A program made the position numbers and the translations under genes. Under the pieces are notes generated by a model, which worked only from the letters and a program-made list of their open reading frames with translations, did no database searches and was not told the DNA's origin. A stretch of 64,000 bases of DNA from Lama guanicoe (Eukaryota): positions 62,001 to 126,000 of the forward strand of contig MU053556.1 of assembly GCA_013239625.1 (NCBI GenBank), written 5' to 3'. Positions 1-64,000 of the stretch are shown one piece after another (position 1 is the first letter of the stretch; every line of letters starts with the position of its first letter).

Positions 1-142
1 CAGCCCGCTGAAGAGTCTTCTCTGCCTCCTGGGTCAATTTCTTGAGTTGTCCCCATATTGGAGTTTGAGCTTCTCGAGTCGCAAAAGTGAAGGTTGTCTG
101 CATCGAGAGCTCTCGGAATTGTCTTACGAACGGATCGCTCAT
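1..142 (-). pseudogene. env: env N-terminal signal-peptide region (frameshifted)
   Basis: ATG at 142 reads MSDPFVRQFRELSMQTTFTFATREAQTPIW, then after a 1-nt shift GQLKKLTQEAEKTLQRA. Resembles the PTW(A/G)QLKKLTQ motif of HERV-K-type Env/Rec leaders. Confidence 0.7.
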
Positions 143-2677
143 ATTGTCGTTTTATCAAGCGAGTAGGCACCCAAAAAGAAGACTGATCTGTAGAGATAAA
201 AGCATAACCCCATCCCTGATAACACAATTTTACAGGAATCCAACCCTTATCAGGATCTTTATACCAAGAATCTTGTTTAGGATGCTTGCCCATGAAGTGA
301 TCAGAATTTGTATCAAAATGCATTTTTGCCGCAGATCGGTCAGCTGAAGACCAAACATTCAAAAAATTTAGTGTTGAAAGTGTATGAGGTAATATATTAG
401 CAGGGGTTTCACTGTATTCTTTACTCATATCCCCCTTTTTTATTTTTTGCAAATAATCTCCCAAGTTTCGACTGGCCCGTTCAATGATGGCCTGACCTTG
501 ACTATTATAATGAATGCCAAAGGTGTGTACAATATGATGTTTAGAGAGGAATTTATGTAATTTTATAGACTGATAAGCAAGAGCATTATCAGTTTTGAGT
601 TCTTTAGGTACACCCATTATTGCAAAACAAGCTAATAGATGAGTGATGACAGTGTCAGCTTTCTCTGATGATAAGGCTGTAGCCCACTGAAAATGAGAAA
701 ATGTGTCAACAGTATGATGTACATATTTAAGGCGTCCAAAAGAAGGTACAATAAACACATCCATCTGCCAAATTTCATTAGTAGTACATCCTCGGGGGTT
801 AACACCTGAAGGAAGAAGGGGTAAAGAAAAAGGGGCACAAGAAGGACAGGTCCGAACTATATTTTGAGCTTGCTTTCAAGTTATTGAATGCCTACTGATA
901 AGTCCTCGAGCATTCGTATGATGAGCTTGATGTTCTGCTTCTGCAGCTTGAAGAGGAAATAATAAAGAATCTATTAATTGATTACCTTTAGCTAAAGGAA
1001 CAGGTAACATAGAGTGAGCTCTTATATGACAGATATATACTGCATGTTGACGTTGAAGCAATACTTGTTGCACCTGGGAAAAAAGTTTATCAATAGAAGT
1101 TTTTAAAAACAAGGGAAGATCCACTTCTGGAAGCAAGGAACATGACAATGTTGCATATTTAGAATCAGAAACAATGTTAATAGGTTCTGAAGAAAGTCTT
1201 GTAAAGCTAACAAGATTGCCCATAATTCAGCTAGTTGTACAGATGAGAAAGAATGTGCTAAGATTTTTTTTGTCGGCCTTCTGTCCAGTATCCTGCAGAA
1301 GTTTTGTTAGCATCTGTAAAAATGATCATACCTGAAACAGGAGCAGGAGAAATCACTTTAGAAATTATAACAGGTGTCTGTCGAAGAAAATGAAAATGTT
1401 TAGAATGAGGATAATGATTAGACAGTTGTCCAGGAAATTCTGATAAGGCCAAATGCCATTCTTCATTAAATTGAAGACTTCTTGAAATCTGCACTTGTGT
1501 TAATTGAGTAATAATTTCATTAGGTTCTTTCCCGGTTAATTGAAGAACTCCTTTTCTTCCTTTGGCAATCAATAAAGCAATTTTTTCCAAGTATATACTT
1601 AATTTTTTATTAACTCTATTAGGAAGAAAAAGCCATTCGATAATGGCAGCATTTTGAGAGACTACTCCAGTAGGAGTATGAGGAGTATGAAAAATGATCA
1701 ATTGTATTGGTTTTTGTAAGTCAACATATGATAAATATCCAGTATTAATTTGTTGCTCGACATACATAAGCTCTTCTATATCCTGGGGCGTAAGTGTTCG
1801 TGGACTATCGAGAGCTTTGTCTCCTTCTAGAGTTCCAAATAAATGACGTAGCTGATAAGTGGAAATACCAATTGATGGTCTGAGCCAATTAATATCTCCT
1901 AATAATTTTTGAAAATCATTAAGGGTTTTTAATTGATCTTTACGAATTTGAATTTTCTGAGGTCTTATACGAGTTCTTTCCAATATAGATCATAAATATG
2001 AGTAGGGAAAATCTTCTTGGACCTTTTCAGGTGCCACACACAACCCAAAATTCGACAATGGTATTAAAACATTTTTATAAATCTGTAATTTTGATTCTTT
2101 CGTGGGGGCAGCTATCAATAAATCATCCATATAGTGATATAAAAGTTATTGAAGAAATGATTGTTGTACAGGTTCTAAGGCTCGAGCCACAAATTCCTGA
2201 CATAAAGTAGGACTATTAACCATTCCTTGTGGTAACACAGTCCATTGATAGCTCTTAACACGTTGACTATGATTATATGTAGGAGCAGTGAAAGCAAATT
2301 TTGCTTTATCTTCTGGTTGTAAAGGAATGGTAAAAAAACAATCTTTTAAATCTATCACCATAACACTCCATCCTTGAGGAATCATAGCAGGAGAGGGGAG
2401 ACCTAATTGCAGTCCTCCCATAGGTTCTATACATTTATTTACTTCACGTAAGTCTATTAAATGTCTCCACTTTTCAGATTGTTTTTTTTAATAACAAACA
2501 CAAGAGAATTCCAAAGAGATGTAGAAGGTTCAATGTGACCAACAGATAATTGTTCAGCCATTAATTGTTCTAAAGCCTCGAGCTTAAATGTAGGGAGTGG
2601 CCACTGCTCAGTCCATTTAGGTTTTGTAATAATCCGTTTTAAAGGGAGTGCTCGAGGACACTGAGCAGTGGCTATTA
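100..2677 (-). pseudogene. pol: pol (RT-RNaseH-integrase), frameshifted; 3' end approximate
   Basis: ORF fragments 2146-2421 ([16 protein letters not shown]), YHYMDD near 2120-2140, 1258-1983 (TLNDFQKLLGDINW, FTDA), 876-1223 (SDSKY, HIRAHS, HQAHHTN). Integrase WQMDV, KTDNA and GQAIIER motifs at ~480-770. Confidence 0.95.
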
Positions 2678-3490
2678 GTTTTCCGGCAGAAAAGACAAGG
2701 TTACACCCAGTTTTGTCAAAATATCTCTGCCCCAGATATTAATGGGTATATTTACAATGTAAAAAAATGTTGTAATTACAGTTCCCCCTGGTGTTTGGAC
2801 TGATAATGGAGAAATACTCTTCCATACATTAGAGACAGTTCCAAGTCCAGATAAGGAAAGGGAACATTTTTGTTTTTCCCAATCAGCAGGCCATTGTAAT
2901 AAAGAAATTACAGAAACATCTGCTCCAGTATCTACAAGACCTTCAAAAGGCTTTTGATTTACTGGTAAGGTAAGAGAAGGGCGAGAACCCTTAATAAGCG
3001 TTTCCCAATAAATTTCTCTTCCTGTACTACCAAATCCTCCAGTACGTTCTTTACCCGTACTATCAAAAGGAATATAAGGGAGTAGCAACAGTTGGGCAAT
3101 TCTCTCTCTTGCAATCAAGGAAATAGTTTTAGATGTTTTTACTGCAATAAGAATTTCTCCTCTATAATGAGGGTCAATTATTCCAGGGAAGACAGTTAAT
3201 CCCCTGAAGGCAGCACTACTTCGGCCAAGAAGGAGACCAAAAGTGCCTTGGAGCATAGGGCCAAATATATTCGTTTTTAATCTATAAATTCCTGTATCAG
3301 GAGAGAGAGTTACACATTCGGCAATTGGAAGATCAGCGGCAGCACTACCTTGTGTAGCAGCCTTTTAATCAGAGATAACTAAGTGAGGGCTTTTTGAGGA
3401 GAGTCGGGAGTCGTGGATTGAGGTATTGTAGGGTTGATAGTCCTCGGTATTGTTGTAGGGCCCCAAGGACTCAGGCCCTCTGAGAAGTTT
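2675..3490 (-). pseudogene. pro: pro: dUTPase plus aspartyl protease; one premature TAA at 3365-3367
   Basis: GSAAADL, GRSS, GIID and RTGGFGSTG (dUTPase motifs), then LVDTGAD and IWGRDIL (protease). Ends LPEN* with no G-patch. Confidence 0.95.
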
Positions 3491-5179
3491 CCCTGTTGAC
3501 GTGGGGGAAGAGGGTTTCCATCTTTGTCATTACGAGATCTACACTCATTGGTCCAATGTTTCCCTTTTCCACATCTACGACAGGGTCCAGAAGGTTGTTA
3601 CTTAGGTATAACAGGAGAAATTTCTGTAGGCTTATTACGTTTACGACATTCTTTTTGGAAATGCCCTGCTTTTCTGCAATTAAAACAGGTACCCTTTCGT
3701 TGGGGTTTTAAAGCAGTCACCATTGCAGTGGCAAACACATTAGCTTGATGTTCAACTCCTCCAATACCTGAACATGCTCGTACATATTCAGCTATATTTG
3801 CTCCCTGTCCCCTTAAGGGATCCAAAATACGTTTACATTCAGAATTAGCATTTTCATATCCTAAGGTTTGTAACAGAATTTGAGATATCTGGTCTTTTCC
3901 TATGGCTCTCTCAACTGCCACTATTAAACGAGCCAAAATGTCTGCATATGGCTCAGTAGCTCCCTGCATAATTTTAACAAATGACGGTTGAGAATGACCC
4001 GTAGGAACAACTCCTCTCCAAGCTCTCAAAAAAACCTGTCTGACCTGTTGTAAATCTTGATCAGTATATTGAGCCTGAGCTTGTAAAGATCGAAAAGGAC
4101 CATCTCCCATTAATTTCTCCTCTAATGGTCCAGGAGGCTGTTGCGTCTGATTTATACGAGCCTGTTTTCGAGCTTCCTCCTCCCACCATTGTGAAGTTGC
4201 AGCCATTGGGAACCCTCAAGTACAGCTTGCGCAATGGCCTCCCAGTCCATAGGTAAAAGTAACTTAGCCATTCCAACAGTTTCCATCATGGTTAACACAA
4301 AAGGGGACTGTGGCCCATATTAAGCCACTGCAGATTTTAAATCCTTAAAAAAATTATATTCCATAGGCATATAATTTATATTTAACATTCCGGGAGGTCC
4401 GGGTTGCCGAGTTATTGGAAAAAGCTGTGGAGGATCAATAAAGCCACCAGGTGGCGCTGGAAGAAAATCATCATCATCATCATAAAACATAGTGGCTGGA
4501 AAAGTAAAACGTCTATTTTCTCGGCCCACATCCACATTGGACACGTGGGGTTTCTCTATGGGAAAGAGGGAAGCATACGAAGTGGTGATAGGATTCACAG
4601 GCACGGTAGAGACTTTCCTTGAATCCGTTTTTTCCTGTACTTTATTCATCATTTTGTGAAGCATTTCAGTCATAGTAAAAACTAATTTATCCAATTCTTC
4701 ATCCCCCTTTTTCGCTCCTTTTCCCCTGTTTCCTTCCTCCTCTTCCTCCTCACTACTAGAAACAGAACAATCACCTGGAGGTTTAGGAGGAGGCTCCGGG
4801 GGGGGGGGGAATATTTCTCTTGGCTTTTCCCTTCTGAAGGTAATGGCACATCCTCATAAGGAGCTTCAACAGGAGGAGAGTTAGCTTCACTATCTGTCTC
4901 AAACAATTCTAAAGCTTGTGTTATAGCACTACAAAGCGTCCATAATCGCAAAGACATTACATTTCCTTTCTGATGCTGCTTCTTTAATTCTTTTTGAACC
5001 TGTTTCCATTCCCTTAAATTTAATTGAACTTGAGTCTGATGCCGAAACCAATAACAATGCCGTTCAATATGCTCAAACATTTCACTTAACCGCTTTGAAG
5101 CAGCTTTAACTCCTACTGATTGTAACAGACCTTGTATCAGGTCCAAATATTGAGTTTCCAAGGAATTAGAATTCCCCAT
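3379..5179 (-). pseudogene. gag: gag (MA-CA-NC), frameshifted
   Basis: Myristoylation-type start MGNSNS at 5179; MHR-like QGATEPYADI; knuckles CFNCRKAGHFQKEC and [14 protein letters not shown]. Broken into ORFs 4682-5179, 4320-4694 and 3598-4206; natural stop TAG at 3379-3381. Confidence 0.95.
3439..3493 (-). promoter_or_regulatory. gag-pro -1 ribosomal frameshift signal (slippery heptamer plus H-type pseudoknot)
   Basis: Minus strand reads GGGAAAC-TTCTCAG-AGGGCC-TG-AGTCCTT-GG-GGCCCT-ACAACAATACC-GAGGACT. Stem 1 AGGGCC/GGCCCT, stem 2 AGTCCTT/GAGGACT, 7-nt spacer. Confidence 0.85.
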
Positions 5180-5244
5180 TTTAATCCCGAAAGTCCCCCT
5201 TTCTATTTTCCGGGGTGCTTACAGTACCTTTTCGGTTCTGTCGG

Positions 5245-5262
5245 GCCCCACGTTGGGCGCCA
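5245..5262 (-). promoter_or_regulatory. Primer binding site for tRNA-Lys(CUU)
   Basis: Minus strand TGGCGCCCAACGTGGGGC, the 18-nt Lys1,2 PBS, 2 nt after the LTR end ...GGCAACA. Confidence 0.95.
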
Positions 5263-5264
5263 CA

Positions 5265-5427
5265 TGTTGCCGATGAAATGAAACACAGACCTGCTGCGTT
5301 GCCATTTAAGAGTGTGTTTAGACCATTTTTCTAAAAACTGACCATGATCGGGACTCCAATCAACAATAATGTCACGAGTATAATTAGTAGTATAGTTATA
5401 TACAAGTTTAGGTTTATAATCTCTGCA
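5265..5427 (-). mobile_element. 5' LTR of the betaretrovirus-like provirus, unusually short (163 bp)
   Basis: Minus strand TGCAGAG...GGCAACA (TG..CA). Bounded by the PBS on one side and by the start of homology to 58104 on the other. Confidence 0.75.
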
Positions 5428-6279
5428 GGTATATACATAACATATGGTATAAAATAAAATCCTTTTATTTAATGTGTGGGACTTTGCTGCTGTCGGGAAC
5501 AGCTATGTTGGCCTGGTCTCAGTGGAGGACAGTAGGGGTCAGCAGAGCGTGCGGGAGGGCAGGCTGACTACCTTGCTTCTGCAGGGGGTTCTCCACAGCA
5601 AGGCACTCTGTTGAGTTTACTCTTCTCTAAGTTTGGTCTGAGAAGACAGCAAAGTAATGAGTTCTGGTGGGATTGTATAATGACGGGAAGAAAGAGGAAC
5701 CCGTAGTTTTCGGGACTAGAACACGCTTTTGGTTCCTGATCCAGTGTGTTCCATTACAGAATTGATGAGTTGTGTCTATTCTGGGACTTGATTGAAATAA
5801 ACGTTCAGCTTAAAAGTTAAGAGTTATGTTTTATTTGGCGGGAGGACTCGAGACTGGATGAAAGCCTCTCAGATCGCTCTGAGGGACTGCTACAAAGAGG
5901 TAGGGAAGGAGCTGGGATATATAGGAGCTTTACAACAAAGACCAGGTAGTTGGAACAATAAAACTTTGCTTGTTATCTAAAGAAATCCAGGTATCTCAAG
6001 TTCAAGAATTTAGTGCTTTTCTATGTATGGGAGGAAGCAAACATTTGGACTCAATGAATTCATTCTTTAGACAAGCACTTAGCTATCTAGGGCCAGTTTC
6101 CTGTCCTTTTTTATTCTGAGTCTGCTCAGAGGGCACCATGGTGAGTGGCTGCAGAGGCTGGGTTGCAGGCCTGTCCTTGCTGGGGTGTGTTGGCAGCCGC
6201 TGATGACTTGGTTTCAGCATTCTTTGTTTACTGACATGTTTGCAGTATTTTCATTCACGTTGTAGTATTTTCGTTCACA
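5428..6279 (+). repeat. Segmental duplication copy A (paralog of 58104-58958)
   Basis: Colinear with 58104-58958 over ~360 bp of non-LTR flank plus the whole LTR; roughly 85-92% identity judged by eye. Confidence 0.95.
5789..6279 (-). mobile_element. Solo LTR, ERV1-type, same family and site as the LTR at 58470-58958
   Basis: TG...CA ends; perfect 4-bp TSD GACT (5785-5788 and 6280-6283); minus-strand TATA-like element near 5918-5923 and AATAAA at 5830-5835. Confidence 0.92.
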
Positions 6280-7609
6280 GACTGATTATGGATAATCTGC
6301 AAACTTGGAAAGCAACCGAGATCGAATTACTGCAGGTACCTTCTACTTTAATAAGCCATGTGCAAACATAAACATGGAGGAAGCATACAAAAGGATTTGG
6401 TGATGTAGGGAAGGGTTTCTGCACATTACAGGAAAAGGCAAGGCAGAATTCCTCTCCTTTGTAGGCAGGGTCGTGAGTCCACCTTTCGTTTCTCTAGTGG
6501 TTTCTGAGAACAATTTAGGGTAATTAACCAACATTGACAAACGGTGGAACACAATGCATTTAAGAGCTGGCCGGCTGAAAATTGTGTATTGGACAGGTGG
6601 ATTTCATACGCAAGTGGTCAGGTGGATGGGAGAGAGATGGAGCCCAGACCTGGGCCCACATTCAGGTTTAAACCGCCATTTTCTCACCATTGGGCCTTGG
6701 ACTAGAATGTAACCTCTTTTAACCTGTTGGTGAATCTGTGAAATGGGCATGATAATATTCGTTTCTTCCTGGGATTGTTGTAAGTTGTAAAGAGTATTAT
6801 AGCACACATGAAGCACTTAACACACTGGCACTTAGCAGTGTTCACTGTGTGCGGCCGCCCCGCTTGGCGTGTGTCAGAGCCGCAAAGGCAGCATTTGTCT
6901 GTTGAGGGCGCACTGGTAGCCCCTTGAATTAGTTGTGAATTTGGTGATTTCCTTTAATCCTTGTAACTCTGTGTGCCATGGGCAGTTCTTTTCATGGACA
7001 GATGAGGAATCTCAGGGTAAAGAAGACTGTGTAACTTGCCCAAACTCAGACCATAATTTTGGGTACAGGGGCCTCGATTTAGCATGGGCCCTTGGGCCTT
7101 CTACCCTCTTCGTTCAGCACTAGAGCCAGATGTGGGGTCGGCTGTCACCCAGCACAGAATATCCAGCAGGCAGCAAGACACATCTGGCCCTGTGCTGCTT
7201 GAGCAAAAGCCCCGGAGGGGAGGCAGGTTCTAAAGGGATAAACATAAAAACAGACGACTGCAAACTGTGATCAGCTCTGAGAAGGAAAGGAACACGCCTC
7301 GCCGTGCAGAGCTGGGAGATTTCCCGTCGGGGCTGCTCTGGGGGCGTTCATCTCAGCTAAACAAGCTCTGCTGCTGCACCAAGGCAGGAAGGAAGGGCAC
7401 GTGTGACCAGCTAGACTGGGCCTCGTTGATCATAATCATTCCCCATTAAGCGGCAGCTCTCACGGGCACTTACCTAGTAAACAGATGTCGGCCATAATCA
7501 TCACGCATTTTGCTTGGTAGTTTTATTGGCCCCACCTTTGAGATTAGGTAATTGAAGCTGGGGAGTTTGCTGCATGCCCGTGATCACCTTGGAAATACCC
7601 CCACTGCTC

Positions 7610-8938
7610 TTTCATTTTCATATTCTTTTTAAACATAAGTTACTATAAGATATTAAATACGTTTTCCTGTGCTATACAGTATAAATTTGCTGTTTATTCT
7701 ATACATAGTCGATATCTGCAAGTCTTGAACTCCCAATTTATTCCTTCCCATACCCTCTCCCCTCTGGTAACAATAGTTTGGTTTCTATGTCTCTGTGTCT
7801 GTTTCTGTTCTGTAGATAAATTTATCGTTTTATTTGTTGGTTGTTTTTTTTTTAGATTCCACATGTGAGCGATCTCATATGGTATTTTTCTTTCTCTTTC
7901 TGGCTTACTTCACTTAGAATGTCATTCTCCAGGTCCATTCATGTTGCTGCAAATGGCATTAATTTATTATTTTTTATGGATGAATAGTAGTCTAATGTAC
8001 AAATATACTACAATTCCAGTTATAGTGGACATTTAGGTTATTTCCATGTCTTGCTATTGTAAATAGTGCTGCTCTGAAAATTGGGTTGTAGGTGTCTTTT
8101 TGAATTAGGGTTCCTTCTGGATATATGCCCAGGAGTGGGATTGCTGTGTCATATGGGAGGTCAATGTTTTGTCTTTTGAGGAACCTCTATACTGTTTTCC
8201 ACAAGGGCTTCACCAAACTGCATTCTCACCACCCTGTAGGAGCGTTCCCTTTTTCCACAGCCTCTGCAGCATTTATTGTTTGTGAACTTCTGCATGCTGG
8301 CTATTCTGACTGGTGAGAGGTGATATTTGATTGCAGTTTTGATTTACATTTCTCTGATAATGATATTGAACATTTTTTCATGTGCCTATTGGCCATTTGT
8401 ATGTTTTCATTGGAGAAATGTTTGTTTAAGTCTTCTGCCCATTTTTGGATTGAATCGTTTGTTTTTCCTTCTAATCAAGTGTAAAAGCTGTTTACATATT
8501 CTGGGAATTAAGCCCTTGTCAGTTTCATTCATTGCAAATATTTTCTTCCATTCCATAGGCTGTCTTTTTGTTTTGCTTACTGTTTCCTTTGCTGTTCAAA
8601 AGCTTGTAAGTTTAATTAGATCCCACTTATATATATTTGCTTGTATTTCTATTGCTTGAGTAGACTGCTCTAGGAGAACATTGCTGAGATGTATGTCAGA
8701 TGAATTGCCTATGTTTTCTTCTAAGAGGTTTATAGCATCTTATCTACATGTTAAAGTCTTTAAGCCATTTTGAATTTATTTTTGTGTATGCTGTGAGGGA
8801 GTTGTCTAACTTCATTGATTTACATGCAGCTGTCCAGTTTTCCCTACACCATTTGCTGAAAAGTCTATCTTTACTCTATTGTATGTTCTCACCTCCTATG
8901 TCAAAGATTCAAAGACCAAAAGTTTATGGGACTATTCT
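7610..8938 (-). mobile_element. 5'-truncated LINE-1 (ORF2 C-terminus plus 3' UTR)
   Basis: Clearly similar to, but more decayed than, the L1 at 20905-22139. Confidence 0.9.
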
Positions 8939-9067
8939 TGGTAATTTTGTTTATCCATTCATTGATGGATGGATATTTTTAGTGACTTTTAGCTACTCTG
9001 AATGATACTGCTATGAATATTGATGTGCAAGTTTTTGTGAGAATACATTTCCATTCTGTTGGCTGTA

Positions 9068-9207
9068 CAGTTGGCCCACCATATCTGTAGTTTCCACTTC
9101 ATGGATCTAGATGGCTGATTGTAAAGAGACTCGAGCATCCTTGGATTATGGTATCCAGGGTGGGGGGTTCCTGAATCCAACCCCCCGAGGATACTGAAGG
9201 ATGACTC
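9068..9207 (-). mobile_element. MER2/Tigger-like non-autonomous DNA transposon, internally deleted
   Basis: Imperfect terminal inverted repeats (cagttggcccaccatatc ... gatactgaaggatgactc), TA at 9066-9067; both ends resemble the recalled MER2 termini. Confidence 0.65.
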
Positions 9208-9629
9208 AATATGTAGGAGTGGAATTGCTGAGCCATATAACTCTAACCTTTTGAGGAAACACCAGACTTCTGCAAAGAAGCTGCACCATTGTCCCTTTCC
9301 AATGGCCACATATAAGGTATCTCTTCCTCCTGAACGACAATTGTTATTGTCCATGTTTGATTATAACCATCCTATTGGGTGTAAAATGAGGTTGCATTTT
9401 GATATTGATTTGGCTAGTGATGCTGAGCATCTTTTCATATGCTTATTGGTCATTTGTGTATCTATTTAAATCCTTGGCAAATTTAAAAATTGGGTCGATT
9501 TTCTTTGTATTGTTCAGTTGTAAGCATTTGCTATGTATCCTGGATACTAGTCTCTTATTAGATATATGCTTTGCAAAATTTTTCTCCTATTCTGCAGATT
9601 GTCCTTTCACTTTAGTTTTCTTAAATATT

Positions 9630-9722
9630 AAAACAATTTCTTTATAGGGGAGGTAATTAGATGTATTGATTTATTTTATTTTTCTTGCTAAGCACGCACT
9701 CTATCACTTGAGATAATCCCTT
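9630..9722 (-). mobile_element. Degenerate tRNA-derived SINE fragment
   Basis: Shares gaggtaattag and tgctaagcacgcactct with the SINE at 22205-22349. Confidence 0.6.
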
Positions 9723-12700
9723 CCTCTGAAATTTCACTTTCTTGTTGATGTCCTTTGTAAGAAAAAGGTTTTAATTTTGATGAAGTGCAGTTCATCTGCC
9801 TTTATCTTCTATCACTTCTGCTCATGGTATTGTATCTAGGAAACCAAAACCTATCCTAGGACCACAAAGATTTATACTGTGTCTTCTTTTAGAAAGTTTA
9901 TCGGTTTAGTTTTTATATTTCTGTCTGTGATCCATTTTGAATTAATTTTTATTTGTTATATACAATTTGGGGGTCCAGATTCCAGATTCATTCTTTTGCC
10001 TGCAGATACCCAGCTGTCCCTGCACCATTTGTTGAATAGACTATTCTTTCAATGGAGTGTTTTTGGCACTCTTGTGGAAAACTGACTGTAAATGTAAGTT
10101 TTTCCCCTCTGGGTTTTTATTGTGTCTCATTGATTTATTTATCCAAACTTATGCCAACTCTATACTGATTTGAGTACTATAGCGTTTTAGTAAACTTTAA
10201 AGTGAGTCCTCCAACTTTGCTCTACTTTTTAAGGATTCTTTTGGCTGACCTGGGTCCCTTGCACTTTCATATGAATTTTGGGATCAGTTTTTCAATTTTT
10301 GCAAAGAAGTCAGCTGGAATTTTGATAGGGATTCCACTGAATTTGTAGATCACTTTGGGGAGTCTTAGCATTTTTAACAATATTGTCTAACATTCCATGA
10401 ACATGGGATGTCTTCCATATATGTAAAGCTTTTAAATTTTTTTCGGTGATACTTAAAAATGTTCAATGTACAAATCTTGTAAATTTTTGTGAAAAGTATC
10501 TCTCATTTTATTTTTAATGCTGTTGTAAATGGAGAGGCTAAGCTTCTTAAGGGTGGGACTATATATAAATTTGTTTATTTCTAGGATTCCTACACAGCAA
10601 ATACCCTCGGTTTAAAATTGCTACATAAATCTATCCACATCTCTTCCCACCCCTGTGTTATAAGAAACCAAGACCCAAGTTAGGCTACCTGAACACCTAT
10701 GCGGAAGTGAGAAATGAGACCCTTGGGTGGGGCTTTGTGCAGATGATACTGAGAGCTTATTCAGGTTGGCTTTATCTTAATTTCTTTTAAACAACCCTTT
10801 TGGTGTATATAGTCAGATACATTAATAACATGCCCTTTTGATGTGCAGAGGAGCTAAGACCATCATTTTCAAATAATTACTAGTGACAGTGTTGTACTTG
10901 AAACCCAATTTGCATCAATCTTTGAAGATTTATGTTTCAGGAGCTTTGACTAAAGAACACATGTCTTTATTCAATGACAACTAAATGCTCAAGCAACATG
11001 TAAGAGTTTGAGCAAAATGCCCCCGCCCCGTAGTGCTGGTTGGCTGCAGCTGAAAATGGAGTCAGCGCTTACCTCTCCCAGTACGCTTCTGCTGATCTGC
11101 TCAAAGTGGTTCGTCCAACAGTTTGTCTGTAGTCTGTTGGAAAAAGCCATACAACATTGATTTAAGGTTGCTGGATTGCAATATATTCTTAGTAATATTA
11201 AGAAAGCACATATTGAGTGCTTACTGTATGATGGCATTGTCCCTCAGCCTCACATGAATATTATTTCTCTTAAAACCTCACATGTTTCCTTGTTATTCTC
11301 ACTTTACAGATAAGGAGACAGAGAATTAAGACTTCTCTCTTTTGGGGGGAGCTCATTATCAATGACTTGAAGTTGTAAGGAAAAAGATATTGATTCATCC
11401 TGAAAAAACAATTTTTGAGAGTCAGCAATGAAGAGGGTGACCACTGAAGAAGGTGATCATTGTTCTAGTGAGATGAGCCCCAGGTTGTACGGAGTCAGCA
11501 TCCTTGTCCTGGACACGGCCAGTGTAGAGCTGCGTGGTGGGTGAGGCGGAGCGGCCATGCAGGGAATGAGGATGCCTGGCCATTGGGCTGTGCTCAGGCG
11601 CGGTGGGGCTTTCCGTTAAGGGCAGTGGACCGTCATTGACAGATTTTAAGTAGGGGAGTGGGGTGCTCTCGTAGATCCCTTTTGTCTTGTAGAATGCTTG
11701 GAAACATTTAGAAGGCTCGGCAGGAGGTGATGTGATGAGTCAGAGTAGGGTGGCTGTGAGGTGTACCAGCGTTCAATTTTCAAGTGGTTTTCAGTCCCAG
11801 GTTTGTGGCTCAGTAGCCATGTCACTTTGGATGACGCACTCAAGGAAGTGAAACAATTTATCTAATCAATTGAAGCAGTGATGTACCCACTTCCCAAGAC
11901 TGCTGTGGAGATCCAGTGAGATAACGTTTTCACAGTGTGCAGCATGGACCCCAGCACAGAGTCAGTGCTGAGTGAGTGCCAATGAGTACCTGGTAGGATA
12001 GTTGTGGGTGGTGGGACTCGATGACTGAGGAAATTTGCGCCCTGAAGAATGGGTCCAGTCACATCTGTGAGTGATGGGCCCGAGCTGGGAGAGGCAGGGA
12101 GACCTTGCCCCTGACCAGTGGCCCTGAGCAGGACGGCTATGGGAGAAGGACCATGAAGTCAGCTCTTTGCAGGTGGAGTTGGACGTGCCCATGAGACATC
12201 TAAGTGCAATGTCACGAGCTCACAGAGGAGGTCTGGGCCCGGGCTGTGCATTTTCCTATAATCTCAATCCCTGAGGACGCCGAGGTATTGATCACGGAAT
12301 GTGAAGACATACTTTACAGGACAAGTGAATAGTAGTATCATCTCTGTCATCAAAGGTCACGTCTCTTTATTCATCACTCACTTTGCTAATTGGGTACTTA
12401 CAGGGCGGTTCTTCACCGCCCTCCCCTGGGCTCAGGCTCCACAGTAAAGAGCTGGTGAGCCTCCCTCTTTTCCAGAAGAAGACACATGTAGCTGGTAGCC
12501 TTCTATACCTCGCCAGACTTAGAATTTTAATTTGTTGTTTTAATTCAACTTTCTGTTGGCCATCTCCTGACAGGAGAGAAGTTTTACCTCATGGTCATGT
12601 TTCAATTAGCTGTTACTAAGAATTGCTGATCTGATCCATAGTGTATGTATTCTATTAACTTTGTAGAGTCCTATCATTTTTCTATCTTTTCCCTTTAATT

Positions 12701-14581
12701 TTATATGCCACTTCAAGCCTCTATCCTATTTGGGGACTTATTTTTTTTAATTAAATAATGTCTGTTAGCAGTTAAGAAAACAAAAGCAAAGAAAAAATGC
12801 ACATGATACCTAAATTTAGAAAATATCTAGTGTGTTTCCTGTCTCGGCAATGGAGGGATATAGAAACTCATTAAAACCTTCATTACACAAGTTCCTTAAA
12901 ATGCTGATTAAGAAATAAAACCTTCCTTCCTCATCTTTCAAGCTGCACAGCTAATTGTCAAGAAAGTGAGGGGAAATACTCAGAAGCCAAGACAAACCAG
13001 AAAGGGGTTCTGGGAAGTAAGCGAGCCTTAGAATCACTGGGGGGCCGTTTGACTCCTGACCTGGGTTTCAGTTGCCCTGACAGGAGGGCAGGAGGTGAAC
13101 CCCAGGCCTCTCACAATGGGAGTTGAATGGCTGATCTTATGTAAGGCCAAGCAGATCCTGAGAAGCCTGGTTTTCTAAAGGGTGAACTAGGAAAAAGAAA
13201 TTCTCAAGGCAGGAAAGTAAGGAAAGTCAATTTTGTTTGAAGTGGGGAAAAATAACAAATCCAAAGCAAGGATGTAATTTAAAGCTGTTCTGGCATGAGG
13301 GTGACCACAAACTCCTGGCAGAAAAGCACAGCTCCTCCTGGAATGAGAAGTTGTGTTTTGAATGGATCAGTGAACAGCCATTCCGAGAAAGGCCTCCAGA
13401 GTCTTCTGGATCAAGATACTGGACCCAAACACCTCTCTTATCTCATTCAACAGAAAGGTTTTAAAGGAAAGAAGCCATAATCATAGTTCTATTTATTGAC
13501 ATTACTATATGCTAGGAATTCAGAGGTGACTATGGAGTTGTCTCCTCTTTGATGGACCTTACTTTCTCTTTGGGGAGACAAACTGACATAGTTGGGGAGC
13601 TTGGTGGAGGGAGGTGTTAGTCTTTTGCAATTAGCTAGGAAAGGAGATTAAGAAATCAGTGAAGAGTGGGTGAACTTTTTAGCTGAGGACAGTCTTGTTC
13701 AGTTGGCTTTTAATTGCAGGCTTGATGAGTTTTCACTGGAGGGAATAGATCTTATGGAGGATGGACTTAGCTCAGGCCTCTTTAGAATGTACAAGTGAAC
13801 CTGGACAAAGACAAGTCAAATCTGTGCAGACATTGAAGTTCACTTGAACGTGCTCCATCCCTGAGCCAAAGATAGGACAAATATGCAGCACTCCTTGAGG
13901 ACAGAGGAGTGGTTTTTAAGGTTCCTCAAGAATGAATCCCAGGGAACCGAGATGGCCAGTTGTCAAACTGTGACTTTGCTCTTTGGACAGTGTACCCACC
14001 AAGGGTATTGGGCTTTTATAGGTTTCCATTTCTCTTTAATACATGTCAGGTTATGACATCGTGGGCACAAGCATTTGACACCTTGTCGAGGTGACGTTGG
14101 GTACCTGCCAAGAAGCGCGGGCACAGCTGCGGATGCATCATACATCTTGCCGCCCTTCCCGTTCCCTGGCTCCGTGATCACAGCAGAGTGGTTCCTTGTT
14201 GACCTGTCCGTCTCCTCTGTGACATCATAATCCATGAAAAGACCGGAGCGTATTAACTTGGCTTTGTTAAAGTCAAAGGAACAGATCTAATATGGAGTCA
14301 GATTTGTTCATTCCTATTTCAGTAGTGCCATGGAGAAGGCACTTTGGGCAGCTTTTTATAGGGTCCTGGAGGCTTTCTCTCTCAGCCTCTGGGCGCCTCT
14401 ATTGCAAACCTTTCATAGCTGTCTGGCCTGCTGGAAAACCATTCCGACTGTTTTGCCCGGAAGATGTGTTGTGTTTATAACTCATCCCTACACCTTGGGA
14501 AACAACTCAATAAGAACTCAGTGGGTTTTCCACCAACCATGGGCAGGGGTGAGGGATAGCATGTTATAATTTTATAAAGTA

Positions 14582-14582
<1 letters not shown>

Positions 14583-14621
<39 letters not shown>

Positions 14622-14626
14622 TAATA
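14583..14626. repeat. (TAA)n microsatellite
   Basis: About 14 TAA units with one CAA interruption. Confidence 0.9.
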
Positions 14627-14770
14627 AAAAGAATACTTAAATCAGCACTGGGCACATAGGAGAGAGTCAATAAAAGCTTCCTGGCTTAAATCAAAAGTGA
14701 TGGCTCAGCGATTCCATGGCTGCTGTAATTGCTGTGCTAGTTACTCCTTTGCTCCATTACACTTTTTTTT

Positions 14771-15149
14771 AACATTTTTTATTGATTCATAATCATTTTA
14801 CAGTGTTGTGTCAAATTCCAGTGTTCAGCACAATTTTTCAGTCATTCATGGACATATACACACTCATTGTCACATTTTTTTCTCTGTGATTTATCATAAC
14901 ATTTTGTGTATATTTCCCTGTGCTATACAGTGTAATCTTGTTTATCTATTCTACAATTTTGAAACCCCAGTCTATCCCTTCCCACCCTCTACCCCGCCCC
15001 CCACCCCGGTAACCACAAGTCTGTATTCTCTGTCCATGAGTCTATTTCTGTCCTGTATTTATGCTTTGTTTTTGTTTGTTTTTGTTTTTTAGATTCCACA
15101 TATGAGCGATCTCATATGGTATTTTTTTTTCTCTTTCTGGCTTACTTCA
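14771..15149 (-). mobile_element. Young L1 3'-end insertion
   Basis: Nearly identical to 20905-21257. TSD CATTACACTTTTTTTT at 14755-14770 and 15150-15165, followed by AA (L1 endonuclease TTTT/AA site). Carries its own AATAAA. Confidence 0.92.
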
Positions 15150-15408
15150 CATTACACTTTTTTTTAACTGAAAAAGTAATACATACATATGGTTGAAAAA
15201 TTCAAACAGAGCACAAATTTACACAAGTGAAAGAAGTTTTCCCTCACCGTCTGTTCTTTCAGGCCTCCCTGGAGGTGCCACAGTTTACTATCCTTTGTGT
15301 GATTTTCCACATATGCTATGCACATTCCCACCTATGTATGTAAATTCCTTTAAAGTTTTAGTTATATTTAACTTAAAGTGATTTAAATCCTGAAGTGGCT
15401 TCTTCCCC

Positions 15409-15892
15409 GGTAATAGAAAAGAACAAATCTGTCTCCATATTAGATCTGTTCCTTTGAATTGAACCCTGTGCTCTGCCTCCTAGGCTTCATCTTGCTTGTA
15501 TAAAAATGTTGCCTAGAGCCTGAAATGTACAGGAGAGCCTATTCTAAAGGCTCTGCCCTTTAAGGATATTTAACACTGTTTCACTCATAAAAAGATTACA
15601 AGTTGCAGAATAGAAAATAACGTTTGTTTTGTTGGAGGTTTACAGAGATTTGACCCAGGCAGATAGCTGCAAGAACAAAGGATTCTAGCAACAAAGAATT
15701 CCTACACCAAGAAGTTTGCAACAACCAAGCACGTAGGAAAGGAGCCTGAATTCTGACTTGGGGAGATGGTTTTCCAGGACATTAGTTTGCCATCAAGGTC
15801 TACAGAAACTTGCTATTCCGTGCCCCAACACCTGGTCTCCGAACTTATTGGCCTGTCCTGCAATGAGGAGAATGAATTTGGACTCGGTAACA
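15409..15892 (+). mobile_element. Solo LTR (ERV1-like), same family as 53407-53946 in the opposite orientation
   Basis: (g)GTAATAGAAAAGAA...GGACTCGGTAACA aligns with the reverse complement of 53407-53946; near-TSD CCCC/CTCC. Confidence 0.8.
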
Positions 15893-16549
15893 CTCCTATC
15901 TACCTAGCAACCTGGGCACCAGAACTGAGGACAGCTCTCCCACACCCAGGGACCTACTGTGAGCCCTTGATGGTTCCCCTAGGGTGGGGTGTGGTTTACT
16001 CAGGAGGGATGGGGACTATGTACCAACACTCAGGCAGTCTGCTCTGTCTGGGGCTCTGATCTTTTACCTGCTGCCCCTGCCAGCCCAACACCTGGGACAT
16101 TGGAGCTAAGGCAGAGATCCTGCCCGCCTGTTTCCCAGAGTGTAAAAGGGGAATATGTACTCTTCCCAAGGTAGTTCTGAGCGACAACACATGCGGGTGC
16201 TTGGTTCCCAGAGCAACAGGAAACCCAGCTCTGCATGGGGGCAACGGGTGAGATCCCCATAGAGGTTCTGCACAGGCCTTGGCTGGAGGGCTGGACCAGG
16301 GAGGTAAAACTTGAGCTGCGGGCCTTAAAGGGTTAGAGAAGGGTACAGAGGCAGGACTGCCTCCTCCTGTGGGGTGCCCCCAGAGGTAAAGCTTTTCCTC
16401 TCCATCTCAGCTACTCCCCTCTCCAGATCCCTCCCTTCTCTCTGCACCTCCTGTCCATCTGTCTCCCTCCACTTTTCCCCTCCTCCCCTCCTTCTCCCAT
16501 CTTCTCCCTCCCTCGCTGCCCCAGCTTTTCTAGCAGAACCAAGAGGGTC

Positions 16550-17308
16550 GCTGGCCCTCCTGCACATGCGCAGTCGGTGCCAGCTGGACCGCGGGTTGGA
16601 AGCCCCAGCTCCAAGCCAGGGATTGGCCCCAAATGCTCCTCAGCCCTGACGCCCTGTAGGCCTTTGGCTCCTTCCTGTGGCCGGAGCCTCTGGCTGTGGA
16701 CGTGCAAGGTGGGGTCCCCCGGGAAAGGGGTCAGGCGGCTGCGGGAGGGCGTCCGCGTGTCACAGCCCGCGAGGGCGCGAGTCACCGTGTGTTCAGCTGA
16801 ATTCCTCGGGCCAGGCCCCTCTGCCCGCGCCACCGGCCACGGCGCCCCGGCCACAGCTGCCCAGGGCCAGGTGTGCACCTGCCGCCTCTAGCCCCAGCCG
16901 CGCTCCCCTCAGTCCGCGGCTGGCGTCCCCTTCCCCTCTCCCGCCCGCGAGTCCTCTCCTCCCTGGCTTCCTCTCCTTGGCCGCCTACCCGTCCCCGCCC
17001 CTGGGCGGGCTGTGTCCGGGGCGGGCTGTTTCTGCGGACCCGGATGGGGGCGGGCGGCTGAGGCTGGGGCTGGCCTCCGAGCGGGACTGCAGCCCGCGTC
17101 CCCAGCCCCCTGCTTTCCCTGCCCCGCGACCCCGGGGCTGCCCTCCTCTCCCTTTCCCGCTCCCTGAGGACAAGCTCAGCGGCGTGGGCGCTGCTCCCCG
17201 GGCTGAGAGTCTCCAGCTGTAAAGCCCAGCTTCTCCTGGTGGAGTCGGGAAAAGGGATCGCCAGTGCTGAGCGAGCTTCCGTCTCCTCCCTCAGTGTTTC
17301 TGCCCCAG
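16550..17308 (+). promoter_or_regulatory. CpG island, putative promoter and non-coding first exon
   Basis: Dense CpG in an otherwise CpG-poor window; NRF1-like GCACATGCGCA (~16562); GC boxes (~16993, ~17018, ~17047); ends at consensus donor CAG|GTAAGT (GT at 17309). Confidence 0.75.
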
Positions 17309-18334
17309 GTAAGTACCTTGAACACTTTCAGGTGGTATGATGGCGGTGCTTGTTGATGTCACGTGTTTTTATAGTGAGGAGGATTACAGTGTTGAAAGTA
17401 ATGCTTTGTTCAGTTAAAAATGAACTGAAGGCATGAGGCTGCGCCATCCTCCTTCCTTCCCTCTCCTAGGGTGAAACGTGTGACCCACGATTTTAGGAAT
17501 ACAGTTACAGTCCCTAACTAGTCCAGCCCAGCTAGTGTGTGTTAACAGGAACAGCACCACCAGAGGCGTTGGAGACCCAGGGACATTGCAGTCCTAAAGA
17601 GCTCCTGGCACAGTTTGGTTAGTTTTGGTTTTTTGTTTTTCTTAAGCTGTGGGGCAGACTAGTTGTATACAGGAGAAAATAATTGTCAAGAAATTTTTTT
17701 TCATATAACAGCTTTATTGTGATATTGTTCACACACCATGAAGTCCATCCATTTAAATGGTACAATTCAGCAGCTTTTAGCATATTCACAGTGCTGCAAC
17801 CTTTATTATTCCAGAATTTTTCATCACTTCAGAAAGAACAAGAAAGAACAGTGGAAATCAATGACCTATCCACCCTTCCCTAGTGGTGGTTCTAAAGAAG
17901 TTTCTTGGCTGTTCCTGATCATAAATTAACTTGTTACATTCCATGAAAAATCTGGTAGGTATTCTAATCAGAATTGCATTGAATCTGTCTATCAAAACAG
18001 GAAAAAATATTGTCTTTATGGCTTAAACTTCTTCTACCCATGAATTAATCTGGGACCCTATCTTTTCATCTGTCCAGAGCCTGGCCCATGGGAAGTCATC
18101 ACTAATTTTTGGGCTTGTGAATGATGAGATTCTATACATCGTTAGTTGCAACTGTTGCCTTTCCCAGGGGAGAAAAGTAACCTCTGTGAAGCCAAGTAAC
18201 TCTGATGGTGAAAAAGAGTTCAGTCATTGCTGGAGTGATCCAGTGGACTTGGTACTTGCAACCAGAATTCTCCACCACCTACAGCTAAGGGGATTACAGT
18301 TTTCTTTTATTTTTTCTTAATGGCGTTGCTTTTA

Positions 18335-18610
18335 TTTTTACTTTTTTTTAAATTATTTTTTGTTGAAGTGTAGTCAATTTACAATGTTAGTTTCAGGTGT
18401 ACAACAGAGATTCAGTTATAAACATATTCATATGTATATACATACGTTTTAGATTGTTTTTAGTACAACTCATTACAAGAAATTGAATACAGTTCCCTGT
18501 GCTATATAGTAGGTCTTTGCCATTTATTTTATATTTATTAATGTGTATCTGTTAATCCCCCCTTTCCTGCCTGCTAAACACAGTTTGCTTTCTATGTCTA
18601 TGAGTCCATT
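18335..18610 (-). mobile_element. L1 3'-end fragment
   Basis: T-rich tail followed by tgaagtgtagtcaatttacaatgttag and gttccctgtgctatatagtaggtc, typical antisense L1 3' UTR. Confidence 0.75.
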
Positions 18611-20720
18611 TCTAGCAGCACCGTTTTTCCTAGTAATATATGCTGGTTGGCTGCTTTCAGTTTCAGTAATTCCATCTTCTCTGTGGGCGCTTTCCTTCTG
18701 GTGGGCCTTTATGTGGTTTGCACACGTGGTAGTAGAGATCTGTTTTTGGGAGAACCCCAGGCCTAGTGTCGTCCCTGGTATGGAGCGGCCACTGAGCTGA
18801 TGCTTGAACTGGGAAAAAAGCATAGTAAATGTTGGAATTTCCACTATGTTTGAGACTTCCAGGTTTCTATAATCTGTTTAGCCCACCTTAATATTGGCTG
18901 CGCCCATACTGGGTAATTTGGTGGAACTCCATGGTGTGGTGGTGTAGAGACAGGGACTTGTATGCTTTTTCTCTTTCCTTTTTCTAACACTCATTCTCCT
19001 GGGCCTCCCAGATCCTCCCCAAGAAGTGCCCAGGGATGGTTTGGTGCTGCGCTGAGGCAGTATCTGTTAATAAGGCCCTTTCCTCATCTCTTCTGAGCTT
19101 CCGTTTCCTTCTCTGCACAATGAGGGCTTAGACTAGATAAGCGCTTTTCATTTTCTTTTTAAGCCATGTTTCCTTTGAGAAACAGAAAATGCAAATATCT
19201 CCTCCCATCCCAACACTTTAGATTTTGATACGTCCTCCAAGGAGTGACATAGCTCTTTGTGGAAAATTGATGTGATTGTGATTCCAGGGGGCACAGAAAA
19301 GACTCTTCAGTGATTTATTGCAAGGAGAGGGCAGGAAAGGGTCAGTATGTCACACTTTCTAGTGTGAGCACTGGAGCAGGGGTTTGGGTTTAAATACGGT
19401 GACTGACATGACCTCTCTCTAATCTTGTACAATGTGATAAACCTCTCTCCCTCAGTTTCTTAATGTGTCATGTTGAGGTGATAATATTTTAAGGCTTTTG
19501 TGAAATATTATACACATAAGCCATTTGTGTCTCGGTAGAAGCAAGACCTGCTAGGGAGTCAGGGATTTCTTTAAAAAAAAAAATTGACCATAGCGCTCTG
19601 TGTGTATTTTGAAGTTTCTGGAAAGTGAGGGTTGAGTCTAAAGCCCATCGTGGGACAGGTGGCCCATGGGTCTGTGTGCCCCAGATTGCCCCCTCCTCCC
19701 CAGTCCTCTTCCTCTCAGTCCAGGATGAAGTTCCCTAGTAGATTTACACAGAGTTCTTGTGGAAATGGCTTTTCATTAAATTTTTTCACCAAGAAGGGCT
19801 GCCATCATGATCTCTATGGTCATGTTTTGGTGACCTGAAGGCTATGCAATTGGGGGATTATATTTAATAAAAAGAACAAAGTTACAAATACAAAATTAGA
19901 CCTAGGGTGGTGACAGGGGCTCTTGGAAGTGGGGACCATTAGCTTTGTTAGCTTCAGGTGCAGTGGCCTCTGGCCACGAGGACACATCCTCATGCTCTGA
20001 AGTTGGAGGGAACAGTGGGTTCAGTGGGAAATTTGAGTGTATCTCTTGTTCTAGGGATTGTCCTATTTATGCAATTTGAGACAGTGAGCTCATTTAACCT
20101 CAAAAGCCTCTTTAAAAAATTAGACTTTTAATTTTGTGATGTAATGTAGATTCCCATGTAGTTGTAAGAGCTAATATGGAGAGGGCCTATGGGCACTTTG
20201 CCCAATTTTTCTTAATGGTTCCATCTTGCAAGTTTGGGTTACAATTCATTACAGACTCACTAACCCTTTGAGGATTGTGTTATTGCCCTCATTTCTATTC
20301 ATGATTAATCTGGGGCTTAGAGAAGCACACAGGCCTGCCCAGGTCACCCACATGGTTAATGTAGAGTCGGGTGGAACGTGGGCTTGGGATTTCCAGGCAG
20401 TATCATTATGATGGAGTGTGGCAGGGAGCAGCATTCACTTTGCTTGTTTATTCATTCATTCAACAAACTTTTATTGAGTAACCTCAGTGTGTCAGATGCT
20501 TTTATAGGGTTATCAGATTCTTCAGCAGTACTGAGAATCAGGTAATATTTTCTTTTTTAATCTGAGAAAATTAGCTCTGAGAAGTTATAACCCCCCCAAA
20601 GGTAATATAGCTCATAAAGGAGGGATAGTAAATTTGTACAGTCCCCCCTTTTTATGCAGGTGGTACCCTAGGCATTTTACATTTGCAAACTTCCATAATC
20701 TAGATATATTCTTGTAAGGC

Positions 20721-22153
20721 AAGGAATTTTTTTTTATATTGAAACTTTTTATTTCATTTTTTTATTTGATTAGACAGGAAAGAAATTTATTTTTAACATT
20801 TTAAAAGCAATTTTATTTTTCAATCAAGTGTTCAGATCTGTGACATTTGAAGAATACTTGTGTGTATGTATATAGGGAATAGAATGATATTGTCTTTTTT
20901 TTTTATCATTTTACAGTGTTGTGTCAAATTCCAGTGTTCAGCACAATTTTTCAGTCATTCATGGACATATACACACTCATTGTCACATTTTCTTCTCTGT
21001 GATTTATCATAACATTTTGTGTATATTTCCCTGTGTTATACAGTGTAATCTTGTTTATCTATTCGACAATTTTGAAATCCCAGTCTATCCCTTCCCACCC
21101 TCTACCCCCCCTCGGTAACCACAAGTCTGTATTCTCTGTCCATGAGTCTATTTCTGTCCTGTATTTATGCTTTGTTTTTGTTTGTTTTTGTTTTTTAGAT
21201 TCCACATATGAGCGATCTCATATGGTATTTTTCTTTCTCTTTCTGGCTTACTTCACTTAGAATGACATTCTCTAGGAGCATCCATGTTGCTGCAAATGGC
21301 ATTATGTTGTCGGTTTTTATGGCTGAGTAGTATTCCATTGTATAAATATACCACATCTTCTTTATCCAGTCACCTGTTGATGGACATTTAGGTTGTTTCC
21401 ATGTTTTGGCTATTGTAAATAGTGCTGCTATGAACATTGGGGTGCAGGTGTCATCCTGAAGTAGATTTCCTTCTGGGTACAAGCCCAGGAGTGGGATTCC
21501 TGGGTCATATGGTAAGTCTATTCCTAGTCTTTTGAGGAATCTCCACACTGTTTTCCATAGTGGCTGCACCAAACTGCATTCCCACCAGCAGTGTAGGAGG
21601 GTTCCCCTTTCTCCACAGCCTCTCCAGCATTTGTCATTTTTGGATTTTTGAATGACGGCCATTCTGACTGGTGTGAGGTGATACCTCATTGTAGTTTTGA
21701 TTTGCATTTCTCTGATAATTAGTGATATTGAACATTTTTTCATGTGCTTTTTGATCATTTGTATGTCTTCCTTGGAGAGTTGCTTGTTTAGATCTTCTGC
21801 CCATTTTTGGATTGGGTTGTTTATTTTTTCCTTATTGAGTCGTATGAGCTGCTTATATATTTTGTAGATCAAGCCTTTGTCGGTTTCACTTGCAAAAATT
21901 TTCTCCCATTCCGTAGGTTTTCTTCTTGTTTTATTTCTGGTTTCCTTTGCTCTGCAGAAGCTTGTAAGTTTCATTAGATCCCATTTGTTTATTCTTGCTT
22001 TTATTTCTTCTAGGAGAAAATTTTTGAAATGTATGTCAGATAATGTTTTGCCTATGTTTTCCTCTGGGAGGCTTATTGTATCTTGTCTTATGTTTAAGTC
22101 TTTGATCCATTTTGAGTTGATTTTTGTATATGGTGTAAGAAGGAATTTTTTTT
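20721..22153 (-). mobile_element. Young 5'-truncated L1 with a 3' transduction (L1 body 20905-22139; ORF2 C-terminus open at 21195-21974)
   Basis: 259-aa ORF2 C-terminal fragment ([33 protein letters not shown]). TSD AAGGAATTTTTTTT at 20721-20734 and 22140-22153. Confidence 0.9.
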
Positions 22154-22204
22154 AATTGAAGTGTAGGCAAGTTTACAGTGTTGTGTCAATTGCAAGGTGT
22201 TTTT

Positions 22205-22349
22205 TGAATTTTGAATTAAAAAATATTTTTTGAGGAGGGTAATTAGGTTTATTTATTTGTTTCATTTTTTAAAATGAGGTACTGGGGATTGAACCCAGGA
22301 CCTCGTACATGCTAAGCACGTGCTCTAACACTGAACTGTACCCTCCTTC
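22205..22349 (-). mobile_element. tRNA-Ala-derived SINE (Vic-1-like)
   Basis: Minus strand GGGTACAGTTCAGTGTTAGAGCACGTGCTTAGCATGTACGAGGTCCTGGGTTCAATCCCCAG with A/B boxes and an A-rich tail. Family name from recall. Confidence 0.8.
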
Positions 22350-22783
22350 CCAAGGCAAGTTTTCTTATCCATTATTCTGCAGCTTAGGAGTCCAAATATG
22401 TTGGAGTTGAAATCCAGATGTTTTGCTCCCACTGTGGTTCTTTTGTTTATATTCTGCTGAAGAGGATTGGGGAAAGCAGTTCCTTTGTTCATTTCTTTAT
22501 TCAGCAGTTTTGAGCACTGACTTTGCATCAGGGTCTGGCTAGGTGCTTGGAGCAGAAAACAAGAAATGACCCTTCTCTGCAGGGGCCGGAAGCCTAGAGC
22601 AAAAGCTGGGTAATGTGATCCGAGCTACGGTAGCCATGTGCAGACTCTGAGGACAAACTGTACCCCCTGCTTTGCTTGGGCTTCCCTTGCCTTCTGGCTG
22701 GTACACACCAGATCACCTCAACCCAGAGGGGCCTGCAGCCCACAGCACAGTATGTACCTCGATCTCCTCTCCCCTCTCGGCAT

Positions 22784-23355
22784 GGCCTGCAACATGAGCA
22801 TCCCTGACTACGTGCAGTGTGCTGAGGAATACAAGACTCTCCCCGTTGTGGTCCAACCCGTTGGGATCACCTCAGAGGAGAATTTCTTTTGCATCTATAA
22901 GCGAATCTCCTTGGTGAGCCAGATCAGCCAGTGCGGCTCCCAGTTGGCACTCTGTATCCACTACAGGCACCACTATGTGCCCGAGAATGGGTGGAGATAC
23001 TTCCAGACGAACCGCAAGGTCGTGGGCCTTGTCACCATTACCGATTGCCTCTTGGCCACGGCCTTCAGTAAGCTCCACGTGCAGAGAGGAGCTGTATGGC
23101 ACCACACTTATTGTCTCTCAGCTGTTTGTCTTTGTGCTGCATGGGGAGGCAGCCGAGCAGACACGCACCGACGTGGCCTTCAATCTACGAGGACTGCAGG
23201 GTGGTGAAGAGGATTGAAGACTTCACTGAGTCACTCTTCATCTTGCTCAAGTCTAAGTGGCTGGATGGGGCCCCCGAAAATTCTGGGGACAAGATCCCCT
23301 TCCTCTGCATCCTGTTTGAGAAGGAGGACTTCATGGGACTGGACACAGACTGAAG
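22784..23355 (+). pseudogene. TRAPPC9: TRAPPC9-like first coding exon (exon 2)
   Basis: ATG at 22794 reads [32 protein letters not shown]...[16 protein letters not shown]. Frameshifts near 23088 and 23183, then ...[22 protein letters not shown] (TGA 23351-23353); donor GTAAG at 23356. No AG after the upstream pyrimidine tract, so the exon start is approximate. Confidence 0.93.
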
Positions 23356-26300
23356 GTAAGTTTACATGGCGGCCCGTCCGCCCTGGCTCTGTGCCGGGTT
23401 GATTCCCTACAATCAGAAAGGGATCAGCAAGGAAGAGGGCTGTCTTGTAGCCAAGGGTGGAGGGAGGTGCAACCCGCCGGTTTACAGACATTTAAAAGTG
23501 AATCCGCCTTTGTTTCAGAGAGATCCTTTTAGGGTTAGTGTGGACACTTCCTCCTGCTTTCCAGCCAGGAACCCTGGTGGGACCCTTGGAGTTGCTGTCC
23601 AATAGATTAGCCACAGCCACTGATGCTAGGAGTGCTGGGGAGGAGGCTGGTCTGAGCTGACATGTGCTGTAGGTCAAATGCACATCAGACGCTGAGACTT
23701 GTCTAGGAAAAAGAATGTAAGCTATCTTGTTACTTTCTATATTGATTACATGTCAAAAGTATTTTACATAGAATAAGTAAGATCTGTTCTTAAAATCAGT
23801 TTCTAGTATTTGTTTTTTGTTTGTTTGTGTACCGTTTTAAATGTGGCAACTGGGAAACTTTCTTTACATGGCTCTCATTTCATTTCAGTTGGGCAGCCTT
23901 TCCTGGGACAGTCTCATCCCTTTGCTTACAGATGAGATGCTGAATCCCGAGACGCAGAACGAGGCTCTGGTTGAGCTGGGGGTGATGCAGGTGTCTCCTT
24001 TCTCTCAGGTCCAGCAGCTGCATGGCTCAGGCCCTCTCTTCTTGCTCGACAGCCACCATGCCATGTTAGGACATCAGAAACACCGCCAGGCACTTCCAAA
24101 TGAACTCCGTTCGCAGGGAAAGTTGTGTCACGGAGTATGGGACAGAACAGGGAAAGATTCCTCCTCACTTTCTCCCTGTGATTAATTCAACAGCCCCACT
24201 TTGCCACGGAAGTGCAGACGAGCTCTTCTGGGCTGCCTACACCCCCACCTTCTGCTGTTTCCCCGTGTATCTATCGTGCTTTCCCTCGGGCAGAAGAGGG
24301 TGAGATGCCTTTGCCGAGAGGTGGTCCCCCTTTGCTGAGGAGAGTGAGGGAATCTGTGTCCCCCGGCCTATGGCCTCGGACCTTGAGTCCAGAGAGCGCT
24401 GATGGCGGTCCCACAGGTGACGGTCGGAGGACCTGGCACGTGCTGCCGTGACTGCTGTGGAGCCAGTGCTCTGTGATTCTTGAACTTACCTAAGATCAGG
24501 TCCTACTTTCTGTTTGGTGGTCAGTTGGAGGAGAAGAAGCCAGAGAATTGATAAAAAGAAATTCCAGACCAGCCCTTTGAGTGAGAGCCTCAGGGGACCC
24601 GAGTCCCACCTGCGTGTGGTGCCTGGCGGGCTCTGGATGAATTTTCAGTTCCTCCCCGTACATGCCTCTATGGCTTAAGGAAGGGGTGATGCATGTCGTG
24701 GCCATGATCTGTACTTGTCCTCGCAGGGCCCTGTGATCCACATGTTCACACTCCCCTTCTGCTCCTTGGAGATGAGGTGGCAGGTTTAGGAGATTGGGCA
24801 CTGCTGAGTGCAGAGCCGCCAGCATCTTGCTACACCGAGGCTGGCTCCATTCAACTCACCTGTGACCTCCTGCTGAGCCCCCAGGCTTTAGTCAAGGTAG
24901 GTGCACCGGTGCAACGTAAGCAGGGACCAACTTCTCCCCCTGGACAGACTGGTGGGTGAGCAGTGGAAGCCTGGGGCCCTGCCCCAGCCCCCTGTCCAGT
25001 GCCTCCTCTTTTGTCGTATGAGGCACTGGTGACATTTTCCTCAGCAACTGCTTGGCTCTGAGTCTGCAGACCCACCAGAGAATGCCAGCTTGTTTTTGCC
25101 TTTTGAATTCTGCCCGTGGGATTTGGCGGAGTAACTGGTTGTGTGCTTACCCCATAGTGGCTGACACTGTCACCATTGTTTATCCAGAACCTCGTGTACC
25201 AGGCATGGCTCTCGGCATCAAAATATAGCAGCGCATTAAACATCCTTCCTGTTGGGTCTGTCTGTTTTGGTACAATAAGTGCTCAGACAGCATCTGAACA
25301 TCAGTGAGATAACGCGGCCAGTGAGCTTGGGTCAAGCACGTTCTCTTCCAGTCACGTTTACTCCAGTGTTGCTTTTACTATTCCACAGTCATTAATTTAT
25401 GAAACAATGCTTTGGTGCAGGAGCAGAGCCTATTTCTCTCCTGCTACTCTTGGTGGGAGTGAGTAAAACTGTCCAGCCTGAAATGCGACCACATTTTGTA
25501 GCTCAAAAGCTGCCTAGATGCATGTAGGTGGAGTTTTGGTTAGGGGCGCTGACCACGGTGGGGTCCCCAGGCAGCGCTGCTCCACTCAGGCCCCTGCCTT
25601 CCCTGGAGCAGGAGGTGAGTGTGGGTCTCACCGTCTTCGCATCCCTGGCCTCACACACTGACGTAAATTCTTGTATAGGCTGTCAAAGCCATTTTTGTTC
25701 TTGTGTGTTTCTAATTTTCGCTTGTTCCTCTTTTCCTTTTTCTTTTTTCCTTTTTCTCTTGTACTGCCCTGTGAGCATGTTGTTGCATCTGAAAAAGTGG
25801 GCTGTGCACACCCTGCATTGGAAATAGCTAGATCGCCCTCCATGCTGTCTCCATCGCTTTAAAAGGCAAAAACTTAACAGCTGCCTTGATCCATGTATTA
25901 TCCTAGTCATGTTTTTATTTTCTAATTTTTGCAATATTTGCTTTGTTAGCACATCACCCACTGGTGTTTGATACCTGTTAAAATCCTTGATTTGAGGAAC
26001 CTGTTTGGTCCTCCTTATATTTGGTGACAAATGCGCCCTTATTAAATTTGTTTGATTGTTTTGAAGAAGTGAGATACGAATTGATTTAGGCGGCTGCTGA
26101 GGTGTTATTTTCATGGAGTATTTAAACTTGTAAATTCAAAGTCTGCAGCATCTTGCTCGATTCCTGCTTTTCCACAAACGTGCTCGGCATGCGGTTCCTG
26201 GCTGTCGATCTGTGACGTGCGTGACGGCGCTGCCTGGCCGGCGGTCACTGGTGAGGAAGTGGCAGGCTCGGAGCTGAGCAGCTGCAGGGGACGCTGTTGG

Positions 26301-29300
26301 AGGAAGCAGTCACCGTTCTGTTATTTTTTTTTTTTTGCATTCAACTTCCCCATGCCATTTACTTTATTTTACCTTCATAAAGGGGCAGAAGCGGGACTAA
26401 AATCCATGCCACTCTTTTGTTCCATTTACGAGGTTGTTTTTTCTTAGTATCAGGACAACATGGCCTTCTCCTAAGTAGCTGGCTCACCTGGATCTGGTGG
26501 ACACAGGGACCGCTAAAGGGGACCGTGGCTTCCTCTTGGCTTCAGCCAGTGGGCATGCAGAGCCTGGTCTGTGGTTTCACTCAGCAGCCATGCAGGCCTC
26601 CCTGCACCGGACTTTACTATTAACACATGTTGGCAGTAAGTAGCTGACTCGTTGTCTGTTGCAGCTGACGTCCACCATTGATGGCCGTGTCGTTAGTTTG
26701 CGGTAGTGAGTGTCCAACACCCCAGTCAGCCATGTAGGAATAAGCTTTGGCCGACCTAGGACCTTGGATTCTCACCCCCAGCCTGTTTCATCTCACCCGG
26801 GGGAAGGGTTTGGCCACCACCATCATGCTGAACATGAGGCCTTGTTTCTCCTTGCATGTTGTGGTCCAAATGTCGGCACTTCATCCTTCACTGACTTGGT
26901 CTCGCTTGAGACAGGCCAGACTTTCTTAAAGAGTCCATCACATTCTTGGGGGGAACAGAACAGAAGTAAGTGTCGCAAGTAGAAGGAGTCTAGGCTGTCC
27001 GGGTTGGCAAATGCAGGCTGGGATTTCTGATGGCTGGGCTGTGTCCTGGACACAGGGCTTTCCCGTGGCTCCCGAAAGCCCAGGGGTTGGAGTGAGAACA
27101 GCCTTGCCTGGGTTCCTCCATCCACATCTGCTTACTGGCAAGTGTGTCTGCTAATTAGGAGCTCCCCCAGACCTCGGGCCCTTCAAAGTTCAGTCCACGG
27201 GAGAACCCTGAGTCCCTTCTCCTGGGCCTCCTTTGTGAGAATCCAGTGCCTTCTGAGGTGACCCGTGCCAGGAGATGCCTCCCCCTCGAGGGAGCACCCT
27301 TTGGAGGATTGTGACTCACTGCACCATGCTGTGAGCTTGTGGGGTTCCGGCCGTGGTCCCTGCAGAACCAGTCTTGAGATGGGCTTAGCAACGGACATGA
27401 CAAGACAGGTTCCAGAGCAGGGCTAGGGGGAGGGAACAGGGGAAATTTAATGTGACCTCAAACACCTAGGTGGGTGCTGGAGCTGTTACTATCATGGGGA
27501 GCCTGGGAGGTACCTGCCAGAAATCGAATTCCATAGTAAATGGTGGACATGAGGGATTTTTAAGATGCCATTTGTCATCCAAGTTAGGACTTCAAAGAGG
27601 CACTCGGGTCTATGAACCTGGGGCTCAGGTGAAGGAGCCGGACTAGAGATACACATTGGGAGTCGTCATTCTTAGCTGGTGTTCACAGCCGTATAGGTGG
27701 ATGAGCTCATCTCGAGATGTGCAGACTAAGGCTGAGGGGGGACAAGGCTGTGCCTCGGTTGGAGGAAAGCCCAGACCATTCAGCTTTGGTGTGTCAGTCA
27801 GCGGCGTTTGGGATTTTCAGAGCAATGCCATTTATCCTTAAGGGGCTAGGGGGTGGGGAGGGCCACCCAGGAAGAAATCTGAAGGGAAGGTTGTGGCCAC
27901 GTGTGAGCGTCTTGGGACGATGCAGAGGCTGCAGGGTCCGGGAGGGGAGACTCCTCAGAAGCTGGAGTTGGAGTGGGGAGTGGGGAGAAGGTAGTCACAC
28001 TCACCTGTGAGGGAGGGAGGGAGGCCTAGGGAGTCCCCACCCTACCGGACTTGCTTTCCCATGAACAGAAGGCAATCAGACAGAGGATCTGAGGTGAAAA
28101 GGGATGGGCGCTGGGAGGGGAGACAACCTGGAGAATGGTGCTTGGACAGATCTGGAATAGTCTCCCTGCAAACTAGAGTTAAAAAATCTCAGACTCTTAA
28201 GAACATTGATTGTGACTGGGGAGGAGACAGTTTTTTTTCTGGCCTCCTAAGGGTAAGGCATGTATCCGGGGACACACAGAAGAATCAGGCAGTCTGTTCC
28301 ATTGGCTTGACCCTTACCAGGGGGAACAGAGCAAGTTTAAAGGGGGAGAAGGGCAGCGGTGGGAAACTAGCTGGGCCGCGTGTCAGGTACCAGTTGGCCG
28401 CCCTACTTGCGTGTTGCATTCACATCCATGCCTCCCAGGTGGTCGGTGGCAGCCCCCTTTTGCAGATTGGGAAGCCTTCACAGAGGGGTTAAGGAATTGG
28501 TCCATTTAGCGGCTAGTAAATGCTGTAGCAGGATTCAAGCAGGGCCTTGTCAGACATGAAGGGCATGTTTTCTCTACTAATTCCGGTACCTCCCTGTTGT
28601 ACCTGGAATGGTGAAGGGGGTCAGTTTTGGAGCCTTTCAGAAAAAGTGCGATTTATGTGCCTCAGGACTGTTTCACAAAGCTCAGTTTTCGTTGATGGTT
28701 CGGAAGCACCGCAGTGCTTTTCGCCCCACAGAGGTAAGGTCTTACTCCTTTGACGATGACGTGGTTGCAAATGACGTACAGGTGCAAAACCAGACTTAGC
28801 AGCTTCTGAAGGGAAACTCTCCGGTTCTCCCTTGTTAGGCTTTCTTCCACGGGATGTAACTGTGCTGCAGATTAGGCCTGAGCTTTCCATATGGAGTGAG
28901 GGTTTCTTATCCAAAGTTAGCATAGAATGGTCAGATGAAGAAAATCGACGTTGACAATTTATTTTTGGGTTTCACTAGACAAGATATACTGTCAGTTCAT
29001 GGCCCATGTAGCGAATGAAACTGAATACAGAACATTGCATTCTTACTTTCTATTTAGAGTTCTCTTACAACATAAGGTTGCCTGCTTTGGAACATCAGCT
29101 CCACCACCAGGGTGCCTGTCAGTGTGTTGGTGTGATTGCATTTACACAGTGAATGTAATCTGGGCTTCCTCAGCCGCAAACACTCCAGTGCAGAATCACG
29201 GGCTGTAGCCATCTCTTAGTCACGCAAATACTTCTAAAATTATATGATGCCAGAAAAGAAAGAAGAGAGAGAGAGAGAGATTGCCTTTATCAAAGTTCCT

Positions 29301-30445
29301 TTCAATTCTAACTGCAAACTGTTGTTGAGCAGCTCTGGTTTCCTTTGGATATGAATATATACATTTCTTTGCATGTAACCTGGGTTTTGGACTAGAACAC
29401 CAAGCTCTTGCTGTCCACAAGCCACAAAAATAGTAGCCAAATTGCACTCTTGTGAAATATTTTATTCTTCTTTTCTGAGAAAGGATCCTTGAATTTGGGA
29501 CTTGGGCTGTGATTTTTGCTTTTTGCTTTTCCCACCCATCTTGTAATCTCTCACTCCTTCCCACATGGCCCCCAAGAGGCCGTGGTCTCAAAGGAGCGGG
29601 CAAACACCCAGTTGGTCACCATGCAGTGCTGCTGTAGAGGGAGCCCAGACAAGACCTAAAGGACATTATCAGAGAGGACTTCCTGGGAGAAATGGGCTCT
29701 ACATTCAGTTGTGAGGACATAGCAAGTGTCAGCCAGGAGAAGGCATCAAGAGGATGGCTCACGTGGCAAGTACAGCCTGGGCAGAGGCCTGGAGGCTTGT
29801 GGGGTGGGGACTCGGGGAGAGTGCCTTGTGTGGTCCAGGGTGGAGGGTGCCCTGCTGGGGAGGACACTGGAGATGGCCTAGGGTGGAGGGCTTTGGAAGA
29901 GTTTGGGTTTTACTAGAACTGACACAGAAGGCAGTGAAGGGTGTCAGCAGGAAATGACCCACAGGAAAGGTACTTCTGGTTTTGCTTCTGATATTCTACA
30001 GAAAGTAGGGTCCGGACGGGCAACAGCAGGTATGTCTCTCCCTTTGAGACCCACCCCGTCATTCATTTATTCATAACACGAGCACTTCTGAGTGTCTAGG
30101 GGAGAGAGGGTGGACCCACATTAGTAAGCAAAATGTATTTGCTTCTTGGGAGCTTAGCAGTGTCAGAAGTTGACTTAACCTAGAACGTTCTAGGAAGAGA
30201 GGAAAAAAGTGCGGAGGTTGGAGGGATGGAAGGCTTCCTTGAGAAGCAGTCAAAATGAGCCTGGAGGCAAGTGGGAAGTAGGAGCAGGTCAGGGGGCCCC
30301 TGAGGTCACTGGGGACCTGGGTACTGAGGTGAAGCTGGGCGAGAAGTGTCGGGGGTGCGGCTAAAACTCCACCTGGGAGCCTCTGAAGGGTTTGAAGTGG
30401 GGATGATGTAATCAAATTTGTGCTTTGGGCAGGCTGCCCTGGCTC

Positions 30446-30447
30446 TG

Positions 30448-30490
<43 letters not shown>
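30446..30490. repeat. (TG)n microsatellite
   Basis: About 22 TG units with one CG. Confidence 0.9.
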
Positions 30491-30492
<2 letters not shown>

Positions 30493-31650
30493 CAGGGAAG
30501 AGGGGGAGGGTGCCACCAACTGGAGGGGTCATTAGAAGACCATTCACAGGCTGGGAGGTGACCCGTGGGAGAGGGGCGTCGGGGCTGCTTGGGAACGGCA
30601 GGGGCAGTGTGGATGCCGGATTTCCTTATGGGGAGGGCTTGTTAGCGGGGCCGCCCTAGCGGCGCCTTTTGGCTGGAAGAAAAATGATGGAGGCCGCCAG
30701 GTGGACTTTCCTCTTCTCTCCTTCCCTGCCTTGTGTGATTATCTTAGCTCAGCCAACATTTGGAATAGAAGAGCTAAGTTTCAGGGTAGCCCAGGACTTT
30801 GTTGAGCTCGTTGCAGTGAGATCTGATAGGATTTAGGTTTGTTCTGCATGTTCACTTTGCTAGAAACGTCCCGTCTTTTGGATTTCCATAGGGGTTTTAT
30901 TCTTGATAAAAATTGCGTTCTTGGTGAGAGGAAATTTAATACAGCTGTTGTCTTTCTCAAAAAAACATCTTTTAAGAACATTAATATTCAAAAGAATAGG
31001 AATATATAAAAATGATAAAGTAAGGCTTTGGTGTAGTTTCTTTGGTTTCTGAGTTAATGTGCAGTTACAGCCTTTGCATTACTTAATAGCACATCCTTAT
31101 CAGTATTTAAAGAGCTGTTAGTGAGCGCCCCAGGCCCCACCTCTCAAAGCATCATTAAAGTTTGCTCTGAAATAGTGAGGTCATAAAGGTCTTGATTGCA
31201 GAAGCCAAAGAGTTGGTTTATAATATGCAGCATAGCTCCCTTTATAAAATAATAATAGGATCAACATTAAGAAAGTGGAAGATAATTGATTTTTTGAAAG
31301 CTGAAACATAAACTTTCTTGTGCTAATGTTGCAACTGGAAATTTTGAAAAGAAAAATCCTTCTGTAATATCATCTACGTGGAATTCATATGTGCCTTTCA
31401 CGTTTAAAAACTAACTGCGCAGTGGTTTTTGAAGTCAGGAGCATTCCAGCTGAGATACTGTCATTGATGGTTGCTGGTTTTCAATGGAAGGGCCTATATT
31501 TGCCTTCTTAGCTGTTTTTTGTTTGTTTGTTTGTTTGTTTGTTTTGTTGTGAGAGGGTTGAGTAGTGCTTTGCCAGCAAGATTTTGGGGCAATTTAGGGG
31601 CAGATGTCGTGTACCAGCAGTGAGAAATTTCCATGCATTTTATTTTCTGG

Positions 31651-31771
31651 ACATCAATGGGGCACATGTGGGGTTTGTGCCTGCAGGCTGGAATGCTGCA
31701 GGACTCCCTGATCCATCACTGTTATGTCCTGGAGCTGCTCCTGTCAGTGAATGATTTTCTGTGGCTTGGAG
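31651..31771 (+). pseudogene. TRAPPC9: TRAPPC9-like exon 3 (5' part deleted)
   Basis: [30 protein letters not shown] versus recalled [30 protein letters not shown]. Donor GTAAGG at 31772; acceptor reads ttctGG. Confidence 0.9.
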
Positions 31772-32397
31772 GTAAGGTGGTCTGATGTAGATGATCAGAT
31801 GTGTAGTTAAAGTGCTATTACTTGAAGTAAGAGAAACACAGAAACATGGCTCTAAAAATACAGGATGAGGGAGGAGAACTGGCTGAGCTGCTTGCAGTGG
31901 GGCGTCTTCTCAGGTTACTTCCTCACCGTGATTCCTTCCAATATCCGCCCCAGCCCTGCACGGTAGTCCTGCCGAAGCAAGCATTCACTTTGCTCAGAAA
32001 CTCACTGAATTTCCTTGTGCCTCTGTTTGTTGGCTTTTTTTTTTTAAAGAAAATCTTGCCCTTTGCTTAAATGCCATCCCTGCTAGCCACCACTTACACT
32101 CATTCTTCTGGACCTCGTCCATACATAGCTGCTGAATGGATGAACAGAATGTAGTATCTCCATGTAGTGGAACATTATTCAGACGTAAGAGTGAATAAAA
32201 AGGAAAAAATAAATAAAGGGGAAGATGAAAAAGGCCACCTGTTCTGGGAAGTCCACCCTGACTGCTCAACCCGCCCTTTTCCCTTTTAAACCCATTCCCT
32301 TATGCTCCACTGTACTCTTTTTGATAGTACTTACCACCTTCTAATAAACTTTAACGTTTTCAAAAAAAAAACAGAGAGAGATGCTGATGCCACTTCA

Positions 32398-32668
32398 AAA
32401 TGGACGAGCCTTGATAACAGCATTTTAAGTGAAAGGAACCAGACAGAAACGGCCACATATTGTTGATTTCAGTGATCTGAAATGCCCAGAATAGGCACAT
32501 GCAGAGGCAGAGAGCAGGTGTTGGTTGCAAGGGTCTTGGTGGAGGGGGGATGGGGAGTGACTACTAGTGGACAGGGGGTTCTTTTGGGATGATGGAGTGT
32601 TCTGGAAATAGATGGTGGTGAGGGCTGCACAACCGTGAGTGTGCAGAAGACTGCTGAGTGCTGTCTCT
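32398..32668 (+). mobile_element. Old L1 (L1MB-like) 3' UTR fragment
   Basis: aagtgaaaggaaccagacagaaacggccacatattg...gttctggaaatagatggtggtgagggctgcacaac. Confidence 0.7.
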
Positions 32669-33630
32669 GGGAGTGCCTGTTGTTGGGGCGGCTTTATCTT
32701 TTTCTCACCCTGCAATGTGAAGTGTCATCTTGTGCTGTGGCATTTCTACTCCTGTGAGTGGTGAGGATCAGAGACTTTGCAGAGTCATGTTTCTTTTTTC
32801 CCCCTTGCTAAGTGTAGGCAAAATAGGTTTAAGCCTGAGAAATTGCTCCATCTGCAGAAATGTCTTTCAGTTTTGCACGGTGTAAAAATCTTGAGAGCTT
32901 TTTAATCGTTGAGGACAGTCTGTGGGGGGAAACAGCCCGTGAAGCCTGAGTGAGACATGGAAGATGCGCGCTTTCCTCCCTGACACGGGTGGGGATTTCA
33001 CCCCCGTTCAGACAGTGAAGGGCCCAGACCCGTGAGCGGAGTTGACACTCGTGAATATTTACGTGTATCCACTGCTTCATCTTGGATATTAATTTCTAGC
33101 TGAGTCATTTTGTGGCGGCAGCCTCATCCTACATCAGGAATTTATAGTATCTGCTCTTTGAGGTGAAGACCAGACAGACTTGATTATTTAACAGCCTCCC
33201 TTGAATTGATATCTCAGATTCCTTTGTCAAAAGCAAAGCAGCAGAAATACAGACGTCCTTTAATGTCGCTGTGACTTGGAACTGGTTTAGTCTCAGTGCC
33301 TCAGTGGCCTTATCTGAGGGTGGGGGAGATGATAACAGTGCTTCCCTCAGAGGGGCTGGTGAGTGGGGAGTGAGAAGCACAAATGTAGGACTTACACGAG
33401 ATGCTCATGAATGACCGGAGTTAGTGCTCTCAGCCTGGTGAGGCCTCAGGGGCAGAGATGTCAGAACAGAGCAGTCCTAGCCAGACAGCGATCCGCATTG
33501 GCAGCTGTTACGATCACTATCACCACTGTGGGTTATCAGGTAGTTTTAAGACTTGGTAATATGAATTCGTGAATAATGTTAAAAGACTAGACATCTCAGA
33601 TCCAGTATAATAGTTCTCAAGATTTCCTCT

Positions 33631-34144
33631 TGTTACGGAAATGACAGGCCAGCCGAGAAACAAGCACCACTCGGAGGGTTGGAGTACTCAGATTTATTAC
33701 GCCGGCGGGCTCAGAGGGGCTTCTGCTCCGAAGCTCTGAGCACCTCCAAGACGTGCACATGAGGTTTTATAGGGTTAATTACAAGTATGGGGCTATTAGC
33801 CAATAAGGTTCAAACAACAAAAAGCAAGGAATCAGTACACTGGAGCTTATCAATTTGGAACAGATCACGTTACTGACACTTGTTGAGCTTGGATTTACGA
33901 GTTAGCTTGTTAGCCCAGTAAACTGACACTAAACTTTATATTTACAAGTTAGCCCAGCAGAACTTATATCAGTAAAACGACACTTATCACACTTAGATTT
34001 GTGACTGAGCTCGTTAGACCAATAGACTGACACTAAACTTCAGATTTATGAGTTAGCCCAGGAGAACTCAGATCAGTAATCCGACACTTATCACACTTAG
34101 ATTTGTGACTTAGCTTGTTAGCCCAGCTGGGCTTTTCCTTCACA
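33631..34144 (-). mobile_element. Solo LTR with tandemly repeated U3
   Basis: TG..CA ends; minus-strand TATAAAA (33765-33771) and AATAAA (33693-33698); ~104-bp direct repeats starting at 33922 and 34026; near-TSD CTCT/CTCA. Confidence 0.85.
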
Positions 34145-34247
34145 CTCAGAAATAGATGTTTTTTCCCCATCTTAAATCTGAGTTGAGTCTCTAACAAAAT
34201 TCTGTATTCCTCCATTTTTTGCTTTAATTCTCCATTTCTTAAAAAAA

Positions 34248-37200
34248 NNNNNNNNNNNNNNNNNNNNNNNNNNNNNNNNNNNNNNNNNNNNNNNNNNNNN
34301 NNNNNNNNNNNNNNNNNNNNNNNNNNNNNNNNNNNNNNNNNNNNNNNNNNNNNNNNNNNNNNNNNNNNNNNNNNNNNNNNNNNNNNNNNNNNNNNNNNNN
34401 NNNNNNNNNNNNNNNNNNNNNNNNNNNNNNNNNNNNNNNNNNNNNNNNNNNNNNNNNNNNNNNNNNNNNNNNNNNNNNNNNNNNNNNNNNNNNNNNNNNN
34501 NNNNNNNNNNNNNNNNNNNNNNNNNNNNNNNNNNNNNNNNNNNNNNNNNNNNNNNNNTTTTGGTCTAATTTATTAACAGCCATCCTCATCATCATAATGA
34601 CCAAACTCACTGTAAGTGGTCACCTACCTAAGGCTAAAATACCTTCCTCAAGTTTTACTTCATAGCAGGTGTTGGAGGGTAGGTATCAGTGTCTCCGTTT
34701 TTGCAGCTGAGGGATTGAGAGATGGGCCAGCTTGTCCCAAATCACACGCAGCTGGCGGTGGGTAGCTCGGTGCTGGAACCCTGGCTGCACAGGATGCATT
34801 CTTAATTGCTCCTCTAATCATCCTCCCGTTGAGTTGTTTCCCGAACTCCTCTGAGCCCATAAATGACCGATTTTTGTGATCTCAGCCTGATGAGGCCTTG
34901 AAAGGAGAGACACCAATGAGAAAGTGAGACAGAGTGGCATAAGTTAAAATTGTACATTTTCACTAATGTTTTATTTTCAGGTAGTTACTTAAAAATTTAG
35001 TATTTTTTTTAAATTTAGTGCTCTGTAAGCACTAACAGCAAAACATTAAAAGTAATTATAGTGCAAAAGAGAAGTGGGCTTTGAAAATCCAACCATTGCT
35101 AATGATGTTACTTGTTTTTCTCTAGTGGCCCTTATTGTCAGAAATACTTACAAAGACTGAATTGGTTTTATGTAGTCTTAGTATGGAAGAAAAGATTGTC
35201 AGAGACTATTGTACGTAAAATCCTTACTCTTTTCTTTCCTGATGATGAATATGTTAGTTGTTTTCATGGCTTAAGCACATTTCATCATTTGTGAAATTTG
35301 AGTACTATCGTTTACCTTGTCTGACTGTGAGAGTTAGACGCCTTGTATGCAAAGCACCCAAGAGGTGCTTAATAAAAATATGCTGTCACAATGACAGATA
35401 GTTTAGAAGGATCAACTCTGAATACTAAAGAGGGTGGCTTATTTCTGATGCATATTCAATATGTATATATATGATATATAAGAAAATGGTTTAAAGAAAC
35501 AAGGATTCTTTTTTTAGTGCAGTATGAAGTTTTAATGAAATCTGTAACATTCCAGTGAGACAGGGACTAGTTACATTGCCTTAAGCAGATGACCTTGAAG
35601 GTTATTTACTCAGCATATGTATTGTTGCAACTCAGAATTCATGTTGCCGTGTAACCATCCACTCAGACATTTAAATTCGTCTGACTCTGAACAGATCCAT
35701 TAAGTTTAGGAAAGTCCACATTGATCATTTTCAGGGAGTAAGCTTCTCTATTTTGTGATTAAAGAAAATTTTGATTTTTTTTCTGCACTCTTAACAGGTT
35801 TAAAATATCAAAACATTGATTTGACATGTCACTTTTTTAATAGAGAGAATAAAGCTCATGCTGTTTTATTATGTAAATAAATGTTTTTGTATTTCAACAA
35901 ACTTGTATGATTTCCTGGCTCTTTGAGAAGTATTTTGCAAGATACTTAGATAACCTGCTGTTGGAAAAATACAGACGTGACTTTTATGAATGTAGGCGTA
36001 GTACAGATCTGTTGGTTTTTGCTACAGTGCAAGACATGAGGCCTAGGAGAGATTTGCTGCGGATTGCCAGGAGGACAGATCCCAGGTCTCAGTCTCCCCT
36101 CCTGTAAAATGAAGTGGCTGGACTGTATTCTTCCCTCTTTTAAGATGAGTTTCCATGAGCCTATGTCTTCTGTTTATATTCAGGACTATTAGCAATATCA
36201 GATTAAATACTGAATACCCCTCCCTTCCCCCGAATCAAAGTGTAGTATGTGGTACGTAAGCTTTTAGTTACCTGATTCTCGTTTCTCATCCTTCAGGCAA
36301 TTTTTGTGTTGCATCTTTCCCGGCAACCTGGAAGGTCTTTTTAGCCATAGGTGGCACAGATGCACCTTCTTACAGTCTTAATTTTCCTGTTTGTCAAAGA
36401 AGGCTTAAACAACGTGATTTTATTTTGATATCTTTGCTTAACGCTTCAGAATAGCACAATTTCCATTGTGTCTCTCTACGTGGAAAAATTACTCTGCTTA
36501 TATCTTAGTTTTATTCTGTCATCTCGCTGTGAACATTTCAGACTTGCTGTGCAAACAGTGGCAAAATCTGACTTTGCTTCCAGTGTTAGAAACCAGTGAG
36601 CCAGGATTTTCAAAAAGAGCTAGAAGCGGCCTCTGGAACACCTTAAAGGTGAAAAGTGTATTGAGTTCCCTGAGTATTGACCGCGCCGCTGTCTGTTAAT
36701 TGGTGGGAGGTGATTTGGTACATATACGAAGGGGTGTAGTGTTTTGAATTGGGTTTGCGTGCACGTGCTGCCACTGAGCCACGTGAGCCTGAGTCAGTTC
36801 GTTCTGAGTTTTTCCCTCGTCTGTGAGATGGGGACGCTGGTATCTGCTTTGTAGAATTGTGAGAATTAGAAATTATGTAAAGTGTTTCCCACAGTGTGTA
36901 TGTCAAGAGGGCTCTTAAACTTTAGCTGCTGTTTTCTGTGAAGCCATCATTTATGGTCTTTGGCAATGACTAAGAAACAGGAAAATAAGAAAAGCTGGTT
37001 TTATGACGAAAGATATTTGAGGAGGTTCCATAGTTCCTATACCCATAATTAAGCATTTAGCAGAGTTAGAACTGTTACACAGTCGCCCTGAACCAACGTT
37101 AAGCCACAGAATTTTTTGTTACTTTATATATGTTGGGGCTTAAGGGGATCCAATACTTATACACATGTTGTCTCCAGCAGCCAACTGAGAGATGACACAA

Positions 37201-38861
37201 AAGACTAGGCAGGCGATAAATGTGTTCTTTGTTACTGATGAAGCCACGTTCTCCATGAACTTCAGGGCTCTGGGAAAATGCGTGTCATGATTCTGTGTCC
37301 CAGAAGTAGAGACTCACCCTGTCGCAGGTATCTCTGGGCCACAGCGAGCCTTCCCTTGAGAGGATGTGCCCCATCATGCACAGGGCTGTCCTGCCATGGA
37401 GCTGAGCATCCCGGTTGCTTCCCAATGGTGGCCAACACTGGAGGGAAAGTAAGGGTTTCATATGCCTTGCTTGTCTCCCCGGAATCACAACTCACTCTGT
37501 TAGTGTGACGAGGGCTAGCTGTGGGCCAGGGGTCAGGGNNNNNNNNNNNNNNNNNNNNNNNNNNNNNNNNNNNNNNNNNNNNNNNNNNNNNNNNNNNNNN
37601 NNNNNNNNNNNNNNNNGGAACAGAAGTCCCCAAGAGTTTATAAAAGGAGAAATAAGGATTTCCTTTGGGACTTAGTCTAGCCAGGAAACACAGAAGATGA
37701 TTAGAAGGGAGACTTGTAAATCACTTTAATATTAAGTTGACGTTTGTTGAGCATCAAAAATGTGCTGCATTCTTTTCTGAGAGTTTTACAGAAATGAATC
37801 CTTCAATCTTCTCAACAAGCGAGTAAGGAAGGTTTGATTGTTATCCCAGTTTTACAGTGTGGAAATTGAGGCACACAGAGGGTAAGTAATTTGGCCAAAG
37901 TCAGAAAACTAGTAAGTGGCAGAGCTGGTATTTTAACCCTGGCTGTCTGGTTTTGAGGCTCACAGAGATGAGCTTTGGTTGTTTAGATATACCTCTGTGC
38001 TTAGCCCAGAAAGACAGAGAAAGGAGAGTTACACAGGTGCTCACAGTCGAGTATCAGCCACTGTCCACGAAGAGGGCACCGTGATAAGCGTTAATTGTTT
38101 TCCAGGCAGTGCAGTNNNNNNNNNNNNNNNNNNNNNNNNNNNNNNNNNNNNNNNNNNNNNNNNNNNNNNNNNNNNNNNNNNNNNNNNNNNNNNNNNNNNN
38201 NNNNNNNNNNNNNNNNNNNNNNNNNNNNNNNNNNNNNNNNNNNNNNNNNNNNNNNNNNNNNNNNNNNNNNNNNNNNNNNNNNNNNNNNNNNNNNNNNNNN
38301 NNNNNNNNNNGAAACCAGTCGAGCCCATAATTTTTGAGCACGTTGTGGCACTTCTACCCATGCAGTCCTGACTGGAGTATGTCCGCCTTCCGCACTGATT
38401 TCCCCCAACAGCAGGGTCCTATCCCACACCACACCCGGNNNNNNNNNNNNNNNNNNNNNNNNNNNNNNNNNNNNNNNNNNNNNNNNNNNNNNNNNNNNNN
38501 NNNNNNNNNNNNNNNNNNNNNNNNNNNNNNNNNNNNNNNNNNNNNNNNNNNNNNNNNNNNNNNNNNNNNNNNNNNNNNNNNNNNNNNNNNNNNNNNNNNN
38601 NNNNNNNNNNNNNNNNNNNNNNNNNNNNNNNNNNNNNNNNNNNNNNNNNNNNNNNNNNNNNNNNNNNNNNNNNNNNNNNNNNNNNNNNNNNNNNNNNNNN
38701 NNNNNNNNNNNNNNNNNNNNNNNNNNNNNNNNNNNNNNNNNNNNNNNNNNNNNNNNNNNNNNNNNNNNNNNNNNNNNNNNNNNNNNNNNNNNNNNNNNNN
38801 NNNNNNNNNNNNNNNNNNNNNNNNNNNNNNNNNNNNNNNNNNNNNNNNNNNNNNNNNNNNN
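34248..38861. other. Cluster of four assembly gaps (34248-34557, 37539-37616, 38116-38310, 38439-38861)
   Basis: N runs of 310, 78, 195 and 423 nt. Confidence 0.99.
37745..37960 (-). mobile_element. MIR SINE (one clear example of several)
   Basis: Reverse complement of the MIR core: cccagttttacag...gaaattgaggcacacagagggtaagtaatttggccaaagtca...agtaagtggcagagctgg. Confidence 0.8.
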
Positions 38862-39289
38862 TTCCCTGTTTAAAGGATGTGGCACAGTGTAATATATGTG
38901 AGCTGGTTTTTCACTGAACAATTTTTAGTGTTTTCTGGGACTCCCCAGTGCCCCAAGGTTCCATGCAGCTGGGAGTCCCCTCTGTGCAGCTCCGTCAGCG
39001 CTTGCCCTGGGCTGACGCGGTGTCCCGGGGAGCAGGACGGTCAGCGTCCCCGGCTACTCCGAGCTCCGTCTCCTCATCCGCAGGGCCGGGTTTCTCATCC
39101 ATGTCTACTTAGTAGGGTTGCTGAGAATCACACGTGATGGTTATCAGGTGTGATTTCTGGTTGTCTCAGTGATTGGCATATAGTCAATATTTGATAGAAA
39201 CACTTGTTTTTTTATTGTAATTGTGGCTTTTATATTGCAGTGGTTTTTAGTCTGTATTTTTTATAACTTTATTCTTATTTTTAAATATG

Positions 39290-39388
39290 CCCTTATTTTT
39301 ATTTATTTTTTGGAAATACTGGGGACTGAAGCCAGGACATTGTGCATGCTAAACAGGTGCTCTACAACTGAGTAATAGCCACTCTCCT
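39290..39388 (-). mobile_element. Degenerate tRNA-derived SINE
   Basis: tactggggactgaagccaggacattgtgcatgctaaacaggtgctctacaactgag aligns with 22281-22335. Confidence 0.75.
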
Positions 39389-40252
39389 TGTCTGCACTTA
39401 AAAATACACATTGCAATACACAAAAGAGCTCTTAAACACCATCATGGGACCTAGTCTCTGTATAGGCAATTGAACACGTATACTATTTCAATAAGAATAA
39501 ATGTTGTTGGGACATACATTTCTGAATCTGTTAATGTGCTTAAAAACGATCGTAGCTAGTGATAAACACAAGACTTGGATCCAGAACTTCTTAGGGTCTG
39601 TTTTGCCATCATGGGAAATTACATTCTACAGAAAAGGCTAATGGGGTCTCTTTGATATTTGGATGGTTTAGCAGATGATCAAGGCTTTCAAAAGCTGACA
39701 GTTTTGTATTTTAAACTAACTACAAAGTTATCTTCTAGAAGTTGTAAGTCTTAAGCTTTTGAAGTGCCCAGTAATCCAGGGGGTATGTGTCTGTGTCTGT
39801 GTGAACGTTTGTGTGTGTGATTTCAGGAAGGTAGAAATAATTTCCATATAGACTTTGATACCTTTCTCCTCCAGTTCAAGGTATAGGCATATGTTTACAA
39901 AAATAAATTGATTTTCTTTTGTCATTTGGCATATTGGTGGGAATAAGTGGTTCTCATACTTGTTTCTGAAGTGTTGTGGAGCATGAGCTTAGAAAACGGG
40001 AGGAGAAAGAGGCAAGGAGGCACTTCACACTTTATGCAGGATATGAGAAACAGTAGCTTTTCTTTTCTCTTTTCTTCTAAAGCAAACTGGCACTGAAATG
40101 TAACATACTATTACTCAGAATTGCTTTTCTAATCAGATACAAGGGCCTCAGGTTTTTCAAGACAACATGAATGATGAAATGTGTGTTAGCATTTATCTTT
40201 GAAAGTAGTTTTATTTTTCAAGTAAAAGGCTATAGCCTGTTCTTTCTTCCAG

Positions 40253-40279
40253 TGGTACATGAAGTGCTCATTGATCCAG
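40253..40279 (+). pseudogene. TRAPPC9: TRAPPC9-like 27-nt microexon (exon 5)
   Basis: ttctttcttccAG|tggtacatgaagtgctcattgatccag|GTacat encodes VHEVLIDP versus recalled AQEVLIDP; both splice sites intact. Confidence 0.85.
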
Positions 40280-41583
40280 GTACATGATCTATGTGCTTAG
40301 TTTCTTTGGGTTTTTTGTTTTTTTAAGTGCTTGTTTCATTGTTGTGAACATTATGGTGAAACATTATGAATGTTTAAAATTTTTGGATTTTGATCTTTAG
40401 AACATGTTGATTTGTCAGAACTTTTAAAAACCTGATTGTTCTTTGGTCGTAGTTTGGTGGGGCACCCTATTGGTTTCTGCTGTCTGTTAAAGAGTGAAAT
40501 TGTTCCTCTAGCCTGCAGATCATTAAGTGAATGTTTTGCAGTGTGCCTTTAAAATTCATTGAATGCATTGAGCATGTTTGTCCAGTGAATTTTGAATTCA
40601 CTCATAGTATTACTTTGCTTTGGTTCTGTGGCTTTTGCTCCTCTCCACAAGAATTTGAATTCTCTGTTGCATTTTGTATACGTGTTCTTAACAGGGGAAG
40701 ATATTTTGCATTTTTTACAGAGGTGGGTTTTCCCATCCCCTCTGAATGTCTTCTGTAATTGATACAACAAAAATCTGTTATTGCAGTGCTAAATTATTTC
40801 ATAAACTATTTTTTGGCTTAATCGGAAACAATGACAAAGAGTGATAATAAAACATACGAAAACCTTCCTTCCTTTGAAGAATATATATCAGGTGGTTAGG
40901 CTCACGCATGCTTTGTGCCTGACACACTTATTCTCATGTCATTGTGTATCATGATTCGGAGATGGAAATACTTCAGGTTTATAGATTTTTGTTTTAACAT
41001 TTGTGTTGAATTCTTTCTTCAGGCTGATGTTTTGTGTTGGGTTTGTGGAAAGTGTAGAAGAAGGGAAACAAATGCTTTGAGTTTTCAGGAGCCTGAGTTG
41101 CTGATGATAAAAGAATTGAGGGTGGGCTGAGGAAAAGAGTGACACTCCCTCTCCTCCCGGTTGAAATTGATGAAAAATGAAATCAATTAAGTGTATCGGT
41201 ATTTGACCAATAGAAGTTAGCGAGACCAAACTGGCTAGTTATGCACAGTGGAAAGTATTGAATTCAGCTGCAGAATTAAGTGCTTTACCAAGTAGCAGCA
41301 GCTTAGAGCAATGAGAAAAATCAGTCCTATGATGAGCTATAAAAATTATATAATATCTTTTATTTCTGAAACTTTTCTACTTAAATTGTGTAGAGCTAAA
41401 ATTAAGTTTCAAGCACCAGGAGTTAAGAGTGTGGGTGGTTCTGTGGGATCGTTATTCAGGGATGTGCCTAGACCCTGCTAGAGTGGCTGAAGCTGGCAGG
41501 AAATGACCCAAAACCAGGATTTGTCATCCCAGGGTGTTCTCCATAATGGTTCCATTTGGGAGCCCTTGATTGGGTTAACAAAT

Positions 41584-42210
41584 TGTAACAGACCCCAGCC
41601 GCCTGTCAACTTTAAGAAGAAAAAATATGCTTAGTAACTGCTTTGCAAGCAGGGGCCTGTGCATCCTCACTCCTGTCTCCTTGCCTTAAAGAGCAGAGAC
41701 AATGCTTTGCTTGCATAGTTGAGGTTTTAGATAGCACTCTGCTCATTGCAAAGCAAGGACCCAGGACCTCAGCTATAAAAGCTGGGCTTGTGTGCTGTTA
41801 GATAGTCTGTTACCCCCACAACAAGGACCTGGCTGGTCTGGTTGTCTGCTTTGTAATTCACATATCTAAAGAATGTATTTTTTTCCTCTCACCCCATGAC
41901 TTCCCTAAAGATACACTAAGACTATGCACTCCTGGTGGATTCTACAATCTCTGTCTCATACAGACTTTGCCCAAGTTCATGCTTACTATCACACAACTGT
42001 TAATGACTATTTCCTTTGATTAAACACAATAAATATGGGAGAATTTGAGAGGCTCGTGGAGTAGGCTCCCTACTCCCTATCGATTTCTGGACTTTTTCCA
42101 CTGTCTTGAATAATCATTCCGTGTCGGTAAGATTTCTGCCAGCCAGAACTCAGAATTCCAGGTGAGAAGGATGCAGTTTTATCTCTCCTACCGGAGGGAG
42201 AGAGAGAACA
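41584..42210 (+). mobile_element. Probable solo LTR
   Basis: TGTAACA...GAACA ends, TATAAAA near 41775, AATAAA near 42029, near-TSD AAAT/TAAT. Confidence 0.6.
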
Positions 42211-42904
42211 TAATTGAGATCTGCTTCCTTGTGGTTCACCTGCAGCCTTCTGGCCTCTGCTCACAGGGCCTCTATCCCAGGACTGACCACAGCCTTTTCT
42301 TCCCTTGTCAACATTTCCTGTGCCTTTCAGAAGTTGGTCTCTTCTCTACAATTCAACCCTGGCAGATGTGATGGTGGTCAGCGTGCTGGTGGGCAGTCAC
42401 TTGGGGCTCCCAGGAGCCATGCTGATACTCCTGAGTCTCTCATTCGGGATAACAGAACTGTGGAGCACCGGAGGAAGCCCATTCACGCGAGGTCAACACA
42501 GCATTGCATCATTTTCATTTTATTTTTGAATTTTCAGTGGAGTAATTACTTGTAGCAAACTGTTCCAGATTTTCGGCCACCTGCTTTCCTCACCACCATT
42601 CCCTTGTTGGCTCTGGTGCTTGTTTGAAGAACCAGGTTTCTTCTCTGGTCATTTCTAGCAGCTGGGCTTGCCGAATCCTTGATCATCATTTGAAGCAGAA
42701 TGCTTCTTCGTGATGTCAAACTGATTTTCCTATTTGTGAATATTTCATGTACACTCAGCAACTGTTTCAAGTGAAATGCTCTTATCCAATTTCGGTTAAC
42801 TCACATTTGCTGATCTCCTGCTTTCATGCTGAGGGCAGTTTTTCTTCCTGTAATAAAAGCTAGCAATTTGCATTTACTATGGGAAGGTACTGGCCCGAGG
42901 TGGC

Positions 42905-43945
42905 TTTTGTTCTTAACAGTTTTAATACAATTCACCCATTAACATATACAGCGGTTTTTACCCTATGCCGAGAATTGTGCATCCCAGTGAATCTTAGAAC
43001 ATTTTCATCCCCCCAACAGGAAGCCCCGTACGCATAAGCAGTCTTTCCCATTTTCCCCATCCTCCCCCAGCCCCAAGGAGCCACTCTTCTCTCTCTGTGG
43101 ATTTGCCTGTGTTGGACATTTCATGTAAACCGAGTCATTTCAAGTAAATGGAACCGTCTATTGTGACTTCTTTCACACTGAGTAACGTTTTCAATTTTTG
43201 TCCACGTTGCGGCCTGGGTCACTACTCTATGCTTTGCCATTGCTGAATTATATTCCACTGTATGGCTGGGACCCACTGTTTACCCATTCATCAGGTGATA
43301 GGCATTTTTTTTGTTTCTGCTTTTTGGCTGTAATGAATAATGGCGCCGTGAATATTCCTGTAGGAGTTTTTATGTGGACATTTCTTTTCAGTTCTCTTAT
43401 GTGTGTGCCCAGAGAGCAGAATTGCTGGGTCATCCAGAAACCAAACATTTAACTCTCTGAGGCCCTGCCAGGCTGTTTTCCAAAGTGGCCACGCTGTGTT
43501 ACGTCCTCACCAGCAAGGGCTGCGAGCTCCAATTAGTCTGTGTCTTCATTACTGCTTGTTACACTTTTTTAATTATAACCTATTGTAGTGAGTGTGAAGC
43601 GGTTTCTCCTAGTGGTTTTGACTTTATTTCCCTTAAAGCTAAAGATATTGAACATCGTTTGATTGTGCTTATTGGCCATTTGCATATTTTCCTTGAAAAA
43701 TACATTTTCAGATCCATTATTCACTTTTTAATTGAGTTGCCTTTCTATTGTTGAGTTGTAGGAGTTTTTTTCTTATTTGGAGATACAAATTCCTAATCAG
43801 ATAAATGATTTGAAAAAATTTTCTCCTGTGTGTTTTTTTTCACTTTCTGTATGGTGTCCTTTGAAGCAAAGTTTTAAATTTTCATGAACTCCAATTTATC
43901 TCTGTTTTCTTTGTTCCTTGTGCTTTTGGGGTAATATTTAAAATC
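42905..43945 (-). mobile_element. Old L1 (L1MB-like) 3' fragment
   Basis: Antisense L1 3' UTR and ORF2 end; ORF 43248-43448 shows TGIFTAPLFITAK..KCLSPDEW. Confidence 0.8.
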
Positions 43946-45589
43946 CGAGGTATTTTATTTAAACTTTTATATATAAAATAACTTAATTCTTAGGACCGTT
44001 CTAGGAGATGGGTGCTGTTGTTCTTCCCAGTCTGTGGATAGGAGACTGAGATGCAGAAAATTTCACTGACATATCAGTGTTACAGCTACCCAGTGTTGTG
44101 GGAGTTCAGACCCTCATGTTTGTCCCGAGCATCTGTGCTCTTCCCCTCCATGCTCCACTCCTTCCTGGAATCGTTAATGAAAAAGTCTTTCCTTTTTTGA
44201 TTTCTTGTTAGTTTGTTTTCTCATTGGGGACCTCATCACCTCATTTTCTTTGCAGAGGTCAGTGTAGCTTTATTTTAGGTCTCATGTAGGCAGAAGCATT
44301 GCTATCAGTTAACTTCTTTATTACTCACCCTCGAGTGATGATTGTTGCTAGTTGACCCAATCAATTCATGCTTAAGTCTCTCCTGCTCATGACACTAAAA
44401 ACAGTCATGACTTACAGAATGCTCAAAGAAGAAAGTACCTGATTGATTTCATTTTGCTACCCAATCAAACCAATCAAATAAAAACCCCGGTGTTGACACA
44501 GATTATAAGCCCTCCAGAATAGGGTCACTGTCTTCCTTGTGTTTCATTTGTTTGGTCACAGTGTCTGGATAGTGCCTTGCTGTCCAGCAGTTTTGTTAGG
44601 ATACGGTGCTCGTGAATCATTGTAAGGACAGTATTTGGACAACAGACTGTGTTGTTCATTTCACGAGGGAAAAGAGCATATAGAAATACTGCTCAGTTCT
44701 ATTTTAAAATTAAGCTTGGAATTTTGAGAAGAGTTCAAGAAACCATACAAAGCTCTTTTTCACTAACTTTAGATCTATCTTATACACATTATGGTTACAT
44801 AGCAGAGTAACTTATCAACTAAATTTGACAAGAAGAGTGTATTATTGATTATTTGTTTTAGTTGAAATATTCTACCTGGGATAAAGTAATCAGTGCCCAT
44901 AAATGAACAAATATGTTTGTATTTCTATGCAACATGGGAGCAGACTTCATATGTTTCTATATAATATATATGACTGTGTGTTTTAATCTGTCTGTCAGTG
45001 TTTTTATGCTTTTTCAGCAATGTTGTAACTTTAGAATTCTTCTAAGAAAATCACCGCCGATTCTAGTGCAGTTTGTACAGTGTATCCTGTCTTATGCATG
45101 GGATTCCACTGTCCCTTCAGTGAGGAATTTCCTCTCCTATTGAGTCAGTAGCAGAGTTAAAGGAACTGTGATTTCTAGGCCTTTGCTCTCCATGTGTTTG
45201 CAGTTGGCTGTCAATCACAGTTTTCCCTTTCTTGAGTTTTCATTGTTAAATTAGAATTATGGAAATAACTATTAATATGTTGCATCGGTCTCCATAGAAA
45301 CTTGATGTGTTTGTGCTTTTCAGTTTTCAATTTATGAAAAATTTAAACGCACTTTTTTTTAAGTAGTCCTTTCTCACTAGATATTTGTTTAACTCTTTAT
45401 AGTTAAAATATTGTTTTCCCAATGAATGAATCGGTGTGCATGTTTTCAAAGATACGTTACTTTTTAGTTTTCATATTGTAACAGTTATATTCATTGTAGA
45501 GAATTTGGAAAATAAGGATAAAAACAATAATAACTTAAAGATGGCCTCTAACCTCACCTGGAGATACAGTTGTAAGGTTTGATATTGAG

Positions 45590-45860
45590 AATTACAGGTC
45601 CTCTCATGTTGTTCTTCTTCTTCAAGTATGTTTTTGTCACTTAGACCTTCGAATTCCCATATGAATTGTAGCAGCAAGCTGTCAGTTTCTGCAGAGGAGC
45701 CTGCTGGGATAGTGATCGAGACCACGTTGAATGTATGGATCGCTCTGGGGAGCACTGCCATTTCAAGAGCGCTTTCTTCTGATCCAGGAATGTGCGTGGT
45801 GTGTCTGTCCAGGTATTTAGGTCTTCTTTAATTTTTTTCAGCAATGCGTTGAGTTTACAG
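45590..45860 (-). mobile_element. Old L1 ORF2 fragment
   Basis: ORFs read LKKIKEDLNTW and MAVLPRAIHTFNVVSITIP...LLLQFIW, both L1 ORF2-like. Confidence 0.75.
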
Positions 45861-48293
45861 AGTATTATTTTACTTGTTTTTCTTTGCCTTTATACTGAGG
45901 ACAAGTGTGCAAGGTACCGGGATCAGAAGTGTATTTGAGCCCCGCCACTTGCTGCCACCATGGACGCTGCGCTCTTGCTTTGCCCTCTGTAAAATCTTCC
46001 ACAAAATAAGACCTCAGTAACTCTCTCTTGAATGAATGATTATATGATTGTTGGATGATACTTGAGAGTCCTTGTGATGATGTCTTTTTCTCAGCCTTTC
46101 CCCTCTTCTTAACTATGCCCTTTCTCTTCCTTTCCTCCAGCCTGGTTTTCAGCCTGCCTGTGGCATTGATTTTCCCTGTCTGTAGACTCTTCCTTTCACT
46201 GGTACATGATAATGTTACATGGGGGCTGTGGAAACTTGCTAGATATCAAGAAAGAGCAAATCCATTGCATGCTAGTATTTTTAGACTGTGGTATTTTTTA
46301 TCGATTGAAATTAAATGAGTCACACCACCTGAGCCCTCCCGTGAGCTCTTTTCGCCTTCCTACAGGTGATACTGCTCTTGTTGCTGCATGTGCCCTGCCC
46401 CCAGCCTTGGTTTTGGAATTGAGAAAGTCACCCTCAGTGGAGCCCTCTCTTTAAAAGATGAAGAGAACATTTGCTCCTTCTCCCTCGTTGGGGACTTGGA
46501 TGAGATGAGGTACCAGATAAAGAATGGAGCCCCTCCTCATTCTGACCCCTGCTCTTTCCGTTCCTTTCTCCAGGGGAAAAGAGTACAATTGAACAGTATA
46601 AAATTGATTGTGAGCTAATGAGATAGACAAGACAACCGAACATTAATTAAATATCCTTTCATGCCGGAAACAAATGAATTATACACACAAAAAGCACATA
46701 AATCACGGTAGTACTGTGGTTACAAACATGGGTCCGAGTTCGAGTCCTGCTCTGGAGTGACCAGCCCTGTGAGTTGGAGAACTGGTAGGTCGGCTTAGCC
46801 TCTCCCGGACTTGTTTTCTGTCCTGCAGAGACGGGGCTCGCTAGGCGTCCCTCCCCCGTAGAGGTGCTGAGGGGTGTAAATGATGCGCGTGGGCAGCCCG
46901 AGCACAGCTGCTCGTTCCTCATAAGTGCAGGATAGAATGGATTTGCGGAGACGGCTTTATGACCGCCCCGTGTAGACTCTCAGTGCTCCAAAGGGATGCC
47001 TTGTGGTTTGGAGGTGGGATTCCCACTTCTGTAAATACTCAAGGATTGTGTTATTTGGCCCTGCTTATTTGAATGTATTCTTTAGTAAGTACATATTGTA
47101 GATATATTTTTCAAGCATGCATGCTTTTTTCTTTTATTATTTATATTTCTACCCTCTCGTCTCTTGGTGTGACATTTCATGGAATCCAAGAAACAGTCCT
47201 AAGCTACCTGCCTCTTCACACTTCTCCATGGTGGTTTTCTTCCCAGACTAGAAGAGGGTTTTGCATAGGAAATTTTCTTTGTTCCCCTTTTCTTGGAGTC
47301 TCTCTGTCTGTCTGCCCATCTCTCACCTGTCCATCTGTCCATTTCTCTACCCACTCGTTCTTCTGACTTGTTCCAAGAAGCATTTCAGGCAGCTTAGAGA
47401 AGAACAGATACCAAATAAGCAGGTGAGAAAATAGGGCCAAGTTCAGACAGTGAGGCTAGGAGGCGAGCCTGTTTGAGGGTTGCAGACGTGAGACACACAC
47501 CTCTGCCCTGTCATTTATAAGATGGACACAAGAGTGTGCCTGAGGCTCCCACCAGACACAGGGTAACAGAGTTTATGGGAAATGCTCACTGGCTGTGAAA
47601 TAAATAAGTGGCTTAGGAGAAGCCCAGTCTTTCCTGCTGCTAAGGCTTAGGAGAATATTTTGACTGTCTTCCAAATTCAGAGTATTTCATCGTTTCTTTT
47701 GTCAGAGTTCTATGTATAGTTGGTTACATTCTTTATCTGGAAATTTCTCCAAAACTGCTTCCCACGTGAGTCCCATGGCTCAGGAATGGGGTGATTCTGC
47801 TCATTGACCAGGGTTGGCCAGAAACAGAAAATGACAGCCTCAAAGGAGCCTGCGATTTCTCAGTTATGTTTTGTCAGTGCTGTACATTTCAGAGAATGCT
47901 TTCACAGTTTCTCTCCATCTGAGGCGGCAGCGTGCTCTTACCAGCATCAGGAGCTCAGGGCCACGGGATGGTGGGTGCTGACTGCACTGCCGTCAAGACA
48001 GCTAAGGTAGTCACTGCAGGCGTGGTGCTTTTACGTAGTGTGTTTCATGTTCTTTAATAGAAGGTTTCAACAGGGAGTTAATTGAGTTAATTAACATTTA
48101 ATAAATATGATGCTGTTTTAAAAGACAGTTATAGGCAGAATATAAGCTGTGTAGACTTTAAAAACGGTTTCATTTCTGAAATTTCAGTAGGGAAGGTTCA
48201 CAGTTTATCTTATTTATGCCTCTCTTATAAAGTAACAAAGAAACAAGACAGAAAAAGCAGAGGATGATTTCTGTTCTTCGTCTCGGCTTGCAG

Positions 48294-48414
48294 GTGCCCC
48301 TACCTCCAGTGGCATCCATCCAGACACCAGCAGTGACACTGGCCGTGCTCAGAACTGCCTCAGCCCTGAAGGCACAACTGACAAATAGAAGGGGACCGCG
48401 TCCTGTTACAGCAG
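48294..48414 (+). pseudogene. TRAPPC9: TRAPPC9-like exon 6
   Basis: cttgcAG|GAPTSSGIHPDTSSDTGRAQNCLSPEGTTDK*KGTASCYS|GT versus recalled [41 protein letters not shown]; in-frame TAG at 48386-48388. Confidence 0.9.
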
Positions 48415-51400
48415 GTGCTCTCCCTTTGTGGGTCCTTACGTAACTGCGTGGTGTTATTCAGGATCGCCCGTTCCACATTGTGCGACGCTACTGCGGTGTC
48501 TCCTAGTTACTTGTTTCTGTAAGTACTCGTGTATTTTCTCCAATGTGTGGTACTAGACATCTAAAAATGCTTTTTTTCAGATGAAAAACAATGTGTTTTT
48601 AATATAATAAGTCTGAAAAAAGGGGTAAGAGAGGCTATCCTGGTCCCACTACTCAGAGATAATAATTAACACTTTAACGTCTATTTTTGTCCTTTTCGTC
48701 AGTGTGTATCACCTCTGTCATAAAAACCAGCGAGCACTCTGTGCCTGTTTACTGTGTGGAGAACTCCATTTTCCATTCGGCTTTTGATATTTTTTCTGCA
48801 ATATTCTATCTCCCCTGGCATGATTTTTAATGACCAGTATAGAATTCTGTCTTGTGGAGGCATCGTCCATTTTACTTCAGACTAAAACTTTTAAATTCCA
48901 AGTATACTTTACTGAAATACTGAAAAGAGAACCGTGGTGGTACCGAAAGTCCCCTACCTCCCTTCCCCTTATTTCCTGAAGGTAAAAGCTGTTGACAATG
49001 TGTATATATTTCATGACCTTTATGCCTAGGACATATATATATATACACATACATACATATGTACATACATACACGTATATGAGAAATCTATATATATATG
49101 TGTGTATTTATATGCTTTATTGAAAATTAAGGCCATACTATATGTTTTCTACAGCTCACTTTATTCACTCAGGGGTATATCATAGACGTCCTCCCACTCC
49201 AGATTCACCCGGTCCTTTCAGATACAGTGGAAGGGGTCTCCTGATGTGCAGGTGTGGTCTCTTTTGGAAGGACAACTTTGGTGGGAGAGTGCTGTGGACA
49301 AGGCCCTGGACCATGCCGAAACACCGGCCCCCTCAGAGCCCACAGCTCGCCGTGATTTACTGCATAATTTTCTTGATGGTGGACGCTTAAGTTTTCTCCA
49401 TTTTCCACTGTCAGTAATGATGTTTGACTGGCATCCTTCTTGTACAAACATTCCTGTAATCTTGTATGAGTATTCCTTTAGTTAAGGCTTCCTGAAATTT
49501 AGTCCCTGGATGTGACATTTACATTCATCACAGGCTCCTTTCAAGAGACTCTAGAAATTCCTTCTCCAGTGGGGAATGAATAGATGTAGAATAACTTCTG
49601 TAACCAGTTCTATATCGCTGGATATGATTTCACTTCAGCTTTTCTTCCCAGCATTGTAAAAAGTGCTGTGTAAATGCCCTGATGAATACATCTTTTTGAA
49701 CTGATTTTTTTTCTAAACGAAACGATTCCTTGAAGCTGAGTTGAGTCTGTGTGTACACACGTTTTTCCAGTGTTTATATATCCATTGACATGTCGTCCTC
49801 CAAAATGTCGCTCAAAATTTGTTCTCTCACAGATGGATACTAGCTAGAATATCTTTTATAAATATTTGCCAATATGATGAGCAAAAGTGCTTTTTCATTG
49901 TTTTAACTTGCATTTGTTGACCAGTGAGGTATTCAGTATTTTTCACTCATTAGCCATCTGACTTTTTAAAAGTGAATGATCCCTTATGTCCGTTTCACAC
50001 AGTTAAGTGAGGGAGCTTCTTGTTGCTTTGTGACAGCTCTTTGTATGTCATGAACATTAACCCCTTGTCTTCATCAACATGTACCACTCAGCTTTTTCTT
50101 GTCATTTCTTGCCTTTCATTTTGTTCAGTAGGTTTATTTTTGTTGTGGCCCAACATATTCTTAAGATACTAAATGTCTTCCTTTTGGGTTTTAACTTTGG
50201 TATTATTCTTAGAAATACTTTCTTATAATGGTATCAATCTCTTCTGTAGGTTTTTTAATCTCTAAGATGGAGATGATAATGGTAATTGTTCCAGTGAGGA
50301 GAAGTTGAAGTAATATGAGCAAAGGGTTGTATTTGCTCTTATTAGTACTTTTTAATATTTACATCACTATCTGTAAGTTTTCTTGTGGTCATTATGACAG
50401 GAATAGAGTTTGTTCTTTGCAGGGGATTCTCTGATTGTCCCAGAACAATTATTGAATTCATACTTTGCTCTTTGATTTGAAATCCCCCTTGTACAAAATA
50501 CTTATGAACACTAGAGTCTCTTTTTGAGCTCATGGTATATTTCTGTAAATCTTTCTTTCTTATTCCAGCTCTATATCTTACATATTGTAAAAATTTATTT
50601 AATATCCAACAGTGCAATGTTTTTTCATTCTTTTCTTCCATCCCAAATTTTCTTGGCTAGTATTATGACTTTATTATTCCTGAAGAATTCTAAAATAATT
50701 TGCTCAAGTTAAAAAAAAACAAGTAAGAGTTTTCATGGGATTTTTTAGTAAGTTTTGAATTATCTTTAGGGGAACTTACATCTTTACAAAACTGCTTTCC
50801 TCCATGCAATATGTTGATGTCCATACATTCACCCCTGTTAATTTACCCCTCAGTACAGTCCTGTAGTTTTCTCCATGTAGAACATGGGCATTAATTTTGA
50901 GTTTATTCCAGATTATTGTTGAGGATTTTGTTAATTTTTTAAGTGAGAATTTTTTGGTATTACATTTTTTGACTGTTTAAACTGACACCTAGGAGGGGAG
51001 ATTCGGTTTGTAAATACTCACTTTGTAACTTGTCATTTAAAATTGTAATTATTAAGTACTTGTTCCAGAATGCTTTCTTTTCTGTTTTTAAAAGTTTGTT
51101 TCCAAGATTATCAAAATGGTCATAGCTAAGTAGTACACGTGGGGAGACAGATGGAGAGAGGTAGTGTGGTTCATGTACAAACTGTGAGCAGTTTCATGGC
51201 TGCCTTTAGGCTGGAGAAGCCACAGAAGAGTCCAGGAAAGACCAGGGATAGCTTTGTATGCACTTGAAAGCCAGCTTTCCTGCCTTTATGGAGAAGCCTG
51301 GTGCGCGTGGCAGGTAGATGATCAAGGTCCGTTGGAGGTCATTGGCTGGACACAGCACTGTGTCTGTGAGAAGTGGAGACCAGTGCCATGGGAAATGCTT

Positions 51401-51983
51401 GGTGGCAGGAACACTGCAGGGGAGCTGGGTAGCCTATGCGTTAAGGATTTTCCAGTCCTGGGAATTGGAAGTTCAGACTCTGCATTCAGATCTGAGTTTG
51501 AATTCATCCTCTCTTGTTTACTGGTCCTCAGACTTTTGCCAAGTTATATACCCTCTTTGAACTCCTGTTTTCTTGTCTCTCAAAATAGGAGAATTACGCC
51601 CTGCTGCTAGAGTGTTTGATCAGGGTAAATGATTTGTGTCTGTAACATGCCACGTACAGTCACAAGCTCAGTGAGAAATGGGCTGTCGCCTCTTCTTCTG
51701 CAACTCAGTGCTTGACAAGACATGGGAGAAAGCCAGTCCCTAATTTGTGTGTGATGCAAGAAGGAACAAAATTAATGTCTTGCCTATCCCAGCAGTATTC
51801 TTACTCCTTAGCTTCATTTACTTCTTTCCTCCTTTCCTTTCCCCTTTCCCCTCCTCCACCAAAAGAGCCTGAGACTCTCTGAGAACACTAGATTCAAATC
51901 ACTTTAAAGGTTGGCTCATCCTCATGAAATGATAGTAACATAAAAAAAATCTGTACACATCCCAGAATTCATTGTATTTGATT

Positions 51984-52025
51984 TACACACACACACGTGC
52001 ACACACACACACGCACACACACACA
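51984..52025. repeat. Interrupted (CA)n microsatellite
   Basis: acacacacacacacgtgcacacacacacacgcacacacacaca. Confidence 0.9.
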
Positions 52026-53406
52026 ATCAGGGTACCTCCCACTTGCTGAGGGAGGAGGACCACTTTTTCTGAGTTTTCATTCAGTGAGCGTGAGAATAAA
52101 GTCTCTTATGTAGACATTCACCCGGCTTCGTGCATGGTGTTTTCAATTGGATTTCTGCTTTGTGGCCATAGAAATATTCTCCTAATAGAACACAGTAAGT
52201 GGAGACATAGACATTTTGCTGAGATATTGGTGTCATCATATTTGAGTTGGAATGGGCTTGAGACAGCAGAGTCATAACTTTTTATGGGTGAGAATCCATT
52301 AAAGTGTAACTTGGACAAAGACCTGGGTCTTCTGCCATCGTGTCCAAGCAGATGAAGAGGCAAATGGTTGTGGGATGGCAGGGATCCTTCTTGCTTGGGT
52401 TCCAGGGTCTTGCTAGTTTTCATTGCTCAGCTGCCTTTAGTTTATATCCATGTGGCCTCTCATGGGAAGGTCACTCTGTCCTTATAGACTGAGTTTCTAA
52501 TCAGCAAAAAGCTCTGGATCCACTCATATTTCTCAGAGTTTTTCTGCTGACCTGCTGACACTTTATATAAATGAGACCTAAGAAACTACTGGATATAAAA
52601 TCCTTACTGTTATCACTTGCCCTCGATTTCCATAGGAATGGGGTGCTGTCTCAGGCTGTCTAAGGCTATATTTGAACAATGATAGGGTGTTAGGCTGTGC
52701 TACTGGACCCTCCACAGTCGAATGGGATTTCCACCTTAGTTTTTAGAATCAGGCAGACGCTTTCAAATCTTGCCTTTACCAGTTACTAGCTTTGTGACCT
52801 TGGGGAAGAAACTGCACTTATTTGTGTCCAATTTTCTTTATATGTAAATAGGTTCAGTATTTATTTTAATGTTTTTGTTATAGAATTGAATGAGCTAATT
52901 CCCTCATTTATACCTAAAATACTGATCGTGTGGTTCAATGGTGGTGCCTTGGTAGTTGATTACTAAGGAACTCGGCAGTGAGAATAGGGGTGGGGGACCC
53001 CTGGATCATAGAGCTTATATTCCAGGATATGCTTGTAAAAGACTGGATGTGCAGTGGATTTTTAGTAAATATCCATTCCCTTCCTAATCCGCATTGATTG
53101 TTTATAAATCTTTATATTAATATATGAGCAATTTTTATTGCAATTTAAATCTCTTTGTAGTATTTAATATATGTAGCTATAACAAAAATACGTGAAATAA
53201 AATGATTTGATTTTTTTCAATAAGCAAAACAAAAAAATAGAAAAGAAAAAATGTTTTGAAAGAGTAGAAATAATTTTATTTCCGTGGAATCAATTCCCAA
53301 GATAGGTTTTTTGGTTGTGTTGTCAAACAGCAAATAAAATTGATAGGTTGTGACATAATGGAAATGAGGAAACAGTGGAGACATACTACCTCCAATACAG
53401 TCATTT

Positions 53407-53946
53407 TGTTATCAAGTCCAATCTCGTTCTGCTTACTGCATGACAGGCCAATAAATCGGGAGATGAGCTGTTGGAGCAAGGAATAGTGACTTTATTTGAA
53501 AAGTTGGCAGACCCAGAAGATGGCATACTGTTATCCTGGGGAACCCTCTTCCCCAAGTCAGAATTCCGTCTCCTTTTATACTAAAAAGAGGTGGCGGTGT
53601 GGTTGGTTGTTGCAAACTTCTTGCTGTACGAATTGTTTGTCCTTGGAATCCTTTGTTCTTGCAGCTGTCCATGTGGATCAAATCATGGTGCCCCTGAAAA
53701 ACCTCCAAAAAAAACCCAAAGTTTATTCTCTGTTTTACAACTTGTCATCCCTATATAAGTGAAGAAGAGTTAACAGTCTTAAAGATCAGAGCCCGGAGAA
53801 TAGGCTCTCCTGGATATTTCAGGCTAAAGGCAACTTTCTTTTACAAAAGGTGCAGAGCTAGCAAGTCTGAGCCTAGAAACAGGGCACACGGTTAAAGCCC
53901 AAGGAACACTTCTAACATGGAGTCAAATTTTTTCTTTTCTATTACA
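53407..53946 (-). mobile_element. Solo LTR (ERV1-like)
   Basis: Minus strand TGTAATAGAAAAG...GATAACA; perfect TSD ATTT (53403-53406 and 53947-53950); homologous to 15409-15892. Confidence 0.88.
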
Positions 53947-55101
53947 ATTTCTTTTTCCACCTCATAAATAATTTTAGTAAGAAACATGAACAATTTTTTT
54001 ATTTTTGGTTCTTAATAACGGATAAGTGGGCCAACTACATTTTTGTGATCAGGGATGCTGTTCGGGCCTTGGGGTCACAGCAAACTCTTGTTGGGGGTGG
54101 TCAAACCTGCAACATGTCTGATGCCCCGTAAGTGTTGGTGAGGGTCCCCCTAACCAGGGGCTGCCTTCAGGAACCAGCATATGGGCATTGACCTCTGGAG
54201 ACCTCTTTTTCAGCTGCAGGAAATTTTTTCAGATACTGTGATTGAAAAATCATTCCAGCTGGGGATAATTAGGGAATAAAGGAAGAGGAAAAGGGCTTGG
54301 TGTAGAGTAGAAGAGAGGGACAGAAGATCAGAGAGCCTGGGGAATAGGCAGCTGGGCCTCGGGAAAGAGAGGAGCAGAGGTGGGGAGGGGCACGACCCTG
54401 GAACCAGCTCCTGCACCGTCCCCGCACCCAAGCCACACAGCTCTTAATTGGTCCAGGATGCTCTCCTGTCTGGATGTCACCCTGGGCAGAACCATGAGAA
54501 TCGAATGTAAGGGGTGGGCAGCACTCACATAGGGGTCACTGAGGACTTTGATCAAGTCCACAGTGCCTTTTCTGGTCATGTGTCTTCCCTTGCCCTTTAT
54601 CTTAGGATCTGAAAAGCAGGAGCAAGGAACTCATGGAGAGATCCAGGAAGACATCTGACTGTGTAAGATACGACAGTCACAGCGACACGGGGAATGAAGA
54701 CCCTTGCAGCAAAGTAAAATAACTTCACAACTATTGCATCAGAGCTGCAGGTGTGAGAGAGCCTAAGCCTGTCTCAGAGTGCAGGGGACAAAAGAAAAGG
54801 AATGATTAAATTACCACTGACAATTGAAATTTTATTAAATAGCCTGCTCCTGTTAATTGTATCAATTGATTATGTGTAGGTGTATTTCTGTGAGCATTTA
54901 TATGTTCAAACAACCCCACCAGCCCCTCTTGCCCACATCGGGGATGGGCTTTCTCAAGCAGAGTGCCCCACCTGCTTGGGTGGGCCACACTGCGGGTCCT
55001 CGCCTGGGGCCGGGCTGCTGCTGGGCATTGAGTCCCCGAGGCCCGGCCTGTGAGACACGGCCCCAAAGCTCTTGACTGAGGGCCTCCTTTTCCTCCTGCA
55101 G

Positions 55102-55225
55102 CGTAAGAATGCTGGTGACTCAGTTAGAAGCATGCTTCGAAGCTGTCCGTGTCCTTGCCATCCAGAAGCAGAGCCTGGAAGCTTCCAAATTTCTCCAGAA
55201 TGCGGTTTACTTTCACCTTCGACAG
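55102..55225 (+). pseudogene. TRAPPC9: TRAPPC9-like exon 7
   Basis: ctcctgcAG|RKNAG, frameshift, then [41 protein letters not shown] versus recalled [42 protein letters not shown]. Confidence 0.92.
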
Positions 55226-58103
55226 GTGAGTGTATGTCCACTTACAAGTGGAGGAATTACTGCAGTTTTTCTGAAACTTACTCACCACTAGTCCATCTGA
55301 TTTTCCTGTGCTAGGATTCAGTATGACATGCTAAAAATTCTGGAGTCAGATCTTGAATCCCTGATGAAGAGGATTATTTATTTTATTTCTTTATATGATA
55401 GTATTTTACTTTCAAAATTCAGAGTTTTCTGTTCTTTGAGGAATTTTTTCGGGGGTTGGAGAAACAACTTTGCTCTTACCATCTTTGGGACCTGTTTCTA
55501 TATGCCTCTCACATGTCTTGTCACTTGTGAGGCAGTTCCATTTGTGACCCTGTGCGGGTTGTTCATGTTATAAAATATAAAGCCTGTAAAAGTACAGTCC
55601 CTCTTACTTCGAAGATATTCCACAAATACTACTTAAATCTGGGTATGGTTTTAAGCATACAGAATCATTAGAACATGTACTTGCAGGTTGCTAGTGCAAA
55701 ATCCCCAAATCAATAGTCTAGCTCAACATCTAAAATCTTTCTAATCTTCCTTGGATTTGTGTACATAAGTGAAGCAGTTTGCCAAGAACTCAAGACCAGG
55801 TTTAGAAAACAGGCTGGTGTAGCTCAGCAGGTCCTCAGAAGCTGATGCTCTGCCAGAGGGCGGGGCCGAGGGGAGAGGGCGTGTCCTGCCCTCCCTGAGC
55901 TGACAGTTTCATGGTAAAGACCTTCACCAGGTGAAGAACTGGGAGTTTCTTCTAAGAAGAGTGGGTTTGAAAAGAGTCCTAAGAGCACGGGAGTGACACA
56001 ATCCCATTTGTCTCAAGTAGGGGAGAGCGGCTGTGGGGCCACTTGGGAGACTCGTGAGCCCAGGTGGGCAGTGTTGGTGGCTTCCCCTTGAGCTGTGGGA
56101 CGGTCAGTGGGTAAAAGTGAACAGAATGAAGGCATGTTTAGATGGTTAAAAGGAAAGGATGAATGCTGTCTGTGAAGGTAGGATGGAGTAAGGCCCAGGT
56201 TTCTGTGTGGATTAATGAGGTAAATGATTGTCATGCTGTGCTCTGAGGAGAGAAACTGCAGAGGGAGTTCTGGGGGGGAACTAAAGAGTTCAGCTCTGGG
56301 TAAAGTGAAAGGCTGTTCGATGTGTGATCTGGGAGCTCTGGTGAGAGCCAGTAGTGTGTAGGGGGAGAGGAGAGAGACTTTCAAATCATTTTGTCTTGTG
56401 AACATACAAATAAGTATGAGTAATGACAGACTTAACACCTCTATATTCTGGATTTAAAGCCCTGTAAACTTTTGCTATATTGACTGCAGAGGTTCTTAAT
56501 TTTTTTTTAATAGAAATAAAATAAATGGAAACTAAATAGTGTATTTAATGAACATCTAAGAGTTGATGTTTGTCCTTGTATGTATTTTGATACCTCATCT
56601 GTTTATAAACATAATCTACAAAAAGTTAGCTTGCTTAGCATAAGAGTTAAAAAGAGGGACGGGGCACACAATGTTGGGGGTTGAGGCTGATCTTCTTGGG
56701 CAAATTTTGTAGGCTTTCTGTGCCTTAGTTGCATCTTCTGTGACTGCCCCCGGCCCCCTCATCACAGCTGATTTCCTAGACTAGATGTTGGGAGGGAGGC
56801 TGCTGAAAGGAGTAAGAAGTGGCAACTGTTAGGGATACTGAAGAGAGAGACAAAAACAGATTAAGCCGATAAACTGAGTACAAATACCCTCAAAAGAGAA
56901 AGAATCCTGCAGTGTTTTGAGCCCCTTAGCATAAGGGAAACAAGATCAAGTGGACCCAAACTGTTAGAATGTGAGTATTGTGGGTGGGAGGGTGTCAGAA
57001 AATGGTTGAGAAAAGGCCTTTTGGTTTCCCTTGACGTTTCCAGTAAGGATGGGACGCAGAAGCGAAAGCCCCCCTGCTTCACAGCGGAAGCTGCTGTTTT
57101 GTGCGAAACTGACCAAAGTTTGGAAACCAGTCATCAGTGGTGCTGGCAAATGAAGAGACTTCTGGATTGGGTGGGGCACTTGCTGTGACTTCCAGGTGAC
57201 CTGCTGGCTGGGGGCTGTGAGGCGGACAGTAGGTTTGCAGGGTGGCCCGGGCATGATCCCTGGCTCTAAGGCTGCTGTTCTGATTAGCAGACCTTGGCAC
57301 CCACAGTCCTAATGGGGCAGCTCGTGATGTGGCCTGGGACACCTGCCATGCTGAGGGGGAGAAGAGGGCTCCCCTGAGTTGGTGTCCCTGCGGAGAGTGG
57401 AAACGTCCTCCTGCAGGGGAGGAAGATCCTCTGTACAGGTGGCCGAATGCATAGGCAAGACCAGCCTGAGCACGGAGGGTTTGGGGAGCTGGAAGTCATA
57501 CAGTGGCCCGAACAGCCTTGTTCCTGAGAGACTGGAGGGAAAAGATGCTGAAAAAGGCAGGCTAGTGTCTGACCCTGTGGTGGGTTATGAGTGACAGGAA
57601 AGGACTGGCCAGGCAGGCACAAGAGAACCCTGTGAGCGTCCCAACTGGGGCGTCTCGCTGGAGGGAGTAGCAGAGTTATAGACTTTTCAACTTATTAGCT
57701 GTGTGACTTTGAGCAATATCACCCCACTTCTCTCTCTATATATCTTGATGTGTAAAGTGACAGAGTGACCAGCTCGTGTCATCAGAAGGCTTAGTTTAGC
57801 TCTGATCCTCTGTGTCCAGTCCTGTCAGTGCTGCCCTGCAAGGTTCTGCAGCGGCTGCACTTACCCTGAGATGGGAGGGTGTAGAGGGACATTGTAGCAC
57901 ACGAGGACAGGAAGGGACTGCTTTAGAAGCAGACATGTAGCCTGCTGAAGCTGCAGACCTGCAGGCAGTTTGGTTGATGGTCGTGGAGAGGACTTTGGAG
58001 GCCTTAGCGTCGTCTTAAGACTTGTTTTCCCTTGGGGACCGGATTTGCCTTTGCAGAATAATATTGAAGATTTGGGCTTCTGGCAAAGCTGTTTTCAGAG
58101 ATG

Positions 58104-58958
58104 GGTATATACGTAACATATCGTATAAAACAAAATGATTTATTTAACTTGTGGGACTTTGCAGCTGTTGGGAACAGCTCTGTTGGCCTGGTCTCCACGG
58201 AGGACACTAGGGGTCAGCAGAGCGTGCGTTAGGGCAGGCAGCCCGCAGTGCTGCTGCGGGGGGTTCTCCCCAGTAGGGCGCTCTGCTGAGTTGACTCTTC
58301 TCTGAGTTTGGATGCCAGATGAGCAGACAGCAAAGTAATGAGTTCTGGTGGGATTGTATAATGACAGGTAGAAAGAGGAACCCGTAGTTTTTGGGACTAG
58401 AACAGGCTTCTGGTTCCTGAACCCGTGTGTTCCATGACAGAATTGATGAGTTTTGTCTATTCTGGGATTTGATTGAAATAAACGTTCAGCCTAAAAGTTA
58501 AGAGTTATGTTTTATTTGGCGGGAAGACTCGAGCCGGGATGACAGCCTCTCAGATCACTCTGAGGGACTACTCCCAAGGTGTATGGGAGGATCTAGGATA
58601 TATAGGAGCTTTACAACAAAGACCAGGTAGTTGGAACAATAAAACATTGCTTGTTATCTAAAGAAAGCCAGGTGTCTCAGGTTCAAGAATTTAGTGCTTT
58701 TCTATGTATGGGAGGAAGCAAACATTTTGGTCATTGAATTCCTTCCTTCGACAAGCACCTAGCTATCTAGGGCCAGTGTCCTGTCGTTTCTTATTCTGAG
58801 TCCGCTCAGAGGGCACCACTGTGAGTGGCTAAGAGGTTGGGCTGCAGGCATGTCCTCGCTGGAGGGTGGCAGCAGCCGCTGATGACTTGGTTTCAGCATT
58901 CTTTGTTTACTGACATGGTTGCAGTATTTTCATTCACATTGTAGTACTTTCATTCACA
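58104..58958 (+). repeat. Segmental duplication copy B (paralog of 5428-6279)
   Basis: ggtatatacgtaacatatcgtataaaac... is colinear with 5428 onward through the LTR end. Confidence 0.95.
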
Positions 58959-61900
58959 GTGCTCCCCCTTGGTCCTAAATTCGACCAATATTTTGAGAGA
59001 CATTTCATGACCAATTTTGTCCCACGGTGCTAGGATGGCTCATTCCTAGTTCAGGTGAAGAATCTTCTGAACTGCCATTCAAGGTGTTAGGTGTTTTTAT
59101 CAGGCCCTGTTCATACTAAAAGTTCTCTGGATCTCCTGTCTTACTAGTGTATTATGATCCAGGAAATGTTCACCCTTCGTTGGTCATTCCCATACCTAGA
59201 ATCACACTATAACAATTATTTTATGCAGGGCTATACATTTTATCTATTTCTTCAAGATGTTTAGCCATCATCAATCTTGTAGGCCTAGTTACACATAGGG
59301 AAATGTAACAGACAACAATTTTATAAAATAGACAGGATATAAGTAATACAGCTAGTAACGTTAATAAAGTCATGAGTAAGAATTTAATAGCCGAGAAGTT
59401 ATATTTTTGGGTTAAAATTTTTCTTGTGTTTCTAATTGAGTTTGAGTTACCTTATGAGAAATTTCATATTTATGGGCAGGGTCAGAGCAGGTATTATTTG
59501 GCCAGGTGAGGTCACCCACCTTGTAAGATCAACAGTGGCCTAAAGAGAACTATAATTTCCTTTTTAGAAGAACGTTTCTGAGGGCTATCTAGTTAGAGCC
59601 TTTGAGTAGGGAAACCCACCAAAGTAACACAGAAGTACTAGATATAGGAGGGTCAGCTGTTCAGATGTCGTCTTCTTCTCATCCTGGCCTGGTAGCTTTT
59701 ACTCCATTTGGGCATTATTTTAAGGTGAGCAGTGCTCTATAGGCCAGTGCACTGTAGGGTCTGTTTCTGATCTGAAATGAATCTGAAAGTCCGTTTCCTT
59801 CAGCCTTGGTTTGTATGGTCTAGTTAAGAGTACCTGATAAAGGGTCCTTCCATTCAGGATGGAGACAGTTCTTTAAGTCATGCCTGTTCCAGTATGTATA
59901 ATCCCCTGGCTGCAGGTCATGGGGCATTGGAACTTTACCCAAGGATAGATTACTGAGCTTCAGAAACAAACCTAGAGTATCCTTTTCATAATTCAATTAA
60001 ACTTTACAGCAGTGTGACATAACAGCAAGGAATGATCTGGGAAGTGCCTTAGTAAATATAGACCTCAATTAACAATACTAGAATTTAATATCCACTAAAA
60101 TATAATCTTTTTTCTCTCTAAAGTTACCCTCATTTTTCTCAAATATAGCCAAATGAAGATTAACTTGTTTACAAGTTAAGTCTGATTATTTGATCATATA
60201 GGCTTTTTTAAATTGGCTGTGTTGGAACTTTTAATAAGGAGTCTCAGGGTAGAATGTTAATAAGATTTCCTAAGGCCAAGAAAGCCACGTCAAGGGCTTG
60301 TCATGGGTTTCTGCCTTACAGATTTAGGTAAATCCTTTTCTCTTTAAAATCCTTAAAATACCTTGAGATTCCTATATCTGTTAGGAGATGATCTTCATCA
60401 TTTGTCTGATAGAGCCACTGGGGACCTAAGAGTTTTTAGTCTCTTGAGGGATCAGCTAGAGGGAAAAGATAACTGTTCCAAGTCGGATTACATAGTTATA
60501 ATTTATCAAATTGCTGTGAATCATAACTAGCTTAAGGAGAATAGTTTCTTTATGTCTGGGAAACAGGTTAAAAGCCAGGAGTATTTCAGACAAAATCAAA
60601 AATTATAACCATATTCGCCAGATTACTCAGTCCCATATAATTAATCCATTTAATCAGAGTTTTCATTAGACCTTTAAAATTTCATACCCAGTTTAGTTCA
60701 GTGTTATAGTTTGAAATTTATTAGAAATCAGTAAATTTCCTTGAAGAGAAAGCATTTTGCAAAACCATCAGAAGAAAACAATTAACAGTCTATAAATGAC
60801 AAAAGATTTAAAATCATGGTTAAACACAGTTACACTATAATCAATAAAGAAACCTGATCACTACAACCAGAATTATGACTGGTAACATTTCAGATATACC
60901 AGAATTTTAGGGAGTCCATATAATTTCTAGAATATCTATGTTAATAATATTTTCTCATACAATATTACCTAGGAAGATTTATTATTCAGTTGACAATACC
61001 ATGTTATGTAACATGCCAAATGAAACTTACTAGTTTAAAATCTCTCTTTGGGATGTTTCAGGGGCCCTCTGTAGCATCCCAAACTTAACTGGAGACTAAA
61101 AGAACTTTAATTGGAAATTGATATTTGGGTAGCTTGTTAAAAGATTTGAGAACACTTGGTCAGATAAACTTACAATTCACTGTAAAGAAGTACTTATTCA
61201 TTAACAAGAAAATACTTCAAAGGTAAAGGCAGAACAGATCAGTTAAGTGGTATAAGAAGTTTTACAATTTGTTACTGAAAGTGGATTAACATTTTAAGAA
61301 AATTTTGTCCTCTTAACAGTGAAAAAACCAAATCTAGTGTTGTACCAGCTTGCTTCTAAGATTCATTTACTTTGCCCAAGTTCATTGCAAACTTAGCCAA
61401 TTCCGACCACGTACAAAACTCTTTCCTCAGGGTTCCTCTTCCACAAGCCTTCCACAGTTTCTATACTCATATTAGTGTGTCCCTTATTTTCTCTTCCATT
61501 CAAAAGTAACCAGCTTCAGGAGAAAGTCACTATTTTTCCTTAACAAAATATAATTCCATTCTTATATCTTCCTTTACACATTTCTCTTACTTTCCTAGGA
61601 TTCTGAGATCATTCCCTTAATAATAGAGACTATTTCAGGGTGGCACCAACCATTTATTAATATTTCTAAACACCTTTAGTTCCTCTGTAAGAAGTTACAT
61701 GTTAAGTAATTCATATTTCAATCTTATTTTATCTGAAAATGGCATAGCTATTTAGTAAAATCCTATCAGTTAACTTAATTTAGCACATCTCTAGAATTTA
61801 AAGATACCAATCATTTAGAGATTATCTTAAGCATACATTTTAAAAATATATTTTAAAAATGAACCCAAGGCTCTCATCTCATTTGCATTTAATTTACTTA

Positions 61901-63250
61901 AAATTTTACCACACCACATTTCTATTATTTTTTTCTTGACAAATCTGCAACAGATATAACAGGATCTTATTTGACTTTCATTAAACCTAGGTACAGTAAA
62001 GGTATTATAGTTAATATTGATGACTTTAAAGATGTTTATATTAATTAGAACGTACTTAAACTGAACAATATCAAATATTATCTTAATATTGAATACTTTC
62101 CAGTTCACGTGAAGCTGAAATTCAATTTGGTCAGTTTCTATTTTAAAAATACTTCATTTGTAATCTCTTATTTTTTATGCCAATTAAGCAGAGCTCTTTG
62201 ACTTCGATTTTTTTTTTTTTAGCTGTAGAAATATCTCACGTCTATAATGTGCACGCAGGCTTATAAAACGACAAAAGCTAGAGATCTCATAGCTTCACTT
62301 TGAAACTTACTTATAAGATAGGTATAATAATAGCTGGAGTAAGCTGAATTTGCTTGCTCAAATCACTAAGGCTTACTATTTATGAAACAGACATTTAAGA
62401 TTTCTTGACAAAGTCTGAAGGACCCGTCAGAGTTCTGAGTTCTAAAATGCCAAAAATTTCTTGGCCTTAAGTTTTATCTCATTGAGCTAATTAGGCTCAG
62501 TCCTAGGTCATTGTTTGGTGAATTTACATTTCTGATCTGCAAGACAAAGACACACGCTTCCAGTTCCCCAGAGAACTGCTCTGTCACTCAGTCCCAATTG
62601 TATATCCTTAATTTGCTTTTTTGTATCAGTGAGAAGAGCTGTAAACAAAGAATTCCATGTTTTAAAACTTTAAGGTTTACTTTATCATGTCTTCCAAAGC
62701 TTGCATAACGCATTTAGTAAGGTCTCTTTTCCTTGAGTTATAAGTTAAACCCAGGGTAAACCTCTTATTATATGTTTTTATTAGCCACTGAATATTAGTT
62801 TTTAGTTTTACGTTATACTGGACGGCTCATGTAACTCTATTGGTTTCCTTTATTTGTACAATTAATATTTTCTGAGGGACAGATATGGGCCCAGCCTTAT
62901 AATACCAAGAAGGGAAGCGTTTTTCCATTGAAACATATCTATCCCACAACACAATTAAGCAGAAAGTTTATATAAAGCCCATTTAAATATACCAATTTTA
63001 GAAACTTTTATCTCAATTTTATTAAATCTTATACCTTTAATTTTTATATTTATTAGGTTTAATCAGTAATTCCTATTTCTACAAGGAGTGCCAGATGCTT
63101 TTTTGTGTGTGTGTGTGTTTGTGCATTGTATCTAATTTTATAGAAAAGTCTCTAGGATCCCCAAGTTTGAGCCAAATGGCTTAGGGCCTTCTCAATTTTT
63201 AATTTGACTATTTGGTCTGTTGTTCCAATCATTGATCAAGTATTTCAGTC

Positions 63251-63283
<33 letters not shown>

Positions 63284-64000
63284 TTATATTTTAGCCCTAT
63301 AAATACATATATTTTAAACTGTGTTAAATAAAACGGACTTGTTTGAACTTTAATGTTGGGGGCAGTAGGTGATCCCTTTGGCCCTTTTTCTTAACTTTAC
63401 ATAGTGTAGTATCAAAACCTAGTATCTAAATCCAAAAATGTCCATTTAATTTATCTCATTCAAAATAACCATTTAAAAATATTTATCCATTTGGGATAAG
63501 CCCCTTATCTTTTTCCAACATTTTTACAATCGTTTTTCCAATTATCAGCCTAATTAACATTAATTATTCTAAGTTTTTATTAGCATCTCTAAAACCATTG
63601 ATAGGAAAGGAAAAACACAAATGTAGCATTTCAAACCAGTTTTTTTTTTTAACTAAGTTCTTAGGTTAACCATTAAATATATTCTTCTACCTTTAAACTT
63701 GATTTTAATAGGTACCAATAAAACAGCTGTTTATAATGAGAGCTCTTTCAACTTTCACCAATTTAAAAGTTTTTCCAAATTAAAGGATCCATCATATGGC
63801 CATCAATTTATATATATGTAGATCGTGATTTTAAACCAATAAGATGAAGATGCATTTCCACATGAGAGTGGGGGTGTTGCCTAAATAAAATTCAAAAGTT
63901 TACTCTCCAAAAGCTAGAGGCCTTTGTGGCCCAGGCTGATGCAACAAAGTTTAAGATGGCAAAATGTCTGAAAATTAGTACTACAAAAGGATTGTTGAGA
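58470..64000 (-). mobile_element. Non-autonomous ERV1-type provirus: 3' LTR 58470-58958, PPT 58959-58970, AT-rich internal region continuing past the window
   Basis: PPT AAGGGGGAGCAC abuts LTR start TGTGAATG; integrase C-terminal remnant HDLQPGDYTYWNRHDLKNCLHPEWK-(shift)-YQVLLT at ~59822-59925; env anchor-like ORF 59221-59373; no long ORFs in 60-64 kb. Confidence 0.88.
63250..63290. repeat. (TA)n microsatellite inside the ERV
   Basis: tatatatata run with ttt interruptions. Confidence 0.85.

What the first reader, a model, noticed from the sequence alone, without database searches (positions are those of the whole stretch)
5428..58958. Probable ~52.7-kb head-to-tail duplication unit carrying a truncated TRAPPC9 cassette
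Seen: 5428-6279 and 58104-58958 are direct paralogs (offset 52,676 bp), including non-LTR flank, and the second copy lies downstream of TRAPPC9-like exon 7. Inference: the window holds one whole unit (CpG promoter plus exons 2-7) and the tail of a preceding unit, i.e. a tandem array of partial TRAPPC9 copies. TRAPPC9 is normally a single-copy trafficking/NF-kB gene, so a lineage-specific amplified cassette would be unusual.
Basis: partly seen in the sequence, partly recalled or inferred. Interest (0 to 1): 0.75.

Follow-up and report, generated by a model that had tools for sequence, protein, structure and literature searches.

The report
Tandem camelid TRAPPC9 pseudogene repeat unit
This stretch holds one broken copy of the front end of the TRAPPC9 gene plus the tail of the copy before it, part of an old family of such copies repeated head-to-tail and scattered over many chromosomes of camels and alpacas; it is most likely genomic debris that can mislead gene annotation and trait mapping, not a new working gene.

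Summary
Observation confirmed: 5428-6280 and 58104-58959 are same-strand paralogs, 88.5% identical, made of a 361-bp host flank plus a 491-bp ERV1 LTR that sits at the same site (solo LTR in copy A, provirus in copy B). Between them lie a CpG island and TRAPPC9 exons 2, 3 (part), 5, 6 and 7, all but exon 5 visibly broken; exons 4 and 8+ were not found. The tandem reading is supported indirectly. Bactrian gene models splice exon 7 to sequence matching 9071 and 11310, and exon 6 to 10008. In all, 30 of 122 camelid models run from a later part of the unit back to its tail, promoter or exon 2. Copies occur in four camelid species, on 24 alpaca and 8 Bactrian sequences, share the same lesions and diverge about neutrally. 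The outer flanks and copy number could not be read, and the left junction is a break inside a betaretroviral env. Verdict: an old (about 23-38 My, rate recalled) pan-camelid pseudogene duplication family, tandem and dispersed. The scan noted it before on other DNA; I found no paper on it. Side finding: a marked excess of C>A changes.

The parts
1..5427 (-). Betaretrovirus-like (ERV-K) provirus, decayed and cut by the window start: integrase, RT thumb, protease/dUTPase, gag pieces in separate frames, primer-binding site 5245-5262, a short U5-like remnant and an env SU fragment ending at 5427
   Evidence: Pfam rve, RVT_thumb, RVP, dUTPase, Gag_p24, Gag_p10. Frame 5254-5427 matches P0275 (an env-like protein with a HERV-K Rec domain) at 44%, pairwise E=2e-12. 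The lysine-tRNA identity of the primer site is recalled.
5428..5788 (+). Copy A host flank; by position in copy B it is intron-7 sequence of the preceding unit (inferred)
   Evidence: 44 of 360 sites differ from 58104-58469; no other match in the window
5789..6279 (-). Copy A ERV1-type solo LTR with 4-bp target-site duplication
   Evidence: Same 4 bases at 5785-5788 and 6280-6283; 90.2% identical to 58470-58958
6280..16000 (+). Tail of the preceding unit (region downstream of exon 7 in paralogs); includes cryptic terminal exons 9071-9118, 10008-10082 and 11310-11378. Its exact end is not located.
   Evidence: C-termini of Bactrian models P0003, P0106 and P0115 match at 88%, 92% and 82% (E=2.5e-7, 8.9e-13, 7.1e-8), with AG acceptors; for P0003 and P0115 the window frame ends in a stop where the model ends
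16500..17500 (+). CpG island / promoter region with exon-1-like segments (16537-16708 and about 17190-17308)
   Evidence: GC 0.71 and 0.61, CpG o/e 0.64 and 0.61; used as 5' exons by camel and alpaca models
22785..23355 (+). TRAPPC9 exon 2, decayed: acceptor AG lost, two frame shifts, one stop, small deletions; first 98 codons open
   Evidence: tblastn with pig TRAPPC9 in three frames, 55-67% identity; splice sites against model P0001
31663..31771 (+). 3' part of TRAPPC9 exon 3; 5' part not found
   Evidence: 68% to pig aa 208-244, E=3.9e-10; 5' peptide has no match at this place
40253..40279 (+). 27-nt TRAPPC9 mini-exon (exon 5; numbering recalled), AG and GT intact
   Evidence: 73% over 11 aa, E=3.2e-4
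48294..48414 (+). TRAPPC9 exon 6, 121 nt, with an in-frame stop
   Evidence: 54% to pig aa 296-336; AG/GT present
55102..55225 (+). TRAPPC9 exon 7, 124 nt, out of frame at its start; last exon found
   Evidence: 74% to pig aa 342-380; no later exon at E<2 with three full-length proteins
58104..58469 (+). Copy B host flank
58470..58958 (-). Copy B ERV1-type 3' LTR at the same insertion site as in copy A
   Evidence: Left junction matches copy A at 7 of 8 flanking bases
58959..64000 (-). Decayed ERV1 internal region, running off the window
   Evidence: No frame above 108 aa; weak MLVIN_C hit at 59820-59993

Best explanation
Before camels and South American camelids split, the 5' end of TRAPPC9 (promoter to at least exon 7 or 8) was duplicated, acquired an ERV1 in intron 7 and lost coding function. 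A roughly 50-kb version of it was then multiplied head-to-tail, most likely by unequal crossing-over, and blocks of it were copied to many chromosomes. The window shows one whole unit and about 10 kb of the tail of the unit before it. In that earlier unit the ERV1 collapsed to a solo LTR, and its upstream part was cut off or separated by a rearrangement inside an ERV-K. The units are no longer homogenised and decay about neutrally. The retained CpG promoter probably still drives non-productive transcripts that splice from one unit into the next. Shown: the paralogy, the anatomy, the lesions and the family. Inferred: adjacency of a full unit on the left, the recombination mechanism, the age and transcription.
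For: (1) Same LTR at the same site in both copies, solo in A and proviral in B, 10.6% different (90 of 849 sites): insertion preceded duplication, and the pair is not a false assembly overlap. (2) Exon 7 or exon 6 joined to the window's left tail in 3 Bactrian isoforms of one locus. (3) 30 of 122 camelid models jump backwards on window coordinates: 3 to the tail, 22 from beyond 40 kb to the promoter or exon 2, 15 from exon 2 to exon 2 (overlapping sets). Six carry an exon-7 peptide directly before the exon-2 start, from alpaca, Bactrian and dromedary. (4) Two different exon-2 copies in one model on a 69,361-bp dromedary contig (P0141), two models on an 81,758-bp contig and five on a 1.47-Mb scaffold, which fits a period near 50 kb. 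(5) 44 of 44 short hits and the 11 best long hits are camelid. Models lie on 24 alpaca sequences (17 above 20 Mb) and 8 Bactrian sequences. (6) All 57 distinct copies share a 1-aa gap, 56 of 56 share a 4-aa gap, and 0 of 46 continue in the parent frame after codon 98. They form one side of a 100/100 branch against 9 canonical proteins, with camel and alpaca copies intermixed. (7) Mean identity among copies is 79%, against 96% among 8 canonical mammalian proteins. About 78% is the neutral expectation from 10.6% DNA difference (my arithmetic).
Against: The DNA left of position 1 and right of 64000 was not seen, and no read depth was obtained. The left junction lies inside env, so the left tail could be a transposed fragment and not a full neighbour. 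Gene models are predictions whose RNA support I did not see. Multi-mapping or back-spliced reads can create cross-unit models, and their introns may span more than one unit. The 122 models include isoforms and are not 122 loci. Contigs were told apart by length only, and 7 of the 24 alpaca lengths come from rows with no accession shown. One alpaca model (P0276) carries exon 8, so not all units end in intron 7. Four N gaps inside the unit could hide exon 4 or join different copies. The camelid canonical TRAPPC9 was not retrieved, so the shared gaps were judged against non-camelid genes.
Confidence: 0.72

Rival explanations
1. Mosaic, not tandem, at this locus: the left 10 kb is a separately transposed fragment of the family (a duplicon patch), joined by a rearrangement inside an ERV-K. 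The 52.7-kb figure is then the length of one unit but not the period of an array here.
For: The left junction is inside env and fused to a U5 remnant, which needs at least two breaks. Neighbouring copies differ by 10.6%. The family is dispersed. An earlier unchecked note describes TRAPPC9-POFUT2 mosaics in this genome.
Against: The order exon 7, tail, promoter, exon 2 recurs in models of three species, so the tail-to-head join is a family trait. Internal deletions of tandem proviruses need not remove the left host flank.
Confidence: 0.15
2. The unit is a functional lineage-specific gene family, like primate core duplicons. The kept promoter and the open first 98-118 codons make a short TRAPPC9 N-terminal peptide or a regulatory RNA, and this favoured the spread.
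For: CpG island retained. Many RefSeq models start at the TRAPPC9 ATG and share a new C-terminal tail after the common frame shift (40 of 46). Persistence in four species. Recent alpaca sub-expansions with near-identical copies.
Against: Identity among copies is at the neutral expectation. Models are chosen for open frames. This copy has lost its exon-2 acceptor. No Pfam match for the 98-aa frame. Models use many different frames and intronic pieces.
Confidence: 0.1
3. Assembly artefact: a collapsed or mis-joined scaffold places two alleles or unrelated copies side by side.
For: Four N gaps within the unit; no public run holds more than 0.43 of the sampled words of 10500-20400.
Against: 88.5% identity and different LTR states rule out an allelic overlap. 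The exon order across the gaps is that of the parent gene. Independent assemblies of four species hold the family.
Confidence: 0.03

Closest known systems
Canonical TRAPPC9 (NIBP; TRAPPII subunit; Pfam PF08626 and others, about 1,138-1,147 aa)
   Same: Exons 2, 3, 5, 6 and 7 in order, with introns and a CpG island upstream; 54-74% protein identity to pig per exon.
   Different: Ends after codon ~378; exon 4 not found; frame shifts, stops and a lost acceptor; multi-copy.
RefSeq/GenBank 'trafficking protein particle complex subunit 9-like' models of Camelus and Vicugna (e.g. LOC141577670, XP_074219372)
   Same: Same family: shared gaps and frame shift, 72-85% identity, intronic pieces also match the window.
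   Different: These are automatic annotations of single loci. They do not describe the repeat unit. None is identical to this copy (best 84-85%).
Pseudogene-rich repetitive blocks of alpaca chromosomes 11, 17 and 36 (NEK10-like x18, FMN2-like, ATF5, ABHD17A-like), PMC13751797 (abstract, passages, Discussion part 1 and one supplement read)
   Same: Multi-copy fragmented gene pieces in repeat-rich camelid regions, read by the authors as segmental duplication followed by decay.
   Different: Those blocks are local and reported absent or reduced in camel assemblies. This family is in camels and alpaca and on many chromosomes. TRAPPC9 is not mentioned in that text or in the supplement held.
Primate core duplicons (NPIP, GOLGA8, TBC1D3, LRRC37) and unprocessed pseudogenes in segmental duplications; recalled, not tested
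   Same: Gene-derived, intron-bearing unit with its promoter, spread in tandem and dispersed copies in one lineage, with transcripts crossing unit borders.
   Different: No sign of an intact, selected reading frame; adjacent units are about 11% apart, older than typical primate duplications.
Gene-bearing macrosatellites (D4Z4/DUX4, RS447/USP17, TSPY array); recalled, not tested
   Same: Long head-to-tail unit holding a promoter and gene sequence.
   Different: Unit about 53 kb, neighbours not homogenised (88.5%), no intact ORF.

Membership tests
Unprocessed (duplicated) pseudogene of TRAPPC9 | Homology to the parent gene with introns kept | tested here: met
   Five exon pieces in order over 32 kb, GT donors present
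Unprocessed (duplicated) pseudogene of TRAPPC9 | Disabling lesions or truncation | tested here: met
   Two frame shifts and a stop in exon 2, stop in exon 6, lost acceptor, nothing after exon 7
Unprocessed (duplicated) pseudogene of TRAPPC9 | An intact parent gene elsewhere in the same genome | not testable with these tools
   No genome held for the window; no camelid full-length TRAPPC9 among the 60 listed members of four canonical clusters (at most 15 listed per cluster)
Unprocessed (duplicated) pseudogene of TRAPPC9 | Neutral divergence | tested here: inconclusive
   Protein identity 79% vs about 78% expected (and my arithmetic); no DNA-level dN/dS possible
Tandem array (head-to-tail) | Terminal direct repeat including unique flank, same orientation | tested here: met
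Tandem array (head-to-tail) | Neighbouring units continue on both sides at this locus | not testable with these tools
   Both ends run into proviruses that leave the window; paralog models support the order elsewhere
Segmental duplication, strict sense (>1 kb, >=90% identity; definition recalled) | At least 90% identity over at least 1 kb | tested here: not met
   The in-window pair is 852 bp at 88.5%. It is an older duplication; younger copies elsewhere were not measured on DNA.
Primate-type core duplicon | Lineage-specific spread to many loci | tested here: met
   24 alpaca and 8 Bactrian sequences; 44 of 44 short hits camelid
Primate-type core duplicon | Transcribed core | tested here: inconclusive
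   Many spliced RefSeq models; no reads examined
Primate-type core duplicon | Intact protein-coding frame under selection | tested here: not met
   This copy is broken; all copies examined share the lesions
Macrosatellite | Homogenised neighbouring units (high identity) | tested here: not met
   10.6% of sites differ between adjacent copies

The most novel reading that the evidence does not exclude
The unit is a camelid counterpart of the primate core duplicons: a promoter-bearing TRAPPC9 fragment that seeded tandem and dispersed duplication blocks on about half of the chromosomes for over 20 million years. It is transcribed through unit borders and yields a short N-terminal TRAPPC9 peptide or regulatory RNA. 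It also sits in a compartment with a distinct C>A-rich, oxidative-type mutation spectrum.
Probability: 0.12. Interest if true: 0.75.

Novelty: new member of a known kind. Interest (0 to 1): 0.4.

Why it matters
It names a large, old, pan-camelid duplication family that I could not find described in print, though annotation pipelines label its pieces one by one. In practice it can mislead mapping. A dromedary GWAS lists 'TRAPPC9, POFUT2' together as candidates at Chr14:31.08 Mb and feeds TRAPPC9 into GO enrichment (PMC10357240, passages read). These genes are unlinked in human (recalled), so the hit is probably a pseudogene block; this is my inference and was not tested. The family is also a natural test set for how gene-derived repeats spread in a karyotypically stable lineage, and for whether such blocks mutate with a different spectrum. 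If a selected peptide or RNA were shown, it would be a non-primate core duplicon.

Tried and rejected
No whole genome is held for this window, so flanks and copy number could not be read from it. No read-depth or loose-end data were obtained; both remain open. One search listed 24 runs: 14 DNA-type rows of 6 organism codes held 0.29-0.43 of the sampled words, 6 RNA rows held 0.08-0.17, and 4 raw-read rows were unindexed. None was laid, so they are no evidence of expression or species. A 23-base flank motif found 0 matches in metagenome contigs. The exon-2 peptide gave 193 pattern hits and 0 confirmed relatives there. Rfam found one tRNA-like hit only. Pfam did not recognise the env fragment or the 98-aa frame; of 6 phmmer hits for the env fragment, 3 were repeat proteins and were discarded. 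Rejected: LTR-LTR pair of one giant element (the flank outside the LTR is shared, and copy A has its own target-site duplication); allelic overlap (10.6% difference); processed pseudogene (introns kept); 5428 as a retroviral integration site (it lies in env). Literature: 'TRAPPC9-like' 0 papers; TRAPPC9+camel+segmental duplication 0; TRAPPC9+alpaca 0; TRAPPC9+Camelus 4 (passages of one read, listings of three); spelled-out name+camel+copy number 5 (listings, none on topic); POFUT2+TRAPPC9 3; one search gave 18 off-topic listings. PMC12994199 passages give no camelid spectrum in the main text; its supplements were not seen and may bear on the C>A point. The tree used 79 of the 122 models; 7 were dropped for short coverage and identical rows were merged, leaving 56 plus the window. 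No clade test was run. Structure prediction was not run, as it would not decide anything here.
Full report
Observation. A self-comparison of the window finds the stated pair: 5428-6280 against 58104-58959, same strand, 88.5% identity over 859 columns, offset 52,676. The alignment has sharp ends. A more sensitive search between the left 16.5 kb and the right 24 kb adds only short matches between interspersed repeats. The block has two parts: a flank of 361/366 bp (44 of 360 sites differ, K2P 0.134) and an LTR of 491/489 bp (46 of 489, K2P 0.101). In copy A the same four bases flank the LTR on both sides, so it is a solo LTR. In copy B the LTR is followed by decayed internal sequence to the window end, with a weak gammaretroviral integrase hit below the Pfam cut-off. 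One insertion at one site in two states means that the ERV1 inserted first, the region was then duplicated, and one copy later lost the internal part.

Gene content. Full-length TRAPPC9 proteins match at 22794-23356 (three frames, a stop near the end), 31663-31773, 48293-48415 (stop) and 55115-55231. A 27-nt mini-exon lies at 40253-40279. Exon numbers are recalled from the human gene. Exon 4 and the 5' part of exon 3 were not found in the window, nor in any of 122 camelid models; they could lie in the four N gaps. Nothing beyond codon ~380 is found. The exon-2 acceptor, present in paralog models, reads AT here. A CpG island lies at 16.5-17.5 kb. The cassette is therefore a truncated, intron-bearing pseudogene with its promoter region.

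The family. With the exon-2 frame as query, 44 of 44 hits of 75-240 aa (97 candidates) are camelid. Among 103 longer hits, 13 are camelid partial copies, including the 11 best, and the rest are TRAPPC9 of other vertebrates or unnamed. Cluster look-ups bring the set to 122 distinct camelid models, isoforms included. Of 79 models given to the tree, 7 were too short and identical rows were merged. The 56 left plus the window fall on one side of a 100/100 branch against 9 canonical proteins, and camel and alpaca copies are intermixed (at least 3 label changes forced for each). All 57 share a 1-aa gap, 56 of 56 a 4-aa gap, and none of 46 continues in the parent frame after codon 98. So one already damaged duplicate was amplified, and several sublineages predate the camel-alpaca split, put at 11-25 My in PMC13751797 (passage). 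The A/B distance of 0.114 gives 23-38 My at 1.5-2.5e-9 per site per year (rate recalled). The camelid canonical gene was not retrieved, which limits the rooting.

Is it tandem? The window's own flanks are out of reach, but colinear gene models from other assemblies act as probes. Isoforms of Bactrian LOC141577670 join exon 7 to sequence matching 9071-9118 (88%, E=2.5e-7) and 11310-11378 (82%, E=7.1e-8), and exon 6 to 10008-10082 (92%, E=8.9e-13). Alpaca models run exon 7, promoter exons, exon 2, exon 6, exon 2 again (P0119-P0121). In all, 30 of 122 models jump backwards on window coordinates, and six put an exon-7 peptide directly before the exon-2 start, in three species. One dromedary model has two different exon-2 copies on a 69,361-bp contig; two models share an 81,758-bp contig and five a 1.47-Mb scaffold. 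These fit a period near 50 kb. Caveats: the models are predictions, I saw none of their RNA support, and cross-unit introns can skip units.

Against a simple array. The minus-strand frame at 5254-5427 is a betaretroviral env SU fragment fused to a U5-like remnant and the primer site of a gag-pro-pol provirus. So 5427/5428 is a deletion or duplication breakpoint, not an integration site, and what lies to the left is open. One alpaca model carries a decayed exon 8 after exon 7 (P0276), so longer members exist and the 52.7-kb unit is one derived form. Neighbouring units differ at 10.6% of sites, so there is no ongoing homogenisation here.

Function. Copies are on average 79% identical over the first 90 residues, against 96% among eight canonical mammalian proteins. 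About 78% is expected without selection from the DNA difference of the A/B pair (my arithmetic), and the models are biased towards open frames. The likely state is neutral decay with residual, read-through transcription from the kept CpG promoter (inferred). A selected short peptide or RNA is not excluded.

Side finding. Of 90 differences between copies A and B, 36 are of the C:G/A:T transversion class, against 7 A/T, 6 C/G and 41 transitions (p=1e-5 against an assumed 20%). In the protein models, polarised from the majority residue, C>A fills 25 of 62 possible changes, C>T 31 of 63, T>C 18 of 79, C>G 14 of 66, T>A 10 of 71 and T>G 7 of 82; 20 ambiguous and 14 multi-step changes were set aside. 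An old L1 in the unit compared with a young L1 shows no such excess (13 of 140), though that comparison mixes in L1 lineage history. Whether this is a trait of the blocks or of camelids is untested.

Known versus new. The kind is known: lineage-specific duplicated pseudogenes, with camelid examples in PMC13751797 (abstract, passages, Discussion part 1, one supplement), which does not mention TRAPPC9 and describes blocks absent or reduced in camels. My searches found no paper on this family. Earlier unchecked notes of this scan describe the same family on other DNA, one with a ~54-kb head-to-tail unit; they are leads, not support. A dromedary GWAS naming 'TRAPPC9, POFUT2' at one locus (PMC10357240, passages) probably hit such a block.

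Verdict. Observation confirmed; tandem reading likely but not shown at this locus; an old pan-camelid TRAPPC9 pseudogene repeat, a new member of a known kind, interest 0.4.

Noticed in passing
window 5428-6279 vs 58104-58958, and camelid exon-2 models: Marked excess of C:G to A:T transversions: 36 of 90 differences in the DNA pair; C>A in 25 of 62 possible changes across the family; 5 of the window's 12 own exon-2 changes are certain C>A and 2 more possible. May be an oxidative-damage or late-replication signature, or a camelid-wide trait.
   Followed up: partly
window 5245-5427 (-): An ERV-K env SU fragment is fused directly to a short U5-like remnant and primer site, suggesting tandem proviruses with two deletions.
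   Followed up: partly
alpaca model P0276: A family member with the pseudogene form of exon 7 followed by a decayed exon 8, which the window lacks: a longer, possibly older form of the duplicate.
   Followed up: partly
PMC10357240 Table 2, dromedary Chr14:31.08 Mb: GWAS candidates 'TRAPPC9, POFUT2' at one locus, probably a pseudogene block and not the real genes.
   Followed up: partly
window 13950-14320, 15410-15900, 33630-34130, 41587-42140, 53407-53946: At least five more LTR-like elements inside the unit, read by eye except 15410-15892 and 53407-53945, which are 71% alike in opposite orientation; the one at 33.9 kb holds a 104-bp tandem repeat.
   Followed up: no
window 14792-15150 and 20905-22151: Two young L1 3' ends, 96% alike, on either side of the CpG island; the longer keeps a 318-codon open ORF2 end.
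   Followed up: no
window 22275-22345 (-): Rfam tRNA hit (41 bits), probably a tRNA-derived SINE; weaker look-alikes seen by eye near 9650-9720 and 39320-39390.
   Followed up: no
window 34248-38861: Four N runs (310, 78, 195, 423 bp) clustered where exon 4 would be expected.
   Followed up: no
window 10500-20400: No indexed public run holds more than 0.43 of the sampled words; this copy may be poorly represented, or multi-copy DNA is fragmented in those contigs.
   Followed up: no
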